This document shows, one piece after another, positions 1 through 64,000 of a stretch of DNA of 64,000 bases; positions within the stretch are counted from its first letter, which is position 1, and the number at the start of each line of letters is the position of its first letter. The DNA is from Gemmatimonadota bacterium. Lineage in GTDB: Bacteria > Gemmatimonadota > Gemmatimonadetes > Gemmatimonadales > GWC2-71-9. The translations under genes and the position numbers were made by a program. The notes below the pieces were generated by a model. The model was not told the DNA's origin. It was given only the letters and a program-made list of their open reading frames with translations, and made no database searches. The stretch covers positions 59,751 to 123,750 of the forward strand of contig JAZDCZ010000347.1 of the NCBI GenBank assembly GCA_036679605.1, in the 5' to 3' direction.

Positions 1-659
1 TACCGCCCGCCATGCGAAACTTCCTAGCGCTGTTGGGCTGGAACCCAGGCGATGATAAAGAACTGTACTTCACGACCGAGGCGCTGATCGATGCGTTCTC
101 GCTCGAACGCGTTCAGAAGAAGGCCGCGATCTTCGATATGACAAAGCTAGAGTGGATGAATGGACAGTACATGAGTCAGTCGCCGCCGGAGGACCTTCAA
201 CCGCTTATCGAGTCGGGATTGAAGGATCACGGAGTCGATAGTACCACTATCGAACGCGCTCGCTTGCTGCGCGCGATCGAGGTGACCGCCGAGCGCGCCC
301 GCACCACGATAGACCTGGCCAAACGCGTCGCGGTGCGGTTCAATCCCGATCTTATCGTGCACAAAGACCCCAAGGCCCACAAGCTGATTACAAACGATCC
401 TGACGGATTCCGGATGGCGCTCCGTGCCGCCGCCGAGCGGTTGACCGCATTGAGCGATGACCGGTGGGAGCCCACAAAATTGGAGACCGAATTGCGAGCA
501 CTTGCGGAGGAGCTGGGATTGGGTGTCGGCAAGGTATTTCAGCCGATCCGCGTCGCTATTACCGGAGAGACCGTTTCCGAGCCGGTGAATTTTCTATTGG
601 AAGTGGTTGGAAAAGAAGAGAGTCTCAGACGGATGGCGGCGGCACAGGACTGGTGCTAG
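1..659 (+). CDS. gltX: Glutamate--tRNA ligase, C-terminal part (5' end outside window)
   Basis: NFLALLGW, FSLERVQKKAAIFDMTKLEWMNGQY and FQPIRVAITG motifs typical of the GluRS C-terminal and anticodon-binding region. Confidence 0.9.
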   Translation, partial: PPAMRNFLALLGWNPGDDKELYFTTEALIDAFSLERVQKKAAIFDMTKLEWMNGQYMSQSPPEDLQPLIESGLKDHGVDSTTIERARLLRAIEVTAERARTTIDLAKRVAVRFNPDLIVHKDPKAHKLITNDPDGFRMALRAAAERLTALSDDRWEPTKLETELRALAEELGLGVGKVFQPIRVAITGETVSEPVNFLLEVVGKEESLRRMAAAQDWC

Positions 660-699
660 GTGGGGCTACTGTTGGGCCGCACTGGGATAGCTCCCGCAT

Positions 700-1089
700 C
701 TACAAGATCTGCCGTGTCACCATTTTCCTGCGGCACTGGGTACAGTGAATTCGGCGCATCGCAACACCCTGCCTGACGATAGCAGGGCCCAGCATAAGAT
801 TACCCTCGCATTCCGGACACCAAACCCCCGCTCCGGGATGCGACATCATACGCCGTACCAGAGACGCCGCCTCCAAAGAGTATATAGCCTGGGGCGGGCG
901 TCTTCGCTCCGGCGAAGCGCGTCGATCCTGAACATTTCGGCGCTCGGCCACCACAGCATGCTGAGCCGTGACTTCACCACCGCGTCGATCTAACGCATGG
1001 CGGCGGTCGTCTGAGGATCGGATGTCTCGAATAAACCTGCGCACTGCACGGCCCTGTAGTTCCTCGAGCAACTCATTCACTGGATGCAA
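700..1089 (-). CDS. Hypothetical protein with C-terminal zinc ribbon
   Basis: 129-aa ORF with CPEC...CTQC pairs; AGGAG SD upstream of the ATG. Confidence 0.6.
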   Translation of the reverse strand: MHPVNELLEELQGRAVRRFIRDIRSSDDRRHALDRRGGEVTAQHAVVAERRNVQDRRASPERRRPPQAIYSLEAASLVRRMMSHPGAGVWCPECEGNLMLGPAIVRQGVAMRRIHCTQCRRKMVTRQIL

Positions 1090-1348
1090 GATTCACTCCT
1101 GTCGTGCCTGCATTTAGCTTGATCCCAAACCCGGTGCGATCGAACGTGGCTGCATATAGTAACGAAAATACAGGTCCTCCCAATAGCATGTGGCCTGGAG
1201 TTGAGATGTTGCCGAGATGAAAAGTGTACTGGAAGCGGCCAGGGCGCCACCTATTGGAATTCCTGGATCGGTGTGTGCGTGACGACTGCAGCCATTCCCA
1301 GCCTCAGGCCAGGAACGGCGTTCTCAAGTACGCGCCTCTTCGGACTGG

Positions 1349-1840
1349 CTAGCCCAAAAGGCCGTGATCACGCAGAGATTGCCGTAGAGCAGGGCGGGCA
1401 CGCCATAGGTAGTAGCCCATGCAGATCGCCGCAATGAGATTTCCGACTGCTACGTTGGCCCACGCCAATGCGGCCAGCAGAGGAGTGAACATCAGCGCAA
1501 CTACTCCATTGAACCCGAATTCGAACACGATGAAGAACTCGATCAACAACCACAGCGCACCAGGAGATTTCTCAGCCTCGGCGATCATGGCGGAAGCCAC
1601 AGTGCCAACGAAGAGAAAGACGAGTACGTGCATTGCCGTATACATAGAAACAGACTGGAAGCTGATGCTGACCGTTGCGGGGTCGCGAAGCCCAAAGAAC
1701 ACAGCCGACCCCAAAACAGCGGGGGTAAAAAACGGTCGGCCCGCTATCACGTCGACAATGAGAAACCAACCCGCCACCGCGCCCGCCCCAATCAGGCCAG
1801 CGATGAACCCTTCCCGTACAATACGTTGGCGTGTCAACAT
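1349..1840 (-). CDS. Hypothetical integral membrane protein at end of nar operon
   Basis: About four hydrophobic segments; overlaps the narK stop codon. Confidence 0.7.
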   Translation of the reverse strand: MLTRQRIVREGFIAGLIGAGAVAGWFLIVDVIAGRPFFTPAVLGSAVFFGLRDPATVSISFQSVSMYTAMHVLVFLFVGTVASAMIAEAEKSPGALWLLIEFFIVFEFGFNGVVALMFTPLLAALAWANVAVGNLIAAICMGYYLWRARPALRQSLRDHGLLG

Positions 1841-3402
1841 GGGATCTCAGCTTTCTTCCGAGCGTAGAACCACCAATTCACAGCAAGGCAGGTCACATAG
1901 TAGCCGGCGAAGCCGTACAATGCATACTCGGGCGTGCCCGCCGATATCTGCCCACCGAAAATACGCGGAATCAGAAAGGCGCCATACGCCGCCACCGCCG
2001 ATGTCCAGCCGAGCACGGGGCCGGCGAATTCCGGCTTGAAGATGATCGGGATCATGCGGAAGGTCGACCCGTTACCGATACCGGTGGCTATGAATAGCAC
2101 TAGGAATAGGAAGAAGAATGGCCACCAATACGCTTCCGGCGTCGCTGTGGCCCCTGCCGCCTTGACAAAGTAGGCTACGCCAAGCGCCGAAGCAATCATG
2201 ATCACGGTATCCCAGTGTGTCACACGGGCACCACCGAGCTTGTCCGAAAGCCACCCTCCCACTGGCCTCACTAGCGACCCAACCAACGGGCCCAACCAGG
2301 CATATGCAAGTGGATTCGGTGCGTTGGGATTGAGCGAACCGTCGGGAAGCGAGCCGAATACATCCTGGATGAGTTTGGGAAACGCCGCCGAGTATCCGAT
2401 GAAGGATCCAAAGGTCATCGTGTAGAGCCACGTCATGACCCAGTTGTGTTTCTTGCGAAAAATAACGAACTGGTGAACCAGGTTTTCGCGGACTGGGCCC
2501 GGCGTCACATATCGCATCACAAGTAGTGTGACGCAAATGGTTATGGCGAGCACGGCAAACACCTTCACCAGATCTGGAAGTCCGAATGTTGGGCCTAGCA
2601 GCAAGCCGATGCCAACTGCAGCCCCAAACAAACCCAACGTTTCGAGCCATAGCATCTTCCCAATGGCGACCGATGCTGGCCCAACTCGATGCATCGGCAG
2701 GTTGTTCATGAAGAGAAACGCCAGCACGGAGAACACTGCAAGTGCCGGCACCCAGATCAACCCGCTGTTCTGGATCCAGATAGTTGCGCCACCGAGTTCC
2801 GCCGGCAACTGGCTACCGTCACCGCTCAGTGCTCCGAACACGGCGAATGTCATCACCCACGGCAGGAGCACCTGCATCACGCTCACGCCGAGATTCCCAA
2901 GGCCGGCGTTCAAACCGAGCGACAGCCCTTGCATCCGTTTCGGAAAGAAAAAGCTGATATTCGACATTGACGAAGCAAACGCACCTCCGCCGAAGCCACT
3001 CAGAGCCGCAAGTAGAGCGAAGATCGTATAACTCGTCTGCGGACTCTGTAGGGCAACGCCGACGCCGGCTGCAGGCACAATCAGGAGCGCGGTCGTCACC
3101 GCAATGACGTTTCGCCCACCTGAGATAGCGATCATGAACGAATTGGGAATCCTAAGTGTCGCGCCTACGAGTCCAGCGATGGCGGGAAGCGTATACAGCT
3201 GGGTCTTGGAGAAACTGAACCCTAGATTCTCCATTTGTACAATGATGATGGACCAATAGAGCCAGATCGCAAATGCGAACAGGAGGCACGGTATCGAAAT
3301 CAAGAGATTTCGAAACGCGATCTTGCTACCGCGGCTCCGCCAGAACTCGTTCTCCTCTACCTCCCACTCTACGATCGCACCACGGTGCTGTACACCGGAC
3401 AT
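1834..3402 (-). CDS. narK: MFS nitrate/nitrite transporter (NarK family)
   Basis: WEVEENEFW N-terminus, GGGAFASSMSNISFFFPK and TGIGNGSTFRMIP NarK signatures. Confidence 0.92.
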   Translation of the reverse strand: MSGVQHRGAIVEWEVEENEFWRSRGSKIAFRNLLISIPCLLFAFAIWLYWSIIIVQMENLGFSFSKTQLYTLPAIAGLVGATLRIPNSFMIAISGGRNVIAVTTALLIVPAAGVGVALQSPQTSYTIFALLAALSGFGGGAFASSMSNISFFFPKRMQGLSLGLNAGLGNLGVSVMQVLLPWVMTFAVFGALSGDGSQLPAELGGATIWIQNSGLIWVPALAVFSVLAFLFMNNLPMHRVGPASVAIGKMLWLETLGLFGAAVGIGLLLGPTFGLPDLVKVFAVLAITICVTLLVMRYVTPGPVRENLVHQFVIFRKKHNWVMTWLYTMTFGSFIGYSAAFPKLIQDVFGSLPDGSLNPNAPNPLAYAWLGPLVGSLVRPVGGWLSDKLGGARVTHWDTVIMIASALGVAYFVKAAGATATPEAYWWPFFFLFLVLFIATGIGNGSTFRMIPIIFKPEFAGPVLGWTSAVAAYGAFLIPRIFGGQISAGTPEYALYGFAGYYVTCLAVNWWFYARKKAEIPC

Positions 3403-3466
3403 CTCGGTCTCCTTAGTTACTTCTGTTGACGACTAGGGTGGAAGCTCATCGATAACGCCGAGTGAT

Positions 3467-4999
3467 CTAGTTCCTGCTTGCTGCCGTCGCCATGTCATGT
3501 ACCATGGGTCCATCAGCCTCGATTGCAGTCGCCAGCCCCGGAGCAGCCGCATGCAAAATGCGTCGAACGACTACAGTCAGCCAGACGAGGCAGGCAATCG
3601 ACACGGCGAAAAGAAACATCCAGGTAGTAGTCCACAATCCGAATCCGTCGAGCATGTAGCCGAAGACGATGGGACACACGAAACCACCGAGGCCACCTAG
3701 CACCCCTACAAGACCGCCGACCACACCGACATCATCTGGGAAGAAGTCAGGGATGTACTTGTAGACAGCCGCCTTCCCGATACCCATAGCGATGCCGATT
3801 ATGAAGACCAACGCCGTAAAGATCCACACGTTGGCTTGGAAATAAATGTGCGTGACACCACGAGCAACAAGTTGCTTCTTGCTAACCGGGTCCCCCACAT
3901 CTACGATCGGTTCCTGCCACGTGGTGATAACGGGAAGGACTAGCGCCTGACTCTCGGTGTATGTTTTGAGCGCGTCGCCGTTAGCTTTGAGTGGGTAGTC
4001 TCGGTCATCAATCGTAATGACGTCGGCCGACACGTCAGTTACTGTGCCCGCACGCGCGGCCATCACACCACGTCCCGGTGATTCGATGTCCATTTTCGGA
4101 AAGATCAACAGCAGACAACAAACAGCAATGACGGAGAGAACAGAATAAAGGACTTTCCGGGGCCCAACCAGATCCGACATCCATCCGCCCAGCGCGCGGA
4201 TGAGACTTGACGGGAGTGAAAAGATGGACGTCATCAACCCGGCCATGATGATCGTCATGCCGTAGACGTTCAGATAGTATGGCACTAGCCACTGCGCAAG
4301 GGCGACGAATCCGCCGAACACAAGGAAATAGTACAGCCCAAATCGCCATACCCGCATATGCTTGAGCGGTGCAAGCAACTGTCGCACTGTCTTCGACTCA
4401 GCCCCCTTCGGTTTCTTGTTCTTGGTTCCCAGGAAGAAGATGATTGCCATGACCACGAGCGCGGTCGCGTATATAGTCGGCAAGGTGCGCCATCCCTCGA
4501 GGTTCGCACCATCACCTGTAAGAGACCCCAACAGCGTTGGCGCACCAAGCGTCGTCAACGCGGCTCCTGCATTCCCTGCGCCGAAGATGCCGAGCGCCGT
4601 ACCCTGGCGGCTCCGCGCGAACCAGACCGAGGTAAACGCAATTCCCACTGCGAACGAGCCACCCGTTAGTCCGAAACCCAGACTGCAGAGAAGAAACCCT
4701 CTATACGTGTCGACATGGCCAAGCAGGTACATGGGTACTGTGGCAGCCAACATGAGGACGGTGTAAATCGGCCTGCCACCGAATTTGTCGGTGAGGATGC
4801 CCAGTGGCAGACGTGTAAGCGAACCGGTCAGTACGGGAATACCGATGAGCAAACCCATCTGGCTCGCCGTCCAGTCGAACACCTGGTTGTCGAGCAGGAA
4901 GGTAACGAGCACACCATTTAGCATCCACGCTGCAAAGCAGACGGTGAAGGCCACCGTGTTGAGCGTTAGCGCAACGTTTGCCCTACCTTTATCGGTCAC
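3467..4999 (-). CDS. narK: MFS nitrate/nitrite transporter (NarK1-like) with an inserted soluble domain
   Basis: GGSFAVGIAFTSVWF...QGTALGIFGAGNAG nitrate signature; GIGKAAVYKYIPDFFP. Confidence 0.88.
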   Translation of the reverse strand: MTDKGRANVALTLNTVAFTVCFAAWMLNGVLVTFLLDNQVFDWTASQMGLLIGIPVLTGSLTRLPLGILTDKFGGRPIYTVLMLAATVPMYLLGHVDTYRGFLLCSLGFGLTGGSFAVGIAFTSVWFARSRQGTALGIFGAGNAGAALTTLGAPTLLGSLTGDGANLEGWRTLPTIYATALVVMAIIFFLGTKNKKPKGAESKTVRQLLAPLKHMRVWRFGLYYFLVFGGFVALAQWLVPYYLNVYGMTIIMAGLMTSIFSLPSSLIRALGGWMSDLVGPRKVLYSVLSVIAVCCLLLIFPKMDIESPGRGVMAARAGTVTDVSADVITIDDRDYPLKANGDALKTYTESQALVLPVITTWQEPIVDVGDPVSKKQLVARGVTHIYFQANVWIFTALVFIIGIAMGIGKAAVYKYIPDFFPDDVGVVGGLVGVLGGLGGFVCPIVFGYMLDGFGLWTTTWMFLFAVSIACLVWLTVVVRRILHAAAPGLATAIEADGPMVHDMATAASRN

Positions 5000-5024
5000 A
5001 GTTCTTTCGCTCCCTACTTAGTCG

Positions 5025-5747
5025 CTACTCGGGCCGCGCTTTGCTCCACGGCGTACGCGGGTCACGAATCGCCTTGCGATCCCAGTTCCACATGACCTGC
5101 TGATAGGGCCGCACGATATAGTTCAACGGTGCCACTAGAAAATGCACGAGCCGCGTAAACGGAATCATGAAGAGAATCGCAAACGCACCTACAATGTGTA
5201 GCTTGATTACCCATGGCAGAGCGAAGACCGCCGCAGTCTCGGGTCTCAGCGTCACAAGTGACCATAGGTACGGTGATAGATCGGCCGCGAACCACGAAGA
5301 GCCCCATCGGAATCCAAGAGCGATCCAGCATCCGAGCACCACTTGGGTCAGCACGAGCAACTCGATTGCTATATCCATCTTGGTTGTCACTGCACGGATG
5401 CGTGGGTTGGTAAGCCGCCGGAACATCAGTGCGCCAAGTCCGACCAGCACGCTTAACCCGAACACGAAGGCCGTCACCTCGAGAATGATTAGCCGGATTG
5501 GAATGCTGTTCCAGCCGAGCGTTGCGCCCGGCAGCATGAATGCAACTAGATGCCCAACGAACACCACCAGAATCCCGATGTGGAATGGGACTGTGCCCCA
5601 AAAGAGCCTATTGCCCTCGAGAAATTGTGATGAGAGCGACGAAACCGTGAAGCCCTCCTGCCGGTGGCGGTAAACCGCACCAAATACGAAGACAATGAGC
5701 GCCACGTACGGAAACGCGACGAAGAGAAACGTGTTCAGTGCGTTCAT
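5025..5747 (-). CDS. narI: Respiratory nitrate reductase gamma subunit (cytochrome b)
   Basis: SSLSSQFLE, FHIGILVVFVGH, KLHIVGAF, PFTRLVH motifs. Confidence 0.95.
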   Translation of the reverse strand: MNALNTFLFVAFPYVALIVFVFGAVYRHRQEGFTVSSLSSQFLEGNRLFWGTVPFHIGILVVFVGHLVAFMLPGATLGWNSIPIRLIILEVTAFVFGLSVLVGLGALMFRRLTNPRIRAVTTKMDIAIELLVLTQVVLGCWIALGFRWGSSWFAADLSPYLWSLVTLRPETAAVFALPWVIKLHIVGAFAILFMIPFTRLVHFLVAPLNYIVRPYQQVMWNWDRKAIRDPRTPWSKARPE

Positions 5748-6466
5748 AGCATCCTCCCCGACGCAGCGGGTCGGCCTTCGTTGGCTTCGATATCAAGTTC
5801 GCGCCCGATCGAGCGCAAAAAGTCGTTATCCTGCTCCGGAGGTTTCCATTCGGAGAGACCAAAGTCTTCCTTGAGCACTTCCAGAACAGCCACCAGCGCT
5901 CCTCGGAAGATGGTGCCCCGCTCCGCAGAAGAGGCGATCAGCGTCTTGAAGTGTTTCTTGTACAACCCATCGCGCTGTTTCATGCGTTGGGGTCCGAACT
6001 CGGCTATCATCATTTCAAGCGCCGGATGCAGAACCTCCTCGACAAACTCCACTACCAGATCACGGTCCTGCCACTTGGCAAGCAAACGCAGCACGTTCGG
6101 CAAGTGGTCCGAGAGTTCGCTACCGCAGGCGAGGCCGGCCTCGCGGTGTTCGCGGTTCAGATTGACTAGAAGCTCACCTCTCTTGTAGTCGTCCCCGAAC
6201 ATGACGTATCCCACACCGAGGGTGGTGATCGATTGGACGTCAAACGACCTTGTGAAGATCTCCTGTATCTGGTCCAGGGCTTCCACCGATAAAGTGTCGC
6301 CCTCAGACGGTAACCCCTTCGCGAAAGCCTTGAGTTCGGTGACAGCGACCGGATAACCCTCCTCGAGGAGTTCACAGATCTGCTTGACCTGGGCGGAGTA
6401 ATCACTCCGCGGGTAGTCGAAGAGGCCGGCTAATCGCTCATAATGAGTCAGCGTTTGCATTCTCAT
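5744..6466 (-). CDS. narJ: Nitrate reductase molybdenum cofactor assembly chaperone
   Basis: LFDYP, FTRSFD, FGDDYKRG, ELSDHLPNVL motifs; lies between narH and narI. Confidence 0.88.
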   Translation of the reverse strand: MRMQTLTHYERLAGLFDYPRSDYSAQVKQICELLEEGYPVAVTELKAFAKGLPSEGDTLSVEALDQIQEIFTRSFDVQSITTLGVGYVMFGDDYKRGELLVNLNREHREAGLACGSELSDHLPNVLRLLAKWQDRDLVVEFVEEVLHPALEMMIAEFGPQRMKQRDGLYKKHFKTLIASSAERGTIFRGALVAVLEVLKEDFGLSEWKPPEQDNDFLRSIGRELDIEANEGRPAASGRML

Positions 6467-8016
6467 GCTCCCCTCTTAGCAGACTCGGCCTTGAATCCGA
6501 AGCCGGTATTGCCCTTCACATCGCCGGTGAACTCCATCATCTCGATCGCCTGCTCACGGTGTGCTGCAGGTATTACGAAGCGATCGTCGAAGGTGGCTAG
6601 TGACGTCAGGTAGTAGATATCGTCTGCCAGTTGGGGGGTCAGACCGGTGTCGGCCAGTGCAGCATCCACGGTCCCTTCCTTCACATCACCCACAGTCACC
6701 TGCCGCCGGTGTAGCCGCACCGCCATGAGCTTCTTGAGCCGGTCCGCCACCTCCGTAGTGTCACCGTCACTGAAGAGGTTAGCCATGTACTTGAGTGGGA
6801 AGCGTGCGTCGTCAATGGTCCCGAAGAGTTCCTCGGTACTCGTGTCGTAGAGCCAGCTGTCCGGCCAATGTTTTGCCACGGGGTTCATCTTCTCCGATTG
6901 CTCACTGTTGTCCACATCAGTTACCGATGCCATGACCGGTAGCAGCGGTGGAACGTAGAACAGCATTGGGAGAGTTCTGAATTCCGGATGCAAAGGAAGC
7001 GCCAGCTTCCATACCTTGACGAACTTGTACGCCGGCGACTTTTGGGCTGCATCGATCGTAGAGTCTGCTATCCCGTTGCTCTTTGCCGAAGCAATGACCT
7101 CGGGGTCGAAGGGATCGAGAATCATATCCATCTGTCGACTCATCACTTCGGAATCCTCGGCCGATGCTACGCTTTCGATCTGATCGGCATCGTAGAGCAT
7201 TACTCCGAGGTAACGAATGCGCCCAACGCACGAGTGCATGCACGCCGGTGCATGACCCGCTTCGATACGGGGGTAGCACAGAATGCACTTTTCAGACTTG
7301 CCAGTGCTCCAGTTGTAGTAGGTCTTCTTGTAAGGGCACGCTGTGACGCACATCCGCCAACCACGGCACACTGACTGATTGACGAGTACGATCCCATCTT
7401 CTCCTCGCTTGTAAATAGCACCCGAAGGACACGAGGCAACGCACGCTGGATTGAGGCAGTGGTTGCAAATCCGCGGGAGGTAGAAGAACGCCATCCGCTC
7501 CAGCTGGAACATGGCTTCCCTCTCGGCAGGAGAGAGGTTCTCGAGATTGGGGTCGTTGCGAGCGTAGTCTGGCGAACCACTCAGGTCGTCGTCCCAGTTC
7601 GGCCCCATCTTGATGTCCATCGGTTCACCGGTGATCATCGAGACCGGGCGGGCGGTAGGTTGGTCATCGCCGGCAGGTGACTCGATTAGATCGAGGTACT
7701 TGTACGTGAACGGCTCGTAGTAATCGTCGATCACAGGCAGGTGGGGATTGTGGAAAATATTGGAAAGGCTCTTTGGCTTGCCAGCGCCTTTTAGGTTTAC
7801 CCCCTTCCCATTCTTTTCCCAGCCACCCTTGTAGATCTCCTGATTCTCCCACTTGCCCGGATAGCCCGTACCGGGCTTGGTCTCCACGTTGTTCCACCAC
7901 ATGTACTCGGCGCCTTTACGGTCGGTCCAAATGTTCTTGCACGCGATCGAACAAGTGTGACAACCAATGCACTTATCGAGGTGAAACACCATTGAAATCT
8001 GCGAACGAATATCCAT
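6463..8016 (-). CDS. narH: Respiratory nitrate reductase beta subunit (Fe-S)
   Basis: LDKCIGCHTCSIACKN, LPRICNHCLNPACVASCPSGA, CRGWRMC, LPLHPEFRTLPM. Confidence 0.97.
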   Translation of the reverse strand: MDIRSQISMVFHLDKCIGCHTCSIACKNIWTDRKGAEYMWWNNVETKPGTGYPGKWENQEIYKGGWEKNGKGVNLKGAGKPKSLSNIFHNPHLPVIDDYYEPFTYKYLDLIESPAGDDQPTARPVSMITGEPMDIKMGPNWDDDLSGSPDYARNDPNLENLSPAEREAMFQLERMAFFYLPRICNHCLNPACVASCPSGAIYKRGEDGIVLVNQSVCRGWRMCVTACPYKKTYYNWSTGKSEKCILCYPRIEAGHAPACMHSCVGRIRYLGVMLYDADQIESVASAEDSEVMSRQMDMILDPFDPEVIASAKSNGIADSTIDAAQKSPAYKFVKVWKLALPLHPEFRTLPMLFYVPPLLPVMASVTDVDNSEQSEKMNPVAKHWPDSWLYDTSTEELFGTIDDARFPLKYMANLFSDGDTTEVADRLKKLMAVRLHRRQVTVGDVKEGTVDAALADTGLTPQLADDIYYLTSLATFDDRFVIPAAHREQAIEMMEFTGDVKGNTGFGFKAESAKRGA

Positions 8017-8052
8017 CTCAGGTCTCCAGTCCTTTGCACGAACCTTGAATCA

Positions 8053-11000
8053 TCAGAACACCACCTTGTCCATTCGTTTGACCACAACGTGGGTATCCCG
8101 GTTCGGTGCAATTGGTCCCCAGTAGTTGAAGTGGTAAGTGAACTGCCCGTAACCGCCGGCGAGGAAGTTGGGCTTGAGGTGAATGCGCGTGAAACTGTTG
8201 TGCCCACCCGCCCGCTTGCCGCCGCGCACCTGTGACTTAGGAATTCCAACCGTGCGCTCCGGAACGTGGTACACGATGCAGACGCCTTTTGGGATTCTGG
8301 CGCTGACGCAAGCGCGCGCACAGTAGACACCGTGGTCATTGTAGACCTCACACCAATCATTATCCTGGATGCCCAGTTCAGCAGCGTCTACCTCGCTCAG
8401 CCATACTGGCTCGCAACCCCGAGACAGCGTCAGCATCCTATGGTTTTCCATGTAGGTGGAGTGGATGTGCCACTTTCCGTGCGGAGTGAGACAGTTCAAG
8501 ATTCTCGCATCCCCGTCCTTGAGTGTTTGTTTGAGATCGCCGTATGCCTCCGGCTTGGGCGAAGGCTTGTAGGTTGGGAGGTTTTCTCCGTACGCGAGGT
8601 ACATCTCGTGATCGAGATAGAAGTGCTGGCGACCCGTCAGGGTCCGCCAGGGAACCAGCTTCTCGATGTTGTAGGTGTAGGCAGAGTAAGCCCTCCCACC
8701 GTTCATCACACCTGACCACAGCGGAGATGTGTTGTATCGGCGTGGCTGTGCCTGCAGATCAGCGTAACGGATCAGAAGATCTTTGCTACCGGCCCCCAGG
8801 TCGACCAAATCCAAACCCGTCCTCTTCTCCGCATCCTCGTAGGCGCGTACGTTGAGTACGCCGTTGGTCAGCGTAGAGAGATGCAGCACTACATTGGCTG
8901 CCCGTAGAGAGATGCAGCACTACATTGGCTGCCCACTCATCTTCCTTCAACGATGGGTAGACGTTGCCGTTCTCACGTTCTACCGGGAAGTGGTTGGACA
9001 CCACCATCTCGTCATATGCGTCGGCACATTGGTAGTGGTTTCCGTGCGCACCGAGTCCGGAGGTCCGGATGCGATCACCTAGAGTGATGTACTTGTCATA
9101 GAGTTTTGTGTAGTCACGGTCCACGACGGTCAGGCTGTGCGTCGTCTTGCCTGGAATGGCTTCACACTCGCCATGGTACCAGTCCTTAATGACGGTCTGC
9201 GAGATTTCGCCTGCAGAATCGTGCGCGATCGGAGCTGCGACAATGTCCTTCTGTGGCTCTGGAAAGTATTTCGCCGCTGCCTCACTGGTTACCTTCGCCA
9301 AGTCACGGAAGATGTTCCAGTCTGTCTTCGATTCCCATACCGGTGCGATCGCCGCCGACAGTGGGTGGATAAACGAATGAAGGTCTGTGCTATTCAGGTC
9401 CGCCTTCTCATACCATGATGCCGCAGGTAGCACGATGTCGGAGTAAAGAGCAGACGAGTCCATCCGGAAGTTCAGATCCACGATTAGATCCATTTTCCCG
9501 ACTGGAGCTACATCGTGCCACTTCACTTCACTGGTGTGGTCCTCTGAGTCTTCGGCAATCAGGTTGTTGTGTGTGCCGAGATAGTGTTTGAGGGCATACT
9601 CGTGCCCCTTCATGCTTCCCATGATGGCGTTGCCCCGCCAGATGTACCAGACGCGTGGGAAGTTGTGTTCGGCTTCCGGTTCACTCACAGAATACTTCAG
9701 TTTTTTGCTCGTGAGTTTATTCAGTACGTATCGCTTGATACCATCGTCATCCTTTGCCCCGTTCTCCACAGCTTCCTTGCACAGATCCAATGTGTTCTGG
9801 TCAAACTGCGGATAGAACGGCATCCATCCCATGCGAACCGATTTGAAAATCTGATCGGCCGTATGTTGCTTTGTCATCTCATTGTCAGGAACCGTATTGT
9901 ACTTGGAGAACTGTCCGTCATAGCGGTATTGGCACGTGTTCATGTAGTGCCATATGGGAGCCTGCTGGAGTCGGACCGCAGATTGGTGATCTTTGCCAAA
10001 GGCGATCGCACCCCAAGAATCCACTGGTGCGAGCTTCTCCTGCCCGACATAGTGATTGAGCCCACCGCCATTCTTACCGATACAACCGGTGAGCATCAGG
10101 GCCATCGCCCCGGCCCGATAAATCAGGTTGGAGTGATACCAGTGATTGATGCCCGCACCGATAATGATCATGCACTTGCCATCTGTGGCAGCGGCGGTGT
10201 TCGCCCACTCACGCGCGAACTGGATCACGGTGGCTGAGGCAACTCCCGTGAAGAGTTCCTGCCACGCCGGCGTGTATGCTGCCTCTTTGTCCGTGTAGTC
10301 TTGCGGGTAGTCGCCAGGGAGACCCCGACCCACTCCATACTGAGCCATCGTGAGATCGTAGACCGTGGTTACCGTCACAGGACCGTCGGTAGTTTCCAAC
10401 TGCATCACGGGTACGCCACGATACACCGTATTATCGAGTCCGTATTCAGTGAAGCCCGTCAGTACGGACTCATCGGATCGTCCGAGCAGCGTGAGAACTG
10501 GATCGTAAGGCTGATCGTCAACTACGCTCTCCGGCTTCATGTTCCAGTTGCCCTGTTTTTTGTCCCATCGTGACCCCGAACTCCCCTTGGGCACCACCAA
10601 CTTGCCGGTCTTGGCGTCGATGTTGAGGAACTTCCACTCGCCGTTCGACACATCCTTGTACTCGGAAATCTCCGACGCGCGGAGTAGCCGCCCCGGCTTG
10701 TAATGCTCCCCATCCTTCTCGAGTTTTACCAAGTACGGACTATCTGTGTACTTCTTGACGTAGTCGATGAAGTAGGGTGTCTGTTTCTCGTGGTGGAACT
10801 CCTTTAGGATCACGTGAGTCGTGGCCATCCAAAAAGCACCGTCACTCCCCGCGTGGAGAGGCACCCACTGGTCGGCATACTTGCAGACCTGACTGAAGTC
10901 GGGTGAGAAGACCACCGCCTTTGTCCCGTTGTGGCGAGACTCGGCGAAGAAGTGACAGTCTGGTGTGCGCGTCATATTGAGGCACGCGCCCATGTCGGCA

Positions 11001-11698
11001 ATCATCTTGGCGTTGTACCAGTCGGCGCTCTCGCACACGTCAGTCTGCTCCCCCCAAATTTCAGGGAACGCGGTGGGCAAGTCACAGTACCAGTCATAGA
11101 AACTGAGGTTGACTCCACCGAAGAGCTGGAGGAAACGTCCGCCGGCTGCATAGCTGAGCATCGACATCGCGGGAATGGGGCTGAATCCGATCACCCTGTC
11201 GGGGCCGTACTTCTCGGCCGTGTAGATGTTTGCGACGGCCATTATCTCCATCGCTTCGTCCCAACTCGCCCTCCGGAACCCGCCCTTACCACGGGCTTGC
11301 TGATACTTCCGGCGGGCACCTTCGTCCGCTTGCAGAGCTTTCCACGCCTTCATGGGGTCACCTGTTTGGCGCTTCTTCTCTCGATAGGCGTCGAGCAACG
11401 CGCTTCGTATCAGCGGGTACTTGATCCGCAACGGACTGTAGAGATACCACGAGTAGGAGATCCCGCGCTGACACCCCCGGGGCTCGTAAGGTGGCAGAGA
11501 ATCTTCCAGCAGAGGGTAGTCCAGTTGCTGAGTCTCCCATGTCACGATGCCGTCCTTGACATGGATCTGCCAGGAACAACCTCCCGTGCAATTCACTCCG
11601 TGGGTACTTCGTACAATCCGATCGTGCTGGAAGCGGTTGCGGTAAAACTCCTCCCACTTTCTGGTTTCCGGCGCGATGATGTCTTTGATCCAGCCCAT
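8053..11698 (-). pseudogene. narG: Respiratory nitrate reductase alpha subunit, split into two ORFs (8786-11698 and 8053-8889) by a frameshift
   Basis: [48 protein letters not shown]; frame broken by the 31-bp duplication at 8872-8933 (may be an assembly error). Confidence 0.9.
8872..8933. repeat. Perfect 31-bp tandem duplication inside narG
   Basis: cgtagagagatgcagcactacattggctgcc at 8872-8902 and 8903-8933. Confidence 0.95.
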
Positions 11699-11731
11699 AA
11701 TATTTTTCCTGACTTCTTGCTAGTCGTGGAT

Positions 11732-12607
11732 TCAGGTGGTCTTGATCTGCCTGTCGTAGATCGACTGGTTGACGGAATCCCTCTTCCTCTTGCCCCAGGC
11801 AAGAGAGTAGAGACCCATGAGCAGAGCGGTGCCCAACAGTCCCGCGCCAAACAGCTTGGGACCGTAGTCGCGCGGCTGGTGCAACGCATGTTCCGAGTCT
11901 GCGCGCTGTAAAAAGCCGACCAAGCCCGCCACCTCCTCATTTGTGAGCGACTTCCCTTTGTAAGCCCGTTGCATCACGGGGAACGGAGGACTTCCGAGAA
12001 TCGCCCGAACTCCGGGCCCGCCCAACCGCGAGAACACTGTCGTGAGTTCGCGGGCCAACACTCCGCCTCCAATGACTGCGTCGTTCGTTACCTCGTGGCA
12101 CGAGTTGCATGTCGGTCCGCCGTTCACGAACCGAGTCTTTCCCTGAAATAGGTTCTGCCCCAGGAGGACCTGCTCCTCTGTAACCTCTTCGACCGCGGCC
12201 GGCTGCACGGGGCCGGCTGACGTACCTGCACGCGTGTATGCGATGACCGCCCGGACCTGATCGTCGGAGAGAGGTTGATCTGGCATTGTGATTTGGCTGA
12301 ACTCGCTGAAGATTGCCACAGCATCAGGATCGCCGGCTGCCACAACTTGCTGAGAGTGCTGTACGAAGCGGATGATCCACTCCTCGCTGCGACGCTCGCT
12401 GACACCTTGGAGGTCGGGCCCTACGAGTCGGCCACCACCGACAGTGTGGCACACAGCACAGGAAGTCTGGAAGATTTCCTGGCCCTGGTTCCCCTGCCCC
12501 TGGTCCGCCCAAACTGGGCCCACTTGCAGTGACAATCCGGCCGCGGTCACGCAGACAACAGCCAAGGCCGGAAAGGCGGCAAACCTATTCTTGAACCTCA
12601 AAGTCAT
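11732..12607 (-). CDS. Di-heme c-type cytochrome with signal peptide and C-terminal membrane anchor (NarC-like)
   Basis: CAVCH and CNSCH heme motifs; likely start MTLRFK at 12607 with GAGGAG/GAGG upstream; directly precedes narG. Confidence 0.85.
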   Translation of the reverse strand: MTLRFKNRFAAFPALAVVCVTAAGLSLQVGPVWADQGQGNQGQEIFQTSCAVCHTVGGGRLVGPDLQGVSERRSEEWIIRFVQHSQQVVAAGDPDAVAIFSEFSQITMPDQPLSDDQVRAVIAYTRAGTSAGPVQPAAVEEVTEEQVLLGQNLFQGKTRFVNGGPTCNSCHEVTNDAVIGGGVLARELTTVFSRLGGPGVRAILGSPPFPVMQRAYKGKSLTNEEVAGLVGFLQRADSEHALHQPRDYGPKLFGAGLLGTALLMGLYSLAWGKRKRDSVNQSIYDRQIKTT

Positions 12608-12633
12608 CCTCACGTTCTCCTCAACGATGGTCT

Positions 12634-13062
12634 TCACTCCACATCCGTCAGCGCCGGCGCTCTCTTGCCGGCTGCATACTCGGCCAACGTGATTGCATCC
12701 AAGCAGGCAATCAGAGTTGGCAGAACCGTCTTCAAGTGCTCGTGCAACGGGCATGGGTTATTCTCATTGTGCCCCGACCAGAGCATGCAGTGTTCGAACA
12801 GCTCGGGTCCTTCTACGCTCTCGAGGATCTCCTTCAGCGTGATCGATTCAGCCGGGCGGGAGAGAGCGTATCCACTCCCGGGCCCCCGAGCTGCCGAGAG
12901 AATTCCATGACGGGCGAGTTTTTGGAAAATCTTGGCGAGAAATGAAGGCGGCAGGCCCTGCTCCTCCGCAATGCGTGCAAGCGGCGTGACTTCCCCTACG
13001 GGGTTGTTAGCCAGCACCGTGAGCCCTCGAAGGGCATACTCGCTTTCTTTCGTCACTCTCAT
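12634..13062 (-). CDS. Rrf2 family transcriptional regulator
   Basis: EYALR...FLAKIFQKL...RGPGSGYALSRPAESITLKEILESVEG; C-x-x-W...CPLH. Confidence 0.92.
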   Translation of the reverse strand: MRVTKESEYALRGLTVLANNPVGEVTPLARIAEEQGLPPSFLAKIFQKLARHGILSAARGPGSGYALSRPAESITLKEILESVEGPELFEHCMLWSGHNENNPCPLHEHLKTVLPTLIACLDAITLAEYAAGKRAPALTDVE

Positions 13063-13073
13063 ATTCCGGACAA

Positions 13074-13150
13074 TCCCGAGAAGAATTATCGGGAAATATG
13101 AAGTGGCTGCATGAGCTTGGTTTGAAGCGAATGTGAAGTTTTCTTCACAT
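13074..13150. promoter_or_regulatory. Candidate operator palindromes upstream of the nar operon
   Basis: TCCCGA-N9-TCGGGA (13074-13094) and perfect ATGTGAAG-N4-CTTCACAT (13131-13150). Confidence 0.5.
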
Positions 13151-13233
13151 AGATAGGAGGCCTCTGCCCTGACCTACAGAGCTACGACCTTGGGAACCTT
13201 GGTGACACCGAGCGAGGCGTCTTGCATCGCCTG

Positions 13234-14556
13234 TTAAGGGCTACGACTCGCACCACCAAACATTGGGATCGCGCCCGCTAACGCGGCTCCAAGAAACGGC
13301 AAACCCAGCACCCAAATCCGGACGCCCAGCCAGCCCTCACCGCCAATCCCATTCAGTGCCAACAGAGCCAGGCCACCGCACACCATTGTCGCACCTAAGA
13401 CCAACCGCGACGGCGACCTGATGGCCTTGCCCGACCGTCCCCCCTCAAACCATCCGAACAGCAACGCTAAGAGCGAGAGAACGACCAGTATCGAACCCAT
13501 CCAAATCGGACGGGTCCCCCACCACATACCTGAACCCGGCTCCAGCCCAAGCCCTGTTCCACCCAGCAGTAAAGAAAGCCCGATCAGAACCGTCAGTGCT
13601 GTAACGTGCCATAGGTAAATGGTCATGATCATTCCGTTAACCAATACAGTGGCCGTCCACGGTACTGCGCGCGCGAGCCAGTGCCGCAACGGACGTTCGA
13701 GCGACAGCAACAATCCGGCTTGCGCCACACCCAAGGCGAGCATCGGAAGCTTGGGGGGCAGTGTGTTGCTCACCTCATCACCGGGGACGCTGACCATGCT
13801 GATTGGATAAGGTCCCAGGAATACAATACCAAGCAGCACAGCTAGCCCCGCTGCGCCCCATGCCAGCATCTTGCTCGGTCCACCGAGTCTTCCGTCTCTC
13901 CATGCGTATCCCAACTGATGCACTGCAAGCCAGATGAACGCGTAGTTAGCCCAGCCTGCGCCCTTGAGATCGGTTGTGAAGAAAACGGCGTCGTCCACTA
14001 CTGTGAGGACGACCAACAACAACAGTGACCCGAGCCCGAACCGCTCCCATGCGCTAAACGTCATCGGCACCATGACCACCACCATCACATACACCGCCAA
14101 GAACCAGATCGGTACGAGTGCCAGCTGCGAAGCCACTTCGATCATTGCGGGATCCATGCCGAACTTACCGGCCAACAGACCGAACACTATCCACACCGCA
14201 AGGAGCGGTAGCACCGGCCCGATCAGTCGTTGCAACCGACCGTGCAGCCACTCGGCGTACCCGCGTCCAGCTCGCTTGGCAGACCTCCATGAAACACCAT
14301 TTGAGTAACCGCCCACCAGAAAGAACACCGGCATCACTTGGAACACCCAGGTCAGCCAGCGCACCCACGGCTGATGCTCCAACATGTTGGTTATCGTGAG
14401 ATCACCATTGATAAAGACAGGCGCCGCCACCAACCAGTGTCCGGTGATGACGGCGCCTATTGAGACCGCTCGCAGAAAGTCGACGTAGCGATTACGCGAG
14501 TCGGGCGTCCTGGTTGCTACCTCGGCAGCACGCGACCAAATATTGCGGGAGGTCGT
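13234..14556 (-). CDS. Acyltransferase family 3 membrane protein (start uncertain)
   Basis: RNRYVDFLRAVSI...GHW, TWVFQVMPVFFLVGGY, SNTLPP, MTIYLWH; the first ~120 aa of the 560-aa ORF overlap the upstream gene and look spurious. Confidence 0.8.
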   Translation of the reverse strand, partial: TTSRNIWSRAAEVATRTPDSRNRYVDFLRAVSIGAVITGHWLVAAPVFINGDLTITNMLEHQPWVRWLTWVFQVMPVFFLVGGYSNGVSWRSAKRAGRGYAEWLHGRLQRLIGPVLPLLAVWIVFGLLAGKFGMDPAMIEVASQLALVPIWFLAVYVMVVVMVPMTFSAWERFGLGSLLLLVVLTVVDDAVFFTTDLKGAGWANYAFIWLAVHQLGYAWRDGRLGGPSKMLAWGAAGLAVLLGIVFLGPYPISMVSVPGDEVSNTLPPKLPMLALGVAQAGLLLSLERPLRHWLARAVPWTATVLVNGMIMTIYLWHVTALTVLIGLSLLLGGTGLGLEPGSGMWWGTRPIWMGSILVVLSLLALLFGWFEGGRSGKAIRSPSRLVLGATMVCGGLALLALNGIGGEGWLGVRIWVLGLPFLGAALAGAIPMFGGASRSP

Positions 14557-14558
14557 GC

Positions 14559-16304
14559 CTAGTTTCCTTCCCGCTCGTACATCACCTTTCCTCCTACGAT
14601 GGTATAGACCACTTCGGCGGAGGGAATTTCCTCTTCGGGAACGGTCATGATGTCTTTTGAGAGCACCGTGATGTCGGCCAGCTTGCCCGGAGTGAGCGAA
14701 CCCTTGATGGTTTCTTCGAACGCGGCGTACGCGCCGTTGATTGTATATGACTTCAAGGCTTCCATCCGGCTCATGCGCTGATCCGGAAAGAATATCGTTC
14801 CGTCCTTGGTACGCCGCGAGACACTTGCGTAGTAGCTCCCGATGGGATTCACGTCTTCCACCGGCGCATCGGTACCATTCGTCACCACCGCACCCGATTT
14901 CATCAGCTTCTGCCAAACGTAGGCGCCTTCCTCTGCTCGCTTTTCGCCGAGGCGCTGAAGTACGTAAGGCGCATCTGAAGTGGCATGGATACCCTGCATG
15001 GCCGCAATGACTCCTAGCTGTGCAAACCTCGGAATGTCGGCAGCATTGATGTGCTGCGCGTGTTCTATGCGCCAGCGTAGGCCGGTCTTATCGGGGTTGG
15101 TCCTAAACGTACGTTCGAAGATGTCGAGGACCTCACGATTAGCCCTGTCACCGATTGCGTGCACATTTAGCTGGAAGTCATTCAACATCGCCAGCCGCGC
15201 CGTCTCCGTCACGCTGGGAACCGTACTCGTGTTGAGTCCCGAGCTGCTGGCCATATCTTCGTACGGCGCCAGCAACCAGGCGCCATGCGAGCCAAGTGCA
15301 CCATCGATCGTGCGCTTGATCGCGCGTACTGTAAGGCGGTGATCGCCCATTTCGTCGATACGATAATCAGGTAGTTTCTCGGCGAGCTGTTCGTTCGGCG
15401 CACGAATCATTACATAGAGCCGAACATCCAGACTGCCGTCTTCGGCCATCTCTTTGAATAGGTCTATAGTGCGGAACGAGGATCCCGCGTCGTGGAAACT
15501 GGTGACACCCTTGGACAACAACTCCTGGAATGCCAGCAGAGCCTGACGCCGCGGATCTGGTGGAGTCGCATCGCGCGTCGCCCTGCCGAGCAGTCGCTGC
15601 GCGGTCTCACGAAAAGCTCCGATCGGTTCGCCGCTGGCGTCACGCACGATCTGACCGCCTGGAGGATCGGGCGTCGTGCGATCGATTCCCGCCATCTCCA
15701 TAGCCCTCGCGTTTGCAAAGGCAGCGTGACCTGACGCGTGACGCAGCACTACCGGATTGTTAGGTGACACGGCGCTCAGAGCATCGTGCGTCGGCAGTCC
15801 GTCCACAGCGTTGTCCGGCGTCTTGTCCCACTTCTCCTGGTGCCAACCCCTGCCTCTGATTAGCTCACCGCCCTGGGCATCACCCACCACCGCAGCCACC
15901 ATGCTCACTATCTCGTCCCAGTTCGCGACATCCATTAATGCGAGCTGCATGTTGGCATCGCCCACGCCGAGGAAGTGACCGTGGCTCTCGATGAAACCTG
16001 GAATGACGAGTTTCCCATCCAGATCGATGACCTCGGTCTCACGACCGACGAACGCCTTGATATCCCTGTCACTTCCGACGGCCAAGATCGTATCCCCCTT
16101 CACCGCGATCGCTTGACCGTCCGGCACCGCGTCATCAACCGTTACAACCTTACCGCCCCGTAAGACGAGGTCAGCCGCAATCTCCGGCTCGGAGGCACAG
16201 CCCATGGCTAGCCCGGCCAATGCACAGGTAACCAGGCCCGTCCGAATTCGAGCACTCACAACAGATGATTTCATATGGGTCTCCACTTTGGCACCATGGT
16301 TCAT
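14559..16304 (-). CDS. Amidohydrolase 3 (YtcJ-like) lipoprotein
   Basis: PGFIESHGH, DGALGSHGA, HAIGDRAN, RIEHAQH, GTDAPVE, GKLADITVL; AMGC lipobox. Confidence 0.9.
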   Translation of the reverse strand: MNHGAKVETHMKSSVVSARIRTGLVTCALAGLAMGCASEPEIAADLVLRGGKVVTVDDAVPDGQAIAVKGDTILAVGSDRDIKAFVGRETEVIDLDGKLVIPGFIESHGHFLGVGDANMQLALMDVANWDEIVSMVAAVVGDAQGGELIRGRGWHQEKWDKTPDNAVDGLPTHDALSAVSPNNPVVLRHASGHAAFANARAMEMAGIDRTTPDPPGGQIVRDASGEPIGAFRETAQRLLGRATRDATPPDPRRQALLAFQELLSKGVTSFHDAGSSFRTIDLFKEMAEDGSLDVRLYVMIRAPNEQLAEKLPDYRIDEMGDHRLTVRAIKRTIDGALGSHGAWLLAPYEDMASSSGLNTSTVPSVTETARLAMLNDFQLNVHAIGDRANREVLDIFERTFRTNPDKTGLRWRIEHAQHINAADIPRFAQLGVIAAMQGIHATSDAPYVLQRLGEKRAEEGAYVWQKLMKSGAVVTNGTDAPVEDVNPIGSYYASVSRRTKDGTIFFPDQRMSRMEALKSYTINGAYAAFEETIKGSLTPGKLADITVLSKDIMTVPEEEIPSAEVVYTIVGGKVMYEREGN

Positions 16305-16425
16305 CGCTCAATCGCCTCGAGAATATTACCAACTAAATCATTGAAGTAACTGCGTCTCAGCACGCGTACGTCAGTAGCGAATAGGCATTCTCATACTACC
16401 TCAGCGACGCCCTAATCGCGAGCGT

Positions 16426-17349
16426 CTATGGCTCCCGGCGTGAGTCACGCCCTGGATCCTCCTGCTCCCTTCCCTCGACGTAGGCAGACCTCAACATCGC
16501 CATCGCCGAGTAGAGTACGACGATAACCACGAGCCACCGGACAGCAACGAGGGGAAGCGCCTTCACGATGAACGCCGCGATCAATACGGCCGGCAGCCCG
16601 CCAAGCGCCAGTCCCAGCGCAGCCTTGAGACTGTATGCGTTTGCGCGAAGAAACCGTATGCTCGCTACCGGCATCAGAAAGGCAGACGAACCCATCATGA
16701 TCGGGAAGGCCGTCGTGGGATTCATGCCGAGTGTACTGATCAAAATCATGGATGGTGCGTACATGCCGATGCCGATGGTCATGAGCGCACCCAGCACAAA
16801 GTTGGTGACCAGTGCTATACCGAGACTCACTCCTCTCAATCCCAGCGCGGCGCCACCTACTGGGACGATGCCAAAGTTAGCCATGACAAACGTTACTGCG
16901 GCGATGATTAAAGCGACGCCCATCCCGATTTGGATGCTGCGGCGCGGTAGGCGTGCAACCACGCCTGCCCCCAACCACGCTCCGACGACAGATGCGGCAA
17001 TCAAAGTGACGAGCGTAACTATGTCCACCTGCACCATGGCTATGAAGATGAACGCTTGCACGATCACCGGCGGAGTGTCACCCACATGCAGTGTACCTGG
17101 TATGCGTTCGTCCGGGACGACCTTGAAGAACTTGAACAGTGCTGTGGTTGGTGCGAACGAGCCGATGCCCAGGGTATCAAAGAAATTGGTGACGAACCCT
17201 ATTGCGGCCTTGAGCGGGGACGTTCTGAGCAAGGTGTCGGTACCGCCGGATTGTCGTACAGCACTGCGGACGCTCGCCATCCAGCGCACGGCATATACGA
17301 TCGATATGGCACCGAGTGCCATGAAAAGCAGCGTGCGAACATCCGGCAT
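16426..17349 (-). CDS. Sulfite exporter TauE/SafE family membrane protein
   Basis: NFFDTLGIGSFAPTT, GALMTIGIGMYAP, AFPIMMGS. Confidence 0.8.
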   Translation of the reverse strand: MPDVRTLLFMALGAISIVYAVRWMASVRSAVRQSGGTDTLLRTSPLKAAIGFVTNFFDTLGIGSFAPTTALFKFFKVVPDERIPGTLHVGDTPPVIVQAFIFIAMVQVDIVTLVTLIAASVVGAWLGAGVVARLPRRSIQIGMGVALIIAAVTFVMANFGIVPVGGAALGLRGVSLGIALVTNFVLGALMTIGIGMYAPSMILISTLGMNPTTAFPIMMGSSAFLMPVASIRFLRANAYSLKAALGLALGGLPAVLIAAFIVKALPLVAVRWLVVIVVLYSAMAMLRSAYVEGREQEDPGRDSRREP

Positions 17350-17595
17350 GAAGGCTTACCCCACTATACTCGAGAAATTCTCGCCGGAACATGGGGCCAA
17401 GACGCGGCGTTCGCAATTCCCTAGGGCAACCCGTATGTTCGTCGTCGCCCGGGAACCTCTGAGTCCATCGGGAAGGTCTCGGGTTCGAGCCTTCAAGGCT
17501 GGTTCTGAGGTCTTTGGTTCCGGCCTTGAAAGGCCGGCTCGGCAGCGCTTCGCGCTGACATGCCCTGAAGGGCAACCACTAATTGGAGTGAGTCA

Positions 17596-19173
17596 ATGGA
17601 AGTACCGCTTAGCGTCAACGATTTCCTGCGAAGAGCGGCCCAGCTCTATCCCGACAAGGTCGCAGTGATTGACGGCGACGATCGGTACACCTACCGAGAA
17701 TTCCAGTCCCGCGCCAACCAGCTATCGCATGCGCTGCTCGGACTCGGCATCGACAAAGGCGATCGGGTTTGCATCCTGAGCCCCAACTCACACTTCTTTC
17801 TAGAGAGTTTCTATGGGACGAGTCAGATCGGCGCCATCCTGGTACCGCTCAACTACCGTCTCACTCCAGCCGACCACGAGTACATCATCAACCACGCCGA
17901 GGTGAAGGTACTGCTCGTAGATCACGAGTACACCCCGGTCGTAGACGAAATCCGGCCTCGGCTCGATACGGTGGAACACTCGGTGAGAGCCGGCGGTAGT
18001 GGCAAGCCGCCGGAGGGATGGGTGGATTGGGAAGCACAAATCGCATCTCAACCCGACACACCACCGCCGACACCGGATATCGACGAGAACGACTTGGTTT
18101 CGATCAACTATACCTCCGGCACCACAGCTCGGCCCAAGGGCGTGATGCTGACGCACCGCAACTGTTACTTGAACGCGTACAACTTCATCGCCCACCTGCG
18201 CATCGTGCACGAGGATGTCGAACTGTGGACGCTACCGATGTTTCACTGCAACGGCTGGGGTGGAGTGTACGCGATTACCGGAATGGGTGCGACGCACGTT
18301 GTACTGCGCACGATCAACGGGAAGACAATCTTCGACTTGATAGAGCAGCATGGAGTGACGTTCGCATGCATGGCTCCCATCGTACTGCAAACAATTCTCG
18401 ACTATCCGGACAAAGACAAGCACACCATCACAACAAGGCCGCGGTTCACGCTTGCCGGCGCTCCGCCTCCGGCGTCATTCATCGAACAACTCGAACAGGA
18501 GTTGGGCTGGGAGTTTATCCAGATCTATGGCCTCACAGAGACAGCCCCCATTCTCACAGTCTGCACACCCGATCATTACACAGCCAAGGACAACTACGCC
18601 AGACGGAGTCACGCAGGCGTTGCGGCAGTTGGAGTGGATCTCGTGCTGCGGGACGACGACGGCAACACCGTTCCTCATGATGGAGAAACGGTCGGCGAAA
18701 TCTGTGCGCGCACCAACGTCGTGTTCAAAGGATATTGGCGACAGGACGAGGAAACCAGCCGAGCCGTTCATGACGGTTACTTCCACACTGGAGATCTCGG
18801 TGTGTGGGACGAGGTGGGAAACATCAATATTGTGGATCGCAAGAAAGATGTGATCATTTCCGGCGGTGAGAACATCAGCTCACCCGAGATCGAGGACGTG
18901 CTGTACAAGCATGACGCCGTCCAAGAGTGTGCCGTGATCGGTGTGCCGCACGACGAGTGGGGTGAGACTCCCAAAGCACTCGTGGTGCTACGACAGGACG
19001 CCACAGCGACCGAACAGGCATTGATAGAGTTCTGCCGCAACAACTTGGCTCACTTCAAGTGTCCGACGTCGGTGGATTTCGTGGACGTGCTGCCGCGGAC
19101 CGCAACCGGAAAACTGCAGAAGTTCAGGTTGAGAGAGAAATATTGGGGTGGTGTGGGGCGGCGGGTTAATTGA
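17596..19173 (+). CDS. Long-chain fatty-acid/acyl-CoA ligase (AMP-binding)
   Basis: YTSGTTARPKG, LPMFHCNGW, YGLTET, FHTGD, DRKKDVIISGGENI, PRTATGK. Confidence 0.93.
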   Translation: MEVPLSVNDFLRRAAQLYPDKVAVIDGDDRYTYREFQSRANQLSHALLGLGIDKGDRVCILSPNSHFFLESFYGTSQIGAILVPLNYRLTPADHEYIINHAEVKVLLVDHEYTPVVDEIRPRLDTVEHSVRAGGSGKPPEGWVDWEAQIASQPDTPPPTPDIDENDLVSINYTSGTTARPKGVMLTHRNCYLNAYNFIAHLRIVHEDVELWTLPMFHCNGWGGVYAITGMGATHVVLRTINGKTIFDLIEQHGVTFACMAPIVLQTILDYPDKDKHTITTRPRFTLAGAPPPASFIEQLEQELGWEFIQIYGLTETAPILTVCTPDHYTAKDNYARRSHAGVAAVGVDLVLRDDDGNTVPHDGETVGEICARTNVVFKGYWRQDEETSRAVHDGYFHTGDLGVWDEVGNINIVDRKKDVIISGGENISSPEIEDVLYKHDAVQECAVIGVPHDEWGETPKALVVLRQDATATEQALIEFCRNNLAHFKCPTSVDFVDVLPRTATGKLQKFRLREKYWGGVGRRVN

Positions 19174-19182
19174 TGGCCGATC

Positions 19183-19213
19183 TAACGCCCGTTTGACGCC
19201 CTGGCCTGAGATT
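19183..19213 (+). promoter_or_regulatory. Heptamer direct repeat promoter (SARP-box-like) of the regulator gene
   Basis: TAACGCC-cgtt-TGACGCC, 7 nt, GAGATT (-10-like), then ATG 5 nt later with no SD. Confidence 0.55.
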
Positions 19214-19218
19214 AGACC

Positions 19219-22200
19219 ATGATGACCGATCCGCCTGCTGTGAGCAAAGCTTTATATAGACTCATCACGCTGGGTCCACCAATGCTGCTGAAGACGGACG
19301 CTGAGGGCGAGCGTGTCATCTACACCATGGGGAAGCCGCTGGCGCTGGTAATCTACCTGTCGATGCTGCCTGGCAGAAGTGCCAGACGCGAGCACCTCTC
19401 CGCGGTTCTCTGGGGGAACTCTACCACAGCGAAAGGCCTGGCCGCATTGCGCCAGGTTTTGTGGCAACTCCGGGATCGATTGGGTGACGCCGCCGTAGTC
19501 AGCTCGGATCGCAACGTCTCCCTCAACATCGATTTGACTGTAGATGAGCAAGAGTGCTTGGCAGCCTTCAACGAGGGCGATTTTGCTCGCGTCGTGGAGC
19601 TATACACCAACGAATTCCTGCCGGATTTTGCGATCCCCGGAGCGGCAGAGTTGGAGATCTGGGCCGACGGAGAGCGGCAGCGGCTGAGATCGGCCTATCT
19701 CATGGCAGGAGAGTCGACGGTCCGTTGCATGCTGGACGAATCGCATTTCTCGGCGGCGTCTCACCTGGCCCATCGGCTCAGAGACTCCGATCCACTGTCC
19801 GAGAGGCTGTGGCGATTGCTGCTGGAGACCCTCGCCGCGGTCGGCGACACTGTCGAGATGAGATTGGAGATAGAGCGGCTGGAGTCGATGTTGGGCATGG
19901 AAGAGCGCGAGCCCGAGCCGGCAACGAGGGATCTCATACAACATCTCCGCGCACGACCTGACGCACGTCTCACTGAGGACGACACGTCTCATAGCCTCGT
20001 AGCCGAGCTGATCGGCCGAGAAAAGGAGTTCTCTGCTGTGATAGAAGGATGGCGCAAGGCAAAGGCGGGACAGCCTACACATTTTCACATAACGGGCCGT
20101 CCCGGCGTCGGAAAGACACGACTGCTCGACGACGTTCATGCCCGGTTGGACGCAGAGGGCGCGCGCACTGTCTATGTTCGGGCCCACCATGGCGAGCGTG
20201 CCATGACATTTGCTCTGGCGGGGGACCTTGCGGACGCACTGGCTCAGCTCCCCGGGGCAGCGGGCATATCTTCCGGATCCGTATCTCAGTTGCTCCATCT
20301 GGCACCTACCCTCTCGAACATCTACTCAGCGCGCCAGCCGGCGACAAACCCAACGGAGCAGGGCGCAATGAAGGCGTTGAGTGAGCTGTTGCTGGCCGTA
20401 GCCGACGAAGGCCCGTTCGCGATTCTAGTAGATGACCTGCACTGGGCAGATCGCTCTTCAATCGTCATCGTGCAAAGCTTGATTGCCCGGCTCGAGGGTG
20501 TGGGCACGCTCATCGTGACAACACAACGACCTCCCACCGAACCGCTCCCAGCTCCCTTCTCGGTGGCGCTCGAGCTAAACCCCTTGAGTTCTAAACAACT
20601 GCAACAGATGCTCGAGAGCCTGGGGTTGAGACGCAACTCGTGGTCGCGCGCGATGACGGACATCCTACACTCGGTCACTGAAGGCATACCGTTTCTCGTG
20701 TTGGAAATACTCAGACTGGCCCTCGACCGTGGTCTATTGCTGCTCGACAGATCGACGGACGCTTGGATTTGTCCGGACGAAGATGCGCTACGGCGAGAGC
20801 TACTCGGTGGGACGGCGGAAGAGCAGCGCATTGCCCGCCTTACGGAGCGTGAGCAAGGTGTCCTCTTGAGCCTCACCGTCGCCGGTATCCCACTGCACTG
20901 CCGGCTTATTGAGTCAATGCTGCAGATCGAATCTGCCGAATGCCTTGCACAACTCAGGAAGCTGGAGCGTGACGGATTCGTTGTTCAGAGCAACTCGCGG
21001 TGGGCGATCGCCCACGACAAACTTGCCGAGTCTATTCTCACTGGGACAGACTCTGCACGAGTTGCGGAAATCCGGGGCGCGTTAGCGAATGCTGCGGTAG
21101 CTATCATCCCGGACCCAGAAACGTTACGGCTCGCAACCCTACAGCTCGAGGCGTCCGGCGACAACGCATTGTTGCAGGTTGCATTCGGACACTGGTTGTC
21201 GTATTGGCGTGGCAGAGGAGATCGCCGCAGCGTACGGCAACTGGCGGCCGCATTGATTGGGGTCGACGTGCGCAGTTCCAGGGTGAGAGCACTTGTCAGT
21301 TCGTTGCCGTTGCGCAGGAGATTCCGCTATTGGTCCGTCACGACAGTGGGAACCGTGGCGGTGGTCGCGCTGGTAGTGGTCACGGGTGTAGCGGTCACTC
21401 TGGGATTGCGATCGAATCCTCCGTACCGCTTGATGGTCACGTCGACGCCCAGCGGACTTGCGTCGGATGTACTAACGATGATGCCGGCTCCAGCGATCGA
21501 GATCCGACACAGGGACGGAACGCTGGCGTCCGAGCTGGAAGATACTATCAGAGTGTCCCGAGTCCTGGGACCAAATCAGCTGACTGGTACTCTGGCGGTA
21601 GTAGCCGTTGGAGGTCGGGCCGTCTTCGATAGAATTCGGCCTGCTTACCCCGGTTCATCACAAGGAATCTGGGTGCTTCGCTTCGAGTCGTCTTGGGGCA
21701 CGGTGCAAACCGATTCATTCGAAGTCAACTATCCACCATCCCTGCATTTTGCAAGTGGCAGCATAAACGGTTACGTGGTGGATCGACGCGCGCTTACAAT
21801 TAGTGTGGGTCCTGGAGATTCACTTGTGGGAACCGTCGATCTCAGATACTCGACAAACTGGGGAGCGGCATCGATAGTTCTGGGCATGAGCAGCACATGG
21901 GAATCCCGGGAGGAAGTTGCACCCGGCAGGGCCCTAGCTACTCCGGTGCGCAACGGGTTGACGCGTGACATGCCTATCAACCTCAGGGCGCCGTCCGAGC
22001 CTGGCACCTACCATGTCATCTTCGCCTTTGCCGCCGAGGAGAACACGAAGCATGTTTTTTCGGGCACCAACTGGACGTATGGTGAGCCCGTGTGGCACGA
22101 CGGCAACGACATTGTTGACTGGCCCGACAGCATTTTGGGTATTGCGCGTACGACGGGTACGGGGACCAATCTGGTGCTCTGGCCCGACTATCCGCGTCAT

Positions 22201-22248
22201 CGCAATACCCAGGTCGCGGCGGCGGTGCTGGATGTGATAGTGCGGTAG
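19219..22248 (+). CDS. Membrane-anchored SARP/BTAD + AAA-ATPase transcriptional regulator with extracytoplasmic C-terminal domain
   Basis: N-terminal wHTH (KPLALVIYL..RREHLSAVLWG..LRQVLWQLR), BTAD (DPLSERLWRLLL), Walker A GRPGVGKT, Walker B ILVDDLHWAD, one TM helix (VGTVAVVALVVVTGVAVTLGL), beta-rich tail. Confidence 0.85.
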   Translation: MMTDPPAVSKALYRLITLGPPMLLKTDAEGERVIYTMGKPLALVIYLSMLPGRSARREHLSAVLWGNSTTAKGLAALRQVLWQLRDRLGDAAVVSSDRNVSLNIDLTVDEQECLAAFNEGDFARVVELYTNEFLPDFAIPGAAELEIWADGERQRLRSAYLMAGESTVRCMLDESHFSAASHLAHRLRDSDPLSERLWRLLLETLAAVGDTVEMRLEIERLESMLGMEEREPEPATRDLIQHLRARPDARLTEDDTSHSLVAELIGREKEFSAVIEGWRKAKAGQPTHFHITGRPGVGKTRLLDDVHARLDAEGARTVYVRAHHGERAMTFALAGDLADALAQLPGAAGISSGSVSQLLHLAPTLSNIYSARQPATNPTEQGAMKALSELLLAVADEGPFAILVDDLHWADRSSIVIVQSLIARLEGVGTLIVTTQRPPTEPLPAPFSVALELNPLSSKQLQQMLESLGLRRNSWSRAMTDILHSVTEGIPFLVLEILRLALDRGLLLLDRSTDAWICPDEDALRRELLGGTAEEQRIARLTEREQGVLLSLTVAGIPLHCRLIESMLQIESAECLAQLRKLERDGFVVQSNSRWAIAHDKLAESILTGTDSARVAEIRGALANAAVAIIPDPETLRLATLQLEASGDNALLQVAFGHWLSYWRGRGDRRSVRQLAAALIGVDVRSSRVRALVSSLPLRRRFRYWSVTTVGTVAVVALVVVTGVAVTLGLRSNPPYRLMVTSTPSGLASDVLTMMPAPAIEIRHRDGTLASELEDTIRVSRVLGPNQLTGTLAVVAVGGRAVFDRIRPAYPGSSQGIWVLRFESSWGTVQTDSFEVNYPPSLHFASGSINGYVVDRRALTISVGPGDSLVGTVDLRYSTNWGAASIVLGMSSTWESREEVAPGRALATPVRNGLTRDMPINLRAPSEPGTYHVIFAFAAEENTKHVFSGTNWTYGEPVWHDGNDIVDWPDSILGIARTTGTGTNLVLWPDYPRHRNTQVAAAVLDVIVR

Positions 22249-22301
22249 AAGGCTTCTGCAGCTGCAAAAGATCCGACCAACCCGTGCATACTCAGCTCAT
22301 A

Positions 22302-22332
22302 TAACGCCTATCTAACGTCCTCGTTGTATGCT
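22302..22332 (+). promoter_or_regulatory. Heptamer direct repeat promoter (SARP-box-like)
   Basis: TAACGCC-tatc-TAACGTC, 7 nt, TATGCT (-10). Confidence 0.6.
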
Positions 22333-22389
22333 CCGAAGCAGCATTAATAGGGGCGCTTGTCCCCTCGTTCCCGGAGAGCAAACATCAAT

Positions 22390-23745
22390 ATGCGGTGCGT
22401 TTGTCGTGTACTACTCGCTACGTCAGCCACCATGGTCTTCGGCTGCGGCGAGGCTCCCTTTGCGCCGTCGACAGCAGGTGGTCCCGCACTTGCAATCTCG
22501 GATGGAGCGCACAATGGTAACGCGCACTTCTTCTTCCTGCCGCCGTTGGTGCGTCAAGCCGAGTTCAGCGGCACCTTCGACGGTTCATTGTCTCCCGTGG
22601 TACGGATCACAGAGAACGGGGCACCGCTGGTCGACCTAACTCCTACAGTCCATCTGTTGGACGAATTGTATCAAGTGAATTGGCACACGGACGATTTCGC
22701 ACTCGATTCATCCAAGAGTTATCGCATCGTCGTACTGCTCGATGGAACCGAGTTGGGCTTCGCTGACGTAGTTGTTGGCGCGACTGGAAAGGAGTTGCGG
22801 CCCGTCAACACCGATGAGTTCATCGCCTTGAAGGACGGCCGAACACTGCCGATCAAATTCCGGATTGAAGACGGTGCGCTACGAGGACCTCTTACTTGGA
22901 CACTCGAAACTATCGACGGAACGTCGAACGTGTTGAGTGTGTGGGCATCGTCTCCTTCTGATGTGTGGGTCGCCGGCGGGTTTACGACCCTCTTTCACTT
23001 TGACGGTTCGACCTGGACTCAGCCGGGCCTTCCCTCAGGAACTCTGAACACGAATTCCCTGTTCGGCTTTAGCCCCACGTCGGTATTTGCCGCAAGTCAG
23101 GCGGGAGTGATGCACTACGACGGCACTATGTGGACCTTTGTGTTGGGAGGCGTTGGTGAACTTTTTGGAATCTGGGGAACATCTGCGACAGATCTGTTTG
23201 TCTCTGGCGATGGCCGGTTCCTGCATTTCGACGGCAGCAACTGGACGGACATACCGACAGGTCTATCTACGGCTTTCAATACAGATCGTCTCCTTGCCAT
23301 GTGGGGTACGTCATCGACCGACGTCTTCATAGCTGGCGCGTCAGTAGGACCTAAAGGGCGGATTCTGCGCTATGACGGAAACACCGTGACTGAAATCATG
23401 ACGGTTCAGGGCGCTGCAGTTCATGCCATCCATGGTACTGGGCCGAATGACGTGTTTGCCGTCGGCTCTGGTGGGCACATATGGCATTACGACGGCGCCG
23501 CATGGACAGGAATGACCAGCGGTACTTCCCTACCGCTCGGTGGAGTATTCGCGGTCTCTCCGGTAGACGTCTATGCTGCAGGCAGCAGCGGCAGCTTACT
23601 ACACTATGACGGTGTCACTTGGGCTCCTGTTACAAGCGGAACATCTCTGTTCCTCGGCGGCATCGGGTATGGAGTATTCGCGCTATCAGCAGATTTGGTG
23701 TACGTGACTGCCTCGCCAGGAACCCTGTTGGTAGGAAGACGCTAG
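22390..23745 (+). CDS. Lipoprotein with uncharacterised N-terminal domain and W-G-x-S-x-x-D-V beta-propeller-like repeats
   Basis: MVFGC lipobox; repeated WASSPSDVW/WGTSATDLF/HFDGSxW units. Confidence 0.8.
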   Translation: MRCVCRVLLATSATMVFGCGEAPFAPSTAGGPALAISDGAHNGNAHFFFLPPLVRQAEFSGTFDGSLSPVVRITENGAPLVDLTPTVHLLDELYQVNWHTDDFALDSSKSYRIVVLLDGTELGFADVVVGATGKELRPVNTDEFIALKDGRTLPIKFRIEDGALRGPLTWTLETIDGTSNVLSVWASSPSDVWVAGGFTTLFHFDGSTWTQPGLPSGTLNTNSLFGFSPTSVFAASQAGVMHYDGTMWTFVLGGVGELFGIWGTSATDLFVSGDGRFLHFDGSNWTDIPTGLSTAFNTDRLLAMWGTSSTDVFIAGASVGPKGRILRYDGNTVTEIMTVQGAAVHAIHGTGPNDVFAVGSGGHIWHYDGAAWTGMTSGTSLPLGGVFAVSPVDVYAAGSSGSLLHYDGVTWAPVTSGTSLFLGGIGYGVFALSADLVYVTASPGTLLVGRR

Positions 23746-24149
23746 ACGTATGGTTGGGGCAGCCTCAGAGGGAACCGACCGAATCCAGGAGGCCGACTCT
23801 ACATGACGACTCATAGTCAGACCCACAAGGCTTGGCTCGTACACTGACAGCAATCCTCCAGTGTGCGCGCGAGGCGGCGGTAAGTGCCTGTCGCTCCTGG
23901 GTGAGGGCCGGAAGCATCATGGGAGACGCGTTTCTGATATCTGTTACCCGAAACACCGCTGGGCAGTGGGGATTGTTCAGAACGACTGGCAAACACAACG
24001 GGCTGGCCCGTGGTGCGACGCGTCGAGGGCCCGAAACAAGTGACTCTTCTGGATTCACACACCTCCGACAGGGTGGCGAGGCCTGGCGCAATAATATCTG
24101 CCGTAGATAGGTTTATAGTCTACATCACAGCGAAAAGTGGAAGGAGCAA

Positions 24150-24614
24150 GTGCAGCGGGAGAAATCTATCTTCGACAAGATTGGCTCATTGATACCTGGA
24201 TATCGCGGGTATGCAGAACGGGAGGGACGGCGCCAATCAGACAAACTCCTGCGGCTTCGGATTGCCGACGCCCTGGACCGGTGTGCCTCAAACGTGCAAG
24301 ACCGGATCGACGATGCGCTCAGAGCCGGCGTTCCAGATCAGCTTGGGACGCACGAACGCTGCCACAAGAAACTGGATACGCTCGCGGCGAAAATTCGGTA
24401 CGCCCCTCACGGCGTTTCGTCGTTCTTCAGCGACGTACAGGTCAAGGAGGAGGAGCTGCTGCACCTGTATGAGCTTGACTGCGCCCTCGCGCAGTCGACC
24501 GACACGCTGACCCAGGAGATCGGGCAACTCGATCCCAATACCGCCCTGACCCACGTCGACGAAATAGCGAATGCCATGGATCGCAGAAACTCCTGGCTCC
24601 AGGAACGTAAGTAA
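24150..24614 (+). CDS. Hypothetical helical protein (IPGYRGY..RR..DKLLR family, SPFH-associated)
   Basis: GTG start with AAGGAG SD; stop overlaps next ATG (taatg). Confidence 0.75.
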   Translation: MQREKSIFDKIGSLIPGYRGYAEREGRRQSDKLLRLRIADALDRCASNVQDRIDDALRAGVPDQLGTHERCHKKLDTLAAKIRYAPHGVSSFFSDVQVKEEELLHLYELDCALAQSTDTLTQEIGQLDPNTALTHVDEIANAMDRRNSWLQERK

Positions 24615-25603
24615 TGCCGGCACTCATGGAAGTTTTGGAGTTCCTGGACGACTCGGGAAACGTAATGGTACAGCGGGTACCGTCCGTCGGCCAATGTTCT
24701 ATTCGGTGGGGAGCACAACTCACTGTTCGTGAGAGTCAGGCAGCAGTCTTTGTCCGCGACGGTAAGGCCCTCGATGTATTCCCAACCGGTCGGTATGTGC
24801 TTGAAACGCAGAATGTGCCTGTCGTCGGGAAGTGGATCACAGGATTTGGCTATGGACCACAATCTCCTTTCCGAGCCGAGGTGTACTTTCTCAACTTGAA
24901 GCTGTTTCCTAATCTCCGTTGGGGTACGCGCGAACCAGTTGTCTTCCGCGACGCAGAACTCCAGATGATCCGGCTTCGCTCAAATGGCATCTTCTCACTA
25001 CAGATCGCGGACCCGACTGTTTTTCTCAACAAGGTTGTTGGTACACAAGGTCTATACCTGGATAACCACATTCACGACTATCTACGCAACACGATAGTGA
25101 CACGCCTGACAACTGTCTTGGGAAAACATTTCAAGACGATATTCGATGTTCCCACGGAACTGGACAACCTCTCCCTCATGGTACGAAGCAGCTTGCGGGA
25201 TGATTTCGGCGGACTAGGGCTGTCGCTCCATGATTTCCTCATCAATTCCGTTTCGGTGCCTCCGAATGTACAACAGTTGATCGACGCTCGCGCGGGCATG
25301 GCTGCTGTCGGAAACATGGATCAGTTCATGCGGTTCAAGGCTGCCATGGCTCTCGAGACAGCCGCCGACAACCCGGGTGGTGGGGCCGCTGCGGGCGTAG
25401 GGGTAGGCGCCGGTGTCGGTCTCGGCTTCATGTTACCGCAGATGATGCGAGACGCATTCACAGCTCCACACCCCACGCCAGAGACACCGGCCACCGACAC
25501 GGCTCTCGACACCATCAGACACCTCAAGGAGCTGGTCGATCTAGGCGCTATTACCCAGGACGAGTTCGAGCACAAGAAGCAGGAACTCTTGAAGGAGATT
25601 TAG
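24614..25603 (+). CDS. SPFH/band-7-like (YdjI-type) protein with C-terminal SHOCT
   Basis: GAQLTVRESQAAVFVRDG, SPFRAEVYF, WGTREP; LKELVDLGAITQDEFEHKKQELL SHOCT motif. Confidence 0.85.
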   Translation: MPALMEVLEFLDDSGNVMVQRVPSVGQCSIRWGAQLTVRESQAAVFVRDGKALDVFPTGRYVLETQNVPVVGKWITGFGYGPQSPFRAEVYFLNLKLFPNLRWGTREPVVFRDAELQMIRLRSNGIFSLQIADPTVFLNKVVGTQGLYLDNHIHDYLRNTIVTRLTTVLGKHFKTIFDVPTELDNLSLMVRSSLRDDFGGLGLSLHDFLINSVSVPPNVQQLIDARAGMAAVGNMDQFMRFKAAMALETAADNPGGGAAAGVGVGAGVGLGFMLPQMMRDAFTAPHPTPETPATDTALDTIRHLKELVDLGAITQDEFEHKKQELLKEI

Positions 25604-25604
25604 G

Positions 25605-25961
25605 GTGAGATTCGTCCTCGGCGTAGGCCTCGCGATCATTACGGTGGCAACCGTGGTCTACGTGTTGGAAACAGATCGCTCATTGGTGCAAGTCACGGTC
25701 GGGTTCATCTTGTTTTTCCTCCCGGCCGTCTTCATCTCATCTTTCAGGTCCACAGCGTCAATCTTCCTGCTCGTCGCCTGTACAGGGGCAACGGGATACT
25801 TGGTCGTCAAGGGCTCGTACTACGACACCGCGCTCGGAATTGGACTGGCCCTGTTGTTGGGTGGATCTATCGCCTACTGGAGAATCCGTCATTACCAACC
25901 CTTTTCCCGCGCAAGTTTTGAGCAACAAGCAACCGGCAACAAGGATTTTAGGGATGGCTGA
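25605..25961 (+). CDS. Small integral membrane protein
   Basis: About four hydrophobic helices; operonic spacing. Confidence 0.7.
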   Translation: MRFVLGVGLAIITVATVVYVLETDRSLVQVTVGFILFFLPAVFISSFRSTASIFLLVACTGATGYLVVKGSYYDTALGIGLALLLGGSIAYWRIRHYQPFSRASFEQQATGNKDFRDG

Positions 25962-26415
25962 GGACCCACTGCAGTACTTTGGCGAGGCGATCTCGCTCGT
26001 TCACGATGGGTTCTATATGGATGCCATCGAGAGGTTGCAGACGCTGGTTAACCGCTTCCCGGAGTCGGATCTCGCCGACGACGCACTATACAACGTCGCG
26101 TTGTGCTATTACGAACTGAACCAGTTTACAGAGGCCGAGTCACACCTCGTTTACCTTCGCGACGCCTATCCCGACGCCCAAATCGACTCCCAGAGCGCAC
26201 TTGACGAACACGGCCGTACTGCGGCGCGAGCCCACTATCTCAGCGCCAACTGCAGCCTTGCGCAGGGACACATCGGGCAAGCCGAGGCATCAGTAACTGC
26301 TCTGCAGGACTACTCCGATTCCTATGTGATCAAGGACGGGAAAAGAATAGCCTACGGAGACCTCGCACAGAACGCCATCGATCTCTATAAGAGTCTTACC
26401 CACCCTGGGTCCTGA
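25954..26415 (+). CDS. Tetratricopeptide repeat protein
   Basis: FPESDLADDALYNVALCYYEL TPR motif; ATG at 25954 overlaps upstream stop. Confidence 0.75.
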   Translation: MAEDPLQYFGEAISLVHDGFYMDAIERLQTLVNRFPESDLADDALYNVALCYYELNQFTEAESHLVYLRDAYPDAQIDSQSALDEHGRTAARAHYLSANCSLAQGHIGQAEASVTALQDYSDSYVIKDGKRIAYGDLAQNAIDLYKSLTHPGS

Positions 26416-26429
26416 GAAGGATAAACAGC

Positions 26430-27281
26430 ATGGCCACCTTCAAGACAACACAATGTCCCAACTGTGGAGCCGGCCTGCAGGTTCCACACGACAAAGACGA
26501 CATTATCTGCATGTATTGCGGTGGCCAAGTAGTGGTCAAGCAGACAGTCCCGAAAATCGCCGGTAGCAATGTTGACAATTTGCTGAAACTCGCTGAGGTC
26601 GACCGCGAGGCAGGACAACTTGGGGATGCCATCCATTATTACAACAAGGTGCTCGAGGTGGAAGTCGAGAACGCCACCGCTTGGTTCGGTAAAGGGAAGT
26701 GCCTCGTGCTGAGGTCCATAGGGAAGTCCGAATGGCAGAATCCGCTTGATCAGGCCGTCACGTTCTTCAAGAAGGCGGTGGAATACGCTGAGGATCAAGC
26801 AAAGATGAAAAAGCGCATCGCTTTTGAACTCTGGGACATCGTCACCGTTCTAAGACGTGGCATCATGATTCGATACAGACGAGATCGAAGCAACAGCCTA
26901 ACGACCCTTATGACGAAAGTTCAAATGTATGAACTCGATAAACACATGGCAATGGCCTTCGAGTACCACCCCGACGAGAGGATTATCAAAGAAGCGTTGA
27001 ACATTTGCCAGGAGTATGTGAAGGAGCTAACGGGCTCGCTGAGTACAAAGCACCTCACACCGGAGGACAAACACATGAAGGCGCAGCTGCAGAAGTACAC
27101 CGCAGACCTGGCAGCGGCTCCGGCTGCCGCGCAACCTGAATCGACAGCGACTGCTGCAGCTTTCCCGTCTACCACTGAGCAACAACAGCCGGCAATCGGA
27201 ATGGGTCAACGCATTTTTAGTGTCGGGTTCCTCGGAGCGTTAATTGCGGCGGTTATTTGGACGGTATTGGTTTGGAAGTAA
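26430..27281 (+). CDS. Zinc-ribbon + TPR protein with C-terminal TM helix
   Basis: CPNCG..CMYCG; AIHYYNKVLE..AWFGKG; hydrophobic C-terminus. Confidence 0.78.
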   Translation: MATFKTTQCPNCGAGLQVPHDKDDIICMYCGGQVVVKQTVPKIAGSNVDNLLKLAEVDREAGQLGDAIHYYNKVLEVEVENATAWFGKGKCLVLRSIGKSEWQNPLDQAVTFFKKAVEYAEDQAKMKKRIAFELWDIVTVLRRGIMIRYRRDRSNSLTTLMTKVQMYELDKHMAMAFEYHPDERIIKEALNICQEYVKELTGSLSTKHLTPEDKHMKAQLQKYTADLAAAPAAAQPESTATAAAFPSTTEQQQPAIGMGQRIFSVGFLGALIAAVIWTVLVWK

Positions 27282-27928
27282 CCGCAGTTAGTGGACGGGC
27301 CGTCTTCAATGATGTTGGTTCGGGAGACCCTGATTCCTCGGCGGGCTTTTGGGTGCTCCGCCTTGAGTCGTCCTGGGGAACCGTGGTAACCGATTCGTTC
27401 GAAATCAACTATCCGCCCTCCCTACATTTCGAAAGTGGCAACATTAATGGGCAGGGCCTGGGTCCGCAGGCACCTACTATGACCATGGGTGTAGGAGATT
27501 CAATCGTAGGAGCGATCAATCTCACGTATTCGACAAATTGGGGAGCGGCATCGATAGTTCTGGGCATGAGCAGCACCTGGGACCGCCGCGAGGACGTCGC
27601 CCCCTGCAGGGGCCTACCTACTCCCGTGCGCAATGGCGTGACACGTGACCTACCTATCAATCTCCGGGCGCCGTCAGAACCTGGTACCTACCATATTATC
27701 TTCGCCTTTGCCGCCGAAGAAGATACCAAACAGGTGTTCTGAGGCACCAACTGGACTCTTGGCCAGCCGGTGTGGTACGACGGCAACGACATCGTTGACT
27801 GGCCCGACAGTCTCCTGGCAATTGCTCGTACAACAGGCACCGTAGCCGATCAACTGGTACTCAAACCCAACGATCTGACTGCCATTACGTTGGTCGCGGC
27901 GACTGTGCTGGATGTGACAGTGCGGTAG
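27278..27928 (+). pseudogene. Orphan, diverged copy of the 3' ~215 codons of the 19219-22248 regulator (extracytoplasmic domain)
   Basis: GRAVF..WVLRLESSWGTV..YSTNWGAASIVLGMSSTW..APSEPGTYH..VLDVTVR*; premature TGA at 27740 where the intact gene has TCG; no 5' part. Confidence 0.9.
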
Positions 27929-27978
27929 GGAGCTGGAATGGGGTGATCGGCAGTCGCCCTGCCTCTTGTGGTCTCATA

Positions 27979-28009
27979 TGACGCCCATCTAACGCCACCG
28001 CTGTATTGA
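27979..28009 (+). promoter_or_regulatory. Heptamer direct repeat promoter (SARP-box-like)
   Basis: TGACGCC-catc-TAACGCC, 7 nt, TATTGA. Confidence 0.55.
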
Positions 28010-28100
28010 TAAGCGCTGAGTGAGCTGCGCCGGATTGTCACACCCTCAACCCAGCTTCCAAAGACCGGCACCGTCCGCGGCTACCCAGGAGAACCAGAAA

Positions 28101-28286
28101 ATGGCAGATCGGAAGTCCAAGTTTCTTGAGAGTACTCTCTGCACGCCGCTGACAGTGCCGGATGCACCGTGTAGCGCGACAGACTCGGCGACGGCATCCG
28201 AGGCCGCCAAAGAGCAGAAGTCAGCAAATCTCGGTCCGAGTCAGCCCGACACCAAGACGCCGCGGAGTGGTGGCGAACGGGAGTAG
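28101..28286 (+). CDS. Conserved small protein, copy 1 (61 aa, internally shortened)
   Basis: AGGAGA SD, MADRKSKFLESTLCTPLTVPDA; synonymous divergence from copies 2 and 3. Confidence 0.65.
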   Translation: MADRKSKFLESTLCTPLTVPDAPCSATDSATASEAAKEQKSANLGPSQPDTKTPRSGGERE

Positions 28287-28294
28287 ACTTTTCC

Positions 28295-30814
28295 ATGAAG
28301 AAACTACTGTTGCATCAACATCCAAATATGAGGGCAGCACGTGTCCTCGGGTGTACCGCAATTCTCACAGCGGCCCTCGTTTCGGGCTCTTGTGGTTCGG
28401 GGTCTAGTTCAGAGAGGCCCACCGGGCCTACTGGTCCCGACGGTACAGTTCCCGCCGTCGCTTCAATCCTGGTGGCCCCAGATAGCACGCTTCTCACCGC
28501 TCTGGGGGATACCACCCGATACACAGCGGCGGCCAAAGATGCTCAGCAGAACACAGTCACCGGCATCACGTTCGCTTGGACCTCCTCAGATACCACAGTC
28601 GCCACCGTCGATCCTGCCACCGGCCTCGTTACCTCAACAGCCAACGGCTCTGCGACGATAACTGCGGTGGCAAGCGGGATCTCGGGTAGCGCAGGACTCC
28701 GTGTTATGCAATCGGTAATGACCATTTCCGTCACGCCAGCTGCTGACACATTGGTGGCTCTCGGTGGCACGATTCGGTTTACCGCAACGGCAACAGATGC
28801 ACTGCAGAATGCCGTGACGGGGACAACGTTCGCTTGGACCTCATCAGATACCACAGTCGCCACCGTTGATGCAGGCACCGGTCTCATCACCTCATTAGCC
28901 AACGGCTCGGTGACGATAACTGCGGTGGCAAGCGGGATCTCGGGTAGCGCAGGACTCCTTGTTATGCAATCGGTAATGACGATTTCGGTCACGCCAGCCG
29001 CTGACACATTGGTGGCTCTCGGTGGCACGATTCGGTTTACCGCAACGGCAACAGATGGGAACGGCAACTCCATTGTCGGCGCGGTCCTTCAGTGGTCTTC
29101 GTCCGACACCACGGTCGTTCGGGTAGATGCGTCTTCCGGCCTCGCAATGGCGGTTGCAAACGGGTCGGTCAGTATCACGGCCCTTGCTGATGGAGGGGTC
29201 GGCAGTGCTGCCCTCAGGGTTTTTCAGGAAGTAGTCAGCGTAAATGTGACCCCGGCGGTGGACACCATCTCAGGTATCGGTAATGTTCTACAGTTCAGTG
29301 CTATCGCGAGGGATCCCAATGATAGTGCCGTAACCAGCGTCCCGTTTATCTGGCTCTCGTCGAATCACAATGTTGCCGTGTTGGACACCAACGGTCTTGC
29401 TACCTCAACGGGCGAGGGAACCGCTGTGATAACGGCGGCCACCCGGGGCGTCCCGGGAAGTGCCACCTTAATAGTCGCAGCTGCGTCCCAAATGTCGATC
29501 AATGCTGGCGATGGACAGTCAGCTACCGTGGGCGCCGTTGTGGCAGTTCCACCGAGCGTCTTCGTAACGGATCGGTTTGCTAATCCTGTGTCTGGGGTGG
29601 CTGTGACATTCGCTGTGACGCGCGGTGGAGGTACGGTGAACCCGACCACCGCAATTTCTACCGATACAAATGGCCTGGCAGCAGTGACTTCGTGGACATT
29701 GGGTAAGACCGTCGGATCCAATACGCTCACCGCTTCATCCACTGGCCTCACAGGTAGTCCTTTAACAGTTATGGCTACTGCGACTGTGTCAGTAGCCGCA
29801 CAGATGTCGATCAATGCTGGCGATGGACAGTCAGCTACCGTGGGCGCTGTTGTGGCAGTTCCGCCGAGCGTCTTGGTAACGGATCAGTTTGGTAATCCTG
29901 TGTCTGGGGTGGCTGTGACATTCGCTGTGGCGAGCGGCGGAGGTACGGTGAACCCGACCACGGCAATTTCTACCGATACAAATGGCTTGGCAGCGGTGAC
30001 TTCGTGGACATTGGGTAAGACCGTCGGATCCAATACGCTCACGGCTGTTTCGGTAGGCCTTACGGGCAGTCCGGTGACATTCAATGCGACCGCAACTATT
30101 GCGACGGGTATGTTGTTGTCACTGACTTCATCGGTACCGACAAACGAGTTCTTAGTGACTGTTGATGGTGGAGCGTTTGGGACTAACGCCCAAGTCACCC
30201 GTGTGTTAGGCAACTCGATGACGTCAGCCAGTACTACGGTAGGGGTACCTGCTGGGAGCGGATACCGAGTAAGGGCGGTGGCTCTCCTATTGGGTTCCGG
30301 CGGCACGTTCCCTGTGATGAGCGCGAGTGGGAAGGCAGAGGGGGTTGCAGTTGTCACAGGCAATCTCACCAACGTTTCCGTTTCGTTGGCGGCCCCGACT
30401 GTGGTGATTACCGCCCCGACATCAGTGAGTGCGGGACAGTCATATACAATTTCGTGGACATACACGGATCCCGGTGATGCGTTGGACCGAACTGGCCAAG
30501 GGAGGTTGGATGGACGGATTCATCATAGCTCGAGTGCGTTCGGCGATTTGACGGGTGCCCAGACACTTGCAGCCATCGCGACTCAGAACGGTCCAACTAG
30601 CTATTCCTTCGAAGCGACGCTAACTGCGCCTCTCACACCAGGTACGATCTTTTTCCAAGCGGTTGCACAGATTTTCAATATATCTGTTTCGGGTCTCAGT
30701 AGGGCGGGGTGGTTTATAGACCCCAGCACTGCAAGAGGTGAAGCACTTAGGCAGATTACGGTGAATTGGTTGGTTGACCGAGCTATTCTCAATAGTTATG
30801 GATTGGTGGAATGA
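28295..30814 (+). CDS. Lipoprotein with four Big_2 and two Big_1-like Ig domains plus unknown C-terminal domain
   Basis: VSGSC lipobox; WTSSDTTVATVD repeats; AGDGQSATVG..VTDQFGNPVSGVAVTF..TDTNGLA repeats. Confidence 0.88.
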   Translation: MKKLLLHQHPNMRAARVLGCTAILTAALVSGSCGSGSSSERPTGPTGPDGTVPAVASILVAPDSTLLTALGDTTRYTAAAKDAQQNTVTGITFAWTSSDTTVATVDPATGLVTSTANGSATITAVASGISGSAGLRVMQSVMTISVTPAADTLVALGGTIRFTATATDALQNAVTGTTFAWTSSDTTVATVDAGTGLITSLANGSVTITAVASGISGSAGLLVMQSVMTISVTPAADTLVALGGTIRFTATATDGNGNSIVGAVLQWSSSDTTVVRVDASSGLAMAVANGSVSITALADGGVGSAALRVFQEVVSVNVTPAVDTISGIGNVLQFSAIARDPNDSAVTSVPFIWLSSNHNVAVLDTNGLATSTGEGTAVITAATRGVPGSATLIVAAASQMSINAGDGQSATVGAVVAVPPSVFVTDRFANPVSGVAVTFAVTRGGGTVNPTTAISTDTNGLAAVTSWTLGKTVGSNTLTASSTGLTGSPLTVMATATVSVAAQMSINAGDGQSATVGAVVAVPPSVLVTDQFGNPVSGVAVTFAVASGGGTVNPTTAISTDTNGLAAVTSWTLGKTVGSNTLTAVSVGLTGSPVTFNATATIATGMLLSLTSSVPTNEFLVTVDGGAFGTNAQVTRVLGNSMTSASTTVGVPAGSGYRVRAVALLLGSGGTFPVMSASGKAEGVAVVTGNLTNVSVSLAAPTVVITAPTSVSAGQSYTISWTYTDPGDALDRTGQGRLDGRIHHSSSAFGDLTGAQTLAAIATQNGPTSYSFEATLTAPLTPGTIFFQAVAQIFNISVSGLSRAGWFIDPSTARGEALRQITVNWLVDRAILNSYGLVE
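28568..29057 (+). repeat. Near-identical intragenic tandem duplication, 258-nt period (Big_2 unit)
   Basis: acgttcgcttggacctc starts at 28568 and 28826. Confidence 0.85.
29492..30070 (+). repeat. Near-identical intragenic tandem duplication, 312-nt period (Big_1-like unit)
   Basis: atgtcgatcaatgctggcgatggacagtcagctaccgtgggcgc at 29492 and 29804. Confidence 0.85.
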
Positions 30815-30881
30815 GAAGGGCGGCGCATCCTTTGGTGTAGCATATACGGCACTCCTGGCTATTGAAGGCAAATATTTTTAC

Positions 30882-31007
30882 GAGCTGGCCGGAGAAGGTG
30901 CTCGTCGGATGTTGGTAGAGGCATTGGAGCCAGAGGTCGCCGAGTACATCGGGCGGCACACTGACGAGCGTGATGCGGCTGGCCGGGCCCATGTGGTTCA
31001 CGACGGA
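30882..31007 (+). mobile_element. IS256-family transposase N-terminal remnant
   Basis: ELAGEGARRMLVEALEPEVAEYIGRHTDERDAAGRAHVVHDG resembles the IS256 'GARRML..ALEAEV..Y......RD..G...VVRNG' motif. Confidence 0.65.
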
Positions 31008-31173
31008 GTGGAACAGAAATAGCTGTTGGCGAGACACGATGAGTCTCATACGGAAGTCATTCAGGTGAGTTCCGAAAAGGTATCAATAGACTGTCGGCTG
31101 GTGGGCCCAAGGAACGCTGACTGCCTGCAGCTGATCTGCGAAGTCGGTCTATAACTCGAGGAGAATAGTAACC

Positions 31174-31683
31174 ATGGCAGAATTCACTGTTGCAGGTCCC
31201 TTCCGCATGCCATCTGACCAGCGTGCCGGTGGGAAGAAACTCCATTACGCTAAATTCTGGAAACAGTCGGATGAAATAGGTGGGTTACGAAAGGAATGTG
31301 GTGTATATGTGTTTGCGGTGAAAGCGGGGAAAGGATACACACCTTGGTACGTGGGGAAGGCAACGAAGTCCTTTGGTCAGGAATGTTTTAGTCCCACGAA
31401 GCGTGTCAAGTTTTATAACGCATTAGCTGAATACAAGCAAGCTACGCCCGTACTATTTTTTGTGCGCCATCCCAAGAAGCCAGGCAAGACTAATGAGAAG
31501 GAAATAGAGCAGATCGAATCTTTCCTAATTCAGCTAGCCGCCGAGAAGAACGAGAACCTCCAAAATGTTCAGAAAAAGAAAGGGCCAGATTGGTCTATTG
31601 CGGGTGTAATACGAGGGAAGAAAGGAAAGCCAACCAAGAGTGCAAGAGAGTTTAGGAAAGCAATTGGTCAAATCAAGAAATGA
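31174..31683 (+). CDS. GIY-YIG nuclease-like protein
   Basis: GVYVF...WYVGKA motif, later E (IEQIESFLI) and N; Lys-rich; AT-richer than flanks; GAGGAG SD. Confidence 0.7.
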   Translation: MAEFTVAGPFRMPSDQRAGGKKLHYAKFWKQSDEIGGLRKECGVYVFAVKAGKGYTPWYVGKATKSFGQECFSPTKRVKFYNALAEYKQATPVLFFVRHPKKPGKTNEKEIEQIESFLIQLAAEKNENLQNVQKKKGPDWSIAGVIRGKKGKPTKSAREFRKAIGQIKK

Positions 31684-31760
31684 AAGCGTCAAATAACTAC
31701 AGGTTGATCTGAAGCCATGGCCGCCACATGGTCGACGTCCGACAGTAATCAGCCTCACAA

Positions 31761-31832
31761 CAAGACGCCGCGGAGTGGTGGCGAAGGTGACTGCCGTACC
31801 GGCGATGCGAGCTACTCAGATGGTACCGTCGC
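31761..31832 (+). repeat. Fragment of the conserved small ORF (internal part missing from copy 1)
   Basis: First 25 nt identical to 28253-28277; continues ggtgactgccgtaccggcgatgcg...ggtaccgtcgc as in copies 2 and 3. Confidence 0.8.
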
Positions 31833-31854
31833 TCTTCGTGACGTCCCAAGCAAC

Positions 31855-32040
31855 CTAGACGGGGTCAATCGATAAGATGGCGACTGGTTTATGGCACTTG
31901 GTGCACTCAATCTCCATTTTGCCGAAGTGGTCCTTCGTCTTGGCCTCTTTGGTTCTCACCTCAATCTTGTCGCTCCAGACATTGCGTTCGACCGTGATAA
32001 CAGCATCGCACTTCTTGCATCCGAACTGCACAAATTTCAT
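31855..32040 (-). CDS. Small zinc-ribbon protein (61 aa)
   Basis: MKFVQFGCKKC...CTKCH; AAGGAA SD. Confidence 0.6.
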   Translation of the reverse strand: MKFVQFGCKKCDAVITVERNVWSDKIEVRTKEAKTKDHFGKMEIECTKCHKPVAILSIDPV

Positions 32041-32407
32041 GGCGTTCCTTTCACTATAGAGTAGATCGAGTGTAGGTTTGCGACCTAACGACAAAGGATT
32101 GTATACGGAGTGCTTACGGCCCGCGACTGTCGTCGCTGGATTGGTCGTCGGGCCCGACGGAAGCATGATATTCCCGGTGGTTTGAGCATTCCTGATACAA
32201 TCAGTTGAACTAATCCACTGCTGTCAATGGGTGTTGCTATCTGCTTTGCGACCTTCGACAAGGTCTCAGATGATCCGCAGTGCGGTTATGCAGCCGAGCT
32301 GCTGAGCAGGGAGAGCCGGAATTGGTGAATTGGGAATCTCGAATACGTTGTTCCCAGTAGCAGCAGTTGGGCCTAAGTGACTTGAGAGCAGATTGCCGCA
32401 GCGACTC

Positions 32408-32470
32408 CCCGATCTGCATCACGTCGACACCCCAGTTGCAGCGGCCGTGCTGGATGTGATAGTGCGGTAG
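32408..32470 (+). pseudogene. Second orphan 3' tip of the SARP-AAA regulator
   Basis: Encodes PDLHHVDTPVAAAVLDVIVR* vs PDYPRHRNTQVAAAVLDVIVR* in the intact gene. Confidence 0.8.
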
Positions 32471-32521
32471 TATGCTGGAATGGGGTGTTGCGCAGTCGCT
32501 CCTGCCTCTTGTGGTCTCATA

Positions 32522-32552
32522 TGACGCCCATCTAACGCCACCGCTGTATTGA
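32522..32552 (+). promoter_or_regulatory. Heptamer direct repeat promoter (SARP-box-like)
   Basis: TGACGCC-catc-TAACGCC, 7 nt, TATTGA; identical to 27979-28009. Confidence 0.55.
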
Positions 32553-32642
32553 TAAGGGATACGCGAGCTGCGCCGGATTGTCACACCCTCAACCCAGCTT
32601 CCAAGACCGGCACCGTTCGCCGCTACCACAGGAGAACCACAG

Positions 32643-32918
32643 ATGGTCAATCGGAAGTCCAAGTTTCTTGAGAGCACACTCTGCACGCCACTGACCGTGC
32701 CCGATGCACTCTCTGACGCAACAGACTCGGCGACGGCATCCGAGCCGGCCAAGGATCAGGCATCAGCGAAGTCGGGGGCCGACCAAGCTGACACCGGGGC
32801 GCGAGGCACGGCTGGCGAAGGTGAGTGCCCTACCGGCGATGCGATCAACTCAGAAGGTACCGTCGCCACCAATAAGAGAGCAGTCCTCCTGAATGTAGCG
32901 GATGCGATACAGGAGTAG
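32643..32918 (+). CDS. Conserved small protein, copy 2 (91 aa, apparently intact)
   Basis: AGGAGA SD; MVNRKSKFLESTLCTPLTVPDA...VADAIQE*. Confidence 0.7.
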   Translation: MVNRKSKFLESTLCTPLTVPDALSDATDSATASEPAKDQASAKSGADQADTGARGTAGEGECPTGDAINSEGTVATNKRAVLLNVADAIQE

Positions 32919-32926
32919 ATCTTTCC

Positions 32927-34726
32927 ATGACGAAACAGCTATTGCATGAACATCCGAATATGAGGACCATACCTGCGCTCCGTTATGCCGCCGTCCTCAT
33001 AACGGCTATTGTTTCGGCCTGTGGTGGTGGCCAGCCCAGCGCACCTGGGGAGCAGGACGCGTCTGCACCGACGATCCATGTAGCCCCGAGTACCGCCACA
33101 CTCGTGTCGCTAGGCGCGACTGTTCAATTCGCCGCTACGGCACGAGATGCCGCTGGCCGTATCATACCGGGCAAGGCATTTACGTGGACGTCAAACGACG
33201 GGAATGTGGCGACCGTCAGCGACTCCGGTCTGGTTATGGCGATCGCGAACGGACAAACATTTATCACAGCGAGTGCCGATGGCATCCAGGACTCGGCATC
33301 ACTTACGGTCTCGCAAATAGCCGTTCGACTAAACGTCAAACCAGACAGCTTGGTTCTGACTGCGATTGGAGATACTGCACGGCTCACTGGGCAGGTGTTC
33401 GATGCGAATGACAGCATCGTTGTGGACGCCCCACTGGCCTGGTCGAGCGGGAATCCGACAGCGGTGACCGTGGACACGACGGGACTAGTGACAGCTCTGA
33501 GACGCGGCACTGTAGCAATTGCCGCACAGAGTGGCGCTGTGCGTGATTCTGCGGTTATCGCTGCGAGATTACCGATTGTTGTCGTGACGCCGAGGGGTAG
33601 CGGCTTGAGCGGTGTTGGAAGCACGCTGATCGCAATGGCCGAGTTCCGCGATTCCGCTGATAACGCGATTGGTGGTAAGACATTCTCCTGGACCAGTCTG
33701 AATCCGACGGTGGCGACCATAGAGCCTGGAACCGGATTAGTCACCGCAGTTACGAGCGGGCAGGCCATCATTCAGGCTACAGCGGATGGGCTTGGCGGCT
33801 ACGGACTTATTACCGTCAACGTGGCAGAAGCATCGCCGGCCATGACATGGGACTCTGTTGCCAGCCCCACGGACACTAGCATGTATTCGGTTTGGGGTTA
33901 TAGCGCTGACGACGTGTGGGCAGGAGCCATTGGCTCGATCCTGCATTTTGACGGAACGGCATGGACCGTGGCGCTCGACACGGGTCTTCCGACATCGGCT
34001 TTCATTACTGGGATCTGGGGCAGCCAAGCAGATGACGTGTGGGCCATCGCCGCCCCCCAAACATTTCTCCACTTCGATGGAGCATCTTGGTCCAAAGTAC
34101 CCAGTCAGGAAGATTTTGGACCCACAGGTATCTGGGGAAGTGCACCCAACGACATCTGGGTGTCTGGATCCTTTGGCATTGGGCATTACGACGGTGATGC
34201 CTGGCGTCGGGTAAAGGTCCCTCTGATCTCCGCTGACGTAGAATTCGTCGGCATCTGGGGCACGGCAGCAGACGACATCTGGGTCGTCGCGAATTCAGCT
34301 ACCAGACCTGACGTAGCCCTCCACTACGACGGTAAGGATTGGCAAATTGTTACCATTTCATTTGGCATAAATAACGCAAGTGTCTGGGCGGCAAGCAGTA
34401 GTGACGTCTGGATCGTCGGAGCTACTCGCAAACACTTCGACGGCAGCAGTTGGAGTGTATCTACCACGGACGCAAATGGTACAAGGATTGAGAGCGGTAT
34501 GCGTTCGGTTTATGGCACTGCACCGGCAGACGTGTATAGCGCCGGCGTCCCTCAAATTGCCGACGGTGTTGTAAGCGAATCTGGCCTTTTGCACTTCGAC
34601 GGAGCAGCATGGCAGTATCTTTCAAATCCTGTGTCTACCCAGCTCAACGCTATATGGGGTCGCGCACCGGGCGTTGTGTGGATGGTGGGTGAGTACGGTG
34701 CAATCATTCGAGGTCGCCGGCAGTGA
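32927..34726 (+). CDS. Lipoprotein with Big_2 Ig domains and W-G-S-x-x-D-V-W beta-propeller-like repeats
   Basis: IVSAC lipobox; WTSNDGNVATVS etc.; WGYSADDVW/WGSQADDVW/HFDGxxW repeats. Confidence 0.88.
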   Translation: MTKQLLHEHPNMRTIPALRYAAVLITAIVSACGGGQPSAPGEQDASAPTIHVAPSTATLVSLGATVQFAATARDAAGRIIPGKAFTWTSNDGNVATVSDSGLVMAIANGQTFITASADGIQDSASLTVSQIAVRLNVKPDSLVLTAIGDTARLTGQVFDANDSIVVDAPLAWSSGNPTAVTVDTTGLVTALRRGTVAIAAQSGAVRDSAVIAARLPIVVVTPRGSGLSGVGSTLIAMAEFRDSADNAIGGKTFSWTSLNPTVATIEPGTGLVTAVTSGQAIIQATADGLGGYGLITVNVAEASPAMTWDSVASPTDTSMYSVWGYSADDVWAGAIGSILHFDGTAWTVALDTGLPTSAFITGIWGSQADDVWAIAAPQTFLHFDGASWSKVPSQEDFGPTGIWGSAPNDIWVSGSFGIGHYDGDAWRRVKVPLISADVEFVGIWGTAADDIWVVANSATRPDVALHYDGKDWQIVTISFGINNASVWAASSSDVWIVGATRKHFDGSSWSVSTTDANGTRIESGMRSVYGTAPADVYSAGVPQIADGVVSESGLLHFDGAAWQYLSNPVSTQLNAIWGRAPGVVWMVGEYGAIIRGRRQ

Positions 34727-34731
34727 TCTCG

Positions 34732-35004
34732 GGCCGATCGGAAATCCAAGTTTCTTGAAAGTACCCTCTGCACGCCACTTACCGTACCCGATGCATCCTG
34801 TGATGCAACAGACTCGACGACGGCATTCGAGCTGGCCAAGGATCAGGCATCAGCGAAATCTGGGGCCGTGCAAGCCGGCACCAAAACACCCAGGAGTGGC
34901 GGCGAAGGTGACTGCCCTACCGACGATGCGAGTGACTCAGATGGTACCGTCGCCACAAACAGAAGATCAGTCATCCCGAATGTAGCGGATGCAATACAGG
35001 AGGA
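34732..35004 (+). pseudogene. Conserved small ORF, copy 3 (start codon and promoter lost, stop TAG replaced by GAG)
   Basis: ADRKSKFLESTLCTPLTVPDASCDATDS...VADAIQEE directly after the upstream stop. Confidence 0.7.
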
Positions 35005-35012
35005 GTTTTTCC

Positions 35013-37061
35013 ATGAAGAAACATCTGCTGCATCAACATCCGAATATCAGCCCCATGACTGTGCTCCGCCATGCCGCCGCCCTGATAACAGCCATTGTGT
35101 CAGGCTCTTGCGGTTCGGGTTCTAGGACAGAAACATCAACAGGCCCAACCGATACTCCGCGCACCCCCCCTGCGCCACCCTCGGTAGCCACGGTGAACGT
35201 GCTTCCAGCCAGCGTGACTCTGCTGGCTTTGGGCGCGAGTCAGCAGTTCACAGCGATGGCTCTGGCAGCTTCCGGTGACACCATAACGGGCAAGACATTT
35301 GCCTGGTCTTCGTCCGATTCAAGTGTGGCGTCAGTCGAAGCGTCTGGTCTTGCCACTGCCGTCAGTAATGGCACCGCCACTATTCGAGCGACGGTCGAAG
35401 GCGTTGGCGGTGCAGGCAGGCTTGAGGTCGCGGTCGCTGAGGTCCTGACATCCATTACTGTCACTCCCGACTCAGCTCTCCTGACGGCGCTAGGAGACAC
35501 GCTACAGTTTGCGGCTGAGGCCCTCGATCTGAATGGAAACACCTTAGCGGCGCAGCCCTCGTTTACGTGGCGAAGTTCCGACACTGCTGTAGCGACTGTG
35601 GACGGGACCGGGCTCGTTGTAGCGGTCGCTAACGGCACCGTGACGATCTCAGCAGATGTGGGCAACGTCATCGGAACCGCTACCCTCAACATCGACCAAG
35701 TGGTGTCGAGCGTGACCGTCACCCCCGATTCGGCCTTACTGACTGCGCTGGGCGATACTGTAAGGTTTGCGGCTGAGGCGCATGATGCCAACGGGATCTT
35801 GCTGGCGACTCAGCCTTCGGTGGTTTGGGGCAGTACTGACTCAGCGGTAGCGAGCATCGACAACACAGGACTCGCGACGGCCGTCGCCAATGGACCATCC
35901 AGCATCATCGCAATCGCAGATGCAGTTGAAGGAAACGGGACCGTCGAGGTCAGCCCGGTAATCCAGGTCGTTAATGGCCGTAACCACACCTGTGTACTCC
36001 TGGCCAATGGAACAGCGTTCTGTTGGGGAAACAATCGCTTCGGTCAGCTCGGTGATGGTTCCACGGATGAAAGAGCCGAACCGGTGCGTGTACTAGGAAC
36101 AGTTCGGTTCGTGTTCCTGGCAACTGGAGGCGAAGCCACGACGTGCGGATTCGACTCATCAGGGTCGCTATATTGCTGGGGCGACAACCAATGGGGACAG
36201 TTCGGCAACGGGACAACCACAAACAGTCTCCAGCCGGTGGTCGCCGGTGGAGGGCTGTCCTACACGTTTGTAGGATTGGGAGCTGGGCACGCATGTGGTT
36301 TCGCGACGAGCGGGAAATTGTATTGTTGGGGATGGAACCACGTTGGACAGGTGGGCGACTCAACGGCGAACTTCTGTCTCGGCGGGTGTAATCCGGACTT
36401 ACAGCACGTGGTTCTAGGGCCGACTCTCGTCGTCGGAGGGATCACGTTCAGCGGTGTTGCGGTTGGCTGGGGTCACAATTGTGGGTGGGATGCTGCGGGG
36501 ACCGCCTACTGTTGGGGCATCAATCAAGACGGGCAACGCGGCGACAGCTCGACGGTCCTAGCACGCTCAGTTCCCGAAAAGGTGAGCGGTTCCCATAGTT
36601 ACGAACGGCTGACGACCTTGAATTTCACCACGTGTGGTACTACAACCCAGGGATCAACTTACTGTTGGGGATTCAACGTGTGGGGTCAGCTGGGGGCCGG
36701 AATGGACACGTCTTCTGTCAATTCGCCGGTGCTTGTAGCGGGACCTGCTTTCTCTCACCTCTCATCAGGAAATGGTTACCATGTTTGCGCCGTCGAGGCT
36801 GGTACAAGCGCAACATTTTGCTGGGGCCTAAACCAATCAGGTGAGCTAGGGGATGGGACGCAAGTGAACCGGAATCAACCGACTCAAGTGAACAGCACCG
36901 TATCGTTCGTCAGCATCGCGACCAGTTGGAGCCACTCATGCGGGCTCGATGCTGACGGCAAGACCTTCTGTTGGGGATCGAGAAAATTGGGAGTACTTGG
37001 ACTCGGAAGTCCAATCACGGGGCTTGAAGTCACTCCGCGCCGAGTGCGCATCATTCCGTAG
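35013..37061 (+). CDS. Lipoprotein with Big_2 Ig domains and RCC1-like repeats
   Basis: VSGSC lipobox; HTC..AFCWGNNRFGQLGDG RCC1 repeats; GGAG SD 7 nt before ATG 35013. Confidence 0.9.
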   Translation: MKKHLLHQHPNISPMTVLRHAAALITAIVSGSCGSGSRTETSTGPTDTPRTPPAPPSVATVNVLPASVTLLALGASQQFTAMALAASGDTITGKTFAWSSSDSSVASVEASGLATAVSNGTATIRATVEGVGGAGRLEVAVAEVLTSITVTPDSALLTALGDTLQFAAEALDLNGNTLAAQPSFTWRSSDTAVATVDGTGLVVAVANGTVTISADVGNVIGTATLNIDQVVSSVTVTPDSALLTALGDTVRFAAEAHDANGILLATQPSVVWGSTDSAVASIDNTGLATAVANGPSSIIAIADAVEGNGTVEVSPVIQVVNGRNHTCVLLANGTAFCWGNNRFGQLGDGSTDERAEPVRVLGTVRFVFLATGGEATTCGFDSSGSLYCWGDNQWGQFGNGTTTNSLQPVVAGGGLSYTFVGLGAGHACGFATSGKLYCWGWNHVGQVGDSTANFCLGGCNPDLQHVVLGPTLVVGGITFSGVAVGWGHNCGWDAAGTAYCWGINQDGQRGDSSTVLARSVPEKVSGSHSYERLTTLNFTTCGTTTQGSTYCWGFNVWGQLGAGMDTSSVNSPVLVAGPAFSHLSSGNGYHVCAVEAGTSATFCWGLNQSGELGDGTQVNRNQPTQVNSTVSFVSIATSWSHSCGLDADGKTFCWGSRKLGVLGLGSPITGLEVTPRRVRIIP

Positions 37062-37491
37062 GATCCCAGGCTGTGCAGGCGGATAGGTCCTACAGGATCG
37101 TACCATGTGTAGATCCAACCCACATGCCGAATAGGACGGAGGTCGCCACCCTCTCATCGAGTTGAGGCGGGCATGCACCGGTTTCATAAATCAATTTTGG
37201 GGAAGAGGTCCACATGACGGTGCTTCAGGCGATCGCTCCGACTACATCAGCGCGGACTTCATCGCTATTCCGATCCCCCAGGAACCCCGCGACTCTCATC
37301 GTTCCAACGCTGTCGAGCCTGCCTAAGTCCGCTTCAAGAATCCGGATCGCTTCCACTCCATTTGAGCCGTTGCACTCTCAACTCGGAGACAGCTTCTTGG
37401 GCGCGCTCAGGATGAGCCGCGAGATCCAAATAGACATGAAGGGTGTCCCACAGTCCGGACCCTCCAAGCATTCCGCGCTAGCGGCAAGCGC

Positions 37492-37537
37492 TTGTTCGGA
37501 AGTGAACGGCATATTATGCTTCATGTAAAGCGTGAAG
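37492..37537 (+). promoter_or_regulatory. higBA promoter and candidate antitoxin operator
   Basis: TTGTTC-17-TATGCT; imperfect palindrome CTTCATG-taaag-CGTGAAG (37519-37537). Confidence 0.55.
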
Positions 37538-37567
37538 ATCGGACTACTGGCAGAGGGGACGGCGCGT

Positions 37568-37858
37568 TTGATCATCGCGTTCAGAGACAAGGGCACCGAG
37601 AACATTTTCGATGGCGAGGATACGAAGTCAGCCCGGAAGACCCTCCCTGGCCTCCTCCATAAGAAGGCCGGGAGCACGTTGGACCGCTTGAATTCCGCGG
37701 TCTCCCTGCGGTCTCTGTCGCTTCCAGGCCTGCAGTTGGAGAAGCTGAAAGGGGACCGCGTTGGCCAGCATTCGATTCGAATCAACGATCAGTACCGGGT
37801 CTGCTTCCGCTGGACCGAAGCCGGAGCGGAAGATGTTGAGATCGTAGACTACCATTGA
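37568..37858 (+). CDS. higB: HigB (RelE/ParE superfamily) toxin
   Basis: F.DKGTE.IFDG..LEKLKGDRVGQHSIRINDQYRVCFRW....AEDVEIVDYH; likely TTG start. Confidence 0.92.
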   Translation: MIIAFRDKGTENIFDGEDTKSARKTLPGLLHKKAGSTLDRLNSAVSLRSLSLPGLQLEKLKGDRVGQHSIRINDQYRVCFRWTEAGAEDVEIVDYH

Positions 37859-37893
37859 GGCCCCGAGCCCAGCTAAAGCCATAGGAACGAGCC

Positions 37894-38202
37894 ATGCGTC
37901 GCTTGCCGAAAAACCGTCGTCCAACCCATCCGGGTGAGGTCTTCTCGGAGGATTTCCTGATCCCCCTTGCAATCACTCAGAAGGAAGCCGCAGAGCGCCT
38001 CCGGATCTCCTATCCGAGGATGAACGAGATCGTGAACGGTAAGCGTAGCGTGACGCCGGACACCGCGCTCCGGCTTGCCAGGTTCACCGATACCGAGCCC
38101 GAGTTCTGGCTCAATCTCCAGCAGGCAGTCGATCTGTGGGACGCAATGCATTCAGATCAGGCGGCCGAGTTAAAGGAAATCCGGCCTGCGCACGTCGCCT
38201 GA
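37894..38202 (+). CDS. higA: HigA antitoxin (HTH)
   Basis: PTHPGEV..EDFLIPL..NEIVNGKRSVTPDTALRLARF..PEFWLNLQ. Confidence 0.94.
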   Translation: MRRLPKNRRPTHPGEVFSEDFLIPLAITQKEAAERLRISYPRMNEIVNGKRSVTPDTALRLARFTDTEPEFWLNLQQAVDLWDAMHSDQAAELKEIRPAHVA

Positions 38203-38567
38203 GCCGCCCCGAAGGTTGGGCCTCGCTTCCTGACAGGCATTAGGTAATGAAGTGCTCGGCGGGTAACCGCTCTGGTTTACTTCATACTCTGCATCCCTTG
38301 TTCAATATTCGATTCGCTCAAAGCATATCTGGATGTGGGGTTTGAGCCACCCGTGTTCCGCCCAGCGCTCAAGGCTCACTACCGACCACCCGGATCGCTT
38401 TCACTCCATTTGAGCAGTTGGACTCTCAGCTCGGAGGTAGCTTCTTGGACATAAGAGAGCCGGCAGACTAAACGCCTGCCGGCTACTCAACGCAGCGAAA
38501 GAGCTACGCAATGTGGCACTCCGTTAAACGAAACCTACGGCACGATAAGCATCTTGTCGAGGTTCTC

Positions 38568-39180
38568 TCATCTCCACGAGGCAGGGCGTTTCAAGACATA
38601 ACCGTCTGGCTTGGTTACCTCATCAGGGAATTGACTGTCTTGCAATTTCTTACGGCCGATGCGAAAAGAAGCATTCGCAGTCTTCTCGAGATGTTTCGAC
38701 TGCCGGTTCGGCGGGCATGCGATGACAATTCGTTTCTCGGGGAACCGGCGGAGCACCGACTCAACGGGAGCCGTAAGATCGCTGTCCGCCGATAACAGCA
38801 ACGCCGTGTCGAATGCATCCGCATAAGCGTCGTTCAGTAGCTCTACAGCGATGTTGACATCCGTCATCTTCTCCTCGTGGCTCTCCCAGATTGCCCCGCA
38901 GCGACGGCATTTTTGCGCTTTCGGGAGATAAGTGCCCGTAGTAAATCTGCGTATCCTGCTGCGTGCCGACGGCTTCCAGAAACGTCGCCTGACGCTTGTG
39001 CTTCCCTGGGTTGTGGCTCACCCTGGCGGTGAAATACTTCGTGAGCAGGAGCTGCTGGCCCGGCTTCAGCAGGTTCTCCATCAGCAGGCGCGGATTGAGC
39101 CAGTAATACCGGCGCCAACCCTTGGACCTGATACCAAAATAGAGGTTGAATCCGTCGATATAAGCGATCACCCTCTGCAT
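38568..39180 (-). pseudogene. NYN-domain (PIN-like) nuclease, +1 frameshift near 38930
   Basis: YIDGFNLY N-terminus; EEKMTDVNIA and SADSDL in second frame; removing one T from cacTTatc joins both as GHYLPKAQKCRRCG. Confidence 0.88.
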
Positions 39181-39200
39181 ACAGAGTCCAGCTCGGCGCA

Positions 39201-39229
39201 TTGACAGATCGAGCCAGGATTCGTATTAT
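39201..39229 (+). promoter_or_regulatory. Near-consensus sigma70 promoter divergent from the NYN gene
   Basis: TTGACA-17 bp-TATTAT. Confidence 0.75.
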
Positions 39230-39235
39230 TTGCCC

Positions 39236-39294
39236 ATAACCCCGCCGGCGATAGCATCGTCGGCCCGACGCCCCGCAAGGGGCGTTTCTCTTTT
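39236..39294 (+). ncRNA. Candidate ~60-nt small RNA (hairpin plus intrinsic terminator)
   Basis: GCCGGCGAT-agc-ATCGTCGGC hairpin, then ACGCCCC-gcaa-GGGGCGT-TTCTCTTTT; no ORF. Confidence 0.55.
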
Positions 39295-39732
39295 CGGCCG
39301 TCTGTCTGAAACCTAGTTCTTGAGATCATCGATCCATAACGCATCTTTAACGGCCGTTCATAGGACCGACCGCGCTCATGCGGGGACCTCCGCGCATTCC
39401 AGTAACTCGGCGAACTCATAGTTTGCGCTGGCCGCGTCAAAATCCGGTCCGTTTGTCAATTTCTCCACGCCAGCACCTAACTGGCGGCGATCCATGGCAC
39501 GCCAAAGGCCAGCACGCTCGAAAATGCACTCGTTGCCGAGCCGCAGAAGCAATTTGCCGGGTGCCCTGGGAAACGTATCATCAACATTACGCACTCATGT
39601 ACTAAGCCGCGCATCACAGCTTGGGTAGCATCGGGGATCGACTACGATTCTCTGCATTGGGATCTTAGCGACTGGTTGTACGCTCCCAATTATGAATGTA
39701 TTCCTTGCTCGATATTCGATTCGGCGCCTTAA

Positions 39733-41013
39733 CTAACGCTGCTGCCGGTCATGCACCATCTCCCCTAGTCTCTCCAACCCCATAACCATGTTCTCCTCTG
39801 GCGGACCAAATGAGAACCGCACCCATGATTGATACGGCGATGGGCCAGCACGCTCTTTCCCAGGATTCACATCGAAGAACCGCCCCGGTACGGTCAACAC
39901 CTTGCGCTCGAGCGCGGCGCGAAAGAAACTGTCCGCGTCGTTGAGCGGCTCACGCAACGAACCGATGTCGGCCCATACGTAGAACGTACCGCTCGGCGGT
40001 ACTTCGCAACGGATCCCCATCGCCTGCAATCGCTGCAACATGATGTTGCGTTTGCGTGCAAACACCGTTCGTACAGCGTTCGTTTCCCGGTCCGCAACGT
40101 TCGGCTCCAAGATCTCGAGCGCTGCCTTCTGACACGCGATGCTGGGGCCGCCGTCGATCGCGCTGGCCGCTCGGTTCATTCGCTCCATGATATCCGCAGG
40201 GCCGAGTGCCCACCCAATGCGCAACCCAGGATAGCGGTAGCTCTTGGTAAGGCCGTCGATCACCACCACCTGATCGCTCTCCACATCGTTCACGTACTCG
40301 GCGGCAGACACCGGGCCGATGCCGGGTTTGCCCTCAGCCGAGTACACGTAATGCGAATAGAACTCGTCTAAGATCAACGCGCATTCATTGTGACGCGAGA
40401 GGTCAACGTACTTCTCTAACGCCTCACCTTGCACGAGCTGTCCAGTAGGGTTGCACGGGTTACTGAGAAGAAACGCGTTCAGACCGTATCGGCTAACCGC
40501 CGATTCCAAGACCGGTGGCGACATCACGAACCCGCCGTCCACCGTTGTGACCACCCCGAACGGCGTGACACGATAGCGATGGTAGTCGATCATGTCCTCG
40601 TATGCGGTGTAGTCGGGTAGCTGATAGCCCAGATTAATTTTGCCGAGCGTTGCGAACACCCTGGTTAGTACGAGACGTCCGCCTGCCGCGATCGTGACGT
40701 TGTCTTTCGTGTACTTGGACGGCTTGCCGCCCCTGTACAGCCTGTTGTAGTGCTCGGCCACTCTTTGGCGCAACTCGTCGGTTCCGCCGACCGGGCCATA
40801 GGCGTGCTCATGTGGCGCGAGTTCTATCTTGGAGAAGCGCGGCGGTGCACCATCGATCGGCCCTACCTCGGGCTGCCCCTGCCCCAGGTTGCTCCACTCA
40901 GGGTGGCCGTTCCAGAACCCCAGTTTCATGGCCTCGGCGACCACGTAGATCACGCCCATGTATGGGACAGGACGAAATGTATCGTTCACGGCCGTCGTCG
41001 TCTCGGCTGTCAC
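39733..41013 (-). CDS. PLP-dependent aminotransferase class I/II
   Basis: SNPCNPTG, LDEFY, DGLTKSYRYPGLRIGW, VRFSF. Confidence 0.9.
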   Translation of the reverse strand: MTAETTTAVNDTFRPVPYMGVIYVVAEAMKLGFWNGHPEWSNLGQGQPEVGPIDGAPPRFSKIELAPHEHAYGPVGGTDELRQRVAEHYNRLYRGGKPSKYTKDNVTIAAGGRLVLTRVFATLGKINLGYQLPDYTAYEDMIDYHRYRVTPFGVVTTVDGGFVMSPPVLESAVSRYGLNAFLLSNPCNPTGQLVQGEALEKYVDLSRHNECALILDEFYSHYVYSAEGKPGIGPVSAAEYVNDVESDQVVVIDGLTKSYRYPGLRIGWALGPADIMERMNRAASAIDGGPSIACQKAALEILEPNVADRETNAVRTVFARKRNIMLQRLQAMGIRCEVPPSGTFYVWADIGSLREPLNDADSFFRAALERKVLTVPGRFFDVNPGKERAGPSPYQSWVRFSFGPPEENMVMGLERLGEMVHDRQQR

Positions 41014-41020
41014 GATGCTA

Positions 41021-42553
41021 TCAGCCGCCGAACTCTATCCCCTGCGCCAGAGGCAGGTCGGTACCCCAGTTGACAGTGTTGGTCTGACGACGCATGTAAG
41101 CCTTCCACGCGTCGGAACCCGACTCGCGACCGCCCCCGGTTTCCTTTTCGCCACCGAACGCGCCACCTATCTCGGCGCCGCTGGTACCGATGTTGACGTT
41201 GGCGATGCCGCAGTCGCTGCCGCGATGCGACAGAAAATACTCCGCCTCCCGCACGTGCTCGGTGAAGATCGCAGAGGACAGCCCCTGCGGCACACCGTTA
41301 TGCAGCGACACAGCCTGTTCGATTTCGCTCACGGCTTGCTTGGGCGATGCCGAGGCACTGCCATACCCTATTATGTACAGAATCGGGGCGAAGGTTTCCT
41401 CCTGCACGATCGCGAATTCGTTGTTGGCCGATGCGATGCACGGCTTCACGTAGTGACCGCCAGGATACTCGTCGCCGTCCAACGCGTCTCCCCCACAAAG
41501 CACCTGTCCGCCCTCTTCCTGCACTCGCTTGATAGCGGTCTGTAAATCCGACACGGCGTCGTGGGTAACCAACGGCCCCATCAACGTGTCGGCCTTTCGA
41601 GGATCACCGATCCGGATGCCATCGTAAGCAGTACACAGACGCTGCTCCAATGCCTCGCGCATTGATTCGTGTACAATAATTCGGCGAGTCGACGTGCAGC
41701 GCTGTCCTGCAGTCCCAACTGCTCCAAACAAAATTGCGGGAAGAACGAGATCCATGTTGGCATTGGGGGTTACGATGATCGCGTTGTTGCCACCTAACTC
41801 CAGAATCGTTCTGCCCAGTCTCTTATTCACCACCTCGGCGACTCTATATCCCATCTGGCAACTGCCGGTCGCCGACACAAGCGGGATACGGCGGTCATGC
41901 AGCAACCTGTCGCCCACCGTAGAACCGCGCCCCACCACCAGCGACATCACCGCCGGGTCCACATCGTTTGCGTGGAGAACCCGCTCAGCGATCTTCGTAC
42001 AAGCGATCGCGGTAAGCGGTGTCTTGCTCGCCGGTTTCCACAGCACGCTGTCACCGCAGGCCACTGCAAGAGCGGCGTTCCAACTCCATACCGCAACCGG
42101 AAAATTGAATGCGCTGATCACCCCGACAACGCCGAGCGGATGCCATTGCTCGAACATTCTGTGATCGGGACGCTCGGACGGCATCGTTAGACCATAGAGC
42201 TGGCGCGAAAGACCGCAGGCGAAATCGCAGATGTCGATCATCTCCTGCACTTCGCCCTCGCCTTCGGCGACGATCTTGCCCATCTCGAGCGTTACCAGCG
42301 CGCCTAGTTCGTGCTTGACCTTGCGCAGTTCGTTGCCAAGCTGCCGTACGATCTCTCCGCGTCTCGGCGCGGGAATCGTTCGCCAGCTCAAAAAGGCGTT
42401 GTGGGCGTCCTCTGTGACCTGATTTACGGTCGCGATCACGGATCCGTCAATCGGAGTAATCACCTCTACTTCCGGACCTGATCCGATCCACTCTCCGGCA
42501 AAGCCCCCGAGGTTACTACGCCCTATGCCAAGTGTCTTTAGGAAGTCGCTCAT
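41021..42553 (-). CDS. Aldehyde dehydrogenase (ALDH7/piperideine-6-carboxylate dehydrogenase-like)
   Basis: SAFNFPVAVW, LELGGNNA, GTAGQRCT, EETFAP, GAEIGGAFGGEKETGGGRESGSDAWK. Confidence 0.92.
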   Translation of the reverse strand: MSDFLKTLGIGRSNLGGFAGEWIGSGPEVEVITPIDGSVIATVNQVTEDAHNAFLSWRTIPAPRRGEIVRQLGNELRKVKHELGALVTLEMGKIVAEGEGEVQEMIDICDFACGLSRQLYGLTMPSERPDHRMFEQWHPLGVVGVISAFNFPVAVWSWNAALAVACGDSVLWKPASKTPLTAIACTKIAERVLHANDVDPAVMSLVVGRGSTVGDRLLHDRRIPLVSATGSCQMGYRVAEVVNKRLGRTILELGGNNAIIVTPNANMDLVLPAILFGAVGTAGQRCTSTRRIIVHESMREALEQRLCTAYDGIRIGDPRKADTLMGPLVTHDAVSDLQTAIKRVQEEGGQVLCGGDALDGDEYPGGHYVKPCIASANNEFAIVQEETFAPILYIIGYGSASASPKQAVSEIEQAVSLHNGVPQGLSSAIFTEHVREAEYFLSHRGSDCGIANVNIGTSGAEIGGAFGGEKETGGGRESGSDAWKAYMRRQTNTVNWGTDLPLAQGIEFGG

Positions 42554-42833
42554 GATTTTCTGATCTTGGGTTTGCTGGATATCTGCACCAAATACGAGGA
42601 CGGATTCTAGCAGGTTTGCCGATGATGGGCCACCGACCACACTAGATTGATCAGTTCTTGGTACAAAATACGGTGCCAGCCTTGTGTGGATGTAACCGGA
42701 GTCTCGTCTGCCGCGCAGCATGCCTGCTGTGTCCCGGAGCGCGCGTCGGTGAGCACGGGAGGGCTAGTTGGGATGTCTGGTCTCTGCTCGCGAACCGCAG
42801 TGCGCGGAGAGACAGTGCCGGCATGCGAAGCAA

Positions 42834-43958
42834 TCAATCAGATCTGGGACCGCGGCAGTTACGTCTGATCTCGCGCTCGACCTTCCGCGGATCGTCGATC
42901 ACCTCGTAGAAATCATCGAAGTACTCGATGGTACGCTTCAACATTTTGGGATCCAGACCCTCCTGGGTGCTGTAGAGAGCATAAATGTCATCCCGCCGAT
43001 CGCGGAGAAGTGCAAACACGTTGTCGAGATATCGTTCGGAACGGCACAGTCCGCGGTAGATCCTCTTCGTGACGTTGCTGACGCGTGCTCCTGGCGTAGC
43101 CTGGTACAATCGATTGACATACCGCGGCGATACGAGCCCGGTGATGTCGAAGTCGAACGGTACTGGAAAAACCGGACCTTGCATCGAACCGATTGGGCTC
43201 GTGTTATGGCAGCACTCGCCCTTGCCCTTCTCCGCCGCGAAGGCAGACCAGTCCGGATTCCCTATCATGTATTGGAATACCTCAACGAGGCTCAGATACT
43301 CAGGATCGACATATCCGGGCGATAAGACTCTAACCTTGATCGCCTCCCGGTCGTTACGGGCCGCCATCATCTCCTTCTGCTCAATGAGAAATCCGTACTT
43401 GGTGATCACATCTCTGCGATCCTCACTATCCACGTAAGTTATGCGTGCCAGACGCACTCTGAAGCTCAAGTCCGTAAGTAAATTGAATGCGCGGTATAGG
43501 AGGTACTCCTTAAGGAGGAACTGCTCATACTCGTCCCTTCCGTCTTGGCAGTGAGTCACGAGCTTCAACTTGTCTTGACCGGCAAAGATCGTCTGCTTGG
43601 TCTGTCCGGTCTGAAAGTTGAGCCGCACAGGCGGAAAGTTGCAGATGTCCTTGCGAAGCCGACTGTTGCCCCTCGTTCTGATCTTGATATCCAGGCTGGT
43701 AGAGTCTCCGTTCGATCCCCGCAATACCAACGTGCCAGGGTGCTCTTCACTCTCCTGGTTCCGGTCATTCAGAATGTCGCGCAGCGGAGCGCGGATCTCA
43801 AAAGACAAGAGATCGTGAGTCTCAAACAGAGTTGTCGCTCCCTCCGGAACGGAGCCTGAATCAGTCTGTGTTGCGCGAATCGACGATGGCCAGGCAATCG
43901 ACGCGATTACGATACCGGCGTAGACAACCCGAAGTGAACGGGTTTGGACGGCTGACAT
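42834..43958 (-). CDS. Secreted hypothetical protein (CotH/kinase-like fold possible)
   Basis: Signal-like N-terminus; [35 protein letters not shown]. Confidence 0.7.
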
Positions 43959-44127
43959 GGGATCCTCGTCTCCTGAAAGTCCCTGGGGGATGGTTGCCAG
44001 AGCTATCATAGCACCGCCACACAAAGGTCGCCATACACCGCCTAGACTCTCACTACGGGGGCCTCCCACTGGATTGATTGTGCTCCAGGCTGTAGCATTG
44101 AACTCGACGCACAGAACTGAGGCAAAG

Positions 44128-45537
44128 ATGACAACGAGCGGGCCGGAGACCCGAACCGAAAGCGACAGCATGGGACCCATCGAGGTCCCGTCGAACAAAT
44201 ACTGGGGCGCACAGACGGCGCGATCCTTGATCCACTTTTCGATCGGGCGGGACCATATGCCGATTGAGGTCATCAGGGCGTTTGGCGTGCTAAAGAAGGC
44301 CGCGGCACTCACCAACCGAGAACTGGGCAAGCTGGACGAAAAGCTCACCAACTTCATTGTGGCGGCTGCAGCGGAGGTGAGCGACGGAAAGCTGGACGAT
44401 CACTTCCCACTCCATGTGTGGCAGACGGGAAGCGGTACGCAGTCCAACATGAATGCCAACGAGGTGATCGCGAACCGCGCGATCGAGATGGCCAACGGGG
44501 AAAAGGGAAGCAAGGATCCTGTCCACCCTAACGATCATGTCAACATGTCTCAGTCGTCGAACGACACGTTCCCGACTGCGATGCATATAGCATCAGCCAA
44601 GTTGGTTAAACAACAGCTCATTCCCGCTGTCGCACACTTGCGCGACGCGCTTGCCGGCAGGGAGAAGGAGTTCGCCGAGATAGTGAAGATCGGCCGTACC
44701 CATTTGCAAGATGCTGTACCGCTCACGTTAGGGCAGGAGTTCTCCGGATATGTAGCCCAGCTCGATGCCGATATCGCCCGAGTAGAGAGCAGCCTCCCGG
44801 ATCTCTACAGACTAGCCATTGGTGGAACAGCCGTTGGAACCGGACTCAACACTCCTGCCGGATTCGGAGAGAAGTGCGCAGCACACATTGCCGAACTAAC
44901 CGGGCTTCCGTTCGAATCGGCGCCGAACAAATTCGCCGAGTTGGGTGCGCACGATGCCATGGTAATGGCGCACGGCGCGCTCAAGGTGTTGGCGTGTTCC
45001 TTGATGAAGATCGCCAACGACATTCGTTGGGCTGGATCGGGACCAAGATCTGGGCTGGGTGAACTCAAACTCCCTGCAAACGAGCCCGGCTCATCTATCA
45101 TGCCCGGGAAGGTCAACCCCACCCAGTGCGAGGCAATGACCATGGTAACTGCTCAGGTCTTGGGCAATGATACAGCGATAGCGATCGGCGGCTCGCAGGG
45201 AAACTTTGAACTCAATGTTTTCAAACCAATGATCGTCTTCAATCTCATCAACTCGGCAATTCTACTAGCCGATGCGTGTGAGTCGTTCCGCAAGTATCTC
45301 GTGGAGGGCCTAACAGCCAACGAGCAACGAATTGCGGAGTTGGTGAACAACTCGCTAATGCTGGTAACAGCCCTTGCACCCAAGATCGGTTACGACAAGG
45401 CGGCGGAAATCGCCAAGAAGGCCGACAAGGAGGGTACGACGCTCAAGACTGCCGCATTGGCGCTGGGATACCTGTCAGAGATCGAGTTCGATGCCGCAGT
45501 CAAGCCTCGGGAAATGGCACATCCGCACGGGAGCTAA
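44128..45537 (+). CDS. fumC: Class II fumarate hydratase
   Basis: [52 protein letters not shown]. Confidence 0.97.
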
Positions 45538-45567
45538 CCCCCCTCCCGTCATCCGACCGGCTGACGC

Positions 45568-47331
45568 CTAGATCCCAGCTGTGAGCAACCGAAAGTACGA
45601 GTTTATGTCGAAGCCGGTTGGATCAACATCGAACTGGCGCCCACGGTCAAAATGTCCAGTTGTGGGGAAATACGGCGGCGGAGCGTCACTCGTGCACTGA
45701 TCGTACGAATACCTCTTGAGATATCCCCGTCCCGATGTCAGACCCACAGCACCACGCTGGCGTTGGATAATTCCACCCGTAAGATAGAGACATCCCCTTC
45801 CGACGTTCGAGCCTTCACATTTCTCCGCGCGGGTCGATCCGCTGGCATAGTTCTCAACCGTAAACACATTGAGCGCTAGTACCACGCCGTGTATGAACTC
45901 ATCCTTCGTGTCATCGTACGTCACGTAGTTGTTATTGCGATAATTCCTCGGGCGTTTCGGCCGGTACGGAGCGTTGAGTGGATTATCCGCTACCACCACA
46001 TCCCTGCCGCTAAAAATGCCGAGCACATCGGCGCAGGTTCCAGCACCGGGGTCAGTAGCGTAGGTGACGTCGTCGGCAATCACAATGTCGTCCGTAGCTG
46101 CTACCGTCAGGCGCCCTCTCACGACACCGGAGATCGCCAACTTACCTTGCACGAAAATTACGCCTTTGAACCCGGGGTTCAATGCACGTGATATCGGAAA
46201 TAGATATTGAGCGTCCGGCCGTGTAGCCACCAGCGGGTTAACTGGCCCCGACCACTGAAGCCAATGCCCGATTCCGTCATTCTGTACGAAAGCGCCCGAC
46301 AGCGAATCCGAGCCTCCCAGATAACAGCGTCGAGCGTTGTTCTGCACCGACGCGATCCAGCTATCAGGACCAGAGTTCGGATGTGCGCTCGCAGATACAA
46401 ATGTTCCGTTTACATGATAGTGGCCGCATGTAGTAGAATTTCGCAAACCGTTGCTTGAGTAGTCTGTGGGCACATCACCGGTAACCCAGTTCGCGTTGCC
46501 CAGAGCTTGATAGACCCGTACGAATCCCTCATTAGCATCCGTGGAATCCCCATCACCATTTAGGTCCAGGGCGACGAACTCTATACGTGTAGTTGCCTCA
46601 CCCTTTCCCCCTATGCTATTCCCGACAAAGGCCGTCCCTCCGGCTGCTCCTTGAGTCTGGAGCTTGAGCAGATCCGCCGTAAGCGGCATAGCAATAACCT
46701 TCCCGCTCTCCACGTAACCTTGGTCAAACGTCGCATACCTTTTCTGGTAAATCGTTCTAGCCGTCTCGACTGAACTATGGAAGGTCGCGCCAGTATAATG
46801 GATCTTGATCTGATCGTTCGAATGAACGGGGCCCCATATTTGATCGCCGCTTGCAAACCAAATATTGCCCTCGATGGTCGTGAAATACGCAAAGTTCGCA
46901 AAACTTTCCTGGTTGACTGCAGCCCGCCGCACCACTCGATTGCCAACCTGGTCTTCTGCGACCACGACGATACTACCGAACACTCCATACTGGCCACTGG
47001 TAATGCCGGTGGGCCCAGCGTAACTCCATCGTCTAACATTTGGAATGGTAGCGCCGGCAGCATCCGTCACTGCCACACCATTCTCCAGAGTCAGGTATCC
47101 GCTGTCTGGATACAGTGCTCGATTGCCATTGAGTCGAGCCCGTGCCTCTTCCAACCCGGCATCTGCAACTACGTTCAACTGACTCTGGCGATCGTTGTAA
47201 CGACTGATCGCTGAAACCGACAACATCAGCATCGAAGCCCCGAGAGCAAGTGCTGCCATCGCTACCGCGAGCAGCACCACTATCATCAGAGCTATGCCCT
47301 TTTCATTGCTCACTTTGCTAATTCGAGTCAT
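45568..47331 (-). CDS. PilX-like minor pilin with large C-terminal domain
   Basis: EKG|IALMIVVLL cleavage site lacking Glu5; ADAGLEEAR PilX motif. Confidence 0.75.
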   Translation of the reverse strand: MTRISKVSNEKGIALMIVVLLAVAMAALALGASMLMLSVSAISRYNDRQSQLNVVADAGLEEARARLNGNRALYPDSGYLTLENGVAVTDAAGATIPNVRRWSYAGPTGITSGQYGVFGSIVVVAEDQVGNRVVRRAAVNQESFANFAYFTTIEGNIWFASGDQIWGPVHSNDQIKIHYTGATFHSSVETARTIYQKRYATFDQGYVESGKVIAMPLTADLLKLQTQGAAGGTAFVGNSIGGKGEATTRIEFVALDLNGDGDSTDANEGFVRVYQALGNANWVTGDVPTDYSSNGLRNSTTCGHYHVNGTFVSASAHPNSGPDSWIASVQNNARRCYLGGSDSLSGAFVQNDGIGHWLQWSGPVNPLVATRPDAQYLFPISRALNPGFKGVIFVQGKLAISGVVRGRLTVAATDDIVIADDVTYATDPGAGTCADVLGIFSGRDVVVADNPLNAPYRPKRPRNYRNNNYVTYDDTKDEFIHGVVLALNVFTVENYASGSTRAEKCEGSNVGRGCLYLTGGIIQRQRGAVGLTSGRGYLKRYSYDQCTSDAPPPYFPTTGHFDRGRQFDVDPTGFDINSYFRLLTAGI

Positions 47332-47367
47332 GATATTGCTCCACTTTCTCAGCTTAGCTCTAACTAT

Positions 47368-48536
47368 CACGGAGTAACAGGCCCGGTTGAGACCATCGTG
47401 GAGAGGGAAGGCGTGCAGTCCTGCGCTGCGACTGCATAGAAATACGACGTCCCCTGCACCGCCGCCTGGTCTTGGTACGTGTACGAGGGATTGCCCGCGG
47501 GGATGCTGAGATATGGGTTCCCCCAACTTGTCTGTGAGGCCTCGCGTCGCCACACTACGTACCGCATCACGTCTGCCTCGCCTCCAACTTCATCTACTGC
47601 CGCTCCCCACCCAAGGTCAACGACTCGTTCGCCCGTAGGTAGACTGCTGGCATTCGCGCTCATTGTCGAGCCGAAAATGGGGTCTGATCCGCATGTCCGT
47701 TTCGAACGCAGGCCTGCATTAGGCATGCGAACCACAACTGCGAAGGATCTTACCCGTTGAGCAGCACCGGCGCGTCCATTGGTTGCCGTAAGATTGACTT
47801 TGACACCTCGGATGCTGTCGATGCGGGCAAACGATCCTGAATCAGCTGTTGATCCATGAATAGGGACCGAATGCGACAGAGGCAACATTGCCGATGACAC
47901 AGTATCAATTCCAATGGTTCCGCCAACGTCCCGCACCCATAGGTACTCGAAGAATGGCTCTCCTGGTGTCTTCAAGAGATTTCGACTTACCAGTTCAGTC
48001 TTGTCGTTTACCTGTCGAAAGAGCCCATAGTCATCCACTCGAGACGTCGACGAATCGGGTCGAAAATAGAGGACGATGGTCTCGGCAGGGCTTATCCCGA
48101 TTCCGCCCGGTCCAGAATATGTTGTGTCAGGATACAGAACTCCCGTCTGCGGGATCGTGATCGCATTGAGTTTCCCAAGAGCTGTCACTGCTCGATCCGG
48201 GGCGTCTGTATCCACGTATACTGCGAACGGATCGTTGGCTACGTTACTCGTGTGATCTCCATTGAATGCCACAACATCATCACCTGCATACACCAAGAAG
48301 GGCTGGCCGTCTGGAACATTAGACCCCACCGATCGGAGGTCGAGTTCGACTTGGTTGGCAGCAAATCTGAGATTCTGTAGTGTGCCCATTCCGTCCGAGC
48401 CCACACGAAATGCTCGGCTCTGCGATCTCAGGAATCCCAGAGATGCCCCTACTATCACGCTGAATACTCCTAGCGCGATGATCATCTCCAAAAGCGTGAG
48501 TCCGCGGTCGTCTGAAACAAGTCTCTTCAGTCTCAT
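47368..48536 (-). CDS. PilW-like prepilin with C-terminal FN3-like domain
   Basis: RG|LTLLEMIIAL; QNLRFA..ELDLR; YTYQD...YFYAVAAQD. Confidence 0.8.
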
Positions 48537-48931
48537 GGTGCTGCCACACTTATCGTACGCGAGATTGGATCGACGAGGCCGGCTGCCTGGACACTCACCG
48601 ATATCTTCACATAATCCACCGGCTGACCAGGCCCTCCGACGTGGACGACTGTCGTCTTCCGAGTGGCACCGGGAAGCGATGGAAGGTTTGCCTCAGTGCC
48701 AGCATAGGCCGAGTCTAGTCGTGAATAGTTCGGCTCCATCTCTATCTCACTGAGCCTGCTGTCTACAAGCGCCAGGGCTGCAGCCTTCTGTTGACTTACC
48801 GCCACCATGTGAACCATGCCACCCATGGTCGACGACATCCCGAGAATCACGACGCCCAAAATACTCATCGCCATCATCACTTCTATCAGAGTGAAACCCT
48901 TGTTACGCAACACTAGGACCCCCTTATCCAT
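48533..48931 (-). CDS. PilV-like prepilin
   Basis: KG|FTLIEVMMAM. Confidence 0.8.
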   Translation of the reverse strand: MDKGVLVLRNKGFTLIEVMMAMSILGVVILGMSSTMGGMVHMVAVSQQKAAALALVDSRLSEIEMEPNYSRLDSAYAGTEANLPSLPGATRKTTVVHVGGPGQPVDYVKISVSVQAAGLVDPISRTISVAAP

Positions 48932-49479
48932 TCGGATCCGTCGAATCTGTAGGTCGCAACCCTTCCCGTGGCGCGGTCCACCACAACCAAACGGGAATCT
49001 CGGGGATGGGTCCCGCCATTCCGATTTCGCTTTGATGTGAGGTAAATCCCGCCATACTCGCTCGCCGACCCGTTTCGATGAAACGTGACCGCCGGCATAT
49101 TTTCCACTCTCTTGCTGAACGTTATGGGACCTGCACCCACCGGGTGCAGCGGTGTGGAAGAACCAAGGCCGATTACGACCTGATCACTTAGTGGCAGTGC
49201 GGTAGTGTGCTCACCATTGCCAACTGCGCCATCGTTATCTAAGTCGTCGTGGACTCTGATGACGCTGTTGGCAACGTCAAACCTTACAATCACATCGTGC
49301 TGACGAGTGACAGCAAGGCGTTGTGCCATCAGCATTCTATTGCCAACTCCGCGTACTGCGCTGTCAATGCGGAAGCGTGTGTAATCAATACGGGGGGCTG
49401 CGAGAGAGGCGACTATACCGATTACCGCCACCACCATGATCATTTCTACCAATGTGAAGCCAGCCATACGTCTGTCCAT
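48913..49479 (-). CDS. FimT/GspH-like prepilin
   Basis: AG|FTLVEMIMV; AQRLAV; VTFHRNG; TGRV. Confidence 0.82.
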   Translation of the reverse strand: MDRRMAGFTLVEMIMVVAVIGIVASLAAPRIDYTRFRIDSAVRGVGNRMLMAQRLAVTRQHDVIVRFDVANSVIRVHDDLDNDGAVGNGEHTTALPLSDQVVIGLGSSTPLHPVGAGPITFSKRVENMPAVTFHRNGSASEYGGIYLTSKRNRNGGTHPRDSRLVVVDRATGRVATYRFDGSEWIRGS

Positions 49480-49865
49480 TTGGCTACACTCCTCTCGGCC
49501 GATTATCTATATCCCGAGCTGCTGCAATACTATCTTCCGGCCACCTCAATATTGCGTCGTGTACCCAGCACTGCGGTGATCCTTCTCACCTAATACCTGC
49601 CCAATCACAGGTGAGCTAGCTTACATTCCATTTCGTCGCATATTCCGCTTGCCACGAAATACCCTACCTGATGTGAGAGTGCCTAGAAACAGACCACATC
49701 CAGCGAGCACATCGAGAGCACCGCCAAAAGTGGAATGGAGTACCAGTCGTTTTCATATCTCGAGAGGGCAACCGACTACGGCGAGTTCGAACTTGCCGCC
49801 GATGTGGAACGTGTAGAATTGTATTTGGCAAACCTAGAGGATGTTGCAGGAAGTGTGGGTATGGC

Positions 49866-51089
49866 TCAGCGGCTCACGTCACGCGGGGATTTCCCGACCT
49901 GCTGTTCGTAGACGGCCGGATCCGTGGCCCCCTCGGTGCCTATCGTAACGATCCGCGATGCGTGATCCACTCCCAACTGCCTCCTAGCGTCCTCGTCTTG
50001 CGCTGCGACCAACACGGCAGCCAATCCGGCCACGCCCGATTCGCCGCCGACTATTTGAGAGTCGCCAAACGGAGCCTCCGCCAACAGACGCATGGTGGCA
50101 GCGGCCGCCTCATCGGAAATCGCGATCGCGAAGTCCGCCGCGCGCGCCAGTATGGACCAAGCGAACCTCGACATTTCACCTGCCGCTAGGCCCGCCATGA
50201 TCGTATCGAGTTCGCCGGTCACGACCTGTGGACTTCCAACTTCTACACTGCGACGGATGCAATCGGCTACCGTTGCCTCCACAACGACCAGGATCGGGCG
50301 ACTACTTCCCCACCTTTCTGCTCCGAAGATCGCGGATGCTGCGGCCAATCCGCCCACTCCAGCCTGCACGAACATATGAGTTGGAATAATGTCTTGCGGT
50401 AATTGTTCTGACATTTCGTGCAGCAGCGCCGCGTATCCCGCAAACGTGTCGTTCGCGATCGCTGGCTCGGTAGCGCGCTCGGTTTCCGAGACCACATACC
50501 AGCCGTTCTGCTCTGCCGCCTGGGAGCACTCCCGCGAGGCTTGCTCGTGATTGCCCGTGCTGCGCACGACCTCGGCACCAAACGATGCGATGGCCGCTTC
50601 ACGCGATGCGCTTACGAGTGAGGCCATATAGACGACTGCGCGGCAGCCGAACAATCGTGCCGCCCATGCGACCGCGCGTCCGTGATTGCCGTCTGTGGCG
50701 CATGTGACCGTCACATCAGAAGTAAGATTGCTATACTTGCCGTCCAGAAGATCACGGGGCGTGATGTTGTCAATGCCCGCCTTCCGCATAACATGCCTGG
50801 CCACGATGCGGGATACTGCATACCCTCCGCCCATTGGCTTGAAACTGTCGAGCCCGAATCGCGTACCCTCATCCTTGTACCAGATCTGACCCACACCAAT
50901 CGCTCGAGCAACGCCGCCTAAGTCGAAGAGCGGAGTAGCAGCATACCTGGGCCAGGAACGGATTTCATCCAGCGCCTGCCGCTTCGCTTCCGACGATCTA
51001 ACACCTTCGGCACCGTCCAGAAACGAGGAGCCACGATCGGCGTTGGGGTTAGGGGTGAATCGGAACGCAGTGGTCGGGAGCAGAGTCAC
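49866..51089 (-). CDS. Diaminopropionate ammonia-lyase family PLP enzyme
   Basis: YAATPL, KDEGTRFGLDSFK, ATDGNHGRAVAW, QAGVGG, TIMAGL, GESG, TEGATDP. Confidence 0.88.
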   Translation of the reverse strand: MTLLPTTAFRFTPNPNADRGSSFLDGAEGVRSSEAKRQALDEIRSWPRYAATPLFDLGGVARAIGVGQIWYKDEGTRFGLDSFKPMGGGYAVSRIVARHVMRKAGIDNITPRDLLDGKYSNLTSDVTVTCATDGNHGRAVAWAARLFGCRAVVYMASLVSASREAAIASFGAEVVRSTGNHEQASRECSQAAEQNGWYVVSETERATEPAIANDTFAGYAALLHEMSEQLPQDIIPTHMFVQAGVGGLAAASAIFGAERWGSSRPILVVVEATVADCIRRSVEVGSPQVVTGELDTIMAGLAAGEMSRFAWSILARAADFAIAISDEAAAATMRLLAEAPFGDSQIVGGESGVAGLAAVLVAAQDEDARRQLGVDHASRIVTIGTEGATDPAVYEQQVGKSPRDVSR

Positions 51090-51092
51090 CGA

Positions 51093-52625
51093 CTAGCGCG
51101 ACTCCGTGCCGGTCGACTTACTCCCACCGCGGTAATAGACCGGGTGTTCGGGCAACCGGTCGATGTCGATGACGACTCCTTCCTTCAACACGGTGTCAAG
51201 TTTGCGAATGTTGTGAATGTCCAAGAGAGGGTTCTCTACGAGAATGAGTAGATCGGCGAACTTGCCTACCTCGACCGTTCCGAAATCATCGAGCCGCTTG
51301 CTGGCAATAGCGCCGTTCTTTGTTGCCGCGACAATTGCCTGCATCGGAGTCATTCCCAATTCCACTAGACCCTCGATCGCGATGATGCTGCCTATACCGT
51401 GATCTTGATTCTCGGGTTTGGGACCGCGTGCGAATTCCGGAGCGGCGTTACGGTAATTGTCGGTTCCTATCGTGGTAATGCACCCAGCACTTATCAACTT
51501 CTCCGCGTTGTGCCGACGTGTATCCATGTTCGAGCCCAGCGCGCTCCTCTCACGGCGCTGCTCGGCCGATGTCTTGTCTCGGGCCTCCGCCACACCTTGA
51601 TGCCCAGTAAGAGCAAGTTTTCCTGCCCCCGCCTCCGCCTCTTTCCTGAGTTTGAGGTGCTCCTGCCAAACCTTGCCGGTAATCGTGTTGGTAAGCATCG
51701 AGCAGATGATGCCCCGATCAACAATCATCTGAGCCAGATCATCAGGCATTTCACGCGGACTCAAGATTTCCGGATGCTGTATGACATCGATCCCTGCCTC
51801 TATAGCAAGCCTCAAGCCCTCGATGCTCGTCGCGTGCGTTTCCGCGAAACGGCCGCGCTTGTGCGTCTCCTCGACCATCGCCCTCTGCTGAGCCGGCGAG
51901 AACCCGATAAGCACAGGGCGACCGAAGTGCGCTGTCCCCCCATACTTGATGAAGTCGGGCCCCTTGTCGAGGTACGCATTGATAGCTTCACGTAACTCGT
52001 CAGGCGTGAGATCTACCAGTTCTTCACCTGCGCCCTGACTGATCAGATCATTCATCCGCTCCTGGAAGCGTGTGAGGTTTTGCTCAGGTATGAGACTGAA
52101 GGTGAGAGAGAACGGCCCGCCCCAACCGACGATGTTGCCGGCCACGAGCATCCTAGAACCGACCTCATCGCCGCGCTCGATCGCGTCTCTGATCCGAATG
52201 AGTGGCGGTAGGACTCCGTAGCTGTCCCGCACCGAGGTCACGCCATATTTGAGTTCCAACTGTGCGGCTTCAAGTACGATCTCATGCTGACGATGTTCGT
52301 ATCTCACCAGCGTTTCATAACGCTCGTTGGTGTTTCCGCCATACAGCGAGAAGTGCACGTTTGTATCTATGAAACCTGGTGTCACATATTTACCGTTCGC
52401 GTCGATGATTAGCGCATCGCTCGGAACAGTGACATCCCCTCGGCGCCCGACCGCCGTAATCCGTTTGCCGGACACTATGACCACGGCATCTGTCACAGGC
52501 GCGCCACCATTGCCATCGATGAGCGTCCCACCGACGATGGCTGTGGGGCGCCTTTGAGCCGTGGCGACGGCCGATAGTGCCGCGAGAAATACCACGGCAA
52601 CGTACAGCTGTCGTAGCCGATTCAT
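51093..52625 (-). CDS. Secreted amidohydrolase family protein
   Basis: PGFIDTNVH, GTD, GMTPMQAIVAATKNGA, GKFADLLIL. Confidence 0.88.
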   Translation of the reverse strand: MNRLRQLYVAVVFLAALSAVATAQRRPTAIVGGTLIDGNGGAPVTDAVVIVSGKRITAVGRRGDVTVPSDALIIDANGKYVTPGFIDTNVHFSLYGGNTNERYETLVRYEHRQHEIVLEAAQLELKYGVTSVRDSYGVLPPLIRIRDAIERGDEVGSRMLVAGNIVGWGGPFSLTFSLIPEQNLTRFQERMNDLISQGAGEELVDLTPDELREAINAYLDKGPDFIKYGGTAHFGRPVLIGFSPAQQRAMVEETHKRGRFAETHATSIEGLRLAIEAGIDVIQHPEILSPREMPDDLAQMIVDRGIICSMLTNTITGKVWQEHLKLRKEAEAGAGKLALTGHQGVAEARDKTSAEQRRERSALGSNMDTRRHNAEKLISAGCITTIGTDNYRNAAPEFARGPKPENQDHGIGSIIAIEGLVELGMTPMQAIVAATKNGAIASKRLDDFGTVEVGKFADLLILVENPLLDIHNIRKLDTVLKEGVVIDIDRLPEHPVYYRGGSKSTGTESR

Positions 52626-52695
52626 CTGAGTGCCTTCACTTTCATAGTCGAGTAAACCACCACCGTCCGCCTGCGTCCATTCAGATCCTCCTGGC

Positions 52696-55188
52696 TTAGC
52701 GGCGTCGACGTCCCTCGCCAATCGGGCTGCCCGGCGGTGCCGTCAAGACATCGCTTGGTGATGTGATACCCTCTGGTCGCGCTTGCCAACGCCGAATGTC
52801 GCCTAGGGCAAGCTGTTGATGAGCTGACAGTTTACCCTGTGAGGTCATCCATTCCGCCAATTCGTCGAGTTTCTGACTGAGAACGGCGCGGACTAAAGGA
52901 GTATTGCTGCCGCTGGCAGCTTCCTTCATCATGCGATCCGCAACGACACGCTGCACAGCACGATCGATCGACGCCTTGTAGCTGCTGCCCGAAGACTTTT
53001 TCTTCCACGTTGCGGCCATTACACGGTCCACTACCCAATCGAGTGAGGGATTGCTCTCATCCCTGCTATGAAACTCCACTAGCCGCGCCATGCGCTGCGG
53101 CTGGAACACAAAGCTGAGGCTCAGATCCGCAGCAGTCGACGCCACGCTCAACGCATCGAACGTCGGCCTCGTTTTCTTACTTGTGATCTCACCTGACGTC
53201 ATCCCGAAGGCTCGGGGAGGAATCATCTGAAGAATCCGCTCCGGGATCGCCAACGCATCGGCACTTATCGTTTCCAACACGGCGTCGAGAGCGGCACGCT
53301 GGCGATCAGGCGGCACTATTGTCAACGGTCGTTGCCCATCGCCTCTCATGGCAAACGTATAGTCGACACCACCGATGCTCTTGGCTGCCGCCTCGACTTG
53401 ATAACGATGGTGCAGATAGAGCGGTACAAACACTTCCTCCAGACTCGCCATCGGATCGCCACGACGAATCGCTCTCTCCGAGAATCGCGCTATGCCAATG
53501 CGCCGCACCTCCATCTCGTGACGCAACTCGGCGATCGGATCGTCTCCGTTGTCCCACAGAGCAGCCAGCGGATGAGCACCACCGGCGGGACGAGCGTCCT
53601 GATCGGTAATGAAACGCATGCCACGTGCAAGACCCTCCCGAACGATCTTCTCCAACTCAGCATGCTCATCGACACCCGCTGGAAACTGCGAGTACGCCCA
53701 CTTGACAGAAAACTTGTCCCACTCACCTATCCCCACAGCGTAGGCATCCGAAAGATCAAGTTGACCGTCGTTCACCTTGACCATGGGTGCAGGATAGTCC
53801 ATTACGCTAGCGCGACCGGCATAGGTGCTGGCGATGTAATTGTGTGCAAAGCCCAATGTGTGACCGACTTCGTGCGCGGCTAGCTGGCGTACGCGTGCCA
53901 GCGCCAGAGCAACCCCGTCGGTTCCGTCAACAACGGCCGCCAAGTAGTCTACGCTGGGCCCGCCACAGAGATCGCATGAAGCTGCGCCAGCTCCGTAAGG
54001 CGCCGTCATCCCGACACCAAGCATGAAATCTTGCTTGAGACGCAGGCTGCCGAGGTTGACGTTGCCCTTTATTATCTCACCTGTGCGCGGATCACTCACA
54101 CTACCGCCGTATGACCACCCGCGAGTGGAGCGGTGCGTCCAGTGGATCATGTTGTACCTGAGATCCATCGGGTCAGCACCGTCCGGCAGCACCTCTACAC
54201 GAAACGCATTGATGAACCCCGCTTCCTCGTATGCCTGGTTCCACCATCCCGCCCCCTCGATCAGCGCGCTGCGGATCGGCTCGGGTGTGCCTGGATCGAC
54301 ATAGTAGACAATCGGCTCGATCGGCTCGGACCTGGCGGCATTTGGATTCTTCTTCTCCAATCTGTGGCGGCGGATCCACTGCACTGCGAGTGGCTCATCG
54401 ATCGGCATGGCGTAGTCGTTGAAAGTCACGGCACCAGAACTGACCCGAGGATCGTGGCTGCGCGGCTGGTAACCGTCATCGGGCAACTCCACGAGCGAGT
54501 GGTGTTCCCGCAGCGTAACAGCGCTGCCCGTCGCGGCGGTGCTGCGTACCAGCGGTCCCGCGTCCTCGCTGGTAAACGTCAGCCACGTTTCTACCTCTGT
54601 GTTCTTCGGAAACGCCTTTGTACGCGGTAGGTAGAAGACGCTGCGACTCTTGTCGAGCTTGAACGTGCCCTGCCTGGCCCGCTTCATTGTGCGGGCGGCC
54701 CCGTGCGTATCGCGCAGGAAAAAGTCGGTCGCATCAACCAGTACACGCGCGTCTGTTTGTGCCGCTGCCTTGAAGCCCCAGAGTGTAGACGGAGCAAACG
54801 CATCCGCTACCGCCTCGACCTCTGCTTCGTTAGAGCTTCGCGCCCGGTATCTATAGTTGGGCTGAATGAGCAGCACCGTGGGTCCAACTTTGCGGGCCTT
54901 CAGTATGTATGTGTCACCCAACTGCCCGCGGTCGAGCCCAACTGGATTGCTGCCTAGCCCCGATGACAGCGATACCTGGTAGAGAAACTCCGTCTCCCAC
55001 TTGTCTATCTCCCAAAACAGCTTGCCGTTGCTCTCATCCCAGTAGAGATCAAAGTATCCGGCAAGATGGGTCATACCCTCTGTCTTTCCGGCTATTGAGG
55101 GCAGCGCATCTTCCTGTTTCTGAGCTGCTGCCGCTGGTCCAACAACACTCAGTGTCATTAACGCAGCAAGAGTACATACACACTTCAT
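52696..55188 (-). CDS. Secreted zinc-dependent metalloprotease (DUF5117/DUF4953 type)
   Basis: HEVGHTLGFAH zinc motif, SVMDYP Met-turn, DPRTGEIIKG. Confidence 0.9.
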   Translation of the reverse strand: MKCVCTLAALMTLSVVGPAAAAQKQEDALPSIAGKTEGMTHLAGYFDLYWDESNGKLFWEIDKWETEFLYQVSLSSGLGSNPVGLDRGQLGDTYILKARKVGPTVLLIQPNYRYRARSSNEAEVEAVADAFAPSTLWGFKAAAQTDARVLVDATDFFLRDTHGAARTMKRARQGTFKLDKSRSVFYLPRTKAFPKNTEVETWLTFTSEDAGPLVRSTAATGSAVTLREHHSLVELPDDGYQPRSHDPRVSSGAVTFNDYAMPIDEPLAVQWIRRHRLEKKNPNAARSEPIEPIVYYVDPGTPEPIRSALIEGAGWWNQAYEEAGFINAFRVEVLPDGADPMDLRYNMIHWTHRSTRGWSYGGSVSDPRTGEIIKGNVNLGSLRLKQDFMLGVGMTAPYGAGAASCDLCGGPSVDYLAAVVDGTDGVALALARVRQLAAHEVGHTLGFAHNYIASTYAGRASVMDYPAPMVKVNDGQLDLSDAYAVGIGEWDKFSVKWAYSQFPAGVDEHAELEKIVREGLARGMRFITDQDARPAGGAHPLAALWDNGDDPIAELRHEMEVRRIGIARFSERAIRRGDPMASLEEVFVPLYLHHRYQVEAAAKSIGGVDYTFAMRGDGQRPLTIVPPDRQRAALDAVLETISADALAIPERILQMIPPRAFGMTSGEITSKKTRPTFDALSVASTAADLSLSFVFQPQRMARLVEFHSRDESNPSLDWVVDRVMAATWKKKSSGSSYKASIDRAVQRVVADRMMKEAASGSNTPLVRAVLSQKLDELAEWMTSQGKLSAHQQLALGDIRRWQARPEGITSPSDVLTAPPGSPIGEGRRRR

Positions 55189-55338
55189 TTGATCCTCCGG
55201 CAATCGGGAGTTGAACAATGTGACCAAGGCCTTTCCAGACACGCGACGACCCTAGTACAAGGCGTCAGGAGGTTGGCGAGCGGGGAATGCTGACTTACTA
55301 GAATCTCTGAATCGCGCTGTGTGTCGGATAACCCCGCT

Positions 55339-55839
55339 CTACTCAAACGGATTCTCGTCGGCAGTCGGCCCGTATACTGACGGTAAAGGAATATCTAGCA
55401 GTCGCAAATACACGGTCAGCTGGCCTCGATGATGGTACCAGTGATTCAACATGATTGCGCGGACCAACGCGATGCGCGGCATGACCATGAGTTCCTTGTC
55501 ACCATCAACGACCTTCCACGTTCCCATGGCTGACTCGTCGTCCATGGTGCTCAGAAGGGACTTGGCCTCGACTATGCTCTTGTCATGCACCGCTAATATC
55601 TCTGCGGTCGTCGCCACCTCCGGCGGTGACTTGAACTCGGACACAGGCATCTCGTCCAACATCGCTATCTTTGCGATTTCACCCGGAGTGTCTGCAACGT
55701 GCAGCGCCAGGCGTCCCAGGGTCATTGATTTTTCGTGTGGCTTCCAATCGAACTTGCCGTCCGGCACTCGCTCAAGGACCCGTCGCGTAGTTGCGCCTTC
55801 CTGCTCCAATTCAGCAATCAGCGGTTCGAGCATACTCAT
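55339..55839 (-). CDS. DinB family protein
   Basis: WKPHEKSMTLGRLALH; NHWYHHRGQLTVYLR. Confidence 0.9.
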   Translation of the reverse strand: MSMLEPLIAELEQEGATTRRVLERVPDGKFDWKPHEKSMTLGRLALHVADTPGEIAKIAMLDEMPVSEFKSPPEVATTAEILAVHDKSIVEAKSLLSTMDDESAMGTWKVVDGDKELMVMPRIALVRAIMLNHWYHHRGQLTVYLRLLDIPLPSVYGPTADENPFE

Positions 55840-55960
55840 CGCCGTTCACCCACCTTTCATTGCAGTCATAAGTCTAATTCAGATGAAAACTTGGTCCGAT
55901 TGCCCAGCCTGGGCGGGCACCAGTGCCGGCACCCGCCCTCTTGCGCCTGCTAACCCGATT

Positions 55961-57448
55961 TCAAGATGCCGAACGATCGCTGGTCCACTGATCAACAGCC
56001 CTTGCAGCGGCGTCCTTCGCCCCCATACCGAACGCGATCGCCGCAGCAACTGCTATCGCGCCGAGTATCAGAGTGAACGCCAACCGGACTATGTCTTGCG
56101 CTACGCCGGTTTGCTCTAGGGCCATTGCCGTAGCGAGCCCGATGATGGCTACACGCGCGGCTGAGCAGTAGAGAACGCCCCAACGTCCGCCTCTTGGGAT
56201 CGAATTGTAGGCAAGATTACCCAGGTACAAGCCCACGCCAAAGATCGCCATTCCAAGTAGCAGGTGCGCGCCGAACTCAAAGAACTGCGTCGCCAAGGCG
56301 GCAAGCGAGCCGAAACCAAGTAGGTTGGCTGCTTCTATGGCCGCCATCAATACAATAGCTACTAGTGTCAAGTATCCAACGATCTCCGATGGCGTGCGAC
56401 GTTCACCGCCTGCAGTCGCGACCTCCAAGCCCAACTTGTCAAACAGCTTGTCGAAACCGACTCCTGTCAAGACGTTGGTCACCAACCCGGAGATGATCTT
56501 GCCCACGAGGTATGCCACGCCGAGCACGACTGCCGCTCCAAAAACGAGCGGGATCGCGTTCATTAGCTGACTTAGCATGGTGGTGGCCGGCCTACTGATA
56601 CTCTCGACTTGCAGCGCGTCGAGTGCCGCAATCGTCGCGGGAATAATCACTAAAGTGTACGCCAGAAGACCTACCACCGCGGACAGACGACGCGGACCGG
56701 CATCGGCACCCATTCCCGCCCTTTCCCCGAGCTTGTCGAGCCCTACGGCTGTTAACAAAGCGGTGACTATCTGCCGAACTATCTTTGCTATGAACCATCC
56801 AATCACCAGGATCAGACCCGCCCCCAGAATGTTGGGGAGCATCCCGAACAAGTCGTCGAACATGCTCTGCAGCGGCGCAAGTAGTCCTTGCAACTCCAGA
56901 ACGCCCATTACCGCAGGGAGGAACAGTAGCAGCGGCAACCAGAAGGCAATGTCACCCAAAGTTTGGCTAAGTGGTTTCTCCACCTCGATGCCGGCACTCT
57001 CCATCACGCGCTTGTCGAGTTTCGTCTTGAAGAGCGCCTTCGAAACCACGAGTCGCAGCAGTGATCCGATCCCCCACGCTACGGCGAGTAGGACTGCGGC
57101 TCCGATCAACTGGGGTATTTTGTCGGTGAACTTCTGCAGCATGCTGTCCAGCGGTCCACTCAACGCGGTTAGCTGTAGGGCCCGGAGCGCAAATGCCAGC
57201 ACAACCGCCATGAGTACGTAGAAGATGACGCGCCCAGCCCAGGTCCCCACCTGCAGGGTCTTAGCGGCCTCCGTATCCAAAGCCTCCGAGACTTGTTTGC
57301 TGCCTAGCACCCGGTTTAGCGCGCGGCGTATGAGTCCGGAAACGACCAGAGCCAGGATCCACCCCCCTACTAGAATCGCGATAGCCAACAGCACGTTGGG
57401 GAGGTAGTCACCAACCTGGTCAATGAGTTTGGTGATCACATCTTTCAT
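55961..57448 (-). CDS. Conserved TM-helix repeat / mechanosensitive channel-like (CmpX-type) membrane protein
   Basis: Repeated LPN(V/I)L.A..IL..GW units; AAAIAFGMG.KD.A C-terminus. Confidence 0.82.
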   Translation of the reverse strand: MKDVITKLIDQVGDYLPNVLLAIAILVGGWILALVVSGLIRRALNRVLGSKQVSEALDTEAAKTLQVGTWAGRVIFYVLMAVVLAFALRALQLTALSGPLDSMLQKFTDKIPQLIGAAVLLAVAWGIGSLLRLVVSKALFKTKLDKRVMESAGIEVEKPLSQTLGDIAFWLPLLLFLPAVMGVLELQGLLAPLQSMFDDLFGMLPNILGAGLILVIGWFIAKIVRQIVTALLTAVGLDKLGERAGMGADAGPRRLSAVVGLLAYTLVIIPATIAALDALQVESISRPATTMLSQLMNAIPLVFGAAVVLGVAYLVGKIISGLVTNVLTGVGFDKLFDKLGLEVATAGGERRTPSEIVGYLTLVAIVLMAAIEAANLLGFGSLAALATQFFEFGAHLLLGMAIFGVGLYLGNLAYNSIPRGGRWGVLYCSAARVAIIGLATAMALEQTGVAQDIVRLAFTLILGAIAVAAAIAFGMGAKDAAARAVDQWTSDRSAS

Positions 57449-57602
57449 GACAGCACCCCCTGCTCGAGAATTTGGAGACGCCCATAAGATGTGGCGTCGG
57501 CCCAGAGATGGCGAGGGGGCACCTGAGGCGGCCCAGAATCGTTTCTTCGGACGCGGATTTGCCTCAAATCGGGAGACTTACCGTCATCCGCACCAGAGAC
57601 CC

Positions 57603-59870
57603 CTAGCGCACTAGATCGAACTGCCGCGTGAACTTGATTATGAACGTTCGATCCAGCGGTCCAGTAGGTGATATGGTTCGCTGAACTTCGTTGTAAACCA
57701 GGAACAGGCCCGTGCCTGCAGTGTCCAGCCAACCAAAGCGGACGTTGGCAGATAGATCGTCGCTCTGGTTGTTGTACTGCAACAGAGTCTGCACGAAGAT
57801 CCTGGGGGTAAAGGAATACGCCACCCGCAGACCGACCAGGGCTGTCTGGAAATCTCCCTCTCCGAGATTGATGTCATCGAAACCCAGACGCAGGGACGTC
57901 GCCCAAGTGGTTCCAGTACGGGCGTTGAGAGATCCCGAGACGCTTCTGCGGTGACCCGAGAAGAATCCACCGATCGTGACTGTGCCGTCGAAAGACACCG
58001 GAGCGCTCAGATCAGAGTTGAATCGCCACAGAGTTTCGATGTTGTCGTAGGTATCCGGGGCGACAGCGATGCTGTCGGTTATCTGGAATGGTACTCTCAG
58101 ACCTTCTCTCGTCAGATTCACAGCAGTCGATAGTGCAGCACCGCTCGAGAACTCCGTCGAATTGTCAAAATGCAGAAACCTGGTCTCATTGAATCCGTTG
58201 AAGTCGAAGAAATTTCTGATCATGACATGGGGTCTGAACTCTCGGATCCACTGAAGTCCAGAAGGTCGAATCTGTCTTTGTAAGCGGCCGATAAAGAGGC
58301 GATAGTCCTTCCTGGGTAGAAAGCCGACCTCCGGGTTGAACTCTCCACCTACCTCGCGAAACTGTACTGCTGCACTCCAGTTCCGGGTCGAGTAGGTGCC
58401 GGAGAACGAGGTGGCGTGCCTACGACCGCTGTCGCCCGGAGTACTCGTTCTGGCGGTGTAGGCGTCGAAATCGATCGCATCACCGATCCCCCACCGTCCA
58501 TCCAGTGCATACGTAACGTTGTAATCGTCAGTGCTATCGGTGTTGAGTCGACTTACAACCATTGCGCCTACTCGCGACCGGTTGGGCAGCTCGCGTAGAA
58601 CTCGGCCGACTGAAAAGCTGTTCGCAGGAACGCCATCTCGGCCTACGCTCTCGGTTTCGATGTTCATGAGGCCCAGTGTCATCCCGCCAGCTTTACCGGT
58701 CAGTCTGCCGCCTCCGAGGATCGGGACGGGTGCACCACCGTCGGAAATGCCGATCTTTCGACTGAAAAATAGATCTAGCCCCAAGTCGGTTCCCGCGCGG
58801 GGATTCCCGACCGAAAAGGTTCCTGCGTTCTCCAGAAAGAACGGACGTTTCTCGGGGAAGAAGAGATTGAACCGCGTGAGATTTATTTGCTGCTCATCTA
58901 CCTCGACCTGCGCGAAGTCGGTGTTGTACGTGAGGTCTAACAAGAGGCTCGGCGTGAGTCCTATCTTAGCATCGCCACCTAACTCCGCGCCCACGTCCGT
59001 TGGAGTCGAGGCAACGAAGTCGCGCTGCACTGAACTCAACCAAAACGGCGTTACTCTAACCGTTCGCTTACTCGGTGCCTCTAAGCCCTCGAGAGTCCCC
59101 GCCTCCGAGACCCGATAAACTGTGTATTGGCGCGCGATCGGGGCCCAAAACATTTCCTCGTTGCGACGCCTTACAATGCGGGAAATATTCATCCCCCACA
59201 GTTGGCGGCCCCCGTGAGCATAGCTCAAGGTTGAGAACGGTATGCGAAACTCCGCGTACCAGCCGTTCTCGTCCACGGATGTGGCAACCTCAAAACTGCC
59301 ATCCCAGTTGAGATTGAACCCGCCACCCGAACCACTTTGAGTTCGCCTGCTGGTTGGCAAGCCGCCCTGGCCTTCCTTAGTAACCTGTCCATCGTATTCT
59401 ATTCCAGCCGGCGTCGTCCCAAAGACAAACGCGTTCTGACGATCGCGGTACGTATCGAGTACGAGCAACAAGGCATCGGTGTCGCGGATGTTCGCATCTC
59501 GGCGGGTTTCGCCGACCACAATACGACTCGGGTCACTGTCGAACATTCTTCCGGCGATATAAACGGCATTGTCGTCGTATAGGATTAGGATTTCGGTGCG
59601 CTCGGTCGGGGCTCGACCCTCAAACGGCTCGTGCTGTACAAAACCTGAGATCACCGGCGCCAGCTTCCATTCCGGTTCATCCAAACGTCCATCCATCGTC
59701 GGCGGACGTGCGGTCCGGATAGCCCGAGCGGATGGCGTCTTTGCCAACTCAGAGGTCGCGGTCTGCGAAGCAAGAGTCGCGGTAACGAATACCGAGAAGC
59801 TGCATGCTGCCAACAGCACCATGCCCACTCTGAATTGATGGATTACGCGATCATGTTTGGTACTCTCCAC
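57603..59870 (-). CDS. CBM9-like + DUF5916 outer-membrane protein
   Basis: DGRLDEPEW, W.AEFRIPFSTL, NTDFAQVEVD..INLTRF.LFFPEKRPFFLE. Confidence 0.85.
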   Translation of the reverse strand: MESTKHDRVIHQFRVGMVLLAACSFSVFVTATLASQTATSELAKTPSARAIRTARPPTMDGRLDEPEWKLAPVISGFVQHEPFEGRAPTERTEILILYDDNAVYIAGRMFDSDPSRIVVGETRRDANIRDTDALLLVLDTYRDRQNAFVFGTTPAGIEYDGQVTKEGQGGLPTSRRTQSGSGGGFNLNWDGSFEVATSVDENGWYAEFRIPFSTLSYAHGGRQLWGMNISRIVRRRNEEMFWAPIARQYTVYRVSEAGTLEGLEAPSKRTVRVTPFWLSSVQRDFVASTPTDVGAELGGDAKIGLTPSLLLDLTYNTDFAQVEVDEQQINLTRFNLFFPEKRPFFLENAGTFSVGNPRAGTDLGLDLFFSRKIGISDGGAPVPILGGGRLTGKAGGMTLGLMNIETESVGRDGVPANSFSVGRVLRELPNRSRVGAMVVSRLNTDSTDDYNVTYALDGRWGIGDAIDFDAYTARTSTPGDSGRRHATSFSGTYSTRNWSAAVQFREVGGEFNPEVGFLPRKDYRLFIGRLQRQIRPSGLQWIREFRPHVMIRNFFDFNGFNETRFLHFDNSTEFSSGAALSTAVNLTREGLRVPFQITDSIAVAPDTYDNIETLWRFNSDLSAPVSFDGTVTIGGFFSGHRRSVSGSLNARTGTTWATSLRLGFDDINLGEGDFQTALVGLRVAYSFTPRIFVQTLLQYNNQSDDLSANVRFGWLDTAGTGLFLVYNEVQRTISPTGPLDRTFIIKFTRQFDLVR

Positions 59871-59872
59871 GT

Positions 59873-60859
59873 TTACCTTCGTGCTTCACGCACGATTCGC
59901 GCTATAGATGACGAGTCCGCACTAAGTAGACCCACGGACGGCAGTCTCCAAAGCAGCTCTATCCAACTCTGGTCTTGTTGGAAGGCCCGGCGAAAAAGAG
60001 GGATGGCCTCGTCGGTCCGGCCCATGTCTGCCAGGGTCACGGCCTGCCAGTATATCAACTCGCCGTTGGTTGCGCTGTCCGGCAAAATCTTTGCCGCCCG
60101 GCCGTACGCCGCAATCGCCGAGTCTATTTTGCCGGCCGTGACGAAATCGTCGCCCGCCGTGGCAGAACGGTAAGCGCGGGCCACGCGTAGCAGTCGCGCG
60201 AGTTCTTCAAGAGGATGCGGTGAGTCGTCAACTCTGAGATCATAGATCTTTTCCCAAGCTGGAGTGCTCGGGTCGCCGCTCACCACGATGAGGGCGGCCG
60301 ACTGTTTTCCCCTAATGTCACCGCCGGCATCCTGCGCCGCTTCGAGCGCGGCTAGCAATCGCTGGGCCAAGCTCCCCCTGGTTCGCTCATATGCCCGGGC
60401 CATCGCCGGCCATACCCGGTCACTGCGCATGAGATTTGCCTGCACCGAATACCTCGACCCAACATGTTGGCCGGCTGCGGGAATGTCGCGCGACCCCGTG
60501 TGGGCGGCGACGCGCCCAGACGCGTCTATCATCGCAACCTGCCGGACCTGACTGTCCGGATCGGTTCTGAGCAGGGCAGCCAAGGCTGCAGGCGCTGCCA
60601 CACCAGTTCGCATCAGGTAGAGCCCACGTGGTCCGTAGCCGGCATCAACGAACGATTGAGTTGCCACCGCACCAACGCCGGGCTCCGCCCATGGTACGAT
60701 ACTCCCCACGTTGAACCAATGAGACTGCACCGCAACACCGATCTCTCCGGTGGCTGAATCGACGGCTACAATCGAGAAAGTATGGACTGGTCTGGTAAGT
60801 GCACGATCCTGGCCAAGCAGAGGCGTGGCCGAGAGACAGACTAGCAAGACAAACCGCAT
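59873..60859 (-). CDS. DUF1028 (Ntn-hydrolase-like) protein with TPR
   Basis: TFSIVAVD..GVAVQSH, GAVATQS, GGDIRGKQSAA, DLRVDD. Confidence 0.88.
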   Translation of the reverse strand: MRFVLLVCLSATPLLGQDRALTRPVHTFSIVAVDSATGEIGVAVQSHWFNVGSIVPWAEPGVGAVATQSFVDAGYGPRGLYLMRTGVAAPAALAALLRTDPDSQVRQVAMIDASGRVAAHTGSRDIPAAGQHVGSRYSVQANLMRSDRVWPAMARAYERTRGSLAQRLLAALEAAQDAGGDIRGKQSAALIVVSGDPSTPAWEKIYDLRVDDSPHPLEELARLLRVARAYRSATAGDDFVTAGKIDSAIAAYGRAAKILPDSATNGELIYWQAVTLADMGRTDEAIPLFRRAFQQDQSWIELLWRLPSVGLLSADSSSIARIVREARR

Positions 60860-61031
60860 CGCTGGTTCCTTTCGTGATTGCTGTGGTGAGTTCCTAATAA
60901 TGCCACGGTCGGTGTTCGCGCGTCAGGGGCAGGGTGGCAGTGACCGCCCAGCGGTTGCGTTCTTTCGAACTCATGAGCAAAGTTAACGAGTTACAGTGCG
61001 CAACCTCATCGCTTAGCTTCGGGACCACTAC

Positions 61032-61622
61032 ATGAGTGATTCAAACACCTCACGGCGCGACTTCTTGGTAACGTCCAGCCAAATGCTGGAAGGTGCCTGG
61101 ATTGCTCTGAACCTTCCGGCCATACAGGAGACCGCAGCCTACGCGCGCTCTGCAGTCCGACAGCACCCACCTTTTGAGATTCTCACCGAGCATGAAGCCA
61201 GAGAAATAGAGGCCATCGCGTCCCAGATCATTCCCAGTGATGACACGCCAGGGGCACGCGAAGCTGGTGCGGTCTACTTCATCGACCGCGCGCTAGGCTC
61301 ATTCTCCGGGGGTTCCCTCAAGGAAATACGATCCGGGCTCAGTGGTCTCAGATTGATGGTCGGGGCGAAATTCCCCGGCACCGACGCATTCTCCGACCTC
61401 GAGTTCGACGATCAGACGGCCCTACTCCAAGAAATCGAGAACACCGATTTCTTCTCCGCGGTACGGGCCCTCACTATCACGGGTACATTTGCGCACCCGG
61501 ACCAGGGAGGCAACCGCGACGAGATCGGTTGGAAGATCCTCCGTTTCGATAGCAGCCCTACTTTCCAACCTCCGTTTGGTTACTACGATCGAGAGTACAC
61601 CGACGGTCAAGTGCGAGAATAA
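61032..61622 (+). CDS. Gluconate 2-dehydrogenase subunit 3 family (Tat-exported)
   Basis: SRRDFL Tat motif; IIPSDDTPGAREAG...FID; GGNRD..GW. Confidence 0.85.
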   Translation: MSDSNTSRRDFLVTSSQMLEGAWIALNLPAIQETAAYARSAVRQHPPFEILTEHEAREIEAIASQIIPSDDTPGAREAGAVYFIDRALGSFSGGSLKEIRSGLSGLRLMVGAKFPGTDAFSDLEFDDQTALLQEIENTDFFSAVRALTITGTFAHPDQGGNRDEIGWKILRFDSSPTFQPPFGYYDREYTDGQVRE

Positions 61623-61623
61623 C

Positions 61624-63261
61624 ATGCAGCAGCAGACCGCAACGTTTTCGACGCAAACGGAGGTCGATTTCGTCGTCATTGGTTCGGGTGCCGCCGGCGG
61701 CGTGATGGCCAAGGAACTCTCAACAGCCGGCTTCGATGTCGTGGTGCTCGAGCAGGGGCCATGGGCACGAGAGCCTCAGTTCAAACACGACGAACTGGAT
61801 CGGGGTTTGCCGAGACGCACTGGTGATCCGCACAGCGTGCGAGCGATGGAGGATGACGAGACCGAGGAGCGTGGATCGTTGTTCTATTTGGCGGTGGTCG
61901 GTGGGACTAGCGTCCATTTCACCGCGAACTACTGGCGGTTCCACGAGGTGGACTTCATCGAACAAAGCTTGCTCGGACCGATCTCCGGTACCGGCTTTGC
62001 AGACTGGCCAATCACCTACCAGGAACTCGAGCCGTATTACACCAAGGTCGATTGGGAGGTAGGCGTATCGGGTGCTCCAGGCCCTCACGACCCGCCGCGC
62101 TCGCGCCCATACCCAATGCCACCTCTTCCGGTGAAATCTTCAGGTGTGATCCTCGAGCGCGCAGCGGAGAAACTTGGATTGCACGCGTATCCTGCGCCTA
62201 TGGCAATACTCTCCAAGCCGCTCAACAACCGGATACCATGTCAGCATTGCGGTTTTTGTATGAGTTATGGCTGCGAGTTCGCAGCTAAATCTTCGAGCCT
62301 CGCCGCGATGATACCGCTAGCTCTGGCAACCGGCCGTTGCGAAATCCGTACTGAGTGCACGGTATACCGTATCGAGATCGACAACAATGGTCGCGCGCGT
62401 GAAGTGGTGTATTTCGACAAGGACGGTAACCTACACGCGCAACGCGCCAAGGCTGTCGTACTGTCGGCCAACGGCGCGGAGACGCCACGACTTCTCCTGA
62501 TGTCGGAGTCAAGTCGCTTTCCTAACGGTCTGGCCAACTCCAGCGGTAAGGTCGGCAAGTACCTCATGGGCAACGGCCAGGTCCATGCCTACGCTGTGTA
62601 CGAGCATCCGTTGAACGAGCACAAGAGTGTACAGGTCACGCGCGTGATACACGATCTCTACGACTCGGACCCGTCGCGCGGGTTTTATGGTGGCGGTGGA
62701 TTTGACGCCCGCTTCCAGTTTCAGCCAATTGGTTTCGCGCGCTCCGGCCTCCCTCCCGACGCTCCGCGATGGGGATCGGAGTACAAGCGCATGTTGGGCG
62801 AATATTTCAATTACACGATCGACGTCAACGGACACACCACCGAGATGCCGCTCGAGACAAACAACATTACGCTCGACCCAAACCTAAAGGACACGTTCGG
62901 GCGTCCTGGGATCCGTGTGACCGTCAAGCAGCATCCCGACGACCTGGCGGTCAAGCAATTCTTCCTCGATCGGTGCAAGGAGCTTGTTGAAGCTTCAGGA
63001 GCGCTACGAACGTGGAGTCGACCAGTGCGCGGAAAACGGGACGCGGGCGCGCATCTGTTGGGTACATGCCGCATGGGCAATGACCCGGCGGAATCGGTGG
63101 TCGATAGGTACCACCGAACGCACGACGTTCCCAATCTATTCTTGTGTGACGGCAGCAGCTTCGTGTCGTCGGGACGTGGCCAGCCTACAATGACTATCCA
63201 AGCGCTGGCATTCCGCGCAGCCGATCACATTATTCAGTTTGCGCACCGGGGGGAAATTTGA
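61624..63261 (+). CDS. GMC family oxidoreductase (flavoprotein)
   Basis: IGSGAAGG, VGGTSVHF, DWPITYQELEPYY, CQHCGFC...C, HLLGTCRMG, PTMTIQALA. Confidence 0.92.
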   Translation: MQQQTATFSTQTEVDFVVIGSGAAGGVMAKELSTAGFDVVVLEQGPWAREPQFKHDELDRGLPRRTGDPHSVRAMEDDETEERGSLFYLAVVGGTSVHFTANYWRFHEVDFIEQSLLGPISGTGFADWPITYQELEPYYTKVDWEVGVSGAPGPHDPPRSRPYPMPPLPVKSSGVILERAAEKLGLHAYPAPMAILSKPLNNRIPCQHCGFCMSYGCEFAAKSSSLAAMIPLALATGRCEIRTECTVYRIEIDNNGRAREVVYFDKDGNLHAQRAKAVVLSANGAETPRLLLMSESSRFPNGLANSSGKVGKYLMGNGQVHAYAVYEHPLNEHKSVQVTRVIHDLYDSDPSRGFYGGGGFDARFQFQPIGFARSGLPPDAPRWGSEYKRMLGEYFNYTIDVNGHTTEMPLETNNITLDPNLKDTFGRPGIRVTVKQHPDDLAVKQFFLDRCKELVEASGALRTWSRPVRGKRDAGAHLLGTCRMGNDPAESVVDRYHRTHDVPNLFLCDGSSFVSSGRGQPTMTIQALAFRAADHIIQFAHRGEI

Positions 63262-63273
63262 GCCACGAACGCA

Positions 63274-63854
63274 ATGACCGATCATAGCGCCGACCCTCGG
63301 AGGGCTCGCTCGCTCCCGCGCCGTGGCATCGATCTGCTCCAGGATCCCAGATTCAACAAAGGAACAGGGTTTACTGAAGCGGAGCGCGATGTCCTGAAAA
63401 TCCGTGGACTGGTCCCACCCGGATTCTTTGCCCAAGAAGAGCAACTAGCGCGGATCATGTCAACTTTCCGCCAGAAGAGGTCGTATTCGCCAGTGGCAGC
63501 CCGTTTGCTCCTGTGGAGCATGGCGGGCAAACGTTTGTGACCGGCCAGGGCAACAACGCCTACATCTTTCCCGGACTGGGCTTGGGCGTGGTAGCGTGTG
63601 GTGCCACGCGAGTTACCGACGAGATGTTTCTCGCGGCAGCCAACGCGCTGGCGAAGAGTGTATCGGCAGGCTCTCTGGCACAGGGGTCGATCTATCCGCC
63701 GCTGCGGGAGATCCGAGAGGTATCCGTCCAGATAGCAACAGCTGTGGCGCACATCGCCTACGAGTTAGAACTCGCAACTGAACCCAAGCAATCCGATCTC
63801 GATGCGCAGGTTCGGTCACACGTGTGGGAGCCGAACTATGAATCGTACGTGTGA
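63274..63854 (+). pseudogene. NAD(P)-dependent malic enzyme with large internal deletion
   Basis: N-terminal LLQDPRFNKGTGFTEAER..GLVPP joined near 63478 to C-terminal FASGSPF..GQGNNAYIFPGLGLG in another frame. Confidence 0.85.
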
Positions 63855-63888
63855 GATGGACGGTAGCGCTCTAGCGATAATGAGTTTG

Positions 63889-64000
63889 ATAGGGGTAGGG
63901 AGAACCGATTGGTTTCGGTCCCCCCTCCCTCCGAACCGGACGTGCGGTTCTACCGCATCCGGCTCTCCAGTTGGCGGTCTTACCCCTCAAGAGGATTGAC
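63889..64000 (-). mobile_element. Group II intron, 3' end (domains V and VI)
   Basis: Minus strand GAGAGCCGGATGCGGTAGAACCGCACGTCCGGTTCGGAGGGAGG...CTCCCTACCCCTAT: domain V with AGC triad, domain VI and AT terminus. Confidence 0.9.

Follow-up and report, generated by a model that had tools for sequence, protein, structure and literature searches.

AfsR joins a wHTH, a BTAD domain and a NOD/STAND module in that order (PDB 8K60, 8HVR; available parts of PMC10936776 and PMC10832544) and is the best PDB match to the regulator described here. According to the part of PMC10936776 available to us, SARP proteins use a pair of direct repeats with an 11-bp period, of which the 3' one lies 8 bp before the -10 element, and the afs box has this form. 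In Streptomyces the first target of that box is afsS, which encodes a small protein needing two to five internal amino-acid repeats (PMC10832544). AfsR is soluble and carries a TPR sensor at its end; our regulator instead has a predicted transmembrane helix and an Ig-like ectodomain. The afs box is also unlike the box found here, YTRACG repeated at 11 bp, and the targets here are surface lipoproteins.

ToxR has surface proteins among its targets and, to our knowledge, ToxR, TcpP and CadC all lack BTAD and a STAND ATPase. Like our regulator as predicted, these are one-component proteins with a cytoplasmic OmpR-type wHTH, a single transmembrane segment and an extracytoplasmic domain (survey PMC10269533, in part); the available main text of that survey mentions neither SARP, Gemmatimonad nor TPR. 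A conserved ToxS- or TcpH-like neighbour was not seen among 40 regulator loci, where the neighbours vary. The orphan modules of CDI and Rhs loci are start-less 3' copies of a large gene lying downstream of it, each then followed by other genes. Our locus resembles them in having start-less 3' copies downstream of an intact gene, each followed by other genes, but differs in lacking toxin and immunity genes.

The window is a 64,000-nucleotide stretch from a Gemmatimonadales bacterium with a 6.7 Mb genome. We consider it probable that its intact SARP-STAND regulator senses an outside signal, binds the box and activates its own gene and four lipoprotein genes, and that the array downstream (Table 1) grew by promoter duplication and regulator decay. 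Every feature listed in an earlier, sequence-only reading was found in its place, including regulator 3' ends at 22248, 27928 and 32470, and no toxin domain was found in the modules, as had been claimed. The description of a unit repeated wholly or partly four times needs qualification: unit 1 lacks a small ORF, Big_2 is absent from lipoprotein 1, and the third of the conserved small ORFs described is without a box and retains neither its ATG nor its stop codon. Similarly, the lipoproteins do carry different heads, but of three types among the four, lipoproteins 1 and 3 sharing one (30% identity over 305 columns). The internal DNA repeats of lipoprotein 2 are 90-92% identical. Unrelated cargo interrupts the units twice, and the final codons of the five-gene block overlap the start of the orphan regulator copy. 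The debris comprises a transposase-like N-terminal remnant at ~30870-31020, which has no Pfam hit and which we take to resemble IS256, and a low-GC ORF (31174-31683). A fourth small-ORF fragment, beyond those of the earlier list, lies at 31749-31832.

Table 1. Features of the regulator and lipoprotein array (positions in the window).
Feature	Position	Strand	Description
Box A, CTAACGC-N4-TTGACGC, with weak -10-like GAGATT 8 bp on	19182..19213	+	Predicted autoregulatory promoter of regulator
Intact regulator, 1009 aa	19219..22248	+	OmpR-type wHTH, BTAD, STAND/AAA_16, predicted TM, two Ig-like domains
Box B; -10 TATGCT 8 bp past second heptamer	22301..22332	+	
Lipoprotein 1, 451 aa	22390..23745	+	Lipobox Cys19, N-domain without assignment, propeller-like repeat head, no Big_2
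Cargo block, five genes	24150..27281	+	Unknown; SPFH/Band-7 + SHOCT; membrane protein; TPR; zinc-ribbon/TPR/TM
Orphan copy of regulator residues 792-1009	27272..27928	+	70% aa identity, in-frame TGA 27740-27742
Box C; imperfect -10 TATTGA	27978..28010	+	
Small ORF 1, 61 aa	28101..28286	+	20-residue N-terminus conserved
Lipoprotein 2, 839 aa	28295..30814	+	Big_2 + Big_1 repeats; C-terminal region without assignment
Debris	30815..32420	.	Transposase-like remnant, low-GC ORF, small-ORF fragment
Second regulator stub, last 16 codons only	32423..32470	+	
Box D; imperfect -10	32521..32553	+	
Small ORF 2, 91 aa, candidate AfsS-like partner	32643..32918	+	
Lipoprotein 3, 599 aa	32927..34726	+	Big_2 x3 + propeller-like head
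Small ORF 3, start and stop lost, no box	34733..35005	+	
Lipoprotein 4, 682 aa	35013..37061	+	Big_2 x3 + RCC1 repeats

Pfam places BTAD (PF03704; 24.9 bits, cut-off 22.1) at residues 146-244 of the regulator, after the wHTH, and AAA_16 at 263-428 (E 3e-18), with Walker A (GRPGVGKT) at 293-300 and Walker B at 401-406. Across 37 aligned rows G296, G298, K299 and D411 of the ATPase are invariant, and D405 and D406 are kept in at least 90%. A hydrophobic segment at ~707-730 (hydropathy peak 2.5) follows RRRFRY on its inner side, and the predicted topology is a cytoplasmic DNA-binding domain, one transmembrane helix and an extracytoplasmic domain. These assignments agree with the wHTH-BTAD-AAA-TM-extracytoplasmic order proposed from the letters. 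A single-sequence search of the PDB missed AfsR, whereas a profile of the 37 cytoplasmic regions placed it first (E 8e-15, spanning 21-350), followed by EmbR (5e-8, 15-86). Among the residues with which AfsR contacts DNA, W74 and R87 align with W65 and R78, which never vary, and R94 with R85, which 32 of 37 regulators have. Judged by domains and profile match, the regulator is an AfsR-type SARP-STAND protein.

The repeats of the box, at 11 bp with the 3' repeat 8 bp before the -10, reproduce the SARP geometry as far as the published rule was available. The longer heptamer pattern TRACGYC-N4-TRACGYC occurs four times in the genome, always in the array locus; the bare hexamer pair occurs 16 times, which is estimated to be near chance. 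Beyond the heptamer-repeat promoters that had been noticed at 22302, 27979 and 32522, the fourth site precedes the regulator itself. A strict -10 is found only at box B, which has a mismatch in its first repeat. The surroundings of boxes C and D are 95% identical over 104 nt, and the whole unit 83%. Reading TTGACG as a plain sigma-70 -35 element was rejected, the spacers to the -10 being 20 and 9 nt against ~17. The boxes face lipoprotein genes in the array locus and in relatives. The box is likely bound by the regulator, the two forming a predicted activator-operator pair.

Small ORFs 1 and 2 occupy the position of afsS as the first gene behind the box, starting 123 and 122 nt after the starts of boxes C and D; their 61 and 91 codons answer to the small gene expected behind the box of an AfsR-type regulator. 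The small ORF is coding, since 19 of 21 pairwise differences in codons 3-22 are synonymous (dN/dS 0-0.05, p at most 0.003). An antisense frame was rejected as the source of this bias, the minus frame that shares wobble positions having stops. Internal repeats of the kind AfsS needs were not seen on reading the alignment, which sets the small ORF apart from AfsS. A search of 5.8 billion proteins returned only the window's own copies, and one of 1.84 billion representatives a single 1972-aa protein aligned at positions 27-78 only; 300 other genomes of the order gave a single match, marginal (E 9e-4) and interrupted by a stop, and JGI metagenomes and the Atlas no homologue. To judge by these searches, the small ORF is found only in the source genome.

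The orphan regulator copy comprises 219 codons that begin inside the Ig domain and is 75% identical to the intact gene in nucleotides. It was long part of a working gene, because it is sister to the intact copy in the tree (support 100/99) and bears the mark of purifying selection (dN/dS 0.25, dS 0.82). The second stub is 81% identical in amino acids, and the last eight codons are nearly unchanged among the three regulator ends. Related duplications occur elsewhere. At a paralogous locus with a divergent promoter (contig C113), a 273-nt, ~95% identical copy of the box and regulator 5' end is placed before a second lipoprotein gene, and in genome G052 a 147-nt box segment is duplicated without the regulator. 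Thirty-nine other loci, 33 of them with at least 8 kb downstream, yielded the stub-box-lipoprotein layout once (G120) and stubs alone in two more. Two loci, L063 and L084, gave marginal stub hits (E 0.005-0.01) that we discounted as chance. In G001, a congener, the genes on either side of the insertion site lie on different contigs, and the regulator is behind neither in the DNA examined.

It had been proposed that the locus carries interchangeable cassettes and varies by recombination at the regulator 3' end, which would exchange the sensor tip together with the adjoining lipoprotein and leave the orphans as a reservoir of displaced ends. Single-crossover integration would indeed be expected to give an N-terminus with a new end, then cargo, then the old end; the G120 locus (C11) has the same layout, and in G376 a 77-aa stub directly follows the regulator. 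The near-constant last eight codons also suit such an exchange, as does a minor contig (depth 3.9) from run X1, which may be the source sample: within the sensor region, at 22077-22163, this contig differs by 10 substitutions. Against this, an intact orphan C-terminus able to replace the resident end was not found, one copy having a stop and the other being 16 codons long, and the 80 metagenome loci (28 with at least 3 kb downstream) showed no stub beside the regulator. A sensor swap cannot account for the 5' stub on C113, and no swap-type joint appears among the X1 contigs listed. Only 5 of the 10 substitutions in the X1 variant agree with the orphan (one run only), and gene conversion from the orphan was not supported as their source. 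We regard an active cassette system as rather unlikely. Conserved unit order, expected if the idea held, mostly fails: by comparison of loci the array is not a conserved system, because the stub-box-lipoprotein layout recurs in only one of 39 and the small ORF in none. Rarity among relatives, broken or very short orphans and a 5' stub at a divergent promoter likewise distinguish the locus from CDI and Rhs orphans.

The stubs are best explained as DNA that was carried along in promoter duplication and has since decayed, rather than as a toxin-style swap reservoir, because the array is not conserved, the orphan is old and has a stop, and a paralogue copied the regulator 5' end. Regulator-box-(small ORF)-lipoprotein units would have been duplicated long ago (dS 0.4-1.1), either in place or with import from a close relative. 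Spare regulators would then have been cut short by cargo insertion or by deletion, with control of the retained boxes and lipoproteins falling to the one remaining regulator or to its paralogues. On this reading a single genome records two occasions on which the regulon grew by promoter duplication, marked by stubs from opposite ends of the regulator. A more ambitious synthesis would have a membrane SARP-STAND family with varied ectodomains read one promoter code and drive a surface regulon grown by promoter copying, with AfsS-like feedback and with the stubs as crossover points exchanging sensor tip and cassette between strains; taken as a whole, this is a long shot.

The sequence pattern behind the proposed one-component transmembrane SARP-AAA receptor, with a direct-repeat box before lipoproteins, holds across the order. 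Of 40 orthologous regulators, 15 are flanked by a perfect box (16 hits against 0.2 expected, enriched at period 11 only), a count that is not fully independent because the hexamer consensus was set after the flanks had been viewed. Upstream of the regulator is the commonest position (16/33 sites); 18 of the 40 have no box within one mismatch. Among metagenome regulators with the upstream flank covered, 11 of 18 have one at that tolerance. When a strict box was required with TANNNT at exactly 8 bp, 144 matches were obtained in 42 of 151 Gemmatimonadales genomes, up to 19 per genome, against 6 for a reversed-pattern control; elsewhere in the phylum 3 of 46 genomes matched, with 1 control hit. 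With spacings of 4-14 allowed, 65 of 69 matches fell at exactly the SARP spacing, as given in the available account. By a crude heuristic, a lipobox is present in 6 of 14 box-led genes and 34 of 422 others (p 7e-4); for signal peptides the figures, 9/14 and 163/422, do not differ significantly (p 0.09). Of the genes behind 30 strict boxes chosen regardless of regulators, about half were read as not secreted. On these sequence patterns, regulator, box and surface lipoprotein form a predicted order-wide circuit, of which our literature searches, judged from their results, returned no published account.

PhoB/PhoP-type proteins also use 11-bp direct repeats, and the box might be read by another order-wide activator such as an OmpR/PhoB-type response regulator, the SARP genes being members of its regulon. 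Indeed, of those 30 strict boxes only three lay within 1.5 kb of a SARP gene, and in genus g26 boxes are scattered singly. Conversely, the flanks of SARP genes are enriched ~80-fold in boxes, whichever the orientation, the 8-bp spacing is the SARP rule as published in the part available, and the recognition helix is conserved across the family, with Q79 in 36 of 37 regulators, which fits a common box. SARP matches are also more numerous in five box-rich than in five box-free genomes (4-13 against 0-3, confounded by genus and assembly quality). A different activator is, on this balance, quite improbable.

That the unit order is an assembly artefact or strain chimera is barely credible: the MAG has 6.3% contamination, no contig among those listed bridges the 56-nt exact repeat in which boxes C and D lie, and one piece has depth 8 against ~14, but the array copies, at 75-95% identity, are too divergent for collapse, X1 depth is nearly flat (~13-18x in all but one of 30 bins, the exception being the final bin, beyond the array, at 27x), long pieces have no other letters listed, and key junctions lie inside single contigs (22164-27568, 30013-32530 and 32575-38389).

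Under the proposed control by the membrane SARP-STAND regulator, a ligand would bind the distal ectodomain; our guess is a polymer outside the cell, for example a glycan or a peptide. The STAND module would then exchange nucleotide and free the SARP domain, by analogy with AfsR. Geometry and co-occurrence support a model in which a pair of SARP domains would occupy the repeats across the -35 region and bring RNA polymerase to the -10, 8 bp off. It is tempting to speculate that the small ORF acts as a feedback partner of the regulator, as AfsS does for AfsR. The AfsR design, known from antibiotic control, would be extended to a membrane receptor whose STAND switch is driven from outside. For an abundant order of which little has been cultured, this yields a predicted activator-operator pair with its predicted regulon, and a 32-bp promoter signature that finds candidate targets genome-wide.

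The ectodomain is mainly beta, with an Ig-like domain at 735-837 and a distal one at 837-1009 that holds a conserved insertion, S-x-T-N-W..P-x-W-x-D-G-N-D, in which Trp116, Trp123 and Gly are invariant. A Pfam search with 34 members gave no family and two weak single hits only, and Atlas hits were all under 0.9. The best fold match of the distal domain, albeit weak, is the Fw domain of NBR1/ILRUN (PDB 6VHI, 4OLE; Foldseek E 8e-4, TM 0.37/0.53; VIA Z 6.7, rmsd 3.6 over 106 residues), from which it differs by ~65 further residues left unaligned; no match exceeded this Z, which unrelated rows equal and which is of the size expected for a common Ig arrangement. The distal domain also occurs in secreted proteins; this extracellular domain, which has no name, is common to these receptors, a Ser/Thr kinase and secreted peptidases.

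The repeats listed by a sequence-only reading of this locus are present when the window is compared with itself, although the units prove less regular than it described (see the table). Its heptamer-repeat promoter, here termed the box (a YTRACG direct repeat at 11 bp), was likewise recovered, the pair being found four times in the whole genome and each time at the present locus, and its conserved small ORF shows purifying selection over the first 22 codons. An N-terminal extension, M-K/T-K-x-L-L-H-x-H-P-N, precedes the signal peptide in lipoproteins 2-4, and the DNA at this extension is similar to that around the start of lipoprotein 1.

Features of the array, its surroundings and related loci (window coordinates unless a contig or locus is named)
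Feature	Coordinates	Remarks
Regulator	19219-22248	box A at 19182
Unit 1	box 22301; lipoprotein 22390	box, lipoprotein
Unit 2	orphan 27272-27928; box 27978; lipoprotein 28295	219-codon orphan with stop, box, small ORF, lipoprotein
Unit 3	stub 32423-32470; box 32521; lipoprotein 32927	16-codon stub, box, small ORF, lipoprotein
Unit 4	lipoprotein 35013	start-less small ORF, lipoprotein; no box
Repeat pair	21604-22248 and 27284-27928	75% identity
Repeat pair	27893-28284 and 32435-32826	83% identity
Repeat pair	32650-33028 and 34737-35114	82% identity
Five-gene SPFH/Band-7-SHOCT and TPR block	24150-27281	inserted where second regulator copy is cut
Minor contig, run X1	22077-22163	depth 3.9; 10 substitutions in sensor region, 8 third-position
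Lipoprotein 3 stop and start-less small ORF 3	34724-35005	stop in frame with the small ORF
HigBA-type toxin-antitoxin pair	37532-38202	intact; between 59-nt direct repeats (90%), span 37342-38448
NYN-domain gene	~38.57-39.2 kb, minus strand	frameshifted; beyond HigBA-type pair
Paralogous regulator, divergent lipoprotein genes, 273-nt duplicate	G000:C113:38875-45389 (L020)	another contig of the source genome
Ser/Thr kinase	L203:931-2559	regulator's distal extracellular domain at its end

The orphan, a 3' copy of the regulator, is the sister of the intact gene (100/99). Between the two, dN/dS is 0.25 at a dS of 0.82, indicating that the orphan spent most of its history as a working part of a complete gene and was truncated recently; the end of the cargo block coincides exactly with the orphan start. 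On contig C113 of the same genome, a SARP-AAA-TM paralogue of 1345 aa, whose ectodomain differs and is PD40-like by our reading, also has the box. There the promoter is divergent, and a 273-nt copy (~95% identity) comprising the box together with codons 1-39 of the regulator stands ahead of a second lipoprotein gene. The stub is whichever regulator end adjoins the promoter. Promoter duplication would be expected to give this pattern, which sensor swapping does not explain. Between units 2 and 3 the box regions share 95% identity, compared with 83% for the unit as a whole, which fits either retained promoter function or conversion. The minor variant tract in run X1 is a third allele, distinct from that of the orphan, and hints weakly at exchange between strains. 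Of 39 other loci, 33 of which include 8 kb or more of downstream sequence, one (G120:C11, whose boxes carry two mismatches) shows the complete order of regulator, box, lipoprotein, cargo, stub, box and lipoprotein; stubs alone occur in genomes G376 and G149, and a lone partial regulator copy in G202:C6. The array most likely records regulon growth specific to this lineage. In loci L089 (G076:C57) and L183, two complete regulators of the same subfamily lie within 6-7 kb of one another, possibly an earlier stage of a tandem array.

The box itself extends across the order. Flanks were taken from 40 regions around the best matches; three with only broken or partial genes were dropped, one region contained two regulators and two further loci were added, giving 40 regulators. 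Of these, 15 had a perfect YTRACG-N5-YTRACG in their flanks (16 matches against 0.2 expected) and 22 had one with at most one mismatch (33 against 1.7 expected), counts that are not fully independent since the hexamer consensus was fixed after viewing the same flanks; periods of 6-10 and 12-18 were near background. Further tests were independent of that choice. Combined with TANNNT, the strict pattern matched 144 times across 42 of the 151 order genomes searched, against six times for a reversed control. In one genus, five genomes together gave 69 matches when 4-14 bases were allowed between hexamer and -10, and in 65 of them the distance was exactly nine. Nine bases after the hexamer equal eight after the heptamer, the same eight-bp geometry stated for SARP promoters in PMC10936776; heptamers with 4-nt spacers are described in PMC3367932. 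Lipoboxes are enriched in box-led genes (6/14 versus 34/422), and the recognition helix (LRQ) is nearly invariant across the regulator family. A SARP gene lies within 1.5 kb of only 3 of 30 strict boxes, which speaks against a private circuit. The box is thus best read as a code shared by the regulator family. Genomes of genus g26 (G052, G032, G026, G034 and G089) carry 10-19 strict boxes each, scattered ahead of secreted-protein genes and often near mobile elements.

The regulator contains BTAD and AAA_16 domains (Pfam), and a basic patch followed by a hydrophobic helix; AfsR and EmbR were the first matches among solved structures to a profile of 37 cytoplasmic regions. Structure prediction of its ectodomain (pLDDT 92.6) gives a proximal Ig domain of intimin type (Z 10.0; rmsd 2.3 across 92 residues), a match equalled by velvet and GH2 Ig domains. 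The distal part (pLDDT 94.8) is predicted to be Ig-like as well, its best match reaching Z 6.7, and contains a long insertion that is conserved. Across 401 order genomes, 50 matches with E <1e-26, three being the query's own rows, extend into the distal domain, nearly all within ~1000-1100-codon frames. From metagenomes, 80 of 113 distal-domain loci were kept, and in 28 of the 80 the SARP portion shares the frame. A Pfam scan of 30 of those without it identified several as peptidases (S8, C11 or C14) or as Ig/PKD/NHL/FG-GAP proteins and one as a Ser/Thr kinase, while 10 gave no match. The distal domain is a mobile extracellular module, which supports a putative sensing role. Individual parts belong to known kinds. 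Their combination, the family of the ectodomain and the promoter shared across the order seem not to have been described in the literature searched, which yielded no account of transmembrane SARP-STAND regulators or of the present promoter in Gemmatimonadota. The main text of a transmembrane-regulator survey (PMC10269533), whose supplements could list such proteins, mentions neither SARP nor Gemmatimonad.

No homologue of the small ORF was detectable elsewhere in protein databases, order genomes or metagenomes. Like afsS, it is short, of low complexity and the first gene downstream of a SARP box. AfsS, according to PMC10832544, increases the affinity of AfsR for DNA by binding it through internal repeats; these are absent from the small-ORF protein, whose conserved 20-residue head and variable tail would suit a binding motif. 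It is tempting to speculate on an AfsS-like role, though this seems rather doubtful. In three loci of genus g17 (L057, L059 and L060), a different conserved protein of 124-145 aa is the first or second gene from the regulator-divergent box.

The window corresponds to positions 59751-123750 of contig C276 in the 6.7-Mb source MAG (G000). The locus is flanked by genes for an AMP-binding enzyme and an aminotransferase, both of which have orthologues of 86-87% identity in the congener G001, from which a close regulator copy is absent (best match E 9e-34). Contigs from sequencing run X1 cover the region at near-even depth and bridge the main junctions, a consistency check only, as X1 may be the source sample; none spans the exact repeat of 56 nt at boxes C and D. 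A relative in run X3 shows 90-93% identity over 19125-19238 and 22012-22162, and its regulator promoter has a different upstream neighbour.
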